A DNA stretch of 64,000 nt, from contig JABCTC010000006.1 of assembly GCA_018238545.1 (NCBI GenBank), forward strand, positions 1 to 64,000. The letters are read 5' to 3'. The notes under the pieces are model-generated. The model saw only the letters and a list, made by a program, of their open reading frames with translations. It did no database searches and had not been told where the DNA came from. This document shows, in pieces, positions 1 to 64,000 of the stretch. This DNA comes from Candidatus Heimdallarchaeota archaeon (lineage in GTDB: Archaea; Asgardarchaeota; Heimdallarchaeia; Heimdallarchaeales; Heimdallarchaeaceae). Within the stretch, counting starts at the first letter, position 1. Every line of letters begins with the position of its first letter. The position numbers and the translations under genes were made by a program.

Positions 1-1814
1 ACCAGCACCAACGAGAAGAGATTAACCAAAGGATAAGAAAACTAGAAGAACAGCAACTGCTCCTCCTTTCTCCGCAAATAGTAAAGAAAGCAGAAACGTT
101 ATACAGTTCCAATCCTAAGGAAGGGTTCTTCACCCGCCAACTATGCAAAGAAGTGGGGAAGAGTCCTAACATAGCAGAAAGTGCTTTCCATTGGTTGTAT
201 ATAGCAATCAAAGGGAAAAGAGATAAGGAACAGAAAGTGCAAGGGTTGCTCAATTTCCTTGCTAAGAACCCTCAACAATTAGTGGAGTGGATGATCTTTG
301 GCAGGTCACCTTATACTGAAAGCAGTTTAGGGAACTATTGGAAACTTAAAAGAAGGTACGTTATCAACCTCTTAACCAGCACTAGACAACAAGCAGATGG
401 ATATTGGAGAAAGAAAAAGAAAGCAACTTACCATCTTAATAACTTACACCATAATTCTTTCCTCACCTCTACAACACAACAAGCAATAGTACAAGCGATA
501 GATGACGCACTGTTCTTTTACACTAATGAATTCACTACTATTTCCCAAATAACCAAGAGGCAACAAGCCTTTCTAGCCAAACTCCAATTATTAAAGAACG
601 AACAAGCTGTCGTTGCCCCTTTTCTCACCTCATGGATCAACAGTCCCCAACCTTCTCGTTGGAAAAGTCTCAAAACACTAGCAGAACAACTAGCAAATAC
701 TCTTGGGAAACCTTCCCGAAAACTCTTCTCAGCTGTCAGGCTGATAGTTGTTTTCACACTCTTTGACCATTTCATGCAGAGTGCCCCTCAGTTACTTAAA
801 GGCCTCCCAGTAGCAAAAGTTGTTCCCTTACCATTTAAAAGAAAAAAGAAAGGAAGATTACCCATAAAATTGTTAATGAAAAAAGATTATGTTATCACCC
901 GACAAGGGAATGCAAAAACACTAACAGCACAAATCAATAAACAAGGATGGACAGAATTAGGTTTCCCTCAGAAAGGGAAGAAGAAACTTGTTGCAAAAAC
1001 ACTTTTCCCCTCCAAAGTACGAGAGTATATTCATAATGGTGCAGAGATCAAACTTTTCCAAGTTAGCAGCGGTCAAGCACCTAGTTACAAACCTCGAGTG
1101 GATGTCGTTCTCGAGGGAGCAATGGCCTGTTTCCACTCCTCTACCCTTCTCCACACCTATCTCCCGCTTATTTCCGGGAGGAAAAAATCTATTCTTGGTC
1201 TAGATATTAACCGCTTAGGGGCACATATGATGGCTTTTAACACCTCCGTTTCTCTCCCTCCTGAAACCTTGCTTCTAGCTGAACGTTATTCCCACCTTAC
1301 TTCTAAAGTTCTCCCCGAACTTCATCGGGGGTTGATGCGCAAACGTAAAGCTCGAGACACTCTTGGTTTCTGTAAGTTGCAAGGAGAGCTCAATAGAGTT
1401 TATACTCGTCGCATGAGACTCATTCGCGAGCTTACTCGCTGTTTACCACCCTTTCTTGCTGCAGTCATGGTGAAAAAACAGTGTAAGACCTTAAAGGTTG
1501 AACAGTTAACTGTTGACCCCTCAGGTACTAAGGGAGCATTAGCTAAAGCAATATACACTATGCCTGATAGTCTCTTCATCTACCAGAAAGCTGTCTGGTT
1601 AGCTTCTCAAGAGTTAGGTTATAAAGTACAGTTAGAGTCTGTTTCCCCCTACCATACTAGCACTATTCATTATGGTTGTGGAGGAATGTTAGTTCGACTT
1701 CAAGGGCAGTATGATCTTGCCCCTTGCAGAAAATGTGGACGAAAAGTTAATACTCACATTAATGCTGCGCACAACATTGCTTCTCTGTCTGGTACGCTCC
1801 TTCCTTCCTTCTGA
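1..1814 (+). CDS. tnpB: Large TnpB/Cas12-like RuvC protein, 5'-partial (>600 aa)
   Basis: RuvC-I ILGLDIN, RuvC-II LKVEQL, SPYHTS..HYGC..CRKC Zn ribbon, C-terminal NTHINAAHNIA. The frame is open from base 3, so the 153 start is not the true start. Confidence 0.8.
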   Translation, partial: QHQREEINQRIRKLEEQQLLLLSPQIVKKAETLYSSNPKEGFFTRQLCKEVGKSPNIAESAFHWLYIAIKGKRDKEQKVQGLLNFLAKNPQQLVEWMIFGRSPYTESSLGNYWKLKRRYVINLLTSTRQQADGYWRKKKKATYHLNNLHHNSFLTSTTQQAIVQAIDDALFFYTNEFTTISQITKRQQAFLAKLQLLKNEQAVVAPFLTSWINSPQPSRWKSLKTLAEQLANTLGKPSRKLFSAVRLIVVFTLFDHFMQSAPQLLKGLPVAKVVPLPFKRKKKGRLPIKLLMKKDYVITRQGNAKTLTAQINKQGWTELGFPQKGKKKLVAKTLFPSKVREYIHNGAEIKLFQVSSGQAPSYKPRVDVVLEGAMACFHSSTLLHTYLPLISGRKKSILGLDINRLGAHMMAFNTSVSLPPETLLLAERYSHLTSKVLPELHRGLMRKRKARDTLGFCKLQGELNRVYTRRMRLIRELTRCLPPFLAAVMVKKQCKTLKVEQLTVDPSGTKGALAKAIYTMPDSLFIYQKAVWLASQELGYKVQLESVSPYHTSTIHYGCGGMLVRLQGQYDLAPCRKCGRKVNTHINAAHNIASLSGTLLPSF

Positions 1815-1900
1815 TCCTCTTCCCCTCAACGCACGTGAGGGGACCCACCTAAACGACGGTTAGATCGCCTCTGGCAAGTTTAACCAAGTTTCATAACGTG
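1..1900 (+). mobile_element. TnpB-encoding insertion element (right part) inserted in ppa
   Basis: PPase homology on the minus strand stops abruptly at ~1901; a structured tail (1815-1900) follows tnpB; composition looks more C/G-rich than the flanks. Confidence 0.7.
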
Positions 1901-1903
1901 CGT
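1815..1903 (+). ncRNA. Putative omegaRNA/right-end structure
   Basis: Perfect stem TCCCCTCA(1821-1828)/TGAGGGGA(1836-1843); ACGCACGT (1829-1836) is complementary to ACGTGCGT (1896-1903). Confidence 0.45.
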
Positions 1904-2090
1904 AATCACCTGGGAAATGAACAGATGAATGCAAAACACGATCCAAGTAAATTATACCATCTTTCCCTAACTCATATTTGTTCTTACTATTTTTAGGGTT
2001 CTCAATAATAGCATAAACCTCTTCAGGAGGATTTGGACCAACTTTGATTGTGTGCCACAAAGAGTCTGTATCTACCATATTGCTTCCCAT
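1901..2090 (-). pseudogene. ppa: Inorganic pyrophosphatase (family I), N-terminal fragment disrupted by the element
   Basis: LWHTIKVGPNPPEEVYAIIENPKNSKNKYE..LDRVLHSSVHFPGDY matches the PPase N-terminus, then unrelated sequence and a stop follow. Confidence 0.88.
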
Positions 2091-2556
2091 TAACCTTTTC
2101 GCGCAATGATAAAAACATTGTCAAAAAGAAAAAAAGAAGATTTGGCATATTATTTCATAGTAGTTTTTTTAAGATGAACACATTCAACTAGTGGAAGTAG
2201 AGGGTGGCGAAGAGAGGGTAGAAGGATATACAAGCATCACTCGAGGGGAACAAAACCTCTATTTCCTCTCCTTTTCTCAAGCTTATTTGATTTAAATAAT
2301 CTATAATTTGTCCCTAGAAATGTTTATCGGACAATTAAAAGTAGAAAATGGCAACCGATTCTAATTGCAGAACCAAAACCGACAGCCGACACGAAAATAG
2401 AATTAATCTTACCACGTAAAATACTATAAGTGTGGTAAGATAGAAGAACATGAAAACTTGACCTGAAGGGCTTGGAAGATTGAAATCGTATTTACAAAAT
2501 ATTTTTTAGGACAAATGACAAAACCTCAAGAGTCTCTAAGAAACCTTTTTTGAGTT

Positions 2557-4140
2557 CTACACGGTTCTTGTTATTTGCTCTTGCTGCAATTGTAAATACT
2601 TTAGTAATGTATTTTCTAATCTAGAGAATCCGTAGAGCCTACATTTCTTTATAGCCATATATTGCAAAGCTGGACCTAGAGGATCTCCGTTCTTATATGC
2701 TCCTACTTGGATAAAAGCTTCCATAAATATGCGCATTTCTAGAACCTCAATTCTATGGAGCTTGTTCTCATATTGTTTGAGAAGAGGAGAGATTTCAGCA
2801 TACCGTTTAAGAGTAAACAACTGTTGAGCAATAAGGAGATTTGCATAAACATTTTCCATAAATGTAGTTTTCTTTGTTTTTACGCGCTTTTCTAAGATGG
2901 AAATACAGTTCAAAACCCTTTGTTCTTGACTAATCTCTCTCTCTAATTGTTGTTTTTCAAGCATAAACTCGATAAGATATTTTATTCGGTTAACGCTGAA
3001 ATTATCTATTTCTAATAACTGTTGAAGTTTGTCAGTATCGAGATTGGAATTGAGGATAAACTCACTAAGAGTCATGAAATCGCTAAACAAGTCTTTACAA
3101 TTTGCGAATATATCATCGATCAGTTTTTGATGTTCTTGAGAATTATAATTACTTAAACGTGAAATATTGTAAAATTTTACGAGATTATGGGTATGTAGAA
3201 TCTGCTTCTTGGTATTTATATCTATATTTTTCTGGATAAATTCAGTTTGAAGGAGCGTATCAGCAAGTTTGTCAATTTCAATCGCTTGTTTTGTTTTCCC
3301 TAGTAAACCTGTGACAGTAGCAAGATAAGAATGTAAAACGATAAAATAACCATAAAAATCACTTTTCAAATAAATTGGTTTAAGAATACTGTAAGCCTCC
3401 TGAAAATATGATTCAGAAATTCTCAAATTAGCATCTAACATGTATCCTAATCCCACAAAATAGTAAATCATACCCTTAACTTCTTGAGCTAGTCCATCGA
3501 ATAAAATCCTATCAGAAAAGATTCTTTTGCTTATATTCAGTGCTTTCTTACTGTCATGAGTTCTAGTGTATATAATACTTAGAAGACCAAATGTTTGGGC
3601 TAAACTTCTATGATAACCTTCCTCAAAGAAATAACTTGAACATTCTTCTAAAATTGTGGAACTTTCAATATCATGTTCACTTAACCATTTTTCTACTGCT
3701 AGAGAGTACATACAAACATGAAAAGCATATTTCTCGGGATTGGATATCTTCTCTATATAAGCGATAGATTTGCTAAGAGCTTTTTTACTCTTTTCTGTGT
3801 TCCCCTTTATTTTTTCTATATACCATTCAACATTATAAGATAAAGCTAAACCCTCTATATAGTTAATCTCGTTTGATAGATCTTTCATGGCACTTGCTAT
3901 TTCTGAGATTTCAGAAGCTCTACTAAATAGATGTTCTATCAATGATACCTTAATTTCATATACTTTCACTAAGGATTTTTTATCATCAAGTTGCTTACAT
4001 TTTTCAATGACCTTTTCAATAAATATCAAATTCTCATTGTTGGATTTCTCATTTTTAGCTACAACTCTAAATCTTTCAATAAATGTAGATAAAGATTCTT
4101 TTGACTCAAGTTTCTGAAAATCTTTGAATTTATGTTCCAT
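2557..4140 (-). CDS. Helical/TPR-like protein, paralog 1 of the micropeptide-associated family
   Basis: 527 aa, helical-repeat-like; NEKS motif and a C-terminal block shared with 6003-7583 and 61601-63190. Confidence 0.8.
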   Translation of the reverse strand: MEHKFKDFQKLESKESLSTFIERFRVVAKNEKSNNENLIFIEKVIEKCKQLDDKKSLVKVYEIKVSLIEHLFSRASEISEIASAMKDLSNEINYIEGLALSYNVEWYIEKIKGNTEKSKKALSKSIAYIEKISNPEKYAFHVCMYSLAVEKWLSEHDIESSTILEECSSYFFEEGYHRSLAQTFGLLSIIYTRTHDSKKALNISKRIFSDRILFDGLAQEVKGMIYYFVGLGYMLDANLRISESYFQEAYSILKPIYLKSDFYGYFIVLHSYLATVTGLLGKTKQAIEIDKLADTLLQTEFIQKNIDINTKKQILHTHNLVKFYNISRLSNYNSQEHQKLIDDIFANCKDLFSDFMTLSEFILNSNLDTDKLQQLLEIDNFSVNRIKYLIEFMLEKQQLEREISQEQRVLNCISILEKRVKTKKTTFMENVYANLLIAQQLFTLKRYAEISPLLKQYENKLHRIEVLEMRIFMEAFIQVGAYKNGDPLGPALQYMAIKKCRLYGFSRLENTLLKYLQLQQEQITRTV

Positions 4141-4191
4141 AAATTAGTCCACCAAACAAAGTAAACTGTACTCTTCGAGATATAAGTCATT

Positions 4192-4320
4192 TCAAAAAAA
4201 TTGCATTAAGATTGCATTTTTTAGTATGCGTAATAATAAAAAAACCCTTATGGGTCTCCATAAGGGCGGCATTATACTTTCATCTCCGTCTTCCGGATCA
4301 TATTTTTGTTTCATTTGCAT
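4192..4320 (-). CDS. YDP-PPxW micropeptide copy 1 (MQMKQKYDPEDGDESIMPPLWRPIRVFLLLRILKNAILMQFF)
   Basis: Hand-translated; homologous to the other copies up to PPLW; shared upstream element present. Confidence 0.6.
   Translation of the reverse strand: MQMKQKYDPEDGDESIMPPLWRPIRVFLLLRILKNAILMQFF
4238..4266 (-). terminator. Hairpin plus T-tract inside micropeptide copy 1
   Basis: Minus strand CCCTTATGG-AGAC-CCATAAGGG-TTTTTTT, a perfect 9-bp stem. Confidence 0.5.
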
Positions 4321-4416
4321 CACTCTATTAGTTATACTTAGAAGTGCTATAACATACTAAAAGACAACAAGAAAGAAACTGACAATATAGGTGCTTTACT
4401 AGTAAACACATACAAC
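4321..4416 (-). promoter_or_regulatory. Conserved upstream element of micropeptide genes (copy A)
   Basis: Contains the 25-mer CTAAAAGACAACAAGAAAGAAACTG (4357-4381), also at 7775-7799, 61300-61324 (reverse complement) and 4568-4592 (1 mismatch). Confidence 0.7.
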
Positions 4417-4452
4417 AAAACAAGAATTTGAAAAGAAAAATTAGAAATGAGA

Positions 4453-4524
4453 TTAATTAGGAAACCACAGTGGGGGAAGGATTGATTCGTCTCCATCTTC
4501 TGGATCATATTTGTTTTTCATCAT
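4453..4524 (-). CDS. YDP-PPxW micropeptide copy 2 (MMKNKYDPEDGDESILPPLWFPN)
   Basis: Hand-translated 23 aa ORF preceded by an SD-like GAGTGA. Confidence 0.75.
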   Translation of the reverse strand: MMKNKYDPEDGDESILPPLWFPN

Positions 4525-4531
4525 TGTGCAT

Positions 4532-4626
4532 CACTCATTACGTTATACTTAGAAGAGACAAAAGATACTAAAAGGCAACAAGAAAGAAACTGACGATAAA
4601 ATCGTTTTACTAGTAAACATATCAAC
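4532..4626 (-). promoter_or_regulatory. Conserved upstream element (copy B)
   Basis: Tandem duplicate of 4321-4416. Confidence 0.7.
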
Positions 4627-4666
4627 GGAAAAAGCATAAAAGTCTGCACATCCTAATTCAATTGTC

Positions 4667-5785
4667 ATGACTATTCAAGAATTATCAAAACGAGATGTCT
4701 ATAATCTAGTTATAGGTGCAAAGATTTTAGCCTGTGGTGGAGGGGGAAGTGAAGCTAAGGCTCTCGAGAATATCAATAAAATATATGACATAGGTCTAAA
4801 TTTTACGATTGCTGACTTAACAGATTTTCAACCAGATGATAGTCTTTGTATCATTGGAATGGTTGGAGGAGGAATTACTGAAGAAGAAAAAAGAATAGTT
4901 GAAGAAAAAGAAATAGTAGAAAAGAAACCTATGATTAGAGCTGTTAAAGAACTTGAATTGTTCCTAGGGGAAGAATTCAGCGCTTTTGTAGCCACTGAAC
5001 TTGGACCTTACAACAGTATTATTCCTTTGATGGTAGCTGCTCAAATGGGTAAAGTTGCCATCAATGGAGATTGTTGTGGAAGGAGTAAGCCAAAAATATC
5101 TATTAGTACAACAAGGGTCAAAGATTTTTCAATTGCACCTTTCTCAATCGTTAGCCAATATGGTGATATTCAGATTGTGAAAAATGTAGCAGATGATATT
5201 AGAGGTGAACTCATTGCTAGAACCTCTTCACGTTTGTCGGGAGGATCAGTGAGCGTTGCTCGATGTCCTATGAAGGTTAAAGAAGCTCAGAAAGCAGTTA
5301 TTCCTCAAACTCTGTCTTTAGCAATAGAATTAGGTAAACAGGTAAGGACAGCTAATGAACAAAAAAAACAACCGATGAAAACAATTCTCGATACACTCCC
5401 TGAAACTAGAATAGTTTTTACTGGGAAGGTAAGAGATTTTTCAAGAACCGAAGAAGGAGGTTTTACCTCAGGGGAAATTATACTAGATTCTCTGAATGTA
5501 AAGAACCATGAATTAAAGTTTTGGTACCAGAATGAATATCTTCTCTCTTGGTTAAATAACGAACCATTCGTTACCTGTCCAGATGGGATTTACATGGTTG
5601 ATTCTAAAACAGGGTACGGTTTAACTCCGTGGGAGAATGATTTCAAACGAAATAGAGAAGTTACAGTCTTTACAAGAGAAGCTCCAGAGATTTGGAGATC
5701 AGAAAAAGGGTTACAGGTATTCGGGCCTAGAGCTTTCAATAAGAATTGGCCAATGTATAAAAGAGCAAGTTCATTCAAACTATAA
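4667..5785 (+). CDS. DUF917 family protein
   Basis: GAKILACGGGG, ELGPYNS and GDCCGRSKP correspond to DUF917 motifs (G.GGGG, E.G..N, D.MGRA.P). Confidence 0.8.
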   Translation: MTIQELSKRDVYNLVIGAKILACGGGGSEAKALENINKIYDIGLNFTIADLTDFQPDDSLCIIGMVGGGITEEEKRIVEEKEIVEKKPMIRAVKELELFLGEEFSAFVATELGPYNSIIPLMVAAQMGKVAINGDCCGRSKPKISISTTRVKDFSIAPFSIVSQYGDIQIVKNVADDIRGELIARTSSRLSGGSVSVARCPMKVKEAQKAVIPQTLSLAIELGKQVRTANEQKKQPMKTILDTLPETRIVFTGKVRDFSRTEEGGFTSGEIILDSLNVKNHELKFWYQNEYLLSWLNNEPFVTCPDGIYMVDSKTGYGLTPWENDFKRNREVTVFTREAPEIWRSEKGLQVFGPRAFNKNWPMYKRASSFKL

Positions 5786-5831
5786 TTTACTAAAGAATTT
5801 TCAAGAAGTAGAAGAAGAAAAAGAAATGAAA

Positions 5832-5900
5832 CTAGTATGGAGATCACAATGGGAGAAGGATCGATTCGTCTCCATCTTTGGGGTTATATTTAGTCTTCAT
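5832..5900 (-). pseudogene. YDP-PPxW micropeptide copy 3, degenerate (MKTKYNPKDGDESILLPL*SPY)
   Basis: The conserved Trp codon is TGA here and the upstream element is lacking. Confidence 0.6.
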
Positions 5901-6002
5901 CGTCTATCATTAATTTAAAAAGAAAGAAACACAAAAAACCAGAAGAAATTTAGAGACAAAAAGAAAAACCTCCAAAGAACATAAGAACCCCTCTCTTGAG
6001 TT

Positions 6003-7583
6003 CTATATTGTTCTTGTTATCTCCTTATGCTGCAATTGCAAATAATCCAATAATCTGTTTTCCAATCGAGAGAAACCATAGAGCCTACATTTCTTTATTG
6101 CCATGTATTGTAAAGCTGGACCAAGAGGATCTCCGTTCTTATATGCTCCTACTTGAATAAAAGCCTCCATGAAAATACGCATTTCCAGAACATCAATCTT
6201 GTGAAGTCGTTTCTGATATTTCTTTAATAGAGGTGAAATCTCTGCGTATCTTTTTGAAGAAAATAGTTGATTAGCTATGAGTAAATCAACATAAACATGT
6301 TCAATATAAGTGTTCATTCCTGTTTTTATTCGGTTTTTCAAAATAGCTATACAGTTCTGAATCTTCTGCTCTTTACTAATCTTTGACAAAGATTTCTGTT
6401 TTTCAAGTTTAAATCTAATAATATGCTTAATTCGATTTATACTGTAGTTATTGATTAATAACATTTGTCTTAGATTCTTACTGTTAATGTCTGCAACAAG
6501 CATGAATTCACTTAACATTACAAAATCGCTATAATACAATTTACAATCTTTTAGAATAATAGAAATTAGTTTTTGATCTTCAATTTTTTCATATACAGCA
6601 GTCCTAGAATAGACATAAAATTTCGTTAAATTAAATGTGTGTTTAATCTGATTTTCATTAAATTTAGTAAGATTGCTCCTCAAAACATCCATTTCTAATA
6701 ATTTTTCAATTTGTGCTATTTCTTTTTGGGAAGTATCTAAATTTCCTTGTAAAGCTGTAATTACTAAAAGATGGGAAAGAGTTGGAATATAGTATGTTGA
6801 TTTAATCATCTTATTCTGTTCAAATATTTGTTTTACTTTTAGGAAAAATGTTTTAGCTTTAGAAAGGGAACATTGCAACTTAAAAGAAACCCCCAAAAAG
6901 TAATAGGCTATAACCTGCAAGTCTTTTGGAAGTATCTCTAGATCTAACTTCATGGAAAGAATCTTCTGTGCTATCTTAATCGCTTTATTTCTTTTCTGCA
7001 TATGCAGATATATGATACTCAGATATCCCAATGAATGAAACAGACCTTTATAGTTTCCCACATTAATAAAATATGAAACACATTCCTCAAATATTTCACA
7101 GCTCTTGAAATCATAATCCTCTAACCAGATTTCTATTGCGTAGCTATATCTAGTTACATTATAGGTATATATGTCTAGATTGTTCGATGATTTTAGTAAT
7201 TCCATGGCTTTTAGTATTGCTTTCTTGCTCTTTGTTTGGTTTCCTATAAATTTCTCAAAGCCCCATTCAATTGAATAACAAAGAATTAGCCCCTCAGTAT
7301 AATTCATTTTTGTTGCTAAATTCTTCATATCTTGAAGTGTCTTACTAATTGAGGAAACAGTGTTTCGATTTCCAAACAATTGCTTTATCCTTAATTCATA
7401 TAACTTGATTGTAGCAATTGAATGGTTTAATCTACAGCTCTTTTCAATTGCTTTTTCTATTATACTGATAACTCCGTCTGATTTCTCATTTGCTGATAAA
7501 ACACGAAGTTTATCAATTATCTCCTCTAAATCCTTCAACGTTTGAATTTTATCTATGTGAAAATGTTGATTACTATAACTCAA
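6003..7583 (-). CDS. Helical/TPR-like protein, paralog 2
   Basis: 526 aa; ANEKS motif; C-terminal LEMRIFMEAFIQVGAYKNGDPLGPALQYMAIKKCRLYGFSRLEN identical to paralog 1. Confidence 0.8.
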   Translation of the reverse strand: MSYSNQHFHIDKIQTLKDLEEIIDKLRVLSANEKSDGVISIIEKAIEKSCRLNHSIATIKLYELRIKQLFGNRNTVSSISKTLQDMKNLATKMNYTEGLILCYSIEWGFEKFIGNQTKSKKAILKAMELLKSSNNLDIYTYNVTRYSYAIEIWLEDYDFKSCEIFEECVSYFINVGNYKGLFHSLGYLSIIYLHMQKRNKAIKIAQKILSMKLDLEILPKDLQVIAYYFLGVSFKLQCSLSKAKTFFLKVKQIFEQNKMIKSTYYIPTLSHLLVITALQGNLDTSQKEIAQIEKLLEMDVLRSNLTKFNENQIKHTFNLTKFYVYSRTAVYEKIEDQKLISIILKDCKLYYSDFVMLSEFMLVADINSKNLRQMLLINNYSINRIKHIIRFKLEKQKSLSKISKEQKIQNCIAILKNRIKTGMNTYIEHVYVDLLIANQLFSSKRYAEISPLLKKYQKRLHKIDVLEMRIFMEAFIQVGAYKNGDPLGPALQYMAIKKCRLYGFSRLENRLLDYLQLQHKEITRTI

Positions 7584-7663
7584 TCAAACCCACTAAATAT
7601 ATTATGAAAACTTTGATTTATATACTTGGTAGATATTTCAGCTCCAAAAAGAAGGTAAAAAGG

Positions 7664-7738
7664 CTAGTTTGGAAACCAGCCAGGAGGAAGAATGTCTTCA
7701 TCTCCGTCTTTAGGATCATATGTTTGTTTCATTTGCAT
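7664..7738 (-). CDS. YDP-PPxW micropeptide copy 4 (MQMKQTYDPKDGDEDILPPGWFPN)
   Basis: Hand-translated; ends 80 nt upstream of paralog 2 on the same strand. Confidence 0.75.
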   Translation of the reverse strand: MQMKQTYDPKDGDEDILPPGWFPN

Positions 7739-7833
7739 CACTCTATCAATTATACTTAGAAGAGGCAAAATATACTAAAAGACAACAAGAAAGAAACTGC
7801 CAATTCCTCACCTTGTCTAGTAATATTATCAAC
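7739..7833 (-). promoter_or_regulatory. Conserved upstream element (copy C)
   Basis: Identical 25-mer at 7775-7799. Confidence 0.7.
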
Positions 7834-7888
7834 AAAACCCATTTAATTTTTAAATATCGTAAATAAGGTACAATTACTTGTTCAAAAG

Positions 7889-10143
7889 GTGCTCAATGAA
7901 CAACCCAAACTAGGGAAGTACTACAAAGAAGAACAGGTGTTTATCAAGGAAACTACAGTTGATACTAGTGGTACAGTAAAGATGACAGGGGAAGAATCAC
8001 CGCCAACTACAGAAAAAAAAGTAGAAAAGGGGGTAACCCAAGCAGCTAAGCCCACAATATCTGTCATAAAAAAGTTCCAAGAGATGTATGATAATATTGG
8101 GGGTGAGGATGATGCACAGAGAGACTGGGTAATCTTCAACTCAAATTTCACTTAACAACTAAAGAAGCTGAAACGTATCTCAATTTCATTAAGAAAGGAG
8201 CGGGAGAGAAAGAGATTATACTAACTAGTCACGATAGAGAGTTCGTGCAACGAGCTTGGAAGAAGATATACCTAGTTAAGGATAAATTTCAAAGAAATAG
8301 TTCAAAGAATTTAATGAAAGAATATTATGATAAACTATCAGGAGCTCACAATGGATTTGATGATGTTGTCTTTACAAAAGAAGCAAATGAGACTTTCAAG
8401 GTTATTTTTTTAGACTATAAATTCGGTGATCGTGCAACAAAATATCCATGGGAGTACATTCCAAAATTTGGCTATCATCTGATCAGAAGAGAGTTAAATA
8501 GAAAACAAATAGTTAGATACTCTAAACTCATGAAGAACAAAAGTTTTCTAAAATCACCAAAAGTAAAATTGGGAGAAGCAATTGTTCCTCAATTAATAAA
8601 GAAACTTATCTATGATAGGAATAGACAGTATCATATTATAGGTAATGATTGGCTGATTAAATTTCTAAACGATGATTTTAAGGAATCCTTACTGAAACTA
8701 GTAGAAAAAGGGATAATAAGTAAAGTAGTTTGCCAACGTATGTTTGATGGTTTAATTGAACAAAACCAAGTAATTGGTTTAGCACAAAACGGTCACACAC
8801 TTGCTCTGTACAAAGGTAAGGCCGCGATTAAAATAATTGATTACTGTAAAATTCTTATAGGAAATGAACATGTAAAAATAAGCCACGAATTCTTTTTACC
8901 AAAATTTACAGAAAAAAATGGTAAAAAACAGATTTCTATACGAGGTTTTTCTGAAGTAAAAAACAAAACTGAATCCTTTCTCAATAGTCTAATAGAAGAA
9001 ATTGAAGCTAAAGAAGAAATCAATGATGATGAAGTTCTAATTGTATATTCTAAAGTCAAAAGAGAATTTTTGTTGAAACTATTTAACTCTAAACGATTAT
9101 CTAATCTTCAAGATTTTAAGTCAAATCGTGGTTTATATGGAATTGATTCTATCTCTTCTAATGATATGAAAGATAGGCTTTCAGAGATTGAAAATCAACC
9201 AAACAAACATAGAGGAATTTCATGGTTTTATGATTCTATCCAAACACATGTGATTAGTTTCTTGACGAATAATGATTTGAAGTCTATTTTAGATGGAAAA
9301 GAAGAGTTTGATGTTTATGAGGAATTACTACAAGTGTTATCAGATCCAGAGTCATTTTTTGATGCAAAAGAGAATCAGTATATATTAAGTAAGAATATTT
9401 TTGAAGAAAAGCCGTTTGACTTCTTTCTCTTTAACTCCGAGACTAAAAAACAATTAATTCCTCCCACATTTTCATTTAGAAAGGGGCAAAATCCAAGAAC
9501 TGGTATTGTTTTGAAAAAAGAAAAACATGGAGATATTTCTGATGAATATATGAAAAACGTTGTTTCAATTCAAATGGAAGAAGAAGATATTCTTATGAAT
9601 TTTCCATTCAGATGGGATATTAGTTACAAATATTACTGTTTTACACAAAAAGGTAATAGGTCAACAAAGATTTCCAAGGCTTGGTACAGTTGGTTGAAAG
9701 AAAATAAATTACCCCTTCCAACAGGTTCTAGCGCAAAAATCCCTTCTAAATCTGTAATTGCTTTGCTCTTTAAATGGTGGAGATTACAGGAAGAATTCTT
9801 CTCAAACAGAATTCTGTCCAATATGAAGTTCATTGATGTGTGTGAAGAAAACAATTTGAATATAAAACCATCATCATTCGAAATTTGCAGCGAGGAAGGT
9901 GACCTATTCCACATTGTTAAAGTTACAGTGACTACAAACAATAATATTGTACACAAAAGTAGTTGGAAGTATTTTGGTTTCCATAACATAGAAATCCGAA
10001 ATATGATGAAGGTACTAGAATCGGTAATATGTGATAGTATTGTTGAGCAAACTGAAACTGAAGGTAATTCCATTAATAATATCAAAAATTGGGTCAAGAA
10101 TAATTTGAGAGAACCTTTTAATTTCTTAAAAGATATTTTTTAG
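7889..10143 (+). pseudogene. Large hypothetical gene, probably frameshifted (7889-8155 plus 8245-10143), possible PD-(D/E)XK nuclease domain
   Basis: The frame of the second ORF is open from 8113 and overlaps the first; both have only GTG starts; motif HNGFDDVV...IFLDYKFG. Confidence 0.45.
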
Positions 10144-10170
10144 AGCTTTTTTTTCATGACAAATAAAAAC

Positions 10171-10209
10171 GCCTCCAAAGAATATAGGAACCCCGAGACA
10201 AAAGATACT
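10171..10209 (-). repeat. 3' arm of the pre-16S processing stem (pairs with 11948-11989)
   Basis: Long imperfect inverted repeat flanking the 16S, with a 3-nt bulge. Confidence 0.75.
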
Positions 10210-10305
10210 CTAAAGTAAGTAACTACGGCGACTTCTTCTAAAAGAAGTCGCAACAAGGCCTTTTTACAGGCCCTGCGCGGAAGAAACCCTAAGGTTTCTA
10301 AACTT

Positions 10306-11816
<1,511 letters not shown>

Positions 11817-11947
11817 CTAGTTTCTTTCGATTAATTTGGTACGATCTTATTTTGACTTTTTTTAAAATAAATTTACGCTAAGTTTGCCACTTATACGTTT
11901 GTTTGTTTTTTTGTCACACAAAAATGTCCGTTTATACTTTTTTCAGA

Positions 11948-11989
11948 AGTATCTTTTAACGTCTCGGAGTTCTTATTTTCCTTGGAGGT
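11948..11989 (-). repeat. 5' arm of the pre-16S processing stem
   Basis: AGTATCTTTT-AAC-GTCTCGGAGTTCTTATTTTCCTTGGAGGT is approximately the reverse complement of 10171-10209. Confidence 0.75.
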
Positions 11990-12615
11990 GATTCTGCTTT
12001 TCATACAGCAACCTTTTATGATTTTGTATGCTTTTTTAAGTTATCGTTCGTTGGCTTTTTAGATAGCCCTCGAGAAGTCTCATACACAAGACTTACTAGC
12101 TTACGGATTCTCCTTTCTTTTTTATTACTTGTGTTGTGAGTGTTTTTTGCCTCAATAATTAAAACAGTAATTCTTTCTTAAGAAGACAAAGAAGGGGAAA
12201 CTATTTCTTTCTCCCCATCCTTGTCTATAAAGACATGGCTTACATCCACAATAGACTTCTACAAGAAATCTTGTGGCACTATACTTAGACTAACTTCGAT
12301 ATATATAGTTTGCTCTTTTTCCCCCAATGCTTAATTTTCTAGCTCTCAAGACTTAAAACAAGATATTCACAGAACCATTTTCTAATTCTTTTGTTTGTAA
12401 CTTTCTTTTGTGGATCTGATTGAGATTTACATTGAAAGGTAATTTTTCAGTTTCCTATTATTACAAACGAGAAAAGAGTATAAACTACCTTCTCTTGACA
12501 ATCATTCTATCTGATCATTGAGTTTAAACAAGGCCTCTAATCATTTTTTGTCTCATTTTTTCTTGTTGGTTTTTAATTCATTCTTTCCTTTTACATATGT
12601 CTGAAAAGAAGACGC

Positions 12616-12681
12616 ATGACTAACCACATATATGACCCTGAAGAAGAAGACAAAAGCTGCTACCTGTCTTGTGCGTTTTAG
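12616..12681 (+). CDS. Divergent orphan YDP micropeptide (MTNHIYDPEEEDKSCYLSCAF)
   Basis: Shares the YDPE-acidic N-half (CATATATGACCCTGAA vs ACATATGACCCTGAA at 61381); no PPxW tail. Confidence 0.35.
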   Translation: MTNHIYDPEEEDKSCYLSCAF

Positions 12682-13082
12682 CTTCATTCTCTTCTTTTTC
12701 TTTGTGATTTTTCATTTTTGCTTTATCTTGGTACTACCTTGTTATAAAAGCGCTTTTCACGCTCCTTTACTACTCCACGTGCCCTATTTCACTACCTATT
12801 CGGAGATTACATTACCCCCTTTTATGAGTGCCTAAGAAATAGGCTTTTCACCCTTTAGATTAATTCTAAAAGTATTATTTTACTCACTTATTCTACCTGT
12901 TAGGAATTTTTGGATTATTTATACTATTATAATATTATTAATTAATAGAGGGTGGTGATTAATAGGGAATAAACTTCTCCAAATTTTATTGAATGGAATC
13001 TTCCCTCCTTTCTTTTTTCTTTAGTATTGCAACTTTGGAAAAACATTAATCTGATTTCATATATAGTATTTTTTGATACTCT

Positions 13083-13232
13083 ATGGGTGATGAAGATACT
13101 AAACAATGTTTTCACTGTAATTCAATGATGATCAAAAAACAAGATTATTTGCCTGATGACTTTAAGCTTACCGAAGTCAAACATTTTTGGTTATGTAGTG
13201 GTTGTATGTCTTACGAGATAATAGACTCTTAG
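13083..13232 (+). CDS. Small Zn-finger protein (49 aa, CFHC...CSGC), missed by the ORF track
   Basis: MGDEDTKQCFHCNSMMIKKQDYLPDDFKLTEVKHFWLCSGCMSYEIIDS; stop overlaps the convergent cdd stop. Confidence 0.65.
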   Translation: MGDEDTKQCFHCNSMMIKKQDYLPDDFKLTEVKHFWLCSGCMSYEIIDS

Positions 13233-13645
13233 CCTTTCTTTTTTACTTGGATTTCTCCTCCAGGCAGTAGCTTACTCAGCATCATATCTATTTTCTCTTC
13301 TTTATCGTTAACAGCTATTACTCTAATATCATGTCCATGTAACTGAGAGAACTCATACAACTTTTGTCTACATGACCCACAAGGTAGTACTGGTGGAGAG
13401 CTATACGAGTAGACTACCACAAGCTGAATGTCTGTATCTCCTTCGTTCACTGCGGCACCTATTGCATTTACCTCTGCATGTAAAGCGAGATAATCTGCAA
13501 ATTCTACATTACATCCTGTAAAGATTTTCTCTTTTGCTGTTAAGAAAGCTGCACCAACCTGGAAGTTACTGTAAGGGGCATAAGCTTTCTTGCTTATTTT
13601 CCTCGCTTGTTCAATTAATTTTGGTAGATACGATTCCACCTTCAT
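13229..13645 (-). CDS. cdd: Cytidine deaminase
   Basis: AYAPYSNFQVGAA, GCNVE, HAE, PCGSCRQ. Confidence 0.93.
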   Translation of the reverse strand: MKVESYLPKLIEQARKISKKAYAPYSNFQVGAAFLTAKEKIFTGCNVEFADYLALHAEVNAIGAAVNEGDTDIQLVVVYSYSSPPVLPCGSCRQKLYEFSQLHGHDIRVIAVNDKEEKIDMMLSKLLPGGEIQVKKKG

Positions 13646-13992
13646 TCAAATCAGCTTAACTTCAAACGATTTTACTAAAAACTTTTCCTAGTTTTTTTCA
13701 TTATTAATCTTAGTATAATTTGAGGTAAAAGAATCTCAAAACAATACCTTTTTATCTTTACCCTTTTTTGTTCTAATTGCGAATAGCAATATTTGTTTAT
13801 CTGTTATCTCTTACCCTAACCGGTAGGAAAAAAGTTGCAAAACTTTGATATTGAAAATTGTTTGAAAAGAAACAATTATAAATAAGAGGAATAGACCCTC
13901 TTCTCGCGCAATAATAATGTGCGAATTATCTCCTCCTGGATTTATATCCACTGAACAAAAAGAGAATAATTACGTTCATCTTTAGAGTTCAG

Positions 13993-14035
13993 TCAGCTGA
14001 CAAGAACTCTCCAAGAAGGCGAAAACTGATTCCTA
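13993..14035 (+). repeat. 5' arm of the pre-23S processing stem (pairs with 17462-17505)
   Basis: TCAGCTGACAAGAACTCTCCAAGAA / TTCTTGGAGAGTTCTTGTCAGCTGA perfect complement, followed by a BHB-like bulged segment. Confidence 0.85.
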
Positions 14036-14041
14036 AATTAA

Positions 14042-17000
14042 CCTACACTATGCATACGCCATGTAGTGGATGACTCGGCTAGGGTGCCGATGAAGGGCGC
14101 GGTAAGCAGCGAAATGCTGCGGGGAGACGCAGACTGTCTACGATCCGCAGATTCCCGAATCGGATTTCCGGTCATAGCTTAATAAGTTGTGACAGCCAGT
14201 AATGGCGGGGTACCCAGGGAACCAAAACATTCAAGTACCTGGAGGAAAAGAAAACAATCGTGATTCCGGTAGTAACGGCGAGTAAACCCGGAACAGGCCA
14301 AACCGAATTCCCTTTTGGAAACATTAGGGTAGATGTGGTGTTTTTGACTACGTAAAAGATCGTCAGAGTTAAGTCGAATATCCCTGGAAAGGGAAGCTAT
14401 AGAGGGTAATAGCCCCGTAGACGTAAGCTCCCGACTTAGTAGTATCAAGACTAGCGTGGCTTGGATTTGTCGCGCAAATATGGGAGGACTAACTCCCAAG
14501 CCTAAATACACCCCTAGACCGATAGCGCACTAGTAACGTGAGTAAAAGTTGAAAAGTATTCGAAGTACGAGAGTGAAAAGTACCTGAAACTACATGGTAA
14601 CAGACGTGGATGGCCCGAAAGGGTAGAGTCTCGGTGAAGGAACCCATCGTGAGGTGGTAGTACGAGCTGAGAGGACCAGGGTCATCCGTTCCGTCTCGAA
14701 ACACGGGCCGAGGAGTTCAGGTTTGTGGCGAGCCTAAGTTTTATACGGTGGCGTAGCGAAAGCAACCTGCGCGCAGCTTCGGCAAGGCGCGACGTCCGAT
14801 AAGGGCGTGAAGTCACAAGTCTGAGACCCGAAAGCAGTTGATCTATCCCTGACCAAGGTGAAGCGCTTCGAAAGGAGCGTGGAGGCCTGAAGGGTTATTG
14901 ATATGCAATTCATTCCTCTGAGTTGGGGATAGTGGCAAAAGACCAATCTAAACTGCTGATAGCTGGTTCCCCCCGAAGTATCACCACAGGATAGCGTCGC
15001 TGGAGGTGGCATGTGAGGTAGAGCTACGGACGGAAGGTTCTGGAGAGTGAAATCTTCACCCTTCCTTCCAACTCCGAACTTGCATGCGCCGTAGAAGGCG
15101 ACAGACGGGCGCGTGTCCGCAAGGGATGCGGCCGAAAGGGGAACAACCCTACATCAGGTTAAGGGCCCTAAATCCCGGTTAAATGTTAAACAGAATGGCG
15201 TCCAATAACAAAGACAATGAGGCGGTAAGCTTAGAAGCAGCTATCCGTTAAAAAAAGCGTAACAGCTTACTCATCGAGTTGTTGGGCCCAGAAAATGGAC
15301 GGGGCTAAACCGGGTCCCGATACCTGATTGAACTTCAAAAGAGTTTTAGGTAGGGGGGCGACCGGGTTGGGTAGAAGCTGGGGAGTGATTCCCAGTGGAC
15401 CGATCTGGTTTGCAGATCTCGGTGGTAGTAGGAGCATAGTGAGGTGAGAATCCTCACCGCCGGAAGCCCAAGGGTTCCTTGGCACTGTTCGTCAGCCAAG
15501 GGTTAGTCGGTCCTAAGGTCGATCTTAAAACGAGTCGATCGAAAGGGGAACAGGTTCATATTCCTGTACCACGCTTATAGACGCGGCGACGCAAGCTTTG
15601 AGCTAACGCTGGTGGGTAGGTGACCTAGGAGAATATCCTAGTTAAATTTCGAAATCTGGGGAGAACCGTTAAGGTGAGAACCAGAAGAATAGATGAAGAG
15701 GCTGGCCATTGGTTGCTGGCTGTCATCAACCCCAACAGCTCATAAAAAGGCAAAGAGAACGATTAAGCGTGTCCGTACCCAGAACCGAAACAGGTGTGGC
15801 TAGCTTAGAAGGCTAAGGCGTGTTAGGAGAGCTTAGGTGAAGGAAATCGGCAAATTAGTCCCGTACCTTGGGTATAAGGGATGCCTGGCGAGGTGTATGC
15901 CTCACCAGGTCGCAGTGACTTGGGGCACCCGACTGTTTAATAAAAACATAGCAAACTGCAAGGGCGAAAGCCTGAGTACAGTTTGTGAATCCTGGCCGGT
16001 GCTGGTGATTGAAACCTGGGTTCAACCAGGCTAAGACCCAGTAAACGCCGGAGCTAACTATGAGCTTCTTAAGGTAGGCAAATGCCTTGTCTGCTAATTA
16101 CAGACGTCCATGAAGGGACCAACGAGGTGCCCACTGTCTCCACCTAAAGCCTACTGAACCCACAGTCCAGCGAACAGTCTGGAACGCACCATCGGGAAGA
16201 GAAGACCCTGTGGAGCTTTACTGCTGTCAGGGGCTGTTGTATTGGTGTGCATACATAGCATAGTCAGGAAACGTTATATCCTACATTCTCCGGGATGTAG
16301 GGGAGTTGATCTTGAAATACTGACTTTGTGCATTGGTACGACTTACCTCTCGCGAGGGGGACACCCCCTGCCTGGCAGTTTCACTGGGGCGGTAGCCTCT
16401 TGAAAAGATATCAAGAGGGCCCAAAGCCAAGCTCAACCGGGACAGAAATCCGGTGTAGAGTGCAAGGGCAAAAGCTTGGTTGACTGTGAACTCACCAACA
16501 CGGTTCGCAGATGTTAACGCAGGGCCTAGCGATCCTTCGCAATGCCCTTAGTAGGCGGCGGAGGTGGCAGAAAAGTTACCCCAGGGGTAACTGCGCTTCT
16601 TTATAATACTTACGTGTAAAGTTGTGCTCTCATCTGGGTAACATTTATCTGTTGCAAAAATTTTTTCAATTGGCAGAGCTAAAATAAATTATTAGAAAAT
16701 TGCTCCTGTCTTCAATTTCCGGTGAGGAAATTATATAGGTTTTCGCCAAATTGGCATAATAAAATCTTGAACAGAATGGGTCCATTATCTGTCTGATATC
16801 CCAACAAATTGATAAGGAATTCCCTAAAAAGATTAACAACACAACAGATGAAGAGCTACAACAAAAGCGTGAGTACTCGATAGGTGACAAGATTGGTAAC
16901 TGCCCTTCACGGGGTTAACAATTGATCTTCGAACCAATGTGCTATGTATTTTGCATAAGCGCAGCCCTGAACAGAGTTGTCGTGGGTAAGAGTTCACATC

Positions 17001-17453
17001 GACCTCACGGCTTGCTACCTCGATGTCGGCTCTTCCTAGCTTGGTCCTGATTCAGGGGCCAAGAGTGGGGTTGTTCGCCCATTAAAAGGGAACGTGAGCT
17101 GGGTTTAGACCGTTGTGAGACAGGTTGGATTCTATCTGATGGTGCTGGCGGGCGATTGAGAGTAAAGCTTCCACAGTACGAGAGGAACAGGCAGCTGGGG
17201 CCGCTGGTGTATCGGTTGTTCTACCGAGCATGCCGAGTAGCTAAGCCCTTGTAGATAAGAGCGGAATGCATCTACGCTCGAAGCTACCCTCGAAACGAGT
17301 CGCCCACTCTGCAACACTATAAAGGGACTGGTGACAGTAACTTTCGTTGTAGACGAGAACGCGGAAAGAAGATCCGTTTGATAGAGAAGGGATGTACGCG
17401 TCGAGCTTAGGCGAGATGTTTAGTCCACTTCCACTAATTGTTCAAGCGTAGTT
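14042..17453 (+). rRNA. rrl: 23S rRNA (with 381-nt intron); ends approximate
   Basis: CCGATGAAG, GACCGATAGCG, GACTGTTTAATAAAAACA, CTCGATGTCGGCTC, sarcin-ricin loop AGTACGAGAGGAAC. Confidence 0.97.
16590..16970 (+). other. 381-nt BHB intron in the 23S peptidyl-transferase loop (between E. coli-equivalent 2450/2451)
   Basis: GGGG-UAA-CUGCGCUU ... AAGCGCAG-CCCU-GAA forms a BHB; splicing gives GGGGUAACAGAGUUGUCG; AT-rich interior. Confidence 0.88.
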
Positions 17454-17819
17454 AGGCCAAATAGGAATCGGTTCGTCAGATTCTTGGAGAGTTCTTGTCA
17501 GCTGATTTTAGTTTACTTGATTTTTTTGACTCTTTTGTAGTTTTTACAATTATTCAATAAATAACATAGAGAAGTTTCTGCTTACAGGGCTTGGTGATTA
17601 TTATTTATTATTTATTCTTGCCTTCACTGATTAACAACGAGAGTATAAAATGAAAAACTAACAGGAAAAAGTTAAGTCTATCGAGACTCAGAGAATTGTT
17701 GGATTCAAATCCATTCTTTATTATCAAGTTTAGCGAAGGTATTTTATACTCTTTTCTCGTTTTAATTAATGGTAACAACAGAGTAATTTACTGAGGAAAG
17801 AATTTAGTGGGGACTAAGT

Positions 17820-19505
17820 ATGTTTAATATTAAAGAATTCTACAAAGCAAGGGAAAGATTGTTTGAGAATCAGAATAATATACATGCTTTGCCTGATTTA
17901 CAGGATTATCTTTTAGATTTGGATATGGTTTGTGCAAATGAAAGATCAAAAGAGATGGCAGATTTGCTTTCAGCTTTAATAAATATAGCAAAACCATTAA
18001 ATGACAATCAAGTACTATTTGAATTATACTGGCAATACTTTCTTCAAACATATTATTATGTTAAACAATTGAATAAAACAGAGTTTACTATTGATAACAT
18101 GAAACAAAACATGGAAGAAACCAATAATATGGAACAAATCTCAAGAATTTTTCAAGCTGAATCTCTAATTAATCAATTAAAGGGCAATAAAAAAGAATCT
18201 ATTGAATTCATGCATAAAGCACTAGAAGTAATAGAAACTCACAAAGATGATTACCCTGAGATTTATTATAGTGCTCTATATGCATACTCACATTTTTCTT
18301 TTCTTCAAAATAAACATTCCCCTAAAGTTGAAGTAAATATGGAGAAATGCCTCAGATATTATTCAAAAAGCTATAATATGAGAGGTCTAAATGTAGTAAT
18401 TAATCAACTTTTGAGATTTTATCTACATTCAGGAAACGTGGAAAAGATTGAGAAACTTCTAGAATGGGTTTTTGAAAAGGAACAACTTCATAAACGCATG
18501 TTGGACAATCATCTTATTTCGTTTTATTGGTTTTTGGGAACCATGAATACAATTAGGAACAAACTAACTCATGCAATCGAATATCTTAATAAGGCATATT
18601 CAAAGATAAAAGAACAGAAGTTACAACAAGAAATGATGTATGAATACACAGATATTTTGAAATTTTTAAGTCGATGTTATGCACATCAAGGGAAATTCCA
18701 GTTAGCACATGATCTATTAATAGAGTTAGCAAGTTTTATGGAAGATGAAAATGTAAAATCAAATTACTTTGCAAGAGGTAAATGGTATATATTTGTAAGT
18801 TCATATTACACACTTCTGTTCATTTTTATTCAACTAGACTTGAATATTGAAGATGTAAAAGATGAAAAATTAAGAAGAATTTATGAACATACAAATTCTC
18901 TATTAAGTAAGTTTAAAATATCTGAAAAGCTCATTTTAAGTGCTTTCTCCGATGATAAAAACATACAAGAAATATTTGAAAATAACATTGATAAAAGTGA
19001 AACAGAAGTATCAATTATATTACAGCAATTATTACTTACACATGTGCCATATAAAAGCAAAGAGAAAAGCGTTCAAACAATCGAGAAACTAAGAGAATAT
19101 GCTATTGATCCTTTATATGCAGATATTTTAATAGGAAAAATTCTCATTTCTATGGGGAATTATGATAAATTTAGAGAAATAGTAAACAAAATTGTGAGAG
19201 AAACAACGGAGACTAAAGCCCCTATCTTGAAAATCTGGAGGGATTTTTATGTCTTACTAAGGAATTATTTAGATGAGTCTGATAACAAGAATGTTATTGA
19301 AGGACTAGTAAAGTTAGAGGAGCATTGTAGAAGAAATAATTTCTTTAAGATGGGGGAAGAGATAAAGATGTATCATAGATTAATTTCGTTTTCAAGAACA
19401 ATAAATCAATTTACAGACAAAATTAAGCAAACAGCTTTTATGGATATGTACGATAAAGAATCAAGAAGAATGGCAATGGAATATCTGGAAAGTAAAGAAA
19501 GTTAG
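17820..19505 (+). CDS. Helical/TPR-like protein, divergent paralog 3
   Basis: 561 aa; ANERS and QLKGNKKES match ANEKS and KLKGNKENS of the paralogs; TPR-like segment WFLGTMNTIRNKLTHAIEYLNKAY; different C-terminus. Confidence 0.75.
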   Translation: MFNIKEFYKARERLFENQNNIHALPDLQDYLLDLDMVCANERSKEMADLLSALINIAKPLNDNQVLFELYWQYFLQTYYYVKQLNKTEFTIDNMKQNMEETNNMEQISRIFQAESLINQLKGNKKESIEFMHKALEVIETHKDDYPEIYYSALYAYSHFSFLQNKHSPKVEVNMEKCLRYYSKSYNMRGLNVVINQLLRFYLHSGNVEKIEKLLEWVFEKEQLHKRMLDNHLISFYWFLGTMNTIRNKLTHAIEYLNKAYSKIKEQKLQQEMMYEYTDILKFLSRCYAHQGKFQLAHDLLIELASFMEDENVKSNYFARGKWYIFVSSYYTLLFIFIQLDLNIEDVKDEKLRRIYEHTNSLLSKFKISEKLILSAFSDDKNIQEIFENNIDKSETEVSIILQQLLLTHVPYKSKEKSVQTIEKLREYAIDPLYADILIGKILISMGNYDKFREIVNKIVRETTETKAPILKIWRDFYVLLRNYLDESDNKNVIEGLVKLEEHCRRNNFFKMGEEIKMYHRLISFSRTINQFTDKIKQTAFMDMYDKESRRMAMEYLESKES

Positions 19506-19535
19506 TAAATAAAAAGAAAAAAGATAGTGATTTCC

Positions 19536-19619
19536 TTAAGGGATTATCGGAAACCAGCAAGGAGGTAAACTCTCATCATCGGTTGGTTCTGGATCATATG
19601 TGTTATTTGTGTTTTTCAT
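19536..19619 (-). CDS. YDP-PPxW micropeptide copy 5 (MKNTNNTYDPEPTDDESLPPCWFPIIP)
   Basis: Hand-translated; convergent with paralog 3; GAGTGATG upstream. Confidence 0.7.
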   Translation of the reverse strand: MKNTNNTYDPEPTDDESLPPCWFPIIP

Positions 19620-19871
19620 TTTGCATCACTCATAGTTCATATTCTACTATTATCCTTCAATGAAAGAATAAGTATGCAAAGGAAATTCATTGCCAATTAG
19701 ATGGTTTTTCTGACAAAAGTATCAACATAAAGAAGAAAAACGCATTCTAGTGGCTTTGGAACAAATTATCTCCTCTCTCTCTTCCTTAACAATTTTGCTG
19801 TGCTTTTATAGTTCGAAGTAGTACATCTTTTGTATAAAATCAGTCTTCTATCACCCCTAAGAGGAGAGTTC

Positions 19872-22712
19872 ATGAGCAAAAAGAATAATCTCCATTATGA
19901 AAAAAGATACGGATATCAATCAAAAAAACACTCTAACAGAGTGCTAAAGAGTTTACTTTCCATTATTTCTGTTGTATCAGTAGGTATCATTTCTCTATTT
20001 TTCCTCTTCCCTGAGATTACAATATTGATTCCTTCAACCTTTGTTCAATCATTTTCTCTTTTTTGTGAGAGCATAGGCACTGCCATAGTTATCTTTTTTA
20101 CAACTGTATTGACAAATAAATATTTTCTCATTTCACTTTTTTGTTTATTAACCTGTTTAACAATCATCTTCTTTTTACCATATAGACCCGTTAGAGGTAA
20201 GAAGCAATTTACCTTGAAAAAATTAGGTTTACCTCTCTATAAGACTGTCAGTATGGTTGTTGTGTATTCTTCTTCTTGTGATAATCCTAAAAATTTCAGA
20301 TTCAATGCTTATGCAAATAAGACTCATTCTGCTTTTCTCAGTAGTTTATTAATGAAGTTCAAACTTCTTTCTTTGGTCTTCTACAAAAACAATGAAAACC
20401 TTAACATGCTCCTTCCTATAGTTTCGAAGGGCTTTAATTTGAAAAACCTTCAAAATAAAATGAGAAGACAAATTGATTTTGTTGCTAATTCCCTTGATAC
20501 TCATTATGGTAGCAAGGTAAAAGAGCTATCAGCTGAACAGGTCAATAATCTTCTAATTTCTTTAGAAAAAATGGAATCAAGAACAAAAGTAGATCTTACT
20601 TCTGATTTAATTAATAACTTCAATCTTACAGACCAATTACACAACACTCTCCTAAGAAAAGATGCTGGTTGCACCTGTTTATTGATAAAAGCGGAGAAAA
20701 AATCTAATGATAAGAGTCATTTGGCCTCAGACATGATTATATTCTCTGAGAATAGAAAAATAGAATCTCATGTCTTGAACTCCTGCGGGTTGAAAAAGAA
20801 AAAAACACTGGATTTGCTTACCAAGAGATTGAAATTTACCGATTTATTGTTTTCATCTCTTCGGAAAAGAAATCTTTCAGAGATTGAAGAATTATCAACA
20901 TTATTTCATATCCCTCTCAACTATAAGGGTGGACCAATTTCAATACGGTCTTCTTCTACTTCTACAAATCTCTCTTCTGCACTTAAAGATCAGAATTTAA
21001 TGATAGTGGGTCAGACAGTTGAGGGCGATGAAATAGGTAAAGATGTCACTATAAATGTTAAAGACCTTCTTCTAAATATAGAAATATTTGGAATGATAGG
21101 AAGAGGGAAGACGAAACTGGTCTCTTCTTTACTAAAACAGGTTCTAGATTACAATGTTAGTGCTCTTGTTTTTGACATTAAAGGGGAATATTCAAGATTC
21201 TTTGTAGACGATCCTCGAGTGGAAATTTTTACAATAGGAGAGCCTAGACCCCTATGTCTGAATCTATTTGAAACAATTGATAGTGAAGATGTACATAATA
21301 CATTGTTAATTATTGAAGAGATGATGATGTCATCAAATTTGGAATTTACTCCTTCGATGAAAAACTTGTTCGAAACAGCGTTATTCCAAACACATGGTTC
21401 TTCAAAAAGGAACCTACAAACTTTTGTAGAAAACGTGTACAAAGTAGCGGAAAATATTCGTTCTACTACAAATAGTTCCTATATTCAACAAACTATTGAT
21501 GCTGTTCTAAATAGATTAAATTTCATCTTCAATCCAATTAATTATGAAATATTAGGGGCGATACGAACAACCTTAGATTTATCTCTTCTGGATAATAACA
21601 AAAGCATAATCTTGGATTTGAGTCAGTTTCAAAAACGTGCAGCTAGACCCTCAGACATTTTTCTAATTTGTAATCTTATTTTGAAAAAACTTTATCGCCA
21701 CGCTTCTGCTAAGGAAATTACAGATAAACTAAGATATGTTGTTGTCTTGGAAGAAGCTATAAACATTATACCAAATTTTTATCGACCAGAGAGTTCTGCA
21801 TCCCTCATAACCTCTGAGAACAATTTCTTGTTGGGACGAAACTTGGGTATTGGTCACATAACCATCTCACAGTTGTGGTCTAGCGTTAGTAATATTGTCC
21901 ATGGTAACTCAGCTACCAAAATCATCTTTCGTTCAAGCGAAAAAGCCGATATTATAGGCAAATCTATCAATTTATCAGAAGATGAGATAAGCAAGATTCA
22001 AACACTGCCAACTCAACATTGCTATATTTTCTTTGAGGGATCAGAGAAGCCTATTAAGATTAGAACATTTGATTTACTAAGCGATCCCCTTAACTTTGCT
22101 GAATACCGCTCTAAAATTATTAAACGATATGGAAGAAGTGTCTTTCCCTTACTTTACAATAATTTTATTGAAATGAGAACCTCACTTTACCAGAAATACA
22201 ATCTCAGTACTAAGAAAAAATTCGGTCAATCAAACCAAGGACGGAGTACAAGTAATGCACAATCAAGGTTGAAGGACTTCCCACTCCAAGTAAAAACTGA
22301 AGACGATGAGAGAAAGGCTGTTGATAATTCTATAGCTGAAAAAGAAACGATGGATATTGTAAATTCGGCAGAGTTTTTACCTGAAAACTTGTTATGTGAA
22401 CAACTATGTCCAGAGAAAAACCATGGGAGAGATTGTGTTAAGTATAATATTGGGTCAAAAATAATCAAAACCATTATTACTAAAAACAGTTCTTCAAAAG
22501 AGTTAGCTTTCCTATTAGATAATCCCTCTCAACTGCTATCTATAGTCAAAGATTATGCTGAAAAGAGAAATCTAGAATATGATTCGTTTCTAGCATTTTG
22601 CACTGTAAAGAGCCTAACCTTAGATTTAGTTACAGGTGGAATTCTAACCTTCCAGGAAGCTTTTGAGTTTCTTAAGAAATTCTCTCCTCAAACTCAAACA
22701 ACAATGACATGA
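19872..22712 (+). CDS. Membrane-anchored HerA/VirB4-like (DUF87) ATPase
   Basis: N-terminal TM segments; Walker A GMIGRGKT, FDIKGEY, Walker B VVVLEEA, ISQ. The ORF track starts at 19830 (TTG). Confidence 0.8.
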   Translation: MSKKNNLHYEKRYGYQSKKHSNRVLKSLLSIISVVSVGIISLFFLFPEITILIPSTFVQSFSLFCESIGTAIVIFFTTVLTNKYFLISLFCLLTCLTIIFFLPYRPVRGKKQFTLKKLGLPLYKTVSMVVVYSSSCDNPKNFRFNAYANKTHSAFLSSLLMKFKLLSLVFYKNNENLNMLLPIVSKGFNLKNLQNKMRRQIDFVANSLDTHYGSKVKELSAEQVNNLLISLEKMESRTKVDLTSDLINNFNLTDQLHNTLLRKDAGCTCLLIKAEKKSNDKSHLASDMIIFSENRKIESHVLNSCGLKKKKTLDLLTKRLKFTDLLFSSLRKRNLSEIEELSTLFHIPLNYKGGPISIRSSSTSTNLSSALKDQNLMIVGQTVEGDEIGKDVTINVKDLLLNIEIFGMIGRGKTKLVSSLLKQVLDYNVSALVFDIKGEYSRFFVDDPRVEIFTIGEPRPLCLNLFETIDSEDVHNTLLIIEEMMMSSNLEFTPSMKNLFETALFQTHGSSKRNLQTFVENVYKVAENIRSTTNSSYIQQTIDAVLNRLNFIFNPINYEILGAIRTTLDLSLLDNNKSIILDLSQFQKRAARPSDIFLICNLILKKLYRHASAKEITDKLRYVVVLEEAINIIPNFYRPESSASLITSENNFLLGRNLGIGHITISQLWSSVSNIVHGNSATKIIFRSSEKADIIGKSINLSEDEISKIQTLPTQHCYIFFEGSEKPIKIRTFDLLSDPLNFAEYRSKIIKRYGRSVFPLLYNNFIEMRTSLYQKYNLSTKKKFGQSNQGRSTSNAQSRLKDFPLQVKTEDDERKAVDNSIAEKETMDIVNSAEFLPENLLCEQLCPEKNHGRDCVKYNIGSKIIKTIITKNSSSKELAFLLDNPSQLLSIVKDYAEKRNLEYDSFLAFCTVKSLTLDLVTGGILTFQEAFEFLKKFSPQTQTTMT

Positions 22713-22834
22713 GCTGTTTTGTTCAATACTCTTAGTTAATAAAACTTAAAAGTGACCAAATTTTTGCTTGTATTAAGTTCTGATCACGTCGACCGTTGAT
22801 TAATTTTACAACGGAAGTGGTAGAGGATGATATT

Positions 22835-23473
22835 ATGGTAGATAAAGAACTTAATACCGCTATTGAGAATATGATGAAACAATCACCATCTCGTAAATTC
22901 GTTGAATCTGTAGACATAGCTATAAATCTTAAAGATATTAATCTTCAAGACCCAGCAAAAAGATTTCAAATGGATGTACGGCTTCCACACCCATTACAAA
23001 AAGATGTAAAAGTGTGCGTAGTGGCTGAAGGTACTCAATTTGTTGAGGCAGAATCAGCTGGAGTAAGAGTGGTTGGTAAAGAAGAATTAGAGAATATTAG
23101 CAGAGATCCAAAACTAGCTAAGAGATTATCTAAACAGTATGATTTCTTTCTAGCAAGTGCTCCATTAATGCCTCTAATTGGACGAAATCTAGGTAAGTTT
23201 CTCGGACCACGAGGAAAGATGCCTAAACCTGTTCCCCCAAACGCTCCTATCGGACCTCTAATTGAAAATTATCAATCTACTGTTCAAGTTCGTTTACGTC
23301 AATCCCCAGTAATTCATGCTAGGATTGGAACAGCTGACATGAGTAGTGATGCTATTGCTGAAAATGTTCTTTCAGTTCTAAGAAACATAGAGAGCAAATT
23401 GGAAAAAGGCGAGAATAACATTAAGTCGATTTATATCAAGACTACAATGGGTCCTGCCATAAAAGTAAAGTAG
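22835..23473 (+). CDS. rpl1: 50S ribosomal protein uL1
   Basis: RKFVESVDIAINLK, LGPRGKMP, KTTMGP. Confidence 0.97.
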   Translation: MVDKELNTAIENMMKQSPSRKFVESVDIAINLKDINLQDPAKRFQMDVRLPHPLQKDVKVCVVAEGTQFVEAESAGVRVVGKEELENISRDPKLAKRLSKQYDFFLASAPLMPLIGRNLGKFLGPRGKMPKPVPPNAPIGPLIENYQSTVQVRLRQSPVIHARIGTADMSSDAIAENVLSVLRNIESKLEKGENNIKSIYIKTTMGPAIKVK

Positions 23474-23481
23474 GTGACACA

Positions 23482-24492
23482 ATGTCAACAATAATTTCAA
23501 ATAAAAAAAAGGAGATCGTTAATAATCTCAAGAAAGAATTGCTATCCTACCCCATTATTGGTTTAGTTAAAATTGATAATATCAATGCAAGAGTTGTACA
23601 AAACATTCGAAAAGATTTACATAAAGAAGCTAAGATTGTCATGGCTAAGAACAGTTTTATGAAACTAGCCTTGGATGGAGTTAAGAAAGATATTAAAGGT
23701 ATTGAAAAATTAACAGAATACATAGTCGGTTCCTGTGCTTTCTTACTAACTAATACTAACCCCTATAAATTAGCCTCTTACATGGATGATAATAAGGTTC
23801 CAGCACCTGCAAAAGCAGGACAAGTGGCACCGAATGATGTTATAATTAGACCAATGAACACTGGTATTCCTCCAGGACCTGTTATAGCTGAACTTCAATC
23901 TTTAGGCCTGAAAACTAGAATTGAAGGTGGTCAAATCAGAATCTCTGAAGAAGCTGTAGTGACCAAAGAAGGCCAACGAGTTAATAGAACAGTTGCACTT
24001 CTTCTAAGAAGACTAAACATCGAACCCTTTCAAACAGGTTTGAGTTTTGTTGTTGCTTTTGAGGGTGGAGATATAATTGCAGGTAAAGACTTAATCATTA
24101 ACTATAGTATGTATGAACAGAACCTCAAATGGGCTTACTCTTCAGCATTAAACCTCGCGGTTAATGCTGGAATCATTACAAAACAAAGCGTTGCACTAAT
24201 TATAGCCAATGCTAATCGATTTGCCCTTAATCTTTCTGTAAATGCAGGTATAATTAATAGTAAATCATTACCTCTTATTTTATCAAAAGCTGTTCAAGGA
24301 TCATTGTCTGTTGCATCTAAAGTGGCAGAACAAGATTCAAATGCAATATCTGATAAAATACAAGAAAAACTAACCTCTGCACCAAAAACTCAGCTTGTTG
24401 AAACAGTTAAAACTGAATCAAAAGAGGAAGTTAAGGAGGAAGTAGAAGAAGAACCTGAGGAAGACTTAGGGTTAGGATCACTATTTGGATAG
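23482..24492 (+). CDS. rpl10: Ribosomal protein uL10 (P0)
   Basis: APAKAGQVAP, TGIPPGP, acidic tail EEDLGLGSLFG. Confidence 0.97.
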   Translation: MSTIISNKKKEIVNNLKKELLSYPIIGLVKIDNINARVVQNIRKDLHKEAKIVMAKNSFMKLALDGVKKDIKGIEKLTEYIVGSCAFLLTNTNPYKLASYMDDNKVPAPAKAGQVAPNDVIIRPMNTGIPPGPVIAELQSLGLKTRIEGGQIRISEEAVVTKEGQRVNRTVALLLRRLNIEPFQTGLSFVVAFEGGDIIAGKDLIINYSMYEQNLKWAYSSALNLAVNAGIITKQSVALIIANANRFALNLSVNAGIINSKSLPLILSKAVQGSLSVASKVAEQDSNAISDKIQEKLTSAPKTQLVETVKTESKEEVKEEVEEEPEEDLGLGSLFG

Positions 24493-24501
24493 GTGAATAA
24501 T

Positions 24502-24810
24502 ATGGAATATGTATATGCCGCACTAGTACTACATGAATTAGGAGAAAAAATTACACAAGCAAAAGTAAAAGGAATTCTTGAAGCTGCTGGCGCAACAGCA
24601 GATGATTCTCGTATCAAAGCTTTAGTAGCTGCTTTGAAAGAAGTTGATATCGAAGAAGCATTGAAAACAGCTGTTATGTCCGCCGCAGCTGCACCAGCCA
24701 CTGCTCCTGCAGGAGCAACAAAGGAAGCAGCCGCACCAGCAAAAAAAGAAAAAGTTAAAGAAGAACCTGAAGAAGATACTGACTTAGGCTTAAGCGCTTT
24801 ATTCGGATAA
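24502..24810 (+). CDS. rpl12: Ribosomal stalk protein P1/L12
   Basis: MEYVYAALVLH, Ala-rich hinge, LGLSALFG. Confidence 0.97.
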   Translation: MEYVYAALVLHELGEKITQAKVKGILEAAGATADDSRIKALVAALKEVDIEEALKTAVMSAAAAPATAPAGATKEAAAPAKKEKVKEEPEEDTDLGLSALFG

Positions 24811-24873
24811 TCTTTCTTTTCTTATTTTTTTCAGAAATTTCATTTTAAAATTTTTAAATTTTTATTATTCTTT

Positions 24874-25191
24874 CTAAGTTTTCTTTAAAAAATCGTTGAA
24901 TGCTTCAACTATGTCATTATATTCTTCTAATATTTCATAATCTCCCAAGGATTTAACATCTTTTTCTATAGTTAAATTAGAACTAAGAGATGCAATCCTT
25001 GATCTTCTTACTTGTCCTCGACCATCGATTGATATGATTAACGTATGATCTTCTGCATGCATCAGAACAAAATTAAACAGTTGACCGTCTCTTAATTCCT
25101 CTAATTGTTTTCTATCAATTCTACATTCTAGCATTCTACCGCATTTTTCACAGTTAAATGCCTTTATTATGAATTGGTTTTCCATTTCCAT
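24874..25191 (-). CDS. Small putative Zn-binding protein (CEKC...HAEDH)
   Basis: CxxC plus a His pair; last gene of the GTPase operon. Confidence 0.6.
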   Translation of the reverse strand: MEMENQFIIKAFNCEKCGRMLECRIDRKQLEELRDGQLFNFVLMHAEDHTLIISIDGRGQVRRSRIASLSSNLTIEKDVKSLGDYEILEEYNDIVEAFNDFLKKT

Positions 25192-25206
25192 TCTAGGTCA
25201 CTTTTT

Positions 25207-25803
25207 TTAAACATTAGAATATTTTGACAGTAGTTCTTCTGCTAAATTATCCTCTTTATTCACAATTTGATTGACCATATATTCAAATGGTTCAGAAACG
25301 TTAGCAGAAAAGAGACCACTTACTAAGAAATGTTTGCGTATATCATGTGTTTTCATAAAACTGTGAATATCTTCAACTGTTACTTCAACATTATCCAAAT
25401 CTAATTTGTTTCCAACTAAAATTTCAGGAATTTTAGGATAATAATGATTTTTAAGATAATTTCTAGTAAGTTCAACAAACTCACTAAGATCAAGTAGTGT
25501 TTCAATGTCTGTTACATCGTAAACATACATCACACCTTTGACTCCTCTCAGAAACACATCTATCATAAATCTGAACTGCCTTTGCCCAGCAAAATCCCAT
25601 ATCTGCAGAGTTACCGCTTTATCAAATTGTGCTATTCTCTTTATAGTAATATCGACTCCCTTAGTCATAGAAATTTCATTAGGGTCTGTCATTTCTCCTG
25701 TGTAACCTTTAGATATTGTTGTTTTACCAACAGATCCTAACCCAAGCACAGCAACTTTCAATATGTTCCCTTGGTTAGTGTTATGCGGTTGTCCAGCTAT
25801 CAT
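25207..25803 (-). CDS. Rab-like small GTPase
   Basis: G1 GLGSVGKT, G2 TKGVD, G3 WDFAGQ, G4 GNKLD; no C-terminal prenylation Cys. Confidence 0.92.
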   Translation of the reverse strand: MIAGQPHNTNQGNILKVAVLGLGSVGKTTISKGYTGEMTDPNEISMTKGVDITIKRIAQFDKAVTLQIWDFAGQRQFRFMIDVFLRGVKGVMYVYDVTDIETLLDLSEFVELTRNYLKNHYYPKIPEILVGNKLDLDNVEVTVEDIHSFMKTHDIRKHFLVSGLFSANVSEPFEYMVNQIVNKEDNLAEELLSKYSNV

Positions 25804-25827
25804 TATATATCATATCCTAAAAAACAT

Positions 25828-27168
25828 TTAAAACACCACATTTTTTGTGGTATCTGTATTTTCACCAGCAACCATTCCATGTAGAGAAACAGCTGAAAAT
25901 ACTGGTTTATTTTTTATCACAGAAAATTCTCCTCCAGAATATAACGTTATGAATGGTACATCATTTCCAATTGCTTCTCTAATCATAACATTTTCTTTTT
26001 CAATTTTATCTCCTGCAATTAGCAATCTGTTGCTACAATTTACAAACATGCCAAAAAGTGGTTTTTCTATATTCTGGGATGCTTTCATAGCACACTCAAA
26101 AGCTGATTTTTGGATACCTGTTCCAGATTGAGTGAAGAAATCTGCATTAGTATTCTTCCTTTTTAACATTCTTTCTGGTATTGTAGTGACAACCCCATTC
26201 AAAATTGATTGACATATTGAAACATATGGTATATATTCTTCATCCTTTGAATTGAGTGCTGATAAGTATAATAACGAAGCATTAGCATATCGTGCAAAGG
26301 ATTCATTATATAGCTCCTCCGACATTCCAATAAGATCAAGAAATGCTTGACGAGCGGGTTCTTTGTTAATTTTCTGTACATATCCACTTGTAAGAAATTC
26401 TGAAACATCAAAATTGTTCAATTTTTGTGATTTGTCAAAAGCCCAATCAATGTCAAATTGCAACTTATCTGAGGAAAGAAACGTTCCAACCATTGCATCT
26501 TTTAGTACATTTGTTCCTTCAAACTGAAAACTTGTCCTCATGTCTAAATCGATGGTAGCTCCTCCAATTACATTATTGACACTATTTTCTGCAAGAATAC
26601 ATAGAATCTCATCTGCATAATTTGCTGTACCATATCCATTCTTACCCATGTTTTTGTTTATGATTTTTCCAATTAAATTGAACATTCCTTTGAATTTATG
26701 TGCGAAGAAAGTATCCAAAATTTTCATTTGTTCATATGCATCTGGTTCAAAGAAGGGCCCAGCTGCCAGAAACAATCCCATTTTATTTTTTTGTTCAATT
26801 TTCTTATGACAATCCAGAATGACTTTAGCGCCTTTTTTTGGATTTGTTCTAATATTAGAATAGGAGAAAGGGCTATGAACCTGAATATCATTAGATTTAA
26901 TTGCCATGACTGCGCATCCTTGTGTTGTTGGATACCCATTTGAGGTAGCAACTCCTGGAAATGTACCTCCAACTATATTTGATGTTCCACTTTCTTCACT
27001 TAATTTTGTGAGAGCTTCTTTGTAGGCTTGTTTACTTCTGTAATTTGGTGTAAAACCCACCAATAGGAAATCAGAAGTACCGTTCATATCACCAATTACA
27101 TCTTTTACTATATTTTTAGTTACTTGATGTATGGATCTATGGCTTGCAGTTCCTGTAGCTATTTTCAT
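25828..27168 (-). CDS. FIST-domain sensory protein
   Basis: C-terminal NCSNR...PFITLYSGGEF resembles FIST_C; N-terminal VGGT resembles FIST_N. Confidence 0.7.
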   Translation of the reverse strand: MKIATGTASHRSIHQVTKNIVKDVIGDMNGTSDFLLVGFTPNYRSKQAYKEALTKLSEESGTSNIVGGTFPGVATSNGYPTTQGCAVMAIKSNDIQVHSPFSYSNIRTNPKKGAKVILDCHKKIEQKNKMGLFLAAGPFFEPDAYEQMKILDTFFAHKFKGMFNLIGKIINKNMGKNGYGTANYADEILCILAENSVNNVIGGATIDLDMRTSFQFEGTNVLKDAMVGTFLSSDKLQFDIDWAFDKSQKLNNFDVSEFLTSGYVQKINKEPARQAFLDLIGMSEELYNESFARYANASLLYLSALNSKDEEYIPYVSICQSILNGVVTTIPERMLKRKNTNADFFTQSGTGIQKSAFECAMKASQNIEKPLFGMFVNCSNRLLIAGDKIEKENVMIREAIGNDVPFITLYSGGEFSVIKNKPVFSAVSLHGMVAGENTDTTKNVVF

Positions 27169-27177
27169 ATAATCTCC

Positions 27178-27537
27178 TCACAAATTTGCTGAAATCAACA
27201 TTGATTTTCTTTTAGTTTCTATAGATAAAAGACTTAAATTAGCAGTTCCAGTTGCCAATGTTGTTAGAATTGTAACATTGTTAACCACAGAAAACAGAAC
27301 ACAGAAATTGTTCAATTCATAAGTTACCTTTGCTAGGTTGTTTGTTTTCATCTCAAGTGAAACTTTTTCCACATTAGCTTTGCACCATTGAATTGTTCTG
27401 AGAATATCATTGGAATGTCGTTCTTTAAATGCTGAATTGATAACGTTCCCATCTATTCGAAAAAGTATCGCGGCTTCAACATCATCTAAGTGTATTAAAT
27501 CAGACAACTCTGAGGATATCCCTGTGGCATCATTCAT
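27178..27537 (-). CDS. Roadblock/LC7 domain protein
   Basis: 119 aa; VEAAILFRIDGNVI and ANLSLL pattern. Confidence 0.8.
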   Translation of the reverse strand: MNDATGISSELSDLIHLDDVEAAILFRIDGNVINSAFKERHSNDILRTIQWCKANVEKVSLEMKTNNLAKVTYELNNFCVLFSVVNNVTILTTLATGTANLSLLSIETKRKSMLISANL

Positions 27538-28460
27538 TTTTTTACCTCTTGAAGCATTTGAGGATTGGTTAATGCGTCCACAAGTTCAATTTTATCTCCC
27601 CTTTCTTGTCTATCATTAAGCAGATTTTTTGCTATTTGAGCAATGATTCTCTTTTTGGGGTCCTTATCCTTTGACATTTGTTTAACTTTCTTCATTAATT
27701 CACTATATCTAGTATCATAAACTAATGGTTCATTATATTCACCCTGAATTGAACTCGTATCAATAGCAACACCTGAACCATGAGCAAAATGCATTGGAAA
27801 AATGCCCTCATGATGGGCTGTTCTTCTAGACTTAACAATTTTACATGTTCTATTATATTTGCCTCCTAACCCAAGATTTTGAATGTGGACTACTGTGTCT
27901 GATAGATAAATTGGAACTCTTGTTTCTGTAGCACCAATATCTGTTTGTCCAAATGCATTAGGTTCTTCGACTGTTTGTAAAACAGTACCTAACGAACTTA
28001 GGTGCTGGTAAATTTTTGTTAGAACTTTTCTCTGTTCCTTTTCAGATGGAAATTCCCATAAAATTGGTGTAAGTGGGTCTAAAATGATTCTTGTGTGTCT
28101 AACATTTTTATGTTTAAGTTTTTGAGCTAAAGCAGGAAGTATATTAGTCATAAACTCAACGATTTTCTCGCTTTCCACAAGGTGTATGAGATCCGTAAAA
28201 TTCTGTGACACTTCTTTAATTCTTATCCCTAAAGATTCTGCCCCTGCAATGAGTTTAGCGGGTGTCTCTTCAAAGGACAAGTAAAGTGTATGATCTCCTT
28301 CAAGTAGGCCTTGGTAAATATAGGCTAGTGCGACAGTTGTTTTACCTGTACCACTGCTTCCTACAATGGAATTGATTGAATTTTTAATCATCCCACCTTG
28401 TAACAATACATCTAATCCTTCAATGCCTGAAGAAATTCTTTCAGTAATTGACATATTCAT
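27534..28460 (-). CDS. KaiC/RAD55-like RecA-family ATPase
   Basis: SSGIEGLDVLLQGG, GSSGTGKT, SFEE, KSRRTAH. Confidence 0.88.
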   Translation of the reverse strand: MNMSITERISSGIEGLDVLLQGGMIKNSINSIVGSSGTGKTTVALAYIYQGLLEGDHTLYLSFEETPAKLIAGAESLGIRIKEVSQNFTDLIHLVESEKIVEFMTNILPALAQKLKHKNVRHTRIILDPLTPILWEFPSEKEQRKVLTKIYQHLSSLGTVLQTVEEPNAFGQTDIGATETRVPIYLSDTVVHIQNLGLGGKYNRTCKIVKSRRTAHHEGIFPMHFAHGSGVAIDTSSIQGEYNEPLVYDTRYSELMKKVKQMSKDKDPKKRIIAQIAKNLLNDRQERGDKIELVDALTNPQMLQEVKK

Positions 28461-28576
28461 CTATATTTTTATATGAAAAAGCTAAATAAACTCCACAATT
28501 TCCTTTAGGAATCAATTTGGTTTTATTTTCTAGCTAATCGAATTAAACACAATATTTTATAAAGAAATAGAAATAG

Positions 28577-29350
28577 ATGTTCTCGAGTATAATGACATCT
28601 CTCTTAGCCAAAATTAAAGAGTTATTCATCTCAAAAGAGAAAAAATTCATTATTGCCCTTCATGAAGCGCTAGAAAGTAAGAATTTTGTTAATTTAAAGA
28701 AAATCTCTTCTAAATTATCATTACAGCAAAGATATAACATAATCAATAAACTACAATCATCCAAAGAATTGCATGGTGTATTACTTGTTGAAAGAATGCT
28801 ATTTTTGTCTATTGATGAAGCTGATCTAACTGATTTGAAGGACAAAATAAAGAACATTGGAACAATTGAATTACCTGAACTAAAGGAACGATGGAAATTA
28901 AAAGATAATATTTTGGATAACCTCCTACAACACATTGAAAAAGGCGTAATGGGTGAAAAAGCCTTCTATACACACAGATATCTTCAACATCATTTTGTTG
29001 CTAATTTAACAAAAAATGATGAACATGATCTCATACAAATGAGCTCAAAACTTGGGCTAGACCCCTCTATAATACTGCCTTTTGTTCAAAAAATGATAGC
29101 TGAAGAAACAGTTTCTGGTGTGATAAAACAACAGCAATTTTTTGTAGATTCTGAATCCTTTGAAACTTCATTTTCTGAGTATCTTGAAGAAATAGAAGAG
29201 AATACAATAGAAAAAGAGTTCAGTGAGGTGGCTATAGAATTAGGCGTTTCATCTTCTGTGGTTGAAAAATATTTAGTGAAATACGTTGAGAGAGTACCTG
29301 GTCGCTTTGTTGTATATCCCCTTGAAAAGAAAGTAAGAATAAAAAGATGA
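28577..29350 (+). CDS. Hypothetical protein with PCI-like winged-helix repeats
   Basis: LIQMSSKLGL...VQKMIAEETVSGVI and FSEVAIELGVSSSVVEKYL. Confidence 0.5.
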   Translation: MFSSIMTSLLAKIKELFISKEKKFIIALHEALESKNFVNLKKISSKLSLQQRYNIINKLQSSKELHGVLLVERMLFLSIDEADLTDLKDKIKNIGTIELPELKERWKLKDNILDNLLQHIEKGVMGEKAFYTHRYLQHHFVANLTKNDEHDLIQMSSKLGLDPSIILPFVQKMIAEETVSGVIKQQQFFVDSESFETSFSEYLEEIEENTIEKEFSEVAIELGVSSSVVEKYLVKYVERVPGRFVVYPLEKKVRIKR

Positions 29351-29493
29351 AGTATTACTGGGATTATTTTTTAATCTTTTTTCATTACATTAAACATTGT
29401 ATGCTTACATGCCATTTTTTACAATATCTTTTGTGGGTGTATTATCTGTCGAAATCTTTAAAATAGTGTGTTGTTTTCGAACGATAGATAAAA

Positions 29494-29919
29494 ATGGTAA
29501 AGAAGCTACCGTGGATTTTCCCCGGAATAAGAAGACCAAATTTCAGTTTACATCAAATTTCAATTAGACTACCTACAAGAATTCCTCGCAGTGTTCTTTA
29601 TATATTGATTTATGCTATTGTTTTCTACATTTTTGCTGGAGGAGCATATGACATTGTAAACAGTGAGACCCTTATTAGTATAGGATCAGATGGAAATTCA
29701 CCTGTATTTATTGCCCCTAATCAACATGCACAGTATCTAATAGAGGGGATTGTAGCAGGATTCGTTTTTTCATTTGCTGCGGCAAGTTTATACCTCTTTG
29801 AACATGCAACAAAATATGCTTTTGATGTAAATACAGCCCAAAAAGTTGAATTAATTGCAACAGTATTAGTGATTGTATGGTTTGTTGTTATTCTTTTGCT
29901 ATTTAATGCAAAAAGTTAG
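29494..29919 (+). CDS. OSTC/DC2-like (OST3/OST6 family) oligosaccharyltransferase subunit
   Basis: Three TM segments; GGAYDIV and QYLIEG match recalled eukaryotic OSTC GGIIYDVI and QYIMEG. Confidence 0.8.
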   Translation: MVKKLPWIFPGIRRPNFSLHQISIRLPTRIPRSVLYILIYAIVFYIFAGGAYDIVNSETLISIGSDGNSPVFIAPNQHAQYLIEGIVAGFVFSFAAASLYLFEHATKYAFDVNTAQKVELIATVLVIVWFVVILLLFNAKS

Positions 29920-30142
29920 AATCTTTCTCTCCATCTTTTTCATATTTTATCATTAGATTTTTTCAATATGTCATTTTGTCTTCTTGTGTAGACACTATTT
30001 AGAACACTGAAAATTTGAGCTATAATTCTGTAAAATCCTTATTTGTAGAAAGATTTGTTACAATCTTTAAAATCACTTATAGTTTCAAATTATTACATCT
30101 ATATGGTGTGTCCTAGGCACTTCTGAAGCTTTTGTAAATAAT

Positions 30143-30772
30143 TCATGTCATGATTGTAACACCTTGAGATGATAGAACATAAAACATCTCTTGCTTTTCA
30201 TGCTTTGCTTTCCATAATTTTTTGTTAACATGTTCAAGCATGATGTTGATATCTGAGTAATTTGTTATGACGGAATTTGCAATAGGACGCACTATTTTGA
30301 GATTATTTTCTCTAAACACACTAACTTGATTGGTTAACACTATTGGTATGTTAAGTTTTCTACTAACCATCTGTAAATATGCCATTTGGAGAGATAATGA
30401 TTTATTCCATTTCATTTCATTCACATTTAGTGAACTGAATCTAAAATGATTAGTAAATCCGTTTATCCCAACAAAAAGGGGTTTTTCTTTCTTAAAGAAA
30501 CTATGCAATTTCATTATGATTCTTATTTGATTCGCTCTATCTACCACTCTTAAAAGCATTATATTTTCAAAATTAATTTCTTTTCCTAGAGTTATTTCTC
30601 GAAGCCTTCTGGCACTGAAATTTATTTCACAATCTAAAATTATTGCCTTTTTCCCTTTTTTTAACTTTTTACAAAGATGATAGAGAATTGTTGTTTTTCC
30701 AGAATTTGGAGGACCTGCTATATGTGTGATACCATCTGATACTATTGATTTTTCAAGAAAATTTGAAAGCAT
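30143..30772 (-). CDS. RadB/Rad51-paralog-like ATPase
   Basis: ITHIAGPPNSGKT, DCEINFSARRL, VLTNQV. Confidence 0.8.
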   Translation of the reverse strand: MLSNFLEKSIVSDGITHIAGPPNSGKTTILYHLCKKLKKGKKAIILDCEINFSARRLREITLGKEINFENIMLLRVVDRANQIRIIMKLHSFFKKEKPLFVGINGFTNHFRFSSLNVNEMKWNKSLSLQMAYLQMVSRKLNIPIVLTNQVSVFRENNLKIVRPIANSVITNYSDINIMLEHVNKKLWKAKHEKQEMFYVLSSQGVTIMT

Positions 30773-30900
30773 AATTTAATCACATATTTTTATATCTACA
30801 CAAGATTAGTGCAGTTTATTTATATTAAACCCTTTACTAAAATGTTCTTATTTAATAACCAAAGGTTATTGGTTTAAAGCAGATAAAAACACGAACTAAT

Positions 30901-31134
30901 TTACACAACTAACATGTACAAAATCAGTGAGATAAGTATAAGCCCCACCCCTTTACTAATCGCAATCCCGTTCCATCTCCTTTCCTTGTAAAGAGTTGTT
31001 TTACTGGCTTTTTCAGTTGTAATCATAATCCCTATCCACATCCCTAGTTTTGCGATGTAGAATAATGCCACGGTGAGAATTGAAAGAAGGTTTTGGAAAA
31101 TATTATTACTAATGTCGGTAACCATCTGGATCAT
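30901..31134 (-). CDS. Small membrane protein
   Basis: 77 aa with two hydrophobic segments. Confidence 0.5.
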   Translation of the reverse strand: MIQMVTDISNNIFQNLLSILTVALFYIAKLGMWIGIMITTEKASKTTLYKERRWNGIAISKGVGLILISLILYMLVV

Positions 31135-31214
31135 TATGATATTTACATTAAATATTATATACTCAACAAAAAATCATACTAAAAACCCAACATCGAACTA
31201 TCCACTTATTCACA

Positions 31215-32000
31215 TTACTTTCTAGTTATCGAGAGTTTTTTTGGCATTCTTCTCTTGTGATGGCTTTTTGAGATAAGTTGTTTAATGCGTACAATTTGTT
31301 CGTCTTTTAACTGCAATTTTTTAGCTAGGAATTCTTCTTTCCTATTATTTTCCAACCCAATTAGAAATTTGTCAAGTTTTTCATAAGATACTCCGATTTC
31401 TTTCTCATCAGTTTGCCCTTTCCATAAACCTGCCGTTGGGGTTTTTGTAATAATTTTTTGGTTTACATCCAACTTTTCAGCGATTTTATACAGTTCTGTT
31501 TTATATAGCTCCCCTATTGGCCACATATCAGCTGCTAGATCACCAAATTTTGTCCCATAACCAATTGATATTTCGGATTTATTTGATGTTCCTGCTACCA
31601 GTTTATTATCAATATTTGCTATAGAATATAGAATTACCGCTCTAATTCTTGCTTTTAAATTCCCCTTAGCTAAAGCACTATCTTCAACATTTGGTAGTAA
31701 CTTAAATACACTATCAAGTGTTGGTGAAATTTTTATGATTCTTAAGGGAATGTTCAAATCATGAGCAACAGTTTGTGCATCCTCTGTATGAATGTTCTCT
31801 AACTCTTCCTCAGGTAAGTGAACTAAATCTACTCTCTCTTTCCCAAGCGCGATAGCTGATAAATGTGCGATAATTGCAGAATCAATTCCACCACTTAATC
31901 CTATAACTACTCCACTTGTTTGTGAATTATTTACTTCATCTTTAATAAATTGCACCGTCAAATCTATTATTTCACTATAATTCTTGATAAATTGAAACAT
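31215..32000 (-). CDS. nadE: NH3-dependent NAD+ synthetase
   Basis: GLSGGIDS, GNLKARIR, GTSNKSE, GYGTKFGD, PTAGLW. Confidence 0.95.
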   Translation of the reverse strand: MFQFIKNYSEIIDLTVQFIKDEVNNSQTSGVVIGLSGGIDSAIIAHLSAIALGKERVDLVHLPEEELENIHTEDAQTVAHDLNIPLRIIKISPTLDSVFKLLPNVEDSALAKGNLKARIRAVILYSIANIDNKLVAGTSNKSEISIGYGTKFGDLAADMWPIGELYKTELYKIAEKLDVNQKIITKTPTAGLWKGQTDEKEIGVSYEKLDKFLIGLENNRKEEFLAKKLQLKDEQIVRIKQLISKSHHKRRMPKKLSITRK

Positions 32001-32078
32001 GCTTTTACGTTCCTTAGAATTCGTAATAAATTCATTATTTTTAAATCTTAAGAAATGAAAAATCTCTGTAACTATTTT

Positions 32079-32154
32079 TGGAGCCTCGAAGGGGGATTGA
32101 ACCCCTGACCTTTACCTTACCAAGGTAACGCTCTACCAACTGAGCTATCGAGGC
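32079..32154 (-). tRNA. tRNA-Thr(GGT), CCA encoded
   Basis: Cloverleaf; anticodon arm TTACC-TTGGTAA-GGTAA. Confidence 0.93.
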
Positions 32155-32282
32155 TTGTTTAATAGAGTGCGACGACTGAAATTTTTAAAAGTTGTGTTTT
32201 ATGTAGAAGATTTATCCTTCTGATAAAATCCACAAAGGGCGAAAAGTCTAAATATACTATCTTTAAATTCCTAACAAATTAA

Positions 32283-33362
32283 GTGACTTGGGATATTATG
32301 AAAAAGCGTTCATCTATGTTGCTATTTATCTATCTTTTTGCAATGACAAATCTATTTTTACCTATATCTATCAATGCCGATATTACTATTGAATATGTTA
32401 TAATGTACGATGAATATCATGGACAATTCTTTGATCGAGAATTAATGAGCACTGCTCTAAGCACACTTGATGAATTAGTGATATACAACAATGAAACCGA
32501 AGAAATAGTTGAAATCAAAATAACCCTGATATATAATAACGAAACAGAGTTCAATTCTACCAACCTTCAAGGTGTAGATTTACTCATAATGACAAATCCT
32601 GGGTTTGAAGAAGAAGACAATTTATCGCCTTCTGAAAGATTAGCTATTCTCGATTTTATGGAACTTGGAGGTTCTCTTTTTGCTTTATGCAATCCTTTAT
32701 CCTATGATGAAAATGTAACAGGAAATCCTGTAACCATTAATGCTTTACTTAATGAGAGAGATTCAGCATTAACTACTGCTCGATTACGAGCAAGTGCTAT
32801 TGCTAATTCTACTGTATTAGTTGATGATTTCTTCCATGTTTATGAAAATAACACTTTTCTTTCACTAACAAACTATGAAAGTGAGCATACAATCTTTGAG
32901 CAGGAAGTCGAAATCTCAAATTTAACAATCTATTCTGCTTCAATTGAATTGGGAAATGAACTTCAAGAGGATGCAATAGGTAGAACTCTTGAAACAACTT
33001 ACTCTATAGATGAATCTTATCATATATTCAGAGATCAAGCAGCAGGTTTTCTAACTTGGTTATTAACCCAAACCGTGGGTAACTCAAGATTTGTCATATC
33101 TGGTTCGACAATTATGTTTAGTGATTTCGAAATTGTTGAAGATGAAAAATGGATAGATCAAGAACAAAACTTGGACTTATGGAAGAATACAATTCTATGG
33201 CTTCTAAAATACACTCCTCATCCTGAATTACCTGCTTTACCTTTGCTACCTTTCTGGAGCTATGCTTTAATTGTGGTTGGTGTTTCAGTAGGGATTTTTG
33301 GATTTTCTGTTTTATTGTACAGATACCGCATTAGCAAGAAAACTGAATTTAAGGTAAAGTAA
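32283..33362 (+). CDS. Secreted/membrane-anchored GATase-like (GIFT/DUF4350/Wbp1-like) domain protein
   Basis: Signal peptide, YDEYHGQ, DLLIMTNP, ILDFMELGGSL, SGSTIMFSD, N..LWKNTILWL, C-terminal TM. Confidence 0.6.
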   Translation: MTWDIMKKRSSMLLFIYLFAMTNLFLPISINADITIEYVIMYDEYHGQFFDRELMSTALSTLDELVIYNNETEEIVEIKITLIYNNETEFNSTNLQGVDLLIMTNPGFEEEDNLSPSERLAILDFMELGGSLFALCNPLSYDENVTGNPVTINALLNERDSALTTARLRASAIANSTVLVDDFFHVYENNTFLSLTNYESEHTIFEQEVEISNLTIYSASIELGNELQEDAIGRTLETTYSIDESYHIFRDQAAGFLTWLLTQTVGNSRFVISGSTIMFSDFEIVEDEKWIDQEQNLDLWKNTILWLLKYTPHPELPALPLLPFWSYALIVVGVSVGIFGFSVLLYRYRISKKTEFKVK

Positions 33363-33386
33363 GTGATATTGTTTTAACAATAAAAA

Positions 33387-34709
33387 GTGGAGTATAAATA
33401 TTCAATTTTACTTAGTTTAATGATGGAAAACAAAAAAATCGATATATTCGGTACTAAAGAATCTATGCTAATTTCCTCTTTACTTGACGGAGCTATTGAA
33501 GTTAGTGATTTTCGCTTATCCATTAGTCATTTCTCTAAAACGAAAGTTACTAATCTCTTCCGCGACAGTTTTCCCAAGTTTTCTTCTGGGGTAAAAACAA
33601 AGATTACAGATGTCTTTACTAGATACTTTTTCAGCAATGATAAGATTGACACTAATGAATTCTGGCGATTTGTAGATTTTAGAAATTTTTGGGCTGAATT
33701 GAGGAAGTTTCATAATGTCATCTATTCGCGAAACATGACTTTGAGAGACATTATCAAGTTTTTCGAGCAAACACTCTTTCAAACTAAATCTCGCTTGAAC
33801 CTCAATTTTTTGGAAAAGAAGATAGTTGAGAAACTCGGAAAAAAACCCTCTCTACTTTACAAACAACTAGCTGAAGACTTGAGTATCTCAGAGAAAAAGG
33901 TGAGTATAACGTTAAAGAATTTGAATTCTCGTGGCATTTATCTCGGTGGTTTAATTTCCTACGAATCAATTGGACTTCATGAATTTTTCTCTTTTAATCG
34001 TTCTAATGATTTTGGAGATAATGCTGTGCTTATTGATAGATATCTGCTTTTTCCGGATTTGAATATCACTCATGGAATAATGCCACGGAAAAAACATGGT
34101 CCTTCTTTTTATTATGTTAAAGAAAAGAAAATGTACTTCAATCCAGATATTTTGAACAAAGGATTACCTATTCAAGCATGGAAAAAACATTCTCTTACCA
34201 AACAAAAGAATTTCTCAGATTCTGATACTAAAACTAAACTCAAAAAAATTTCTTCAGAAAAACAACCTTATCTCCCCTACCTTTTGCGAAATTGCGAACT
34301 TGATTTCAAACGTCCTGACATTAAAACTATTGCAAAATCCTATGATGTTTCTGCTAGAACATTGTTTAGACTAAAATCCAGACTAATAGAAGATAAAACA
34401 ATTCAACCAAACATGGTTGTAGAAAATCCCGATTTACTTCAAGTGTTACTAGTATCTAAATCTGAATTGGTGGAATTGTACAACAAAGTTCCATTTATCC
34501 GTACTTATCAGATTCATGATGATTTTGGAGACGTCAGTTGGCTTTCATATCTGTCGATCTTTATGCCTGATTTCAAATATATATATTCACGTTTAAGTCA
34601 TCATGTTGAGGTATTTCAGGTGATTAAACGACAAATAAGGGATTTAAATATAGATATTGGTTTACCTACACTTTCGCATGCCAATCGTAAAACTTATACA
34701 AACAACTAG
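33387..34709 (+). CDS. Winged-HTH domain protein (Lrp/AsnC-like HTHs)
   Basis: YKQLAEDLSISEKKVSITLKNL and IAKSYDVSARTLFRLKSRL. Confidence 0.6.
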   Translation: MEYKYSILLSLMMENKKIDIFGTKESMLISSLLDGAIEVSDFRLSISHFSKTKVTNLFRDSFPKFSSGVKTKITDVFTRYFFSNDKIDTNEFWRFVDFRNFWAELRKFHNVIYSRNMTLRDIIKFFEQTLFQTKSRLNLNFLEKKIVEKLGKKPSLLYKQLAEDLSISEKKVSITLKNLNSRGIYLGGLISYESIGLHEFFSFNRSNDFGDNAVLIDRYLLFPDLNITHGIMPRKKHGPSFYYVKEKKMYFNPDILNKGLPIQAWKKHSLTKQKNFSDSDTKTKLKKISSEKQPYLPYLLRNCELDFKRPDIKTIAKSYDVSARTLFRLKSRLIEDKTIQPNMVVENPDLLQVLLVSKSELVELYNKVPFIRTYQIHDDFGDVSWLSYLSIFMPDFKYIYSRLSHHVEVFQVIKRQIRDLNIDIGLPTLSHANRKTYTNN

Positions 34710-34722
34710 GTGTTGTCTTCAT

Positions 34723-36843
34723 ATGTCAAATCAACGCTCACTAAAGGAAATTGTTGATATAATATCTTCGGAAGCTGGATTAGGAAAAGAAGAAATCAAT
34801 CAGTTAATCAATAATAAGATGGATGAATTAGGAGAGTTTGTTACTGCTTTAGGAGCTGCTCATATTGTAGCAAGAGAAATGAGTGTTGATCTCTCTTCTG
34901 AACCCAAGGCCACAGTTCCTCCAATGATAAATGTGGATCAACTCGTACCAGAAATAACCAATGTTAATTTACTTGGAAGAATAACGAGAATTTATGATCA
35001 ATTTGTATTTAAGAAGAAAGATGGTTCTGAAGGAGTGCTCCAATCCATAATATTGGAAGATAAAACTGGTACTATCCGTATTGTATTCTGGGACCAAAAA
35101 GCTGGTGAATTTCAAAAAGGAAATTGTAGCTTAGGAAATCCGATACAAATACTAGGTGCATATACTCGAAAAGGAAAGGATGGTTCAACAGAAGTACACC
35201 TTGGGATTAGAAGTCATCTTCAAATTAGACCCTCTGGAATTAGGGATGATGATTTACCTGAGTCTAAGGATTCTTTCTTTAAAATTGATGAAATAAAGGG
35301 TAATGAAGCTGATGTTTCGATTAAAGGGCAGATTACGCAAATTGATGATGTCCTCGAGTTTGAGCGTTCTGATGGTTCTAAAGGAACAAAGCGAGGTTTA
35401 GTTATCGGAGATGAAACTGGCGAAGTTCTTGTGAATTTCTGGAATGAAAAATCTTCCCAAGTAAAAGATTTGAACCTCGGGGATATTATTAGTGTCATTG
35501 GTTTGTCATCAAAAATAGGTTTGAAAGGTTTAATTGAACTTCACTCAAACAGGTTTACAAATTTCACAAAAGAAGAACCAACTGCTGATTTTGTTGTGAA
35601 AAAAGGTCTTGTAGGAACCGTTTCTAAGGAAAGCATTCAAATTACAAAACTTAATGAAATCTCCATTATCAATCAACTCATCTCTGTTAAAGGTTTAATA
35701 ATACAAATAAATCCAATCCATGAATTTTCGCGTGAAAGTGGGAGTAAAGGAAAGGTACAAAACATAGTTATTTCAGATGATTCTCGTTTAATGAGAATTG
35801 TTCTGTGGGATGACAAAACAGCTTTGATTGGTTCTAAAGATACAGATAAAATGTTAAGCATCATTAATGGAAGCACTCGAAAGGGGAGGTTTACAGATAT
35901 TGAAATACATTGTGGAAACCAAACACAAATTGATTTTGAAGAAGTTGAGATTAGCGTTATTAAACAATATCAAGTAAAATTCACTAACCTTAATGATATT
36001 CATCCAACTGAAGCAGATGTAAATGTAAGAGGCATTATAACGGAATTTAATCCTGTACAAGAAATTACAACAAAAGAGAATGAGATCATCAAGTTACAGA
36101 GTTTTAAGATTAATGATCAAACCGCTGAAATCAAGGTTACTTGCTGGAGAGATAACGTGCAAAAACTAGCAAATCTAAGCAGTGGAGAGAGAATTGAAAT
36201 ATATCAGGCAAAAGTGAAGGAAGATTCAGGATATGGACACGAACTCACCATTACAGGGAATTCTTTTTTGAAAAAAGCTATTCACAATGACATGACACCT
36301 CAGGGTTTCGTGCCTAGTTCAACAATATCAAACCTTGGATCCCAAATTCAAGCAATTAATGATATTGAAGATATTAAAGACGGTGATACTGTCACAATTC
36401 AAGGTACGGTTGTGAAACTTAATGAAACACAGTTTGTCTATTCTTCATGCCCAGAATGTAAAAAAAAGGTCAATAAGCAAGACAAACTTTACATTTGTAA
36501 AGAACATGGAGAGATTGAGAAACCTATAAGCCGCATTCTATTTTCATTTGTTGTGAATGATGGAACAGGAAACATCAACATTTTATGTGCAGGTAAACTA
36601 GCTGAAATGATAATTGGCATGTCAGCTAATGCTGTTTCGAGAATGGTGGATGAACAAGAATCCGATCAGGCTCCTTACTCTATTTTGCGAAATAAAGGAT
36701 TTGAGAACTCGGAATTGATAATTAGTGGCAAAGTCAACAGAAATCAATATCTCAATAGTTTGGAAATCATAGCCAGATCTATTGAGGAAGTAAGTTATAA
36801 AGAAGCCTCTAAAAACATGGTCAAACAGATATTCACCGAGTAA
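34723..36843 (+). CDS. rpa: Replication protein A (multi OB-fold plus Zn finger)
   Basis: Repeated D.TG.I...FW OB motifs; CPECKKK...CKEHG. Confidence 0.9.
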   Translation: MSNQRSLKEIVDIISSEAGLGKEEINQLINNKMDELGEFVTALGAAHIVAREMSVDLSSEPKATVPPMINVDQLVPEITNVNLLGRITRIYDQFVFKKKDGSEGVLQSIILEDKTGTIRIVFWDQKAGEFQKGNCSLGNPIQILGAYTRKGKDGSTEVHLGIRSHLQIRPSGIRDDDLPESKDSFFKIDEIKGNEADVSIKGQITQIDDVLEFERSDGSKGTKRGLVIGDETGEVLVNFWNEKSSQVKDLNLGDIISVIGLSSKIGLKGLIELHSNRFTNFTKEEPTADFVVKKGLVGTVSKESIQITKLNEISIINQLISVKGLIIQINPIHEFSRESGSKGKVQNIVISDDSRLMRIVLWDDKTALIGSKDTDKMLSIINGSTRKGRFTDIEIHCGNQTQIDFEEVEISVIKQYQVKFTNLNDIHPTEADVNVRGIITEFNPVQEITTKENEIIKLQSFKINDQTAEIKVTCWRDNVQKLANLSSGERIEIYQAKVKEDSGYGHELTITGNSFLKKAIHNDMTPQGFVPSSTISNLGSQIQAINDIEDIKDGDTVTIQGTVVKLNETQFVYSSCPECKKKVNKQDKLYICKEHGEIEKPISRILFSFVVNDGTGNINILCAGKLAEMIIGMSANAVSRMVDEQESDQAPYSILRNKGFENSELIISGKVNRNQYLNSLEIIARSIEEVSYKEASKNMVKQIFTE

Positions 36844-36950
36844 TACGTTTTTATCTCCTTCCTTGAATATTTAAGCGTTTATTCATTTTTATTTTTGGCT
36901 TAATGTCGAAAAGCTTATTAATACTCACATGACTGCTTCAACGGGTTATA

Positions 36951-37061
36951 ATGGATTTTACTGTATTACTAACTGTGTCTATCATTTTAATTATTATAGC
37001 AATTGTTTTTGCATTATTTTATCATGCCTTTAGTATTGGAAAAGAAGAAGAAACGGAATGA
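36951..37061 (+). CDS. 36-aa single-TM protein, candidate OST4 homolog (missed by the ORF track)
   Basis: MDFTVLLTVSIILIIIAIVFALFYHAFSIGKEEETE; TM ending in YH as in OST4. Confidence 0.55.
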   Translation: MDFTVLLTVSIILIIIAIVFALFYHAFSIGKEEETE

Positions 37062-37066
37062 TTTTA

Positions 37067-39970
37067 TTATATTTCTAATATCATGCCCCTTTTCTTATTG
37101 TAAACTTTCACTATTGTTGCTATTGCCCCTAATAATACAGTGGAACTTGAAACAACTGGTATTACTATATTTGTAATTGCATTAGCATTTGTTTTTTTAA
37201 CCCCAACTAAATCTAATACCAAATAACTTCCTTTTGCTATATCAACATTGGATAATAAAACATAAAGGTCATTTATTTGTAGCCCATATAATTCTGTTAC
37301 ATCTTCCTCCTTACTTGAGAAAACCTGCCATGTATATTTAGAAGTAACATAACTCTCATTCAAATGATAAACAAGAGAGATGTTTGTATAACTTTTAGTT
37401 CTTGCATCTATGATGAAATGTATTATTATTTCATCATTTTCTTCTTCAATATTTGTTGAAACCTCTGGACCTGTGGTCTCCACAATTAATTTGTGGTTTT
37501 CATTGCTTTTTTCGGTTTCAGCTTCCCAATAAATCACATTACTATCCCAATAAACTGGGATTCGTAAGGTATCTGCTTCAATATAGGCATTTGTGATTGG
37601 AGTCATTTCCTCTTCAATAATTGCAAACCACCTGTCGTGATTTTCAGGATATTGTATCTTATATACTAATGTTATATTATCGGAAATAGCTCTCACTTCA
37701 CCTTCTTGGACAATATTTGCTTGTAAATCGCTAAACTGTATTTCGTAAGATTCTGTGAAAATTGGATTATATTTGTTAATTACTGAATAATTCACATAGA
37801 TTTCCTTTTGGTTAAGCGGTAATTGAATTTCAAAGGAATATTCCCCCCAACTATCTGTAATTCCTGTGACAGTACCAATTGTTTCTATTTCTATTTTAAT
37901 TGGTGCATTACCAACTGGGAGGTCATTTGCAGTAACACAAAAATCAAATTGATAGCGTAATCCCGAATCCATTTTTGTATACGTGAATGAAGCTTCTAAA
38001 GTACTTTCTATAACATTGATTTCTATTGATTCTATTATTGTGGCATGAGTTTGAGATGCCGCCCATATGTCTAATTTGACTTCTCCCAATTCAAGATAGA
38101 ATGCTGATAAATGAAGCCTAAATGTATTTCCATTTTCTTCTACTGGAATTTCCTCATTATCTAAATATACAATAAGAGATGATTCTTCTATTGCTTGTCC
38201 ACTATCCAAATCTAAGTAGTTGATATCTAATATTTTAAGTGTGAATTGTGGCATTTCAATTTGATCTAAGACTATCAGTTGGGATGGTAGTCTGATTAAA
38301 CTGATTGTTGTACTTATGAATCCTATGGTATCTGCATCCAGCACTATGAATGTTACATCATATGTACCATTATGTACCCACGAAGGAAAATTGAGATCCA
38401 TTGTTTCATTTGTGATATAGCCTTTCATGGAACCATTTTCAATTCCTGACCAAAATGCGAAAACTGGTATTTCATCTATTGGATGGCTGAATTCAACCGT
38501 CGCATTTAACATCTCAAATATTGTTAGTTCAGAAAATATTGTTTTATTTATCAAATTCTGAATGGTAAATTGACAATTGAGATTGGTGGTAGAACCGATC
38601 TTTAATAAAGTCAAAACAGCTTGAGTTTCGTCTATATTTTCGATACTTTGAATCTGAAAATTTTCTATATTTTCATCTAGGATCCAATATTCAGGATAAG
38701 TGATGTTAATTTGGTTAATTTCTGAACTTATTTGATTTGTAGTTATCGTATATGAAATTGTGGTATCGCTTTCAGTCTGTATGTTTTTACTGAATTGCAT
38801 CATAATCGTTCCTGTTATGTTTAGAATATATTCTGATTTAATTTCGAAAGTTGAATTATGATTCCATTTCAAATCAATCTCATTATTTAGATTTGTCTCA
38901 TCTACAAGCACATCAATATCTATGGCCCCTGAACTAATATTAGTTGAACTGACCGAAAAATCGTTCAATTCAAGATCTATATCTTCTGGTGATACGGATG
39001 AAGTTACTTTAAACTCATCAATAAGGAGAGAACATTCTGAATATTCTGGTGAAATAACATAAATGCCTATGGATTTAAGAACCGTGGGAATATAGGGGTC
39101 TCCTTGATCAAAAAGATCTGATATCTCAAGGGAATAGAAGTTCCATTGATCATTCCAACTACTATTTTCTAAAAGTCGATAAACTACAAATGGCGTGGTT
39201 GTATTCTCTCCAATTTCAGGTGGGTCAATATCTGTATAGTGCCAATGTATAACCATAATTCTACAAGTATCAAAAACAATATCAAAAATCAGAGAAGAGT
39301 TTATGACATTTTGTAAAGATGAATTAGATTCTAATAGATAGTTATAGCTAATGCGTGTATCTGTTTGGTATAATTCTATGTTTTCTTGATATAATGAATA
39401 GGTCATTGTCTCTGTATTACTTGAATAAAATTTCCATACATTGTCTCCTTCTATACTCCTTGGATCTGCAGTTCTTTCTATACTCAAACCTGCTTGCATG
39501 ACATTATCTGAATAGAATGATTCTTGTACTTCAGCCCCAGAATTCTGAATATACTGCACTTCCATATTTGTAATTTCTCCCCTAAGATTATACATTCCTT
39601 GGCCTGGAACTGAAATAATTGAATCCCCATCTTCAATTTTACCTGCTATTTCTTGTCCTGTATAATTTGCTTCAAGACTCACATTTGGGTTAAAACTATC
39701 AAGGGTCTCGATAAGTGAAACATTATTTTCCTCCCAGCCATCCTCTAAGCCACTAAAACCTTGTTCAACATTAGAAACGGTATATTCTCTATAATTGTTT
39801 CCATTAACAGAATCTTCTATACTATCCTTTGTTGTGATTTCCTCCACTTTATCATTGTTTTGATAATAATCGTAATCGCTTATTCCACCATTCACTAACA
39901 AGGACCCTTGATTAATAGTAGATAAACTAACAAAAACTAGTATAACAAATAGCAATTTTCTGTATTTCAT
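37067..39970 (-). CDS. Large acidic cell-surface protein
   Basis: Signal peptide, beta-rich acidic body, many NxS/T sequons, C-terminal TM plus basic tail. Confidence 0.75.
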   Translation of the reverse strand: MKYRKLLFVILVFVSLSTINQGSLLVNGGISDYDYYQNNDKVEEITTKDSIEDSVNGNNYREYTVSNVEQGFSGLEDGWEENNVSLIETLDSFNPNVSLEANYTGQEIAGKIEDGDSIISVPGQGMYNLRGEITNMEVQYIQNSGAEVQESFYSDNVMQAGLSIERTADPRSIEGDNVWKFYSSNTETMTYSLYQENIELYQTDTRISYNYLLESNSSLQNVINSSLIFDIVFDTCRIMVIHWHYTDIDPPEIGENTTTPFVVYRLLENSSWNDQWNFYSLEISDLFDQGDPYIPTVLKSIGIYVISPEYSECSLLIDEFKVTSSVSPEDIDLELNDFSVSSTNISSGAIDIDVLVDETNLNNEIDLKWNHNSTFEIKSEYILNITGTIMMQFSKNIQTESDTTISYTITTNQISSEINQINITYPEYWILDENIENFQIQSIENIDETQAVLTLLKIGSTTNLNCQFTIQNLINKTIFSELTIFEMLNATVEFSHPIDEIPVFAFWSGIENGSMKGYITNETMDLNFPSWVHNGTYDVTFIVLDADTIGFISTTISLIRLPSQLIVLDQIEMPQFTLKILDINYLDLDSGQAIEESSLIVYLDNEEIPVEENGNTFRLHLSAFYLELGEVKLDIWAASQTHATIIESIEINVIESTLEASFTYTKMDSGLRYQFDFCVTANDLPVGNAPIKIEIETIGTVTGITDSWGEYSFEIQLPLNQKEIYVNYSVINKYNPIFTESYEIQFSDLQANIVQEGEVRAISDNITLVYKIQYPENHDRWFAIIEEEMTPITNAYIEADTLRIPVYWDSNVIYWEAETEKSNENHKLIVETTGPEVSTNIEEENDEIIIHFIIDARTKSYTNISLVYHLNESYVTSKYTWQVFSSKEEDVTELYGLQINDLYVLLSNVDIAKGSYLVLDLVGVKKTNANAITNIVIPVVSSSTVLLGAIATIVKVYNKKRGMILEI

Positions 39971-40230
39971 CTCATATGTTTATCTTAACTATATATTAAA
40001 AACCGCACATTTTTTACTCTCTTTCCCTTACGCTTACAACTTACCTTTGCTTACTGAATATGTTACTATGATAGTGTACTTGAATACTTTCGGTTAACTG
40101 TCTCTTTTTGTTGAAATTATCTGTTATAGTAGAGCTCTAGATACATTTAATTTAGTGTGACAGTTGCTCGAGCTTTGTTTCAATCTTAAAAATTTTGAAT
40201 AGTTTTACCGATATTGTTATTCTGAGTCAG

Positions 40231-41262
40231 ATGGAAGCTTATATGTGTGATGAGTGCAAGTCAAGGATAGTTAAAGAAAATGGGCTATACGTGTGCCAAA
40301 GCTGTGGTTTGGTTCACGACACGGTCTTAGATGCATCTTCCTTTCAATTAGGATCCGTATCCAAAAGTAATCAACGCAAGAGTCAACAGTTTACCTCTAT
40401 AAACAACAGACTAGCTGTTGTGAGTTCACTCGGTTCCTCTATTGGAACTGTGGAAGAATACATGTTTAGAGACGCTAATGGATCATTATTGGATCAAAGC
40501 ACTCAATCTAAATTTAGAAAATTTAAAAATTATTATCATATCCCAGGTGCAATTAAAGGAAAGGAAACCGACTACAGGACAATAAAAATAATGAATGAAG
40601 TATTCGTGCGACTTCATGTTTCTGAAAAAATACGCAATCGTTCTTTGTTTCTATATCACAAATACAAAAAAGAACATAAAGGCAAAATAACAAATCATGT
40701 CCTGTTATCTGCTTTGTCTCTTCTTCTTAGTGTCCGTGAATTCAAACATAATTGTCCTTTAACCCTCAAAGAGATAGTTGGAACATACAGAGAATTGGGT
40801 CACCGAGTATTGGGTAAAAACTTACTTAGTTTGATGCAAGATTTAAACATCAAATCTCCTTCTTCAAACATAAGAAGGAGTGAAGAATATGTTTTCCGGA
40901 TATGTTCTCTTATATGCCGCCATTCTCCAATAAAAGAAAGAATAGAAAAAAAATATTCTGTTGATGTTTATGTATATGAAAAAATGCTTCAATTACTTTG
41001 TTTACGAATTCTAGAAAGTATCCCTTACGTTGAACGTGGAGGAAAACGCCCTTATCCTTTTTCTGCAGCCTCTGCCTACGTAGCTGATAAACTTCTATCA
41101 AAGAAACTCAACAGTTCTTCAGCTCTAACTCAAAAACTAGTTGCTCAATCAACTAATGTTGCTGAATTTACTATCAGAGATCATGCAGAATTTATGTTTA
41201 GTTATGATTATGATCAAATAATCACTGAAATTAGTAAAAGGCTTTCTTCAAGTTTCGAATAA
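40231..41262 (+). CDS. tfb: Transcription factor TFB/TFIIB family protein (divergent)
   Basis: Zn ribbon CDEC...CQSCGLV; cyclin repeats with GKRP and LTQKLVAQSTNVAEFTIR. Confidence 0.82.
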   Translation: MEAYMCDECKSRIVKENGLYVCQSCGLVHDTVLDASSFQLGSVSKSNQRKSQQFTSINNRLAVVSSLGSSIGTVEEYMFRDANGSLLDQSTQSKFRKFKNYYHIPGAIKGKETDYRTIKIMNEVFVRLHVSEKIRNRSLFLYHKYKKEHKGKITNHVLLSALSLLLSVREFKHNCPLTLKEIVGTYRELGHRVLGKNLLSLMQDLNIKSPSSNIRRSEEYVFRICSLICRHSPIKERIEKKYSVDVYVYEKMLQLLCLRILESIPYVERGGKRPYPFSAASAYVADKLLSKKLNSSSALTQKLVAQSTNVAEFTIRDHAEFMFSYDYDQIITEISKRLSSSFE

Positions 41263-41296
41263 TGCTTAGTAGAGAAATAAATGAAATTCCCCTACT

Positions 41297-41920
41297 TTAG
41301 AACCGAATTAGATTCGAAAAGAAATTTTGTACCACTAATACAATTGCTATGTGAAGAATAAAGACAATTACAACTTTAAAGATTATGCGCTTTTCATTAC
41401 TCATTTTCAATAAGTAGTAGTTATTTAAACAATTGATTACTAAAAAGGAAAATGACAAAAATGACCATATAGTAAACGAAAAAGAGAACGAGAAATCCCC
41501 GGTGCTAATTAAGGAATAAAAATTGGAAAATAAAGGAGAGAACCCTGCTATCATAGCTATTGTAATTAGAGTAACATAACGTATTATCCGCATCCTTCTT
41601 ATATGTACCTTTAATAAATCATCTCTCTCTTCAAGCGCTTCTTCTCGCATTTTAATGAGTTCTGCAGTTGATTTAAACCGTTCTATCATTTCTTGAGTAT
41701 CAGCTTGTAATGCTGATGCAAATAGATTAGCAATCTCGGAATAATCTAATTTAAGTGATGAGAAAATATCGGTGATTTCCTCTCCAAGCTGAATCCTTAG
41801 AAGTAATTCTTTAGGAAAATCTTGTATGGAGAACATAGCTCTCTCAAGATTTTCTCCTTTTTCCATTTGGTTTGCTATTTCGCGGAGTAAAATATGATCT
41901 GAAAATGATAGTTTATACAT
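41297..41920 (-). CDS. Pilus platform membrane protein (TadC/T2SSF-like)
   Basis: LREIANQMEKGENLERA plus TMs; in operon with the secretion ATPase. Confidence 0.6.
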   Translation of the reverse strand: MYKLSFSDHILLREIANQMEKGENLERAMFSIQDFPKELLLRIQLGEEITDIFSSLKLDYSEIANLFASALQADTQEMIERFKSTAELIKMREEALEERDDLLKVHIRRMRIIRYVTLITIAMIAGFSPLFSNFYSLISTGDFSFSFSFTIWSFLSFSFLVINCLNNYYLLKMSNEKRIIFKVVIVFILHIAIVLVVQNFFSNLIRF

Positions 41921-42722
41921 TCTCTCCTCCCATGCTTTTGTTCTGAATTAACCTAAGTGTTACAGTTCCAAAAACTGCGTAAAGTAATGGAAAAAGCAGC
42001 AATGTTGGTGAAGTTGGTGCTACTATAAGTGATAAAACTAAACTAAGAACCAAAGGTAATAGACACGAGATTGCAACAAAGATGACCATATTATCTTCAA
42101 TTAACTTGATTTCTCTTTTTAATTTGGTCAAGAAATCAGGATCGGTTTCTATGAAAGAATCTGGGTTTTTTAGGCTTTGAAAAGCATATTTGTGCTTTCT
42201 GTTCTGAAACATTTTTGAATTTTCGTCAATTGTTTGATTTTCATCAGCCCCAATGTTCAGATTGAAGATCATATCTTCAAAGTGTTTTTTGTAGAAATTA
42301 TCAGTTGTCCCTTTTTTTAGAAGTAATTCGATGGAGCGAGGTAAAGATTGTGTTGATTTCATACTGATTGAGAGAGAATTTATAATTAGAAAGGCTACCT
42401 CGTCAAACAATCTGTGCTTTTTTATTATGCTTGACCTAACATAATCACTAAAAATAAAGAAGAGAGCAAGTGAAATTACAATTGAAACAATCAGTGTAAA
42501 AACCAAGTTTAACTGAATTAGGAAGTAACAGAGTAGCATCGAAATAAAGAAACTAAAAATTGCAAGATTGCATAACACCACTAGTTTTACCAAATCGTTT
42601 TCTGATATGAAATCTTCTGAGTGTTTTTTTATTTTGCCTAATGTGATCTTATAAAGAAATTCTTTTGGTATCATGCTAAATTGCATTGTCCTTTGTATCA
42701 ACGAAAAATACCTCGACCCCAC
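41913..42722 (-). CDS. Pilus platform membrane protein (TadB/T2SSF-like)
   Basis: TM-soluble-TM layout directly downstream of the ATPase. Confidence 0.6.
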   Translation of the reverse strand: MGSRYFSLIQRTMQFSMIPKEFLYKITLGKIKKHSEDFISENDLVKLVVLCNLAIFSFFISMLLCYFLIQLNLVFTLIVSIVISLALFFIFSDYVRSSIIKKHRLFDEVAFLIINSLSISMKSTQSLPRSIELLLKKGTTDNFYKKHFEDMIFNLNIGADENQTIDENSKMFQNRKHKYAFQSLKNPDSFIETDPDFLTKLKREIKLIEDNMVIFVAISCLLPLVLSLVLSLIVAPTSPTLLLFPLLYAVFGTVTLRLIQNKSMGGENV

Positions 42723-44099
42723 TTACCTCACCGTTAACAGTTGCTCTTTTATCTTCTCAACATGATGTTGAAAACTTATGTCTCTTTTAATGATTGAATC
42801 AATTTTCTCTTTAATGAACGATTCTTCTTTTATTGTATCTATTGTTCTTTTCTTATCCCAAGAAGAGTCGTAAACTTTTGTTAAAAACCCATATTTTTTA
42901 TCTATTTGTAGATTATTTGCATTGACCTCATAGATTTCAGCGATAGTTCTAATAAAACTAGTTTTCAGTATTTCGCGTTTCATGATTATAATCGTTTCTA
43001 GAGATAGGAAGTCTGTAACTGAAATTTTGTGCAAATTCTCCCATCTTCTTAATATTTTTTCAACAGAGTCGGCATGAGCTGTCTGTATGCCTTTTAAACC
43101 AGCATTTAATGCTTCAAACATGGCTTTTGTGTGCTCACTCGATTGGATCTCTCCTAAATATATCCAATCAGGAGATCGATGAAGAAGTTTCAAAATTTCC
43201 GATGTTTTAGTGTATAAAGATCTATTAGATTCAAAAGAATCTACTTGTATTGATAATTGTTTATAACCTAACTCTGTTTGATTTATTGATTCAATAGCAT
43301 CCTCTATTGCAATTTTTCTCCAGTGCTTTGGTGTATACAGGTCTATGGCATTTGCCAATGTTGTTTTCCCTGAGTTTGGTTCTCCAATGACTGTGATATT
43401 TCTTCTTTTCTCTACGACTTCAACTAAGTAAGCTGCTATGAATGAAGGTAAGGTTTTCAGTTTTATTAAGTCAACTATTTTTAAAGGGTTCCTATGAAAT
43501 TTTCTGATATTGAATGTGGGACCGTTTGGAGATAATGGGGGGAAATCCATTGAAATTCTCATATGAAAATCATTAGTTTTAAACTCAATTTTGAGAGATG
43601 GTTTCTTTGTTGTAATGGTAATGGGGTGCTCTAATTTCAGTCTGTTTAGTAGACTTCTTATTTCTTCTTCTTCTAAAACTATCCCTGTATTGCACCTGCC
43701 GAATATCCTGTGATCAACATATATTGGAGCATTCATTTGATCCAGATATATCTCATTTACTCCATCATCCAAAAATAGTGGGATAATCCTATCTAGCTTT
43801 ATTAATTTGTGGATAAACAATTCCGCAAATAAATCGGGTTCTGTTGGCAAATTATCAATTTCTAATACTTTCCACATAAATATTGATTTTAATACACTAA
43901 TTAATTCATCAAACTTTAGTATTTTTTTCCCTAATCTTTCCTTGTTTTTGAAAACTATTGACGATAATTCTGTGAATAATAGTGGGTCCTGATCAAAATT
44001 ATACTCGGGTTTTGCACTGTAGACCAGGTAATTGCCATCGGTTGTAATTCTAATTTTGTATCCTTTGACTTTGTATTCACTTATTCCATTCTTTTCCAA
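42723..44099 (-). CDS. Type II/IV secretion ATPase (TadA/CpaF/FlaI family)
   Basis: GPTFNIRKF, GEPNSGKTT, IED, LHRSPDWIYLGEI, QTAHA. Confidence 0.9.
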   Translation of the reverse strand: MEKNGISEYKVKGYKIRITTDGNYLVYSAKPEYNFDQDPLLFTELSSIVFKNKERLGKKILKFDELISVLKSIFMWKVLEIDNLPTEPDLFAELFIHKLIKLDRIIPLFLDDGVNEIYLDQMNAPIYVDHRIFGRCNTGIVLEEEEIRSLLNRLKLEHPITITTKKPSLKIEFKTNDFHMRISMDFPPLSPNGPTFNIRKFHRNPLKIVDLIKLKTLPSFIAAYLVEVVEKRRNITVIGEPNSGKTTLANAIDLYTPKHWRKIAIEDAIESINQTELGYKQLSIQVDSFESNRSLYTKTSEILKLLHRSPDWIYLGEIQSSEHTKAMFEALNAGLKGIQTAHADSVEKILRRWENLHKISVTDFLSLETIIIMKREILKTSFIRTIAEIYEVNANNLQIDKKYGFLTKVYDSSWDKKRTIDTIKEESFIKEKIDSIIKRDISFQHHVEKIKEQLLTVR

Positions 44100-44289
44100 T
44101 TAGAAATCTCCCTTTCAGTTTTCACACTATCTTAATTACTAATTAGTATATCAACACCACTTTTTTGAATAAATCAGCAATTACAAGATGAACTGCAGCT
44201 AAGTTTAGAAAAGCTAATTCATCAATAATTTCGACACATATATGTAATAACTTTAAATAGAAAAAACTTGCAGTTGATGATGTGAGAAA

Positions 44290-45261
44290 ATGGCCAATAA
44301 ATACGATGTAATGTGGACAGAAAAATATAGACCAAAAACTCTTGACGATTTGAAGGGCCACGAAGATATTATAGTACGTCTAAAAGGATTTATAAAAAGA
44401 AGGAATCTTCCTCATTTGTTATTTGCTGGACCTCCCGGCACAGGTAAAACAACAGCTCTTTTAGCCCTTGCCAATGATTTGTATGGTCACACAAATGTTT
44501 CTCGTAACTTTCTAGAAATGAATGCTTCGGACGATCGTGGAATTGATACAATACGAACTAAAGTAAAAGAATTTGCCCGTACAGCTTCTTATGGAAACAC
44601 CCCATTTAAGATAATATGTTTAGATGAAGCAGATAACTTGACTTCTGCAGCTCAGCATGCTTTAAGGAGAACAATGGAAAGATATGTAAAAACAAGTAGA
44701 TTCGCATTAATTTGTAACTATTCAAGTAAAATAATAGAACCTATTCAATCGAGATGTGCAATATTTAGATTTAAACCACTTGATGAAGATAGTATTCGAG
44801 AATTTCTCAAATACATATGTGATAATGAAAAACTAGTATATGATAAAGAAGGGTTGGATACAGTTCTTTACATATCGGAAGGAGATTTAAGAAAAGCTGT
44901 TAACATCTTACAATCTACTGCAGCCGCAGGCAAATCAGTGGAACGAGTAACTGTATTACAAACTGTAGGACATGCGGATCCTGAAAGGATTAAGGAGATG
45001 CTTAATCTTGCATTAGACAAAAAATTTGAAAAATCTAGAGCGGTTTTGCAGAACCTTATTCTACAATATGGGTTATCTGGAACAGATGTAACACACCAAA
45101 TTTATAGAGAAATATCTTCTCTCTCTATTCCTGATAGCAAAAAGTTGGAGATTACCGAATTTTTAGCTGAAATTGATTTTCGTATTTCAGAAGGTGCTTC
45201 TAGTAATATCCAACTGACTTCTTTCTTAGCAAAATTAGTAAAAGAAGCTGATAAAGAATAG
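44290..45261 (+). CDS. rfcS: Replication factor C small subunit
   Basis: WTEKYRP, GPPGTGKT, NASDDRG, DEAD, SRC. Confidence 0.97.
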   Translation: MANKYDVMWTEKYRPKTLDDLKGHEDIIVRLKGFIKRRNLPHLLFAGPPGTGKTTALLALANDLYGHTNVSRNFLEMNASDDRGIDTIRTKVKEFARTASYGNTPFKIICLDEADNLTSAAQHALRRTMERYVKTSRFALICNYSSKIIEPIQSRCAIFRFKPLDEDSIREFLKYICDNEKLVYDKEGLDTVLYISEGDLRKAVNILQSTAAAGKSVERVTVLQTVGHADPERIKEMLNLALDKKFEKSRAVLQNLILQYGLSGTDVTHQIYREISSLSIPDSKKLEITEFLAEIDFRISEGASSNIQLTSFLAKLVKEADKE

Positions 45262-45279
45262 TAGAAATTAACTGCGTTC

Positions 45280-46122
45280 CTATATATTTAAATCTTTGAT
45301 ATATTCCAAAATCAGTCTTTTTTGTACCTCTTCTTGTTTTATTTTTCTTAAAATACCACTGATTTTGTCTCTAATGATTTTTAATGCTTTACCATTAACA
45401 ATCCATTTTACATCTTCATAATACTGTTTTACCAAGATTAGATTATTGGGGTCTGCAGGTTGTATGTTTAAGCTATCAATATCTGTTCTCGTACGAAGGA
45501 GTGCTTTTGTATTTTTTAATTCAACAGATAATTTACTATAATTCATGATATATCCTACGATTCTTCTAACTTGTTCCCATAGAAAGGATTGTGCAACAAA
45601 TTCAAATAGAATATAACCTTGTTCTTCCATAATATTGATTTGTTCGATTTCCCTAATCGTATTGCGTTGATCATTCTTACAGAAGAGCCTATAATCGTTC
45701 TTTCCTTCAAAAAGTGAACAAATCTTCTGCATTTTACTTATCTCTTTTTCTATTTCGTCTTCTAAGTTCCCTTTTTCTGCTAAATACCAATATTTTTTCT
45801 TCAAACTGTGTTTAGGGGAAAAGTCTTCTTTGACTTTGGTATGAGACCAACATACAATCGAATTATCTTTAGGAAGTTGTGCATTTATTTGCTCTAAAAT
45901 TATCTCCTTTTCTGAATTGAAACCAATTACATTGCCTATAGCGTTTACATTTTTATCCGTTCTACTTGCACTAATAAACCAATTATTTTGTGCTGATATG
46001 ATGTGATTTGTTTCTATGAGTGCTTGTAGTAACGTTTCTTCAACCGTGGATATATTTGGCTGCCTTTGATAACCAAAGTAATTTTTACCTTCATAATAAA
46101 CTTGTACTATGTACCGTATCAT
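45280..46122 (-). CDS. truA: tRNA pseudouridine(38-40) synthase
   Basis: YEGKNYFGYQRQP, SRTDKNVNA, FLWEQVRRIVG. Confidence 0.92.
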   Translation of the reverse strand: MIRYIVQVYYEGKNYFGYQRQPNISTVEETLLQALIETNHIISAQNNWFISASRTDKNVNAIGNVIGFNSEKEIILEQINAQLPKDNSIVCWSHTKVKEDFSPKHSLKKKYWYLAEKGNLEDEIEKEISKMQKICSLFEGKNDYRLFCKNDQRNTIREIEQINIMEEQGYILFEFVAQSFLWEQVRRIVGYIMNYSKLSVELKNTKALLRTRTDIDSLNIQPADPNNLILVKQYYEDVKWIVNGKALKIIRDKISGILRKIKQEEVQKRLILEYIKDLNI

Positions 46123-46209
46123 CTTCTACTTTTTATTCTCTATATGATTAAAAATATAATGTAACACAAAGAAAAAAATTAAAAACCCAACCCCTCTCAT
46201 TATCTTACT

Positions 46210-46287
46210 GCCTCGATGGTGTAGCTCGGCCAATCATTGCGGACTCTCACTCCGCAGACCCGGGTTCAAATCCCGGTCGAGGCACCA
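46210..46287 (+). tRNA. tRNA-Glu(CTC), CCA encoded
   Basis: Anticodon arm GCGGA-CTCTCAC-TCCGC; T-loop GGTTCAAATCC. Confidence 0.93.
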
Positions 46288-46310
46288 CTATTTCTTTTAT
46301 AATTACTTTT

Positions 46311-46613
46311 TTATTGCTTTTCTTCCCATACTGCAAACAGTTGCTTCAAAGATGATGCGAGGATATTTTCACTATCATATTGATATATCAAAATCCGTCC
46401 AAATTTCTTTTCTCTGATAAGTCCAGCTTTACATAAAAATTTCAAGTGCCCTTTTACCGACGAATGATTAAGATTTATGTTTCTTGAGATTGCAGATACG
46501 TTTAATTCGTCTAGTTCTGCTAGTAGTTTTAGGATTCTAACTCTACCTCTTGATGACAGAACATCTTCAACAGCGAGTCTTTGTGTATCTTTTATTTTGC
46601 CAATATTTGTCAT
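46311..46613 (-). CDS. ArsR-like winged-HTH regulator
   Basis: RVRILKLL..LNVSAISR..HLKFLCKAGLI; downstream of cdc6. Confidence 0.8.
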   Translation of the reverse strand: MTNIGKIKDTQRLAVEDVLSSRGRVRILKLLAELDELNVSAISRNINLNHSSVKGHLKFLCKAGLIREKKFGRILIYQYDSENILASSLKQLFAVWEEKQ

Positions 46614-46625
46614 TTTTTTCCCCTT

Positions 46626-47864
46626 TTATCGGTGTTCTATTGTTTTCTTTTGATTTTCAATGGTTTTAACCAAGAACTCTTCAATAGCTTCAACGGAAAT
46701 ATCTGGAATGCTTATTAATGTGGTTTTACCTCGCATTCCCTCACCTGAAATTTTTGTACTTATGATGTCCTGCTTTGATAGCTCTTTCAAATATGTCCAG
46801 ATTTGTGTATGTTTTCGTGGATCTTCGTTGTATTCCTCACATAGTAGTTTGTATGAACTAATCGCATCATTTGTTGAAATATATGCATTTTTTGTATGTT
46901 TTAGTTTTCGTATTGTTGCTAACAAAACTAGTTTTTGGTGTAATGTTAGAGTAAGAATAACTTCTCTCCTGATTTCTGGATGAATTAATCCCTTGGCTTT
47001 TCTTACATGATCTGGATAGATAATTGGAGAATTTTCATCATCTGCACATTGACCCGCACCCCATAACAATTCTATTGCATAACGAGCATCTCCTAATTTA
47101 CTCGCAATGTCAGCAATCAATTCTGTAGCATCTTCTGTTATTACCCCATCATAAAATGCTAATTCAGATCGAGATTTTATTATGTCCCGTAGATTTGTTT
47201 CGGAATATCTATCTAATGATATGTGACTTGTTTGAAAACTACTTTGTGTGCTTGCATCAAGACTATGGATGAAGTTTAGATTTCTAGCAATAAAAATGTA
47301 AGATATCCATTGTTTTGTTGTCATTTCGCTTATTCTTAATAAAGTATAGAGAAAATCTGTTCCTGCACGTGAGATAAGATAATCAACTTCATCCAAAATC
47401 AGCAATATTTTTTGTGAATAGAAGTCCAATAAACGAATCAAGAGGTCTTGTAGTTCCTCAAAAGAATATCCTCGTGGTGGAATTGCCTTATTCAACTGGC
47501 GCGCTAATGTGCTAATGATGAGATAAGGACTTTTATAAATTCGGCAATTGATGTAAACTAAACGGAAATTTTTCTGTTTATCAATATTTTCTAGTAATTG
47601 ACCAAACCGTTTAGCTAAAGTAGTTTTACCAGAACCTGTTGGTCCTGTTATACTTATTTTTCTTAAAGGTTCATCCCTTTCTTCAAAAATTGTTTTGAAA
47701 TATTTTGCTAAAGTTCTGAGTTCCTCCTCCCTGTGTGGTAGGTGTGGTGGGATATATGTGACGGATAAACAACTTATGTTCTTAAATACAGTAGGTTTTT
47801 TCAGTAAGGAATTAAAAAATTCCTCGTCAGATGTAGGCATCATTCTCTCTCTGATTGTACCCAA
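46626..47864 (-). CDS. cdc6: Orc1/Cdc6 replication initiator
   Basis: YIPPHLPHREEE, GPTGSGKT, LDEVD, GDARYAIELL, C-terminal winged helix. Confidence 0.95.
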   Translation of the reverse strand: MGTIRERMMPTSDEEFFNSLLKKPTVFKNISCLSVTYIPPHLPHREEELRTLAKYFKTIFEERDEPLRKISITGPTGSGKTTLAKRFGQLLENIDKQKNFRLVYINCRIYKSPYLIISTLARQLNKAIPPRGYSFEELQDLLIRLLDFYSQKILLILDEVDYLISRAGTDFLYTLLRISEMTTKQWISYIFIARNLNFIHSLDASTQSSFQTSHISLDRYSETNLRDIIKSRSELAFYDGVITEDATELIADIASKLGDARYAIELLWGAGQCADDENSPIIYPDHVRKAKGLIHPEIRREVILTLTLHQKLVLLATIRKLKHTKNAYISTNDAISSYKLLCEEYNEDPRKHTQIWTYLKELSKQDIISTKISGEGMRGKTTLISIPDISVEAIEEFLVKTIENQKKTIEHR

Positions 47865-48097
47865 GGGAAATTACTATTTATATTTAGCAGACAGACATCT
47901 CTGAAAGTGATAATCAAAAGCAACTCTAACACTTGTCTAGAACCAAGTTTCCTTGTTCCTAGTTACAATTTTCAGATTTGATAAAAACAAAGCTTGAATT
48001 GTAAGTATTCATTTTAGAATGTATATTCTCAGTTGTGTTATATTGAACATGTGCCGATAAAGTTAAAAATCAACGTTATCGGTTTTATTCACAACAT

Positions 48098-48182
48098 GTG
48101 GAGATTGCCGAGTGGTCAAAGGCGCTAGAATGAGGATCTAGTCCTTAGTGGTCCGGGAGTTCGAATCTCCCTCTCCGCACCA
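48098..48182 (+). tRNA. tRNA-Leu(GAG), CCA encoded
   Basis: Anticodon arm CTAGA-ATGAGGA-TCTAG; long variable arm. Confidence 0.9.
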
Positions 48183-48232
48183 TCTAAAAAATATTTTTTT
48201 GTTATCTCCATTATCTGATTACAAGTTCTTTT

Positions 48233-48418
48233 TTAGCTGAACAAGTCATCTATAGAGGTAGTAGACCAATCAATTAGATTTAAAATCACACCAAAAATGA
48301 TGGCGAAAATGAAGACAGCTATACCGATGAGTAAAATTTCCTCAAGTATTGGGGATCCTCTCTTTTTACTAAATCTGAAACTTTTGAATAATTGAAATAT
48401 CATCCTCATAATTCTCAA
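48233..48418 (-). CDS. Small type IV pilin-like protein (class III signal peptide)
   Basis: KKRG/SPILEE followed by a hydrophobic helix. Confidence 0.7.
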   Translation of the reverse strand: MRIMRMIFQLFKSFRFSKKRGSPILEEILLIGIAVFIFAIIFGVILNLIDWSTTSIDDLFS

Positions 48419-48667
48419 TATTTAACTAAAGTTTGTTATTTAAACTCCACAAAACACACATTAAGCTTTCACTCTTCAGTAAAACACAGTTGTAAATATC
48501 CTCCATCCGCTATATTTTCTCGTTCATTTGTAAAATTGCTGTCATAATGATAAATTTGAGAATCATAATCATTCAGCAGAACATTATCTAAAATACTTGT
48601 GTATGGAAAACCTTTTTTATTATCATAAATCGGTGCGATATAGTATTAACCATTCCTAGGTGCCACT

Positions 48668-49501
48668 ATGGATATAGAGCTTGTTGAAATATTTCCAAAT
48701 TCAGTTAAATTCATCCTTTCGGATGTTTCATTAGCTTTCGCTAATGCTCTTAGACGTTTAGCTTTGGCTGAAGTTCCATCATTAGTAATTGAGGATGTTT
48801 ATGTATTACGAAACACTTCACCGCTTTTTGATGAATTTATTGCACATAGATTAGGGTTAACACCCTTAAAATATGATATTGATGAACTCGATTTGAATTT
48901 CAGAGACAAATGTGATTGTGGCGGAATTGGTTGCAATTTATGCACAGTAACTTTAATGCTCTCAAAAGAAACAGATGCTCAAACCACAACCGTTGTTTAC
49001 AGTGGTGATATTGTATCAGCCCAAGAAGGAGTAGAACCTGTAACATCAAAGATTCCAATCGTTAAATTAGGACCAAATCAAGCACTAGAATTGGAATGTA
49101 TGGCACAACTTGGAATAGGAAAAGAGCACGCTAAATGGCAACCAGTTTCTGCAATGGGATATCAAGAATTCCCAATACCAGAAATAAATAAGAGTAAATG
49201 TACTAACTGTCTTGCTTGTATAGATGCTTGTTACAGGGGAGTATATCAAAAAGTAGGGGACGAAGTTCAAGTGACCAATCCTTTAAGTTGCACCTTATGC
49301 AATTATTGTCTTGATTTTTGTGAACCTGGTGCCATTGAAATTGGAAACGACCCTTCCAAAATAATTTTTTCATTTGAAACAAATAGCGGTATTCCTCCTT
49401 CAAAAATACTTTCTAAAACAGGAGAAATACTTCTCACAAATATCGACGAATTCAAAAAGACATTAGAATCATCGTTATTAGAAAAAGAAGAAAAAGAATG
49501 A
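48668..49501 (+). CDS. rpoD: RNA polymerase subunit Rpo3 (D) with Fe-S domain
   Basis: ANALRR, DEFIAHRLGL, EHAKWQP, CTNCLAC and CTLCNYC. Confidence 0.96.
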   Translation: MDIELVEIFPNSVKFILSDVSLAFANALRRLALAEVPSLVIEDVYVLRNTSPLFDEFIAHRLGLTPLKYDIDELDLNFRDKCDCGGIGCNLCTVTLMLSKETDAQTTTVVYSGDIVSAQEGVEPVTSKIPIVKLGPNQALELECMAQLGIGKEHAKWQPVSAMGYQEFPIPEINKSKCTNCLACIDACYRGVYQKVGDEVQVTNPLSCTLCNYCLDFCEPGAIEIGNDPSKIIFSFETNSGIPPSKILSKTGEILLTNIDEFKKTLESSLLEKEEKE

Positions 49502-49512
49502 GGTGAGCTTAA

Positions 49513-49878
49513 ATGCCAAGAAGAACAGGACCAACAGATCCAAATATTATACAGTTAATTAACCAGCTTAAGAAGAAATCAGCTGAAACAAATGTTTCCA
49601 TTTGGAAAACAATTGCTGAAAGAATAGAGAAACCTAGAAGAAAAAGGGCCACTACTAATCTCAGTAAAATAAATAGATACTCAAAAGAAAATGATATTAT
49701 TATTGTTCCAGGTTCAGTTCTAAGTTCAGGGAAACTTGATCACCCTGTAACTATTGTGGCTCTTAAAACCACTGAACAAGCAAAGGAAAAAATACACGCA
49801 ACAAAAAGTAAATTCCTTACTATTCATGAACTATTAGAATCTAATCATGAAGTTGGTAAAATGAAAATAATAATCTAA
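49513..49878 (+). CDS. rpl18e: Ribosomal protein eL18
   Basis: NLSKINR, IVPGSVLSSG. Confidence 0.95.
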   Translation: MPRRTGPTDPNIIQLINQLKKKSAETNVSIWKTIAERIEKPRRKRATTNLSKINRYSKENDIIIVPGSVLSSGKLDHPVTIVALKTTEQAKEKIHATKSKFLTIHELLESNHEVGKMKIII

Positions 49879-49892
49879 TCAAGGTGAATTAA

Positions 49893-50363
49893 ATGGTAAA
49901 AACTGGAAAAAACGTTGTAACACAGTTAGTAACTCCCAAAATTATAATTGATGCAGATAATGCAATTTTAGGTCGTTTATGTTCTGAAGTTGCAAAATAT
50001 CTACTAGATGGTTATGCAGTAAATATTGTAAACTGTGAAAATGCTATAGTTTCTGGTAAAAAACACTCAATTTTAAATGAGTATAGAAACATGCACAAAA
50101 TTCACACTGCAACTAATCCCCGAAGAGGACCTTTCCATCCTAAACGACCTGATAGATTAGTACGACGCACTGTTAGAGGAATGCTACCTTGGAAAAAAAG
50201 CAAAGGTAGAAATGCGTATCATAGACTGTTAACATATATTGGAATTCCAGATGAGTTTTCTAATTTAGAAATTATTAAACCGAAGTATGCTGATGCAAAC
50301 AAACTGGACTGCAAAAAGACAACTGTTGGAAATCTATGTAAAGAGTTTGGCTGGCAAGAATAA
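49893..50363 (+). CDS. rpl13: Ribosomal protein uL13
   Basis: ILGRL, RRTVRGMLP. Confidence 0.96.
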   Translation: MVKTGKNVVTQLVTPKIIIDADNAILGRLCSEVAKYLLDGYAVNIVNCENAIVSGKKHSILNEYRNMHKIHTATNPRRGPFHPKRPDRLVRRTVRGMLPWKKSKGRNAYHRLLTYIGIPDEFSNLEIIKPKYADANKLDCKKTTVGNLCKEFGWQE

Positions 50364-50373
50364 GGTGATTAAT

Positions 50374-50778
50374 ATGGGTAAAGTTATTGTATCGTCTGGA
50401 AAGAGAAAAACAGCAATTGCACGTGCAACTATTAAAGAAGGAAAAGGAAGAGTTAGAATAAATGGTGTTCCATTAGAAGTTCTACCCAATGAGCTGAAAC
50501 GAGTAAAAATAAATGAAGTATTCGTACTTGCGGGTGGTGAAAGAAGAGATTCTGTGGATGTCAAAGTTAAAGTAAAGGGAGGCGGATTTATGGGACAAGC
50601 TGAAGCCGTTCGTACGGCTATTGCAAGAGGTTTAATCGAATTTTTTGATGACATGGTTTTAAAAGAAGTTTTTGTCGCTTATGATAAAACAATCATTTCT
50701 GGTGATCCAAGAAGAACTGAACCTAAACATTTTGGTGGGAAAAGTTCACGTTCCAGATTTCAAAAATCCTACCGATAA
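50374..50778 (+). CDS. rps9: Ribosomal protein uS9
   Basis: GKRKTAIARA, GGGFMGQA, QKSYR; true start likely ATG 50374 after GGTGA. Confidence 0.96.
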   Translation: MGKVIVSSGKRKTAIARATIKEGKGRVRINGVPLEVLPNELKRVKINEVFVLAGGERRDSVDVKVKVKGGGFMGQAEAVRTAIARGLIEFFDDMVLKEVFVAYDKTIISGDPRRTEPKHFGGKSSRSRFQKSYR

Positions 50779-50806
50779 CTTTTTCCCTTCCCTTATTTTA
50801 TTTTAA

Positions 50807-51853
50807 GTGAATAAAATGTTGACTGTTCTAGATTGTTCTATGGGTGAAGGGGGCGGATCAGTTGTTCGCATTTCTGTTGCATTGGCAGCAGCTGCTAGCT
50901 CTTCCTTAAAACTGATTAATATAAGATCTAATAGATCAAATCCTGGTTTAAGAGCTCAACACCTTGAAGCAATAAATGCTTTAAGACAACTGTCTGGTTT
51001 TGAAATTGCTGGTGCAGAGTTGGGGAGTAAGGAAGTATATATTCACCAATATGGAAAAAGAAGAAATGAGGCAGCTGTGCACATAAATACAGCTGGAAGT
51101 ATATCTCTCGTTGCTCAAGCAGTTCAATATTATGCATTGAATAGGGAGGTCGAAATAGGATTAAACATACAAGGTGGAGCTACTCATGGCAAATGGGCTC
51201 CTTCAATTGAATTCATCACAAATGTTACTTTTAAAATTCTTGAAAAAATGAACAAAGTAATCGATGTAAAGATAGATCGACACGGTTTTTTTCCAAAAGG
51301 TGGAGCGCAATCCTGTTTTATATTTCGCCCCCATGATAGGATATTACCCCTGAATTTAACGGAAAAAGGCATTTTAGAAGAAATACATATTTTTTCAACA
51401 GCTTCCTCTCATCTTGAGAAAAGGAAGGTGGCTGAAAGACAGCTAGATTCTTTTGTTAAATTAGCAAAATCAACAGTAAACGCTGTACATCACATAAATT
51501 ATGTGGATAGCATATCTCCTGGAAGTGGTTTAACAGTTGTGAATCAGTATTCAACGGGAACTTCAAAGGGATGTTTTGTTCAAGGAGAAAAATTATTAAC
51601 GGCAGAAACTGTTGGTAAAATGTGTTGGAGACAATGGAAAAGCTTAGAGCAAGACTCAGCAGCTGTTGATATTCATACAGCTGACCAACTTATCGTTCCC
51701 ATGGCCTTAGCCGAAGGAAATTCAACAATAACAACAGCTAGATTAACTAATCACACCAAAACAAACATAGAACTAATTCAAAAATTCACCCATGCAGTTT
51801 TTAAAGTAAATAAAGAAAATGGACATTATCTCATATCTGTTAAACAGCCCTAG
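50807..51853 (+). CDS. rtcA: RNA 3'-terminal phosphate cyclase
   Basis: GEGGG, NIRSNRSNPGLRAQH, GFFPKGG, DIHTADQL. Confidence 0.93.
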   Translation: MNKMLTVLDCSMGEGGGSVVRISVALAAAASSSLKLINIRSNRSNPGLRAQHLEAINALRQLSGFEIAGAELGSKEVYIHQYGKRRNEAAVHINTAGSISLVAQAVQYYALNREVEIGLNIQGGATHGKWAPSIEFITNVTFKILEKMNKVIDVKIDRHGFFPKGGAQSCFIFRPHDRILPLNLTEKGILEEIHIFSTASSHLEKRKVAERQLDSFVKLAKSTVNAVHHINYVDSISPGSGLTVVNQYSTGTSKGCFVQGEKLLTAETVGKMCWRQWKSLEQDSAAVDIHTADQLIVPMALAEGNSTITTARLTNHTKTNIELIQKFTHAVFKVNKENGHYLISVKQP

Positions 51854-52029
51854 ACTAGCTGATTATTCATTTCTCGCTATTTCTTTCTTAACGACATATT
51901 TATATGATGCTATACAAGTCGGAGTACGACATAAGAGTATAATTTCTATAAAAATTTACTCTATTGAATACGTTTAGTAATATAAACTAATCAAAGAAAT
52001 ATAAATGAAACATTAAGGACGTTGAAAAT

Positions 52030-53031
52030 ATGGGGCATAGAAGGGTAAGTGCTCCCCATCGAGGATCTCTAGGATATCGAAGGGTAAGAGCAAGAAGAAC
52101 AGTACCTGCACCTCGCGCATGGCAAACATACGAGGGTGCTCCTAAGTTACTAGGTTTTCTTGGTATTAAAGCTGGAATGACACATTGCGAATATCTTGAA
52201 GATAGACCAAGAAGCCATTTAGTAAATAGGGAAGTTACTGTAGCGGTAACATGTATTGAAACACCACCAAATGTTGTATTTGGTTTACGTGGTTATAAAA
52301 AATCACCTTATGGTCTCAAAATTGTTGCTGATTTAATTACAACAGAGACAAAGGAAGAGCTTAAAAGAAGGGTTAAACTTCCTAAACAATACGATCTTGA
52401 GAAAGCAAAGAAAAATTTTGAAGACCACCTTGAGGAAATAGTTGAACTAAGAGCAATTGTTCATACTCAACCTTATCTCACAGGAGTTGGTATGAAGACG
52501 CCTCAAATTGCAGAAATTAAAATTGGTTGCTCAAAAATTGAGGAAGGATATCAGTATGGTATTTCTCTTCTTGGGAAAGAAGTGCTTATTCGAGATGTAT
52601 TCAAAGCTGGTGAATTTGTAGATTCTATTGGTGTAACAAAAGGAAAAGGTTTCCAAGGACCAGTAAAACGACATGGAATAAAAATCCTCCAACACAAGTC
52701 AAAAGCAACTAAAAGGGGAGTAGGTTCAATCGGTCCATGGACACCTTCAAGAACAATGTGGACTATTCCAAGATCTGGTCAGATGGGTTTCAATATTAGA
52801 ACCGAGTATAACAAAAGGATAATGCAGATTGGTTCTGATGGATCACAAATCGTTCCTAAGGGAGGATTTGTAAGATACGGTGTTGTGAAAAACAATTACG
52901 TTTTGCTTAAAGGATCTGTTCCAGGTCCTAAAAAGCGTACAATTCTACTAAGAGAACCTGTTAGAAAAGCTCCACAACCTGAGAAAGAGCCACAAATACT
53001 CTATATCTCAACAAGGAGTCAACAAGGTTAG
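52030..53031 (+). CDS. rpl3: Ribosomal protein uL3
   Basis: KAGMTH, TKGKGFQGPVKR, GQMGF. Confidence 0.97.
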   Translation: MGHRRVSAPHRGSLGYRRVRARRTVPAPRAWQTYEGAPKLLGFLGIKAGMTHCEYLEDRPRSHLVNREVTVAVTCIETPPNVVFGLRGYKKSPYGLKIVADLITTETKEELKRRVKLPKQYDLEKAKKNFEDHLEEIVELRAIVHTQPYLTGVGMKTPQIAEIKIGCSKIEEGYQYGISLLGKEVLIRDVFKAGEFVDSIGVTKGKGFQGPVKRHGIKILQHKSKATKRGVGSIGPWTPSRTMWTIPRSGQMGFNIRTEYNKRIMQIGSDGSQIVPKGGFVRYGVVKNNYVLLKGSVPGPKKRTILLREPVRKAPQPEKEPQILYISTRSQQG

Positions 53032-53047
53032 GATTGAGGCGATAAAG

Positions 53048-53845
53048 ATGAACACAAAAATATATTCCATCAAAGGAAAAAAACTTTCGGAAACAATTGA
53101 ACTACCAGAAGTATTCCAAACACAATTGCGACCAGATATAATTAAAAGAGCTGTACTTGCTGAACAAACCTGGAAGAGACAGCCAAAAGGCGTTAGTCCT
53201 ATGGCTGGAAAATCAGTTGCTGTTGAGAATTGGGGACCTGGTCGTGGTGCTGCAAGAGTTCCAAGAATAAAAGGTTCTAGAACACACAGTGCTCAACGAA
53301 CAGCTTTTATCCCACAAGCACGAGGCGGTCACAGGGCCCATCCTCCTAGAGCAGAGAAGAAGATAATAGAAAAAATCAATCGAAAGGAGCATCTAATTGC
53401 TTTGAAATCTGCTATAGCATATACAGCACAAAAAGAATCGGTGGGTCAAAGAGGGCATCGTTTTGATGATAAAACTGACTTCCCAATTGTTATTGAGTCA
53501 AAAGCAGAAGAACTGGCAAAGACTCAAGAGGTTGTTACACTGTTAGATAATTTAGGTCTATCTTTGGAATTATTAAGGGTGAAATTTGGTAAAAATGTTC
53601 GCCCTGGCAAAGGCAAAGGAAGAGGGCGTAAATACAAAGTACCTGTTGGTCCTTTAATAGTAGTAAGTAATAGTGAATGTTCTTTGGTCAAAGCAGGAAG
53701 AAATATTTTAGGTACCAATGTTGTTACTGTAAACAAACTTACAACTGAACTTTTAGCTCCAGGAACTCAACCTGGAAGACTAACAATCTGGACAGAAGAT
53801 GCAATAAAATCTTTGAATGAACGCTTTATTTCAGGTGATAAATAA
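53048..53845 (+). CDS. rpl4: Ribosomal protein uL4
   Basis: WGPGRGAARVPR, LAPGTQPGRLT. Confidence 0.97.
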   Translation: MNTKIYSIKGKKLSETIELPEVFQTQLRPDIIKRAVLAEQTWKRQPKGVSPMAGKSVAVENWGPGRGAARVPRIKGSRTHSAQRTAFIPQARGGHRAHPPRAEKKIIEKINRKEHLIALKSAIAYTAQKESVGQRGHRFDDKTDFPIVIESKAEELAKTQEVVTLLDNLGLSLELLRVKFGKNVRPGKGKGRGRKYKVPVGPLIVVSNSECSLVKAGRNILGTNVVTVNKLTTELLAPGTQPGRLTIWTEDAIKSLNERFISGDK

Positions 53846-54105
53846 TGGATCCGTACAAAATAATAGTAAAACCCCTTATCTCTGAAAAAGACTTCGAGTT
53901 AATTGAGAAAGAGAACAAGTTAGTTATCCAAGTTGCTCTGACCGCTACTAAGCACCAAATTAAAGAGGCGATGGAAAAATTGTACGAGGTTCAAGTTCTC
54001 AAAGTAAACACCTTGATCACACCAAAAGGAACAAAGAAAGCTTATGTAAAACTAAGCGAATTCGATGATGCTGCAGATATAGCTTCACGAATGGGATTAT
54101 TCTAA
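53845..54105 (+). CDS. rpl23: Ribosomal protein uL23
   Basis: KVNTLITPKGTKKAYVKL. Confidence 0.97.
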   Translation: MDPYKIIVKPLISEKDFELIEKENKLVIQVALTATKHQIKEAMEKLYEVQVLKVNTLITPKGTKKAYVKLSEFDDAADIASRMGLF

Positions 54106-54119
54106 AGGAAGTGAATTAG

Positions 54120-54857
54120 ATGGGTAAGAAAATATTAGTCCAAAGACGAGGTAGAGGAACATCACAATTCCGAGCTGCTTCCCATAAGAGAAAAGGTAGT
54201 GTCAAATATAGAAAAATTACCAAAATTGAATATACTGACGAAATAATAATCGGTTCAGTAAAGGATATTGTACATGACCCTGGAAGAGGAGCGCCTGTAG
54301 CAATAGTTCTTTTTCAAGATGGATTGAAAAAAGTGATACTGCCCTCTGAAGGATTAAGAGTAGGACAAACTATCGAATATGGTACTGGTGCATCAGCTGT
54401 TATCGGTAATACAATCCCCTTACAAGCAATTCCTGATGGATCTCCTGTCTTCAATATAGAATTAACCCCTGGAGATGGAGGTCGTTTAATCCGATCTAGT
54501 GGCGGATATGCAACTATCTTAGGTCGTGATAAAGGAAAAGTAACTCTTCAATTACCAAGTGGTGAAATGAAAGAAATTCCTCAAAGGTGCCGAGCAACAA
54601 TTGGTATTGTGGCAGGCGGAGGAAGAACCGAAAAACCATTTGTTAAAGCAGGAAATAAACATCATCTCAAAAAAGCAAAAGGGCATTATTATCCAAGAGT
54701 GAGAGGTGTTGCTATGAATGCGGTTTCTCATCCACATGGTGGTGGTGCACATCAAAGCCCTCCACGTGCAACAACCGTTTCAAGACATGCTCAACCTGGA
54801 AGAAAAGTTGGTCTTATTGCAGCAAGAAGAAGTGGAAGAAGAAGAGGCAAGAAATAA
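54120..54857 (+). CDS. rpl2: Ribosomal protein uL2
   Basis: HDPGRGAP, VRGVAMNAVSHPHGGG. Confidence 0.97.
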   Translation: MGKKILVQRRGRGTSQFRAASHKRKGSVKYRKITKIEYTDEIIIGSVKDIVHDPGRGAPVAIVLFQDGLKKVILPSEGLRVGQTIEYGTGASAVIGNTIPLQAIPDGSPVFNIELTPGDGGRLIRSSGGYATILGRDKGKVTLQLPSGEMKEIPQRCRATIGIVAGGGRTEKPFVKAGNKHHLKKAKGHYYPRVRGVAMNAVSHPHGGGAHQSPPRATTVSRHAQPGRKVGLIAARRSGRRRGKK

Positions 54858-54947
54858 TTTTGCCCTTTTATTTTTTATTTTTACATTTTTTAATAAACAT
54901 AGTCATTAAAAACCCAAGGCTAAGATATATTGATAAGGAGTATTAGA

Positions 54948-55691
54948 ATGACAAGTAAGAAAACATACGGAGATGTCGAGTTTATATTTGAAAAACCTCA
55001 AAACTTTGAAGGTTGTGTTCTCTTAAACGGATGGCATGGGATCGGAGAATGTGGCTTTATATCGATGAGTCATTTAGTTGAAAACCTAGGATTAGAACGC
55101 ATCGGTTTCATCATTACAAATAACCTACCTCAGTTTATTTCTATCAAAAATGAGCAAATTACTTTTCCATTTGAAATTTATCGCAAAGATAATTTAGTCG
55201 TAATATTGCCCATTTTTGAACCAATAAAATCTGAACATTTGCTTTTTACCAAAACTATTGTTGAATGGTCTATTGAAGAGAAATTCCAACAGGCTATTCT
55301 TATTGGCGGGTTGGATAAGCGTTTGCAAGGTGAACATGCTGTCAAGGGGATTTACACCCGTTCTTTCAAAAGGGACACTTCTATTTCTTCTATCCCTGTT
55401 CTTGATGAAGGACTATATGTAACTGGTCCCTTAGCTTACATGCTCATGTTTTACGAGCTCAATCAATTCCCCGCTGTAGCTCTCTTACCATATGCGGAAA
55501 GATCACGACCTGATCCTGTTGCCGCAAGTGTAGCAATAGAACAGATCAATCTCTTATTAGGTATTGGAATTGACACAGAAGGATTGCTGAAAGAAGCAGA
55601 AAAGATAGAGAAGGAAATCGAGTCGTTAATCCAAGCAAGCAAACCTACAAGGGATAGAGATAAAGATTCTGATCAAGGAATGTTTGTGTAG
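54948..55691 (+). CDS. PAC2 family proteasome assembly chaperone
   Basis: GWHGIGECG, IGGL, PDPVAA; C-terminal GMFV. Confidence 0.85.
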   Translation: MTSKKTYGDVEFIFEKPQNFEGCVLLNGWHGIGECGFISMSHLVENLGLERIGFIITNNLPQFISIKNEQITFPFEIYRKDNLVVILPIFEPIKSEHLLFTKTIVEWSIEEKFQQAILIGGLDKRLQGEHAVKGIYTRSFKRDTSISSIPVLDEGLYVTGPLAYMLMFYELNQFPAVALLPYAERSRPDPVAASVAIEQINLLLGIGIDTEGLLKEAEKIEKEIESLIQASKPTRDRDKDSDQGMFV

Positions 55692-55705
55692 ACGAATAAA
55701 AAAAG

Positions 55706-55798
55706 TGGCGGACCAGACAGGATTTGAACCTGCGAACCCCGGCTTTCTTCAATAGATTTCCGGAGGCCGGTGCCTTATCCAGACTAGACTACTGGTCC
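55706..55798 (-). tRNA. tRNA-Arg(CCG) with a 15-nt intron at 37/38 (55745-55759)
   Basis: CCGGC-CTCCGG-[AAATCTATTGAAGAA]-A-GCCGG; relaxed BHB; CCA encoded. Confidence 0.88.
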
Positions 55799-55854
55799 AT
55801 TTTCTTTTTCAAATAATGTAGAATTTATTAAAACTAATTCATTGGTATAAAAAA

Positions 55855-56970
55855 CTAAATGTCGTAAGAGAAATCCTCCTCCTCTTGGAGTAGAAACTCT
55901 TCAGAAATTGACAATTTAGCAACATCTTTGAATTTTTCTTTGGTTTTGAGCATAGTTAACACCATAGTCTTCAAAGCTTCTACAAGTTCTTCTAATCCCT
56001 TACCTTCCATAGTAGAAACGTGATATTCCGTTTTGAACTCAGCTTTAGCTTCTTTAATTTGCTCGTCAGTGAGCAGGTCTACTTTGTTAAGTACTCTAAT
56101 AGTAGGATTATCACTGAACTCATTGGAAATATCCTCAAGCAAATTATTCTGTTCTTTAGCAGATAATTCGGCCTTTTTTGAGTAATCAAACATGTATACA
56201 ATAACATCTGAAATATGCTTGATTGAAGCAATACTTTGAAGTTCAATTAAACTGCGTTCATCAAAAGGACGATCAAGTAAACCAGGTGTATCAACAATCT
56301 GAACGAGAGTTAAGCCAAAATTTGCATGACCAAACACTATCTGTTTTGTAGTAAAAGGATATTCACCCACTTCAGGTGATCCTGAGGAAATACACCTAAC
56401 AAGAGAAGATTTACCAACATTAGGGGCACCAGCAATGACTATCGTAGGGAGGATAGTATTAAAATCGGGTACAGATTTCAATTTTTTAACAATTCGGATA
56501 AGATACTTCACATCTCCACGAGCCTTTTTAACAAGAGACACATATCTACCTCCTGTTTCCTTTCTTATTGAAGCCATAACAATAGGGTGATTTGTATCAT
56601 TTAGTTTCTGTAATTGTTCCCTCTCAATTTCACGTAACTGATTAGACATGCCTTTTAATCTGCCAAGTACCTTCTTGATTTTGTCAACACTCCCCACTAA
56701 ATTACAAAGTTCTTGATAAAATGGATGAATATCTTCAACCCAAGGAAACAGATTAATTATGCTATCAATCTTTCTGGTTAATTCATCTGTTAAGGTATTA
56801 ATTCTATCTTTTTCAAGAAAAGAAAGTTTTTGTTCTCTGCTAATTCTTTTCTTAATACGTGTTCGTCTAATAGCTTGGCTTTGTTGAAAAGCATTGTCTA
56901 TGATTTCATCTATGGGAGAGATATAAGTAACCCTTCTAAACGGGTTGCTTGTTTTAGGGTCATTTTTCAA
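55855..56970 (-). CDS. NOG1-family GTPase
   Basis: HPFY, GAPNVGKSS, YPFTT, DTPGLLDR, NKVD. Confidence 0.93.
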   Translation of the reverse strand: MKNDPKTSNPFRRVTYISPIDEIIDNAFQQSQAIRRTRIKKRISREQKLSFLEKDRINTLTDELTRKIDSIINLFPWVEDIHPFYQELCNLVGSVDKIKKVLGRLKGMSNQLREIEREQLQKLNDTNHPIVMASIRKETGGRYVSLVKKARGDVKYLIRIVKKLKSVPDFNTILPTIVIAGAPNVGKSSLVRCISSGSPEVGEYPFTTKQIVFGHANFGLTLVQIVDTPGLLDRPFDERSLIELQSIASIKHISDVIVYMFDYSKKAELSAKEQNNLLEDISNEFSDNPTIRVLNKVDLLTDEQIKEAKAEFKTEYHVSTMEGKGLEELVEALKTMVLTMLKTKEKFKDVAKLSISEEFLLQEEEDFSYDI

Positions 56971-56972
56971 TA

Positions 56973-58103
56973 TTAATCACTTTCTGAATCTAGCACTGTC
57001 ATGTCAATTTCGTGTTCAAAGTACTTGGGAAGACACTTTATTACTTCTTTTCGTTGAGTTTTATGTTTTTCTTGATACTTCAGTACCATCTCAAGTAAAC
57101 GGGGCTTACAATCAAGACCACAAATAAGTTTACCACCTAAACAGCCTTGACGAGTTTCCTCTAAATCATCATCATCTTGAATGAAAAATTTTTCAAACCA
57201 ATCAAAAATTGTACAAATGGTAGGATTTGCTCCAAGTTCTCTTTGTTCTTTAACTGTAGTTCTTCCACCAGTGAAAGCGCCCATTATCTTTTTCTTTACA
57301 GTCTTAGGATCATCTCTTAGGAAAACACATGTTTCAGGAGATGATGAAGACATAGGTCCCCCTGTAAGACCCTTCATATACCTGATGTATAAAGAGGCGG
57401 GCAAAGTAATTTTACGCTTTCGAGCAATGTCTCGAGTTAAGCGCATGTATACATCCTGATCAAGACCAATTGGAACAACAACTGGAAAATCATCATCTAC
57501 AGAGGGCTGGAGAATATGAGCTGCTTGAATGCAGGCATAATAAACAATACCCGCATTTTCCTCACCAGTTAGACCTAAGGCAGCTTTAATGGCATTATAT
57601 GTTTGGTTAATAGAAAACGTCAAAGCAAGATAATGGATTCTTGGTGTAACACTGGAAATGTAGGCATGAACATTATTAGGATTAAAACCTACTGCAAAAA
57701 TGTCAATAGCATTCTCCAAAGCAGGTTTATATGTATTTTCCAAGTTTTCAACTTTGCGAAAAACATACTTCTCGTCATCAGATAGGGGCATATAAAATTT
57801 ACAATCATATTTCTTTTGCAAGTAACGTATTAATTCAAAAAGAATCAAATGACCAAAATGTAAATCGTTTGATGGACCACGACCGCTGATAATGGCAAAT
57901 CCTTTGTTTTGTTCAATTCTGCTAAGGATTTTATCAAAGTCTCTATGTGCAAAGACTACTCCTCTCCTAAATAACAAGTGATCCTCTCCTATTCGAGGTA
58001 AAACATTATCTATTTTAGCAATACCAAACTCTTTGAGAATAGTTTCGTAATCCGTCCTTTTCTCTATCTCTCTATTTTCTACAATCTTGCTCATTCTAAA
58101 CAC
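56973..58103 (-). CDS. trpS: Tryptophanyl-tRNA synthetase
   Basis: GRGPS..LHFGH, DDEK, GLDQD, MSSS, AFTGGR. Confidence 0.93.
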   Translation of the reverse strand: MFRMSKIVENREIEKRTDYETILKEFGIAKIDNVLPRIGEDHLLFRRGVVFAHRDFDKILSRIEQNKGFAIISGRGPSNDLHFGHLILFELIRYLQKKYDCKFYMPLSDDEKYVFRKVENLENTYKPALENAIDIFAVGFNPNNVHAYISSVTPRIHYLALTFSINQTYNAIKAALGLTGEENAGIVYYACIQAAHILQPSVDDDFPVVVPIGLDQDVYMRLTRDIARKRKITLPASLYIRYMKGLTGGPMSSSSPETCVFLRDDPKTVKKKIMGAFTGGRTTVKEQRELGANPTICTIFDWFEKFFIQDDDDLEETRQGCLGGKLICGLDCKPRLLEMVLKYQEKHKTQRKEVIKCLPKYFEHEIDMTVLDSESD

Positions 58104-58271
58104 CTTTTACAAAATGAGAATAAAATACTTTTCAAAGAATAGCGATTTGGTCTGTCCCCTATAGAAATTTTGCAGTTGATAAAACAGGGGAAAGTCAATG
58201 CCAGTCCAAGTTACCACGCTCAATATCTTTTTACAAAAAAGTCTTTATAAGATTGTCGAACAAATAAAATA

Positions 58272-59696
58272 ATGATGGAAACTTGGAAAAAGATCTATCT
58301 AGAAGCATCAAAATCGATTGACGATGATAGTATTCGTTCCAAAGGTGTCATATTAGGATTTAATGTCAACATAGACAAAGTTATCAAAATAACTCCTGAA
58401 ATCCTCTCAAATATTCCACAGACAACTAGAGTAAAAAATAGATTATCAGGCAATAGTAGTCCAAAAGTAATTACGAATATTGAAGAATTGCTTATTTGTC
58501 TACTTCAATCAATTAACGAAGGTAAAGCAGATGAGGTTCTCATAAGTTCAGATGAGGTTGCTATCTGGATAGAGGAGCACTTTGTGATCTCAAGAACATT
58601 GTTGGGGGGTCAAGCAGGAATAATGGCAAACCTGTTGAGAAAAATTGAAGTAAATCCGGTATTGTTAAGCATGCCAATTTCAAGTCCCAATTTAACTAAA
58701 TTGCTTGATTCATCAATTATTGACCCAATTACAAGCTATGATAAATTTCAATTAGAATCAAAAAATGCTTCAGAGAAGATCGAACCAATAACACACTATG
58801 TTTTTGAGTTCTCTAAAGGTCAGTATTCGGTCGGTGACAGGATAATTAATTGCGAAAGATCAAACCGCTTTATTGGTTCATATGATAAAATAAATTCCCT
58901 ACTTATGTTTTCAGAGGAATTTAGTGAATATAGTATTAATAACATATCAAATTATACCTTATGTGTTATAGCAGGATTTCATCTCATTAATTTGGGAAAT
59001 AGTTCTTCTAAATCTTATGCAGAGTTTTTCGAACCTGTACTAAGTTTAATAAGAAAATGGAAAGAAAGAAAACCTTCTCTAATTGTTCATCTAGAACTTG
59101 CTGCAGTAAAAGATGGTGTTTTGAAACAAGCGATAATTGATAATCTATTTACAGTTGTTGATTCTATTGGATTAAATGAACAAGAACTTGTATCTTTTCT
59201 ACATTGTATTGATAAATCTCTTTCAATATCTTTGCATTCAACCATGTCTTCGATTAATATATTCAAAGGAATGCACGCTATTTTTTCCAAGTACCCTCAC
59301 ATCCGGCTACATCTTCACTATCTTGATTATTTTTTGCTTTTATCCCCTTTAATCTCAGAAGAATCTGCTCTTATGCGAAAAAATTCATTGGTTATTTCTT
59401 CACTTTTTGCTGCAACTAAAGCAAAAAACGGAAGTATAGATAGATTATCAGACACAAAACTGATTGATTATAATATATCGAAAAAAGGTTTAGAAGAGTT
59501 GCAGAATCTAGAAAATTATCTAGTAAACGAACGGGATGGTGATAATAGTTTCATAAATAATGGTTACATACAAACAAAATCATTTACTATGGTTGGAACC
59601 CCAACCATAGTTGTACCATCTCCAAAGTACTTGGTAGGCCTTGGAGATACTATTTCTCTGGTGTCACTTTTGTATGAATTCAATAAACTTGACTAA
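58272..59696 (+). CDS. ADP-dependent glucokinase/phosphofructokinase family
   Basis: GFNVNID, GGQAGIMANLL, NRFI, HLELA, SIGLNEQEL, VGLGDTIS. Confidence 0.92.
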   Translation: MMETWKKIYLEASKSIDDDSIRSKGVILGFNVNIDKVIKITPEILSNIPQTTRVKNRLSGNSSPKVITNIEELLICLLQSINEGKADEVLISSDEVAIWIEEHFVISRTLLGGQAGIMANLLRKIEVNPVLLSMPISSPNLTKLLDSSIIDPITSYDKFQLESKNASEKIEPITHYVFEFSKGQYSVGDRIINCERSNRFIGSYDKINSLLMFSEEFSEYSINNISNYTLCVIAGFHLINLGNSSSKSYAEFFEPVLSLIRKWKERKPSLIVHLELAAVKDGVLKQAIIDNLFTVVDSIGLNEQELVSFLHCIDKSLSISLHSTMSSINIFKGMHAIFSKYPHIRLHLHYLDYFLLLSPLISEESALMRKNSLVISSLFAATKAKNGSIDRLSDTKLIDYNISKKGLEELQNLENYLVNERDGDNSFINNGYIQTKSFTMVGTPTIVVPSPKYLVGLGDTISLVSLLYEFNKLD

Positions 59697-59807
59697 TCAG
59701 AGAGAACATTATTCGCTGTTTTAGTAAATGCTAATTGATTTCTCGGTGTTTAAATAACTTCTTCTAATAAAGATAATGAGTTTCAATTCAAATTAAATAA
59801 TTCGAAG

Positions 59808-61217
59808 TTGACGACAATGATGACTGTAGATCACCTTTCAGAAGAAAAGCAAAATTCTTTAGATTGGAAGCAGAATAATGATATTATTACAATACAAGTA
59901 TTCGAGATTAGTTTGAATAGGAGTCGAGATCAACTAGCAAATTTGTTAACGGAATTAAAGTCAAAAAACGTAATGTTTACTTTGAAAATAACAAGAAACA
60001 ACCTTTTTCTCTTGATTTATTCTCTGAACAATTCAGGAAATACAAACAAAGAAACTGGGTTGATAAATCATGTTGTGCAAACTTATTCTCTCAATGATAC
60101 AGTTAATGTAGAGGATTTTTTCATTCAAAATGTGAAGAAAGTAGTTCAAAAGGATTACATTCTACAATTCTTTCATGAAGGTGAAAAACAGTCCTATGCA
60201 CTAGGGCTTTTGCTTTCTTCAATAGATTCAGATTCTAATAGTTTTTTGAAGCATTTTACTAATTTCATGGTTAATCTTGTGAAAGCTGATATTTTCTCAA
60301 TAATTATTTCTTCTATCCCATCAATTGACAGAACAGCTTCAATACGCTCAAAATGGGCGCTAATGCTTCTCGCTCAATCTGATAACCGAATTCAGATAGA
60401 AAAAAAGGAAGAAACATTTCATCGTTTCCTAAATGCGAATTCATCAAAACTACATTGTAAATTATCATATATAACAAAGAAAGAATTCGTGAGGCACAAA
60501 ACAAATTTTAGATACCTTGTTCCTTGGCATTATCATAAAGGCGATTTTGCAGATAATATTGAGATAAACAAATTACTGATATTTGATAACAATTCTCTTA
60601 ATCCAACAGTAGAGCATTACACAAATACACTTAGTACAACCCAATCTACTCCAGTTAAAGAAAAACTAATAATCAAAGAAGCTCGGGTGGTTAAACGACC
60701 CTTTCCTTCTGTCAAAGCTTCAAAACCTAGCAAACACATTTCTCCCCCAGTAATTGTTGAAGCGGAGAGAAAACCCAATTTTACAAGAATGAAGAGGGAC
60801 AAATATTTGGTAAGTAATTTAGACGATATTTCTATTCCTATGCCAAAAACAATGAATGTTGTTTTTGATTTAGAGTATTTGAAGGTAAGAATTAGCAAGA
60901 TGTTTAAGGATTTCGAATTTAAAGAAACAGTGATTTTTGAGGATGATTTTGACTTGGTTCTTCGAAAAGGATCCTTTTATATATTTACTAAATTCTATAA
61001 GGAGATTCTAAATCAAGCTGAAGCCTATAAAATTATTGAACATTTAAGTAGTATAGCAGGGTTAAGGAACCAATTTTTATGTATTGTAGTTGCTGATACT
61101 ATAGAAGAAAAATCTATGAAGATTCTAAACGAGTTTAATGTGCTTCATTTAACGTTAAGTGATGTTTTACTTGAGGATACGCTGAAAAATAAGATTTACA
61201 ATACTATCTTAGCCTAG
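59808..61217 (+). CDS. Hypothetical protein; C-terminal restriction-endonuclease-like fold possible
   Basis: Long ORF; C-terminal FDLVLRKG...FTK pattern. Confidence 0.5.
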   Translation: MTTMMTVDHLSEEKQNSLDWKQNNDIITIQVFEISLNRSRDQLANLLTELKSKNVMFTLKITRNNLFLLIYSLNNSGNTNKETGLINHVVQTYSLNDTVNVEDFFIQNVKKVVQKDYILQFFHEGEKQSYALGLLLSSIDSDSNSFLKHFTNFMVNLVKADIFSIIISSIPSIDRTASIRSKWALMLLAQSDNRIQIEKKEETFHRFLNANSSKLHCKLSYITKKEFVRHKTNFRYLVPWHYHKGDFADNIEINKLLIFDNNSLNPTVEHYTNTLSTTQSTPVKEKLIIKEARVVKRPFPSVKASKPSKHISPPVIVEAERKPNFTRMKRDKYLVSNLDDISIPMPKTMNVVFDLEYLKVRISKMFKDFEFKETVIFEDDFDLVLRKGSFYIFTKFYKEILNQAEAYKIIEHLSSIAGLRNQFLCIVVADTIEEKSMKILNEFNVLHLTLSDVLLEDTLKNKIYNTILA

Positions 61218-61269
61218 AAAGATGGCTGTTTTTTACCACCTTTGTTTATAATGCTGCATCAATTATTGC

Positions 61270-61362
61270 GGATAATACAACTAGAAAACAGGGGAATGGC
61301 AGTTTCTTTCTTGTTGTCTTTTAGAATATTCTTACACTTCTAAGTATGCCTTAATAGAGTGA
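61270..61362 (+). promoter_or_regulatory. Conserved upstream element (copy D)
   Basis: CAGTTTCTTTCTTGTTGTCTTTTAG (61300-61324), CTTCTAAGTAT, GAGTGATG. Confidence 0.7.
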
Positions 61363-61368
61363 TGAATA

Positions 61369-61440
61369 ATGATGAAACAAACATATGACCCTGAACCTGG
61401 CGATGACGACATAGGACCACCGTTGTGGTTTCCTAATTAA
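61369..61440 (+). CDS. YDP-PPxW micropeptide copy 6 (MMKQTYDPEPGDDDIGPPLWFPN)
   Basis: Hand-translated; followed by a T-tract, then paralog 4 on the same strand. Confidence 0.75.
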   Translation: MMKQTYDPEPGDDDIGPPLWFPN

Positions 61441-61600
61441 TTTTTTTTCTTAATCTGTTTTGAATGGATAATTTATATCAATGGTTTTTACTTATTTATT
61501 ACCCGAGTTTATATATGAAATGTCGGATTAATTTATAGATAACTGTTGCGCGCATGTATTGAAAAAAATAATTGTGTAGTAAATCAGTTTTCAAAGAAGT

Positions 61601-63190
61601 TTGGTGAGAGTTGTGTTGGATTCTAATCTGTGGAACAAGATTAAATTAGTTAAAACAAAGGAAGATTTAAGACGTTTTATTGATGCCTTGAGAATTATTG
61701 CAGCTAATGAAAAATCAGAAGGAGTAAGAGATCTCATTAATGAAACGATTAAAAAATCTCTAGAAATTGAGGATGGTATTTCTCGTATTCATCTGTACGA
61801 ATTAGAAATAAAGCAGATTTTTCATCAAACTACAGAATTGCCTAAGGCCGAGAAAAAACTAATAAAAATGAAAAAACAGTCAATTGAGCAGAATTACAAG
61901 GATGGTTTAATTCTTAGCCTTTCAATTGAGTGGGGAATTGAAAAACTAAAGGGAAACAAAGAGAATAGTAGAAGAGCCATTACTCAATGCATGACTCTGT
62001 TAGGAAATAATAATGCTACCGACGAATATGTTTATCATATTTGCAGATACATTTATGCAACTGAACAGTGGATAGACGAGCACAACTACCAATGTTCAAA
62101 CATCCTTGAGGGGCTTATTCCTTATTTTCATCGAAAAGGTTTCCACAGAAGCATTGCACAAATTCTAGGAATGTTGTTAATTATATATCAACACACTCAA
62201 AATGAAGCAAAAGCAAGTTATATAAGCGAACAGTTATTTAGCAAAAAATACCAAATTAGTCAGCAATCTGATGATTTCCAAGTAATGTCTTATTATTTAG
62301 CTGGTGTAGGGCAATTATTGGGTCACAATTTGAAACAAGCAGAGAATCTGTTCAATGAATCTTATGTCTTGTTAAATAAACAACTACAGCAGAGCAGTTA
62401 CTATGCCTATTATTATATTAGATTATTATCCCATATTGCGATTGTTCAAGCTCTGCAAGGTAAAATTGCTCTTTCATATGAAAATATTGGAAAAGTTGAA
62501 AAACTGCTTGAAGATGATTTCTTTTCAAAAAATATGGACCCATATAGTAAGAAACAAGTTCCACACACTTTGAATTTAATCAAATTCTATGTAAAATCAC
62601 GTCTATATGGCTTCAAAACTGAGAATATTCAATAGCTTATAGGACAGATATGTAGAGGGATTGAAGGTAATTATAGTGATTCGATCCTTCTCAGTGAATT
62701 TATTCTGAATGCAGCATTAAATGAAAAACTGCTAGAAAAACTAATTGAATCAAATAACGCAAGTTTACTGCGAATTAAACACATCATAGAATATATGTTA
62801 CTAAAATCACAGAACAATGATGAAGATACTGTTGGTTCTTATAGAAACGCTCTAAATAGAAAATTGAAAACTAAACGGATTACTTTTATTGAACAAGTAT
62901 TTTCTAAGCTTCTACTTGCTCAAGAACTTTTCAGTAAGCAACAATATTCAGAAATCGCTCCTCTATTGAAGAAATACGAGCACAGACTACGGCGAATTGA
63001 AGTCCTGGAAATGCGGATTTTTATGGAAGCTTTTATCCAAGTAGGTGCATATAAGAACGGAGATCCGCTTGGTCCAGCTTTACAGTATATGGCAATAAAG
63101 AAATGTAGAGATTATGGGTTTTCTAGATTGGAAAACAAACTGCTAGATTACTTACAACTACAGCGAAAGGAGATAACAAGAACTAAATAG
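61601..63190 (+). pseudogene. Helical/TPR-like paralog 4, split by one in-frame TAG (62633-62635)
   Basis: Both ORFs share a frame; the intervening codons (LIGQ...YSDSILLSEFILN...RIKHIIEY) align with paralogs 1 and 2. Confidence 0.82.
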
Positions 63191-63239
63191 GATTCAAGTG
63201 AGTTTTTCTATGCTCTTTGGATGTTTTTTGTTTGTCAAA

Positions 63240-63472
63240 ACTCTTCAAGCTACAATGAAATCTTTCATGAATGAATTCCCAAAAAGAGAAGGAACTATGC
63301 AAGATGAAGAGTGAATCGAGTTTCGTTAAAGTTTGCTCAAGGGTTCCTTATCAATACTGATGTGGTTACAGCATACAACATATTAGTTAAAAACAACCTG
63401 AAAACACTATCTAAACTTATTGTAGACGGGGGTAGGGGGGATACGTGGTGTATCTATTCAGCTTTTGTCTAA
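63240..63472 (+). pseudogene. Decayed 3' remnant of an IS200/IS605-type tnpB
   Basis: NYAR*RVNRVSLKFAQGFLINTDVVTAYNILVK resembles the TnpB C-terminus (G.R..RGL....G..INADVNGAYNIL.K). Confidence 0.55.
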
Positions 63473-63588
63473 GGCGATAGGAGAACAATAACCCATCGAA
63501 AATCTAATGAAAGCAGTATTTAATTTTTGTTTGAAAATCGTTTGATAAATTCACTACTTGTTTTCTGTATTACAGAAGATTATCAGTC

Positions 63589-64000
63589 ATGAAGAAAATA
63601 GTCATCATTATGGGGGAAGAATCAAAACTAATAACATCGTACATTGCTAGTATTGTTAAGAAATACTTGCCGAAAAATGAGGAAATCATTCACAGCGGTC
63701 TATTCCTATTATCTGCAAGAGAAGAACAATTGAAAATCCCAGATTGGTATTATAACGGATATTCAGTAATTTCAGAAACTGTATCAAGCTATCTCCAAGC
63801 TCTTTGCATGGAAAAGACTCTTACATTTACCAATAATGGAATGTACTTATTTATAGATGATCAGAATGCAATTCCAAGTGAAGATATAGAAACCGCTGTT
63901 TCTACTGTCGATAACATCTTACCAGATTGTGAATCAGGCATAAAAATAATAAAAAAAGCCAATAAAGAGTTTCAATTGAAACATATTGGCGCTGTCAGAT
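63589..64000 (+). CDS. Hypothetical protein, 3'-partial
   Basis: Open frame MKKIVIIMGEESKLITSYIAS... runs off the window end. Confidence 0.6.
   Translation, partial: MKKIVIIMGEESKLITSYIASIVKKYLPKNEEIIHSGLFLLSAREEQLKIPDWYYNGYSVISETVSSYLQALCMEKTLTFTNNGMYLFIDDQNAIPSEDIETAVSTVDNILPDCESGIKIIKKANKEFQLKHIGAVR

Follow-up and report, generated by a model that had tools for sequence, protein, structure and literature searches.

Background

In signalling systems of the RRNPP(A) type, the receptors carry an N-terminal HTH in all members except Rap, and the pro-peptide bears a secretion signal, is processed to a mature form of 5-10 residues and is re-imported by an oligopeptide permease. Among eukaryotic TPR proteins, the APC/C and LGN complexes hold their peptides in a mode that resembles the antiparallel, full-length binding proposed below for an archaeal protein. 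The taxonomic range of RRNPPA comprises Bacillota, their mobile elements and phages (PMC12700828). The family of peptide and TPR genes described here is, by contrast, archaeal (Heimdallarchaeaceae) and lies outside this Bacillota range. Each of its units is probably a cognate two-gene peptide ligand-receptor pair, analogous to Rap/Phr or Rgg/SHP rather than a member of those systems; if so, it represents a kind of ligand-receptor pair not described in archaea.

Like RRNPP(A) systems, the archaeal units combine a predicted TPR-type helical-repeat receptor (generic TPRs score similarly) with a small adjoining peptide gene, upstream in 79/79 main-type genes and convergent in 11/14 T3-type genes, and receptor and peptide appear to co-diversify by paralogue. 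Unlike them, the peptides are 20-27 aa long and devoid of a secretion signal, and the TPR protein lacks an HTH. Membership by sequence was rejected, as no homology to the Rap, Rgg, NprR, PlcR, PrgX or AimR families was found.

The likeness to Rap/Phr extends to an all-helical TPR receptor without HTH (protein-protein action being presumed for the archaeal protein), a cognate small peptide gene adjoining each receptor, and many fast-diversifying paralogous pairs per genome accompanied by orphan peptide genes. However, the archaeal receptor has ~530 aa compared with ~380 in Rap and no sequence relationship to it, its peptide gene is located upstream and has a promoter of its own instead of sitting downstream in an operon, and the signal-free peptide of 20-27 aa is conserved over its entire length. 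With Rgg/SHP and ComR/ComS the units share peptides of ~20-25 aa without a classical signal peptide, an aromatic-rich C-terminal part and an adjoining peptide gene of varying orientation. The modelled C-terminal domain matches Rgg2 best (Z 11.9, tied with a Listeria regulator; generic LGN reaches 10.5). In contrast to these systems, the archaeal protein has no N-terminal HTH and its peptides are not hydrophobic but acidic and hydrophilic; export or processing of the PptAB/Eep type was not identified for them. The APC/C subunits (Apc6-Cdc26, Cut9-Hcn1) and LGN-Inscuteable resemble the archaeal protein in their long TPR superhelix, the eukaryotic groove holding an extended peptide of 20-40 residues. 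They differ in that sequence searches with it (Pfam, PDB profile) returned no match to Apc3, Apc6, Apc7, Apc8 or LGN, and in that the eukaryotic pairs are single and conserved, whereas the archaeal ones are many and paralogous with a variable specificity residue.

Two other known arrangements were also considered. Oligo-T after the stop in 76/92 copies, separate TATA boxes, T3-type convergence and orphans suggest that the micro-ORFs are not uORFs on the TPR transcript. The RiPP arrangement, a precursor beside a recognisable tailoring enzyme, was not found: neither the TPR protein nor any consistent neighbour contains such an enzyme.

Peptide and TPR genes in the window

The window, i.e., the whole analysed stretch of 64 kb, contains the following features.

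2557..4140 (-), T1, a 527-aa main-type TPR-superhelix protein (translation; all-helical AF2 model)
4192..4323 (-), p1a, the peptide gene proximal to T1, ending ..IMPPLWRP (peptide HMM match)
4324..4390 (-), promoter-like block of p1a, with conserved CAGTTTCTTTCTTGTTGTCTTTTAGTAT and a TATA-like element at 4355-4361
4453..4524 (-), p1b, a second peptide gene upstream of T1, ending ..ILPPLWFPN, Phe class
4525..4600 (-), promoter-like block of p1b, TATA-like element at 4566-4572
5832..5900 (-), degenerate peptide copy, MKTKYNPKDGDESILLPL followed by an in-frame TGA, 100 nt downstream of T2
6003..7583 (-), T2, a 526-aa main-type TPR protein with signature E-K-F / S-I-E-W-G, 'Phe class'
7664..7738 (-), p2, the cognate peptide of T2, ending ..ILPPGWFPN, Phe class
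7739..7808 (-), promoter-like block of p2, TATA-like element at 7773-7779
17820..19505 (+), T3, 561 aa, from a divergent TPR subfamily, ~20% identical to T1
19536..19619 (-), p3, convergent with T3, ending ..SLPPCWFPIIP
61292..61368 (+), promoter-like block of p4, TATA-like element at 61319-61325 and GTGA Shine-Dalgarno site at 61359-61362
61369..61440 (+), p4, a peptide ending ..IGPPLWFPN, Phe class
61601..63190 (+), T4, a main-type TPR gene with Phe-class signature S-I-E-W-G and an in-frame TAG at 62633-62635

The six micro-ORFs listed by the first-pass annotation are all present, with 4453-4524 (-), 7664-7738 (-), 19536-19619 (-) and 61369-61440 (+) exactly as claimed. The one placed at 4192-4320 exists, but as a stop-lost frame at 4192-4323 (-), and that at 5832-5900 (-) has degenerated and contains an in-frame TGA. 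The four paralogs it described are likewise there, although T3 is only a distant one (~20%) and the in-frame TAG in T4 probably reflects either a pseudogene or a sequencing error. T1, T2 and T4 are ~45% identical pairwise.

In the signature table, T1 shows E-S-E / N-V-E-W-Y (Arg class), in agreement with the Arg at position W+1 of p1a; T2 with p2 and T4 with p4 are both Phe-class pairs. Loss of its stop has lengthened the p1a frame by ~20 residues, to 43 aa in total, and its Shine-Dalgarno site, GAGTGATG, follows the conserved CAGTTTCTTTCTTGTTGTCTTTTAGTAT. Two AATGCAA repeats, 11 nt apart, overlap this frame at ~4202-4219. Oligo-T tracts follow p1b (4431-4440), p2 (7646-7661) and p3 (19511-19522), and a T8 tract directly follows p4 (61441-61448); the stops of p3 and T3 are 31-37 nt apart. 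T2 possesses its own TATATAAAT box ~45 nt upstream, and its orthologue in another genome (L049) is adjoined by a peptide identical to p2. Remnants like the degenerate copy also occur ~100 nt past TPR stops in the arrays of other genomes.

Form and expression signals of the peptide genes

The peptides, 20-27 residues in length, follow the form M-x(0-6)-[YFH]-D-P-acidic-G-D-acidic-[ILV]-a-P-P-b-W-c-P-(tail). Their genes are unannotated. A peptide HMM yields 13 matches in the 3.63-Mb genome (E <= 3e-6; the next match has E = 3.3), and since all 13 lie 34-336 nt from a TPR family gene, the pattern is not due to chance. The motif PPxWxP is absent from every ORF of at least 150 aa. Among 70 distinct copies, codons of the invariant Pro and Trp residues have zero entropy at positions 1-2, and those of Asp nearly zero, whereas third-position entropy amounts to 1.4-1.8 bits for Pro and 0.9 for Asp; this codon pattern points to peptide genes that are translated. 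The peptides contain no signal-like hydrophobic segment; their N-terminal half is hydrophilic and acidic, and conservation spans the full length.

A conserved promoter-like block precedes 92 peptide copies, together with a Shine-Dalgarno site, and an oligo-T tract occurs no more than 30 nt past the stop in 76 of them. TTTATAWA boxes are found ahead of 24 of 53 TPR genes. Judged by these signals, peptide and TPR genes appear to be separate transcription units. Orphan peptide genes account for ~11% of the total, intact ones among them.

The expectations raised from the window held at the genome scale: micro-ORFs beside family members (13/13 copies), synonymous codon choice at the conserved residues, peptides without signal sequence, TPR proteins without HTH (Pfam, NCBIfam), and co-occurrence of peptide profile and TPR family, which the first-pass annotation had proposed to check (13 copies here; 24 of 30 Heimdallarchaeaceae genomes). 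Its overall suggestion of an RRNPP-like but non-classical peptide/TPR module is supported by co-occurrence, adjacency, fold and residue covariation, which agree.

Distribution and adjacency

Peptide HMM matches were obtained in 24 of the 30 Heimdallarchaeaceae genomes, all 24 of which also encode the close TPR family, and neither was detected in 52 genomes from six other families of the class. The TPR family is limited to one archaeal family among the 82 class genomes examined, and its named homologues are all Heimdallarchaeota or Asgard MAG proteins. Where upstream DNA was readable, each of the 79 main-type TPR genes had one to three same-strand upstream peptide genes, located 55-300 nt from the TPR start. 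Of 14 genes in the T3-type subfamily, 11 have a convergent peptide gene about 35-75 nt from the TPR stop.

Fold of the TPR protein

AF2 predicts, with pLDDT 90.8, an entirely helical TPR solenoid that forms a superhelix of ~13-14 TPR-like repeats. No DNA-binding, catalytic, toxic or recognisable output domain was detected: Pfam gave only sub-threshold TPR matches and NCBIfam none, with zero matches to HTH families in either, and a profile search against PDB sequences recovered only designed repeat proteins and IFIT (E >= 0.0016). The structural alignments to NprR and PlcR begin only after the HTH, from chain residue 66 and 60, respectively.

With the full model, VIA-align ranked an APC/C subunit (4ui9_O) best (Z 20.0; 458 residues, rmsd 7.8, 10% identity), followed by phage phi105 Rap with peptide (Z 17.9; 324/350 residues aligned); LGN scored 16.6, Cut9-Hcn1 (2xpi_D) 16.5, NprR-NprX 16.3 and Apc6-Cdc26 (3hym_B) 15.5. 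For the C-terminal domain alone, Rgg2 (124 residues aligned) and a Listeria transcriptional regulator both reached 11.9, followed by PlcR (10.8), NprR (10.6), the generic TPR protein LGN (10.5) and PrgX (10.1). Scores of RRNPP and unrelated TPR proteins overlap, as TPR folds match one another generically. Over their last 65 aa the window paralogues share 88-91% identity, whereas 4-fold sites are only 52-65% identical, which indicates that the C-terminus is probably under purifying selection and not a product of recent gene conversion.

Covariation of peptide and TPR protein

Residue c, the hypervariable position after the invariant Trp, matches TPR columns 64, 68, 71, 104 and 107 (chosen post hoc from ~560 columns) near-deterministically. 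Gly at residue 107 accompanies Phe at c in 15 of 16 pairs; in the one exception a PH-variant WFPN peptide is present that the HMM missed. His107 pairs with Ser (11/11), Leu107 with Cys (4/4) and His104 with Trp (9/9). Arg-class receptors carry Glu at column 64 in 9 of 10 pairs, and at both 64 and 71 in 8 of 10, a case of charge complementarity. Independent contrasts on the whole-gene tree gave changes in the same versus the opposite direction of 7 to 0 for Phe/Gly107, 6 to 0 for Trp/His104, and about 6 to 0 for both Ser/His107 and Gln/Tyr104. On the tree of the N-terminal segment these co-changes drop to 3 to 0 (Phe/Gly107), 2 to 0 (Trp/His104) and 1 to 0 (Gln/Tyr104), with Ser/His107 staying at about 5 to 0.

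Tracking between peptide and receptor, expressed as the ratio of observed to shuffled changes, is bipartite. Residue c and the tail track TPR residues 1-140 (0.33-0.44) and not 141 to the end (0.70-0.98), whereas position a and the acidic variant track 141-440 (0.29-0.49) and not 1-140 (0.61-0.81). Although just 12 nt separate positions a and c, they track different TPR segments. Moreover, with the signature columns removed, the 61-140 segment is no worse than the nearer 1-60 at tracking c (0.33 vs 0.43).

Proposed ligand-receptor pairs and alternative explanations

Since peptide and TPR protein change together residue for residue, they are most likely specific ligand-receptor pairs. The covariation might instead reflect genetic linkage alone, with a recombining cassette spreading co-converted DNA blocks whose products have different targets. 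The peptide 3' end physically adjoins the TPR 5' end, so the bipartite pattern could be mimicked by conversion tracts that stretch from the Trp codon as far as roughly residue 140; c does track the neighbouring 5' portion of the TPR gene, fading with distance, and independent co-changes are fewer on the local N-terminal tree. Pure linkage, however, would need tracts to end repeatedly at a single Trp codon, given that residues 141-440, and not the nearer 1-140, are tracked by a, b and the acidic variant, although these lie only 3-12 nt from c. The performance of segment 61-140 relative to 1-60, the chemically complementary pairings (Arg with two Glu, Phe with Gly) and the strict co-occurrence across genomes also argue against it, and we consider it quite unlikely. 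The Pro-rich, Pro-stop ending of the micro-ORF resembles that of TnaC-like stalling peptides, but a role as cis-acting leader or ribosome-arrest peptide that tunes expression of the downstream TPR gene is highly improbable. Arrest peptides such as TnaC and SecM show PP, Trp and a terminal Pro, all of which occur within the conserved sequence, and in the main type the peptide gene has the fitting strand and distance (55-300 nt upstream of the TPR start). Yet oligo-T after the stop (76/92 copies), a separate TATA box at many TPR genes, convergence in 11/14 T3-type genes, tandem copies (1-3 per gene) and intact orphans do not fit a leader, and no cis effect explains a residue-level match to the mature TPR protein.

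Covariation is equally compatible with a peptide that fills the TPR groove inside the cell as an obligate structural cofactor or antidote without signalling role, either stabilising the protein as a micro-subunit (cf. Cdc26 in Apc6, Hcn1 in Cut9) or neutralising it in the manner of an antitoxin. Such a peptide would be conserved throughout and lack a signal sequence, as is the case here; an APC/C TPR subunit is the best full-length structural match (Z 20.0, with Cut9-Hcn1 at 16.5 and Apc6-Cdc26 at 15.5), and the frequent pseudogenes and presence/absence turnover are reminiscent of addiction or conflict modules. We nevertheless regard this reading as unlikely, for the peptide gene comes with a conserved promoter block and a terminator of its own and is apparently not co-transcribed, a receptor may have one to three peptide genes of differing classes, intact orphans exist, and the TPR protein contains no toxic or enzymatic domain. 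An acidic conserved leader followed by a variable Pro/Trp core is also what RiPP-type precursors would look like, several tandem genes per locus included; the TPR protein would then serve a modified, exported product as recognition scaffold, immunity factor or regulator. An ABC ATPase with an FtsX-type permease, as well as an M42 aminopeptidase, adjoin modules in several genomes. Nonetheless, the neighbours are mostly housekeeping genes, at syntenic hot-spots, no modifying-enzyme domain lies in the modules or consistently adjoins them, the TPR fold is non-catalytic, and a one-to-one code between core residue and TPR paralogue is unexpected for a shared tailoring enzyme, all of which makes a RiPP origin very unlikely.

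Peptide genes that are regulated separately, occur in several copies and also exist as orphans point more to a regulated signal than to a stoichiometric subunit. The peptide would bind the inner TPR groove antiparallel to the repeat array, probably extended and over its full length. A pocket in repeats 2-4 (columns 64, 68 and 71, residues 104 and 107) may read c and the tail; residues 104 and 107 flank the near-invariant Trp106. Positions a and b, like the acidic stretch, may be read by residues 141-440. For the invariant [YFH]DP motif at the N-terminus of the peptide, a possible contact is the stretch of 65-100 nearly invariant residues that ends the TPR protein; this stretch could alternatively form a common surface for dimerisation or output. 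Once occupied by its matching peptide, the receptor would switch a protein-protein output, with paralogues forming insulated channels.

The peptide could either be exported and re-imported, serving cell-cell signalling, or act inside the producing cell. No dedicated exporter or protease is consistently linked to the modules. With respect to re-import, the genome contains at least 13 genes for SBP_bac_5 (Opp/Dpp-type) binding proteins, which represent capacity only.

Micro-ORFs and adjacent TPR genes

The source genome is an archaeal MAG of 3.63 Mb (128 contigs, 34% GC), of whose contig C86 the window covers positions 1-64000. The named homologues of the window proteins are proteins of Heimdallarchaeota or Heimdallarchaeaceae MAGs. 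Among the 22 sequencing runs listed, all of them DNA metagenomes, 20 contain part of the stretch. The peptide and TPR genes of the window are the following:

2557-4140 (-), TPR-superhelix gene T1, main type
4192-4323 (-), peptide ORF p1a, with T1
4453-4524 (-), peptide ORF p1b, with T1
5832-5900, degenerate micro-ORF with an in-frame TGA
6003-7583 (-), TPR-superhelix gene T2, main type
7664-7738 (-), peptide ORF p2, with T2
17820-19505 (+), TPR-superhelix gene T3, divergent subfamily
19536-19619 (-), peptide ORF p3, with T3
61369-61440 (+), peptide ORF p4, with T4
61601-63190 (+), TPR-superhelix gene T4, main type, with an in-frame TAG at 62633-62635

All six micro-ORFs proposed in the first-pass annotation are present and four are intact (23-27 codons), but p1a has lost its stop and extends to 43 codons, and the ORF at 5832-5900 is degenerate. 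The same annotation described four paralogs; T1, T2 and T4 are mutually about 45% identical, whereas T3 is only a distant relative (~20% identity). Single in-frame stops are not limited to T4: about ten more genes of the family, in other genomes, have one, so that pseudogenisation appears frequent, with the adjacent peptide genes staying intact.

A peptide HMM built from 49 peptides detected 13 copies in the 3.63-Mb genome at E <= 3e-6 (next match, E = 3.3). As anticipated from the window, every one of the 13 is located beside the family, 34-336 nt from one of eight TPR genes on contigs C86, C10 and C68; the PPxWxP motif is absent from every ORF of at least 150 aa in the genome. The peptide consensus is M-x(0-6)-[YFH]-D-P-acidic-G-D-acidic-[ILV]-a-P-P-b-W-c-P-(0-3 residues), with invariant P, PP, W and P and variable residues a, b and c. 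Position c (W+1) is hypervariable, being occupied by F, R, S, Q, W, H, T, C and others, and never by an acidic residue, Lys or Gly. Among 70 different DNA copies, drawn from some 25 genomes, codons for the invariant Pro and Trp have zero entropy at positions 1-2 and Asp is near zero, against 1.4-1.8 bits (Pro) and 0.9 bits (Asp) at the third position. The earlier observation of synonymous codon use is thus borne out, and selection has therefore acted on the amino-acid sequence rather than on DNA or RNA. The reading frame meets a stop within a few codons upstream, so there is no longer precursor. None of eight peptides sought in a collection of 15 billion proteins was present; the peptides are therefore not called as genes.

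Distribution across genomes

The TPR family is narrow, with only 66 matches among 1.84 billion representative proteins. It occurs in 26 of the 82 genomes of the class, all of them in one family, in three of its five genera. The expected co-occurrence holds across the class: of the 30 genomes in that family, 24 have matches to the peptide HMM, and the two further TPR-positive genomes possess distant relatives only. Copy numbers of the two components rise together, to a maximum of 10 TPR genes and 19 peptide matches per genome. In this single Asgard family, approximately 90 receptor genes are accompanied by a hidden set of peptide genes, at least 150 of them distinct and none annotated before.

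A third, most distant TPR branch (~24% identity) is represented in the source genome at C33:15372-16811 and C36:3783-5225, and in other genomes at loci L025, L026 and L058-L061. No recognisable peptide gene accompanies this C33-type branch; a conserved 29-30-aa ORF upstream, considered as a second peptide, proved to be the C-terminal end of the gene upstream, which is conserved and codes for 436 aa.

Gene arrangement and control regions

We recovered 88 distinct family genes with flanks and sought same-strand peptide genes within 800 nt upstream. One to three such genes precede every one of the 79 main-type genes whose upstream DNA could be assessed; the remaining nine comprise the eight most distant relatives and a gene with just 107 nt of sequence upstream. 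Tandem arrays are common, as are degraded peptide remnants about 100 nt past the TPR stops. In the T3 subfamily the peptide gene is convergent in 11 of 14 cases (35-75 nt, stop to stop). Roughly 11% of the peptide genes are orphans: they occupy sites that are syntenic to C10 and C68 but have no TPR gene. Intact orphans at loci L031-L039 (e.g., G009:C12, G015:C199 and G024:C141) adjoin PEPCK, Orc1/Cdc6 and EF-G-like genes.

A conserved block, TGTCA-N2-TTTNTTTCTT..TTTANTA (also written TGTCA..TTTCTTTCTT..TTTAGTA), is common to the regions upstream of the peptide genes and is followed by TATAAG.ATAAC and a GTGA Shine-Dalgarno site. Oligo-T occurs within 30 nt past the peptide stop in 76 of 92 copies, and a TTTATAWA box precedes the TPR gene in 24 of 53. 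From these signals we infer that the peptide and TPR genes are separate transcription units. A direct repeat, [AC][ACT]TGCAA with a spacing of exactly 11 nt, lies between peptide gene and TPR start at ~4202-4219 (-) of the window and in 13 of 53 TPR upstream regions elsewhere, and is a candidate operator.

In another genome, a perfect inverted repeat of 114 nt (L034:2575-2688 and 4505-4618), with a peptide ORF in each arm, brackets the T3 orthologue (G023:C8). Relative to the conserved HerA-like neighbour, this orthologue is oriented opposite to T3 in the window (compare 17820-19830); the segment could be invertible, or a recent inverted duplication.

Fold and structural relatives of the TPR protein

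The TPR protein gives only sub-threshold TPR matches in Pfam, none in NCBIfam and nothing relevant in a PDB sequence-profile search. Its AF2 model (pLDDT 90.8, pTM 0.88) is one unbroken, all-helical TPR superhelix, and the absence of an HTH noted earlier extends in this model to any other additional domain. Over the C-terminal 65 residues the window paralogues share 88-91% identity, against just 52-65% at the 4-fold sites there, which implies strong purifying selection; recent gene conversion was rejected as the source of the invariant C-terminus. A weak PADLOC match of T1 to Cas11f (E 7e-5, helical residues 31-134) was dismissed as helical-repeat noise.

Structural matches (VIA-align, 48,161 chains; Z below ~13 is common for helical repeats according to the tool's own warning). 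The C-terminal domain comprises the last 132 residues, modelled separately (pLDDT 86).
Full-length: APC/C subunit (4ui9_O), Z 20.0
Full-length: phage phi105 Rap with peptide, 324/350 residues aligned, Z 17.9
Full-length: LGN, Z 16.6
Full-length: Cut9-Hcn1, Z 16.5
Full-length: NprR-NprX, Z 16.3
Full-length: MalT domain III, Z 15.0
Full-length: Rap (pLS20), Z 13.8
Full-length: PlcR, Z 11.4
C-terminal: Rgg2, Z 11.9
C-terminal: Listeria transcriptional regulator (4ryk), Z 11.9
C-terminal: PlcR, Z 10.8
C-terminal: NprR, Z 10.6
C-terminal: PrgX, Z 10.1

By these rankings, receptors of the bacterial RRNPP group (Rap, Rgg, NprR, PlcR, PrgX) are enriched among the top matches, and generic TPR proteins tie with them. 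Foldseek returned no match for the C-terminal domain at E <= 0.001, and a feature search of the ESM Atlas yielded nothing useful. The modelled structures thus support a protein that works like RRNPP receptors, not membership of the group.

Covariation of peptides and TPR proteins

Each of the 79 receptors was paired with its proximal peptide, and residue W+1 was compared with receptor alignment columns that were chosen post hoc. The correspondence is near-deterministic.

Receptor residues and peptide W+1 (columns chosen post hoc)
Residue 107 Gly: W+1 Phe, 15/16
Residue 107 His: W+1 Ser, 11/11
Residue 107 Leu: W+1 Cys, 4/4
Residue 104 His: W+1 Trp, 9/9
Residue 104 Tyr: W+1 mostly Gln or His
Signatures, columns 64/68/71 and, where given, the 104-107 region
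Phe class: E-K-F; ..W-G
Arg class: E-S/T-E; N-[IV]-E-W-Y
Gln class: G-P-Y
Ser class: D-R-Y; ..W-H
Trp class: S-x-H/Q; H at 104
His class: G-L-E
Cys class: G-[AG]-Y; ..W-L

The sole Gly107 exception does have a PH-variant WFPN peptide, missed by the HMM. Columns 64, 68 and 71 are situated one TPR repeat before 104/107, and with them every class acquires its own signature. To judge by the residues involved, the pairing of the Arg class with two Glu and of the Phe class with Gly is chemically sensible. In the window, T1 (Arg class) is paired with proximal p1a (W-R), and T2 and T4 (Phe class) with p2 and p4 (W-F). For the T3 type the set, just 11 pairs with one truncated at its N-terminus, is underpowered, and a few class-specific columns at positions 45-130 of T3 were given no weight.

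When the trait columns were left out of the whole-gene tree, independent contrasts gave same versus opposite changes of 7 to 0 for Phe/Gly107, ~6 to 0 for Ser/His107, 6 to 0 for Trp/His104 and ~6 to 0 for Gln/Tyr104. The TPR genes are mosaic; when just the N-terminal 230 columns are used for the tree, the co-changes number 3, ~5, 2 and 1 to 0, respectively. Segment trees, scored by dividing observed parsimony changes by those in shuffled data, reveal a bipartite pattern. Position c and the tail follow TPR residues 1-60 (0.43-0.44) and 61-140 (0.33-0.38) rather than 141 onward (0.70-0.98); position a and the acidic variant give 0.61-0.78 for 1-60 and 0.69-0.81 for 61-140, and 0.29-0.49 for 141-440. 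Together these data describe an apparent specificity code, in which one peptide residue is matched to about five receptor residues and a second module to the rest of the peptide.

Interpretation and alternatives

We consider it probable that the peptides and TPR proteins are cognate ligand-receptor pairs operating as a binding switch. An N-terminal module would read position c and the tail, and a distal module the rest of the peptide. TPR-peptide complexes show antiparallel, groove-filling peptide binding, and the bipartite pattern would fit such binding along this superhelix. Mere genetic linkage could also produce covariation: the 3' end of the peptide gene is directly next to the 5' end of the TPR gene, so that the pattern could be mimicked by a conversion tract that begins at the Trp codon and ends near residue 140. 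Yet positions a and b, just 3-12 nt from c, track the distal module, and the nearer segment 1-60 tracks c no better than does 61-140. Selection for a two-pocket match appears the simpler reading, because pure linkage needs tract ends repeatedly at one codon, and we regard linkage as improbable. Among roles other than that of a switch ligand, a structural cofactor or antidote is the least unlikely, though still doubtful; a RiPP precursor seems more improbable than linkage, and a cis-acting leader peptide is very improbable.

Should cognate binding be confirmed, the modules would constitute a natural set of orthogonal peptide-TPR pairs and a new regulatory layer in Heimdallarchaeia. They would then also be either convergent with bacterial pheromone receptors and eukaryotic TPR-peptide complexes or very deeply related to them. 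The Asgard group, to which the host belongs, is thought to be the closest of the Archaea to eukaryotes. To our knowledge, no peptide-based communication or peptide-switch system has been established in any archaeon. A bolder proposal, which we advance tentatively and think rather unlikely, is that this is the first peptide-based, pherotype-like cell-cell communication in Archaea, with diffusible 20-27-residue peptides, cytoplasmic TPR receptors and a readable two-pocket code, evolved independently of bacterial RRNPP. The apparent peptide-TPR code is open to direct test with synthetic peptides and point mutants.

The system is analogous to Rap/Phr and Rgg/SHP and not a member of either, differing in its lack of sequence homology and its archaeal host, and from Rap also in its larger receptor (~530 versus ~380 aa). 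The peptides have no signal sequence and the TPR protein no HTH, in agreement with the first-pass view that this is not classical RRNPP. RRNPP-type signalling is known only from Bacillota, their mobile elements and phages (PMC12700828). Nothing describing the present system came up in literature searches that covered RRNPP in archaea, quorum sensing in Asgard archaea and small proteins of Heimdallarchaeia.

Transport capacity and neighbouring genes

At least 13 binding proteins of the Opp type are encoded in the genome. Modules at C10:7665-10334 and C68:7741-8886 of the source genome, and at loci L045, L047, L049 and L057 elsewhere, have as direct neighbours genes for an M42 aminopeptidase and for an ABC ATPase with an FtsX-type permease. 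In genome G015 a syntenic site lacks the peptide-TPR module altogether; a functional tie to these genes cannot be claimed, their recurrence being at syntenic hot-spots. Further features of the window are:

3-1814 (+), ORF with open 5' end, adjoining T1; Cas12f1/TnpB-like C-terminal domain (sub-threshold in Pfam, 25.7 against a 26.3-bit cut-off)
10306-11816 (-), 16S rRNA gene
14042-17457 (+), 23S rRNA gene
19830-22712 (+), 960-aa HerA/FtsK-like ATPase (DUF87; weak CedD and mad8 matches), adjoining T3 and its peptide gene

The ORF at 3-1814 is possibly a mobile-element remnant. Adjacency of the ATPase gene to T3 is kept in G023. The two rRNA genes are divergent, with 2.2 kb between them. At 3416 nt, the 23S match exceeds its 2987-position model, implying insertions or expansion segments.
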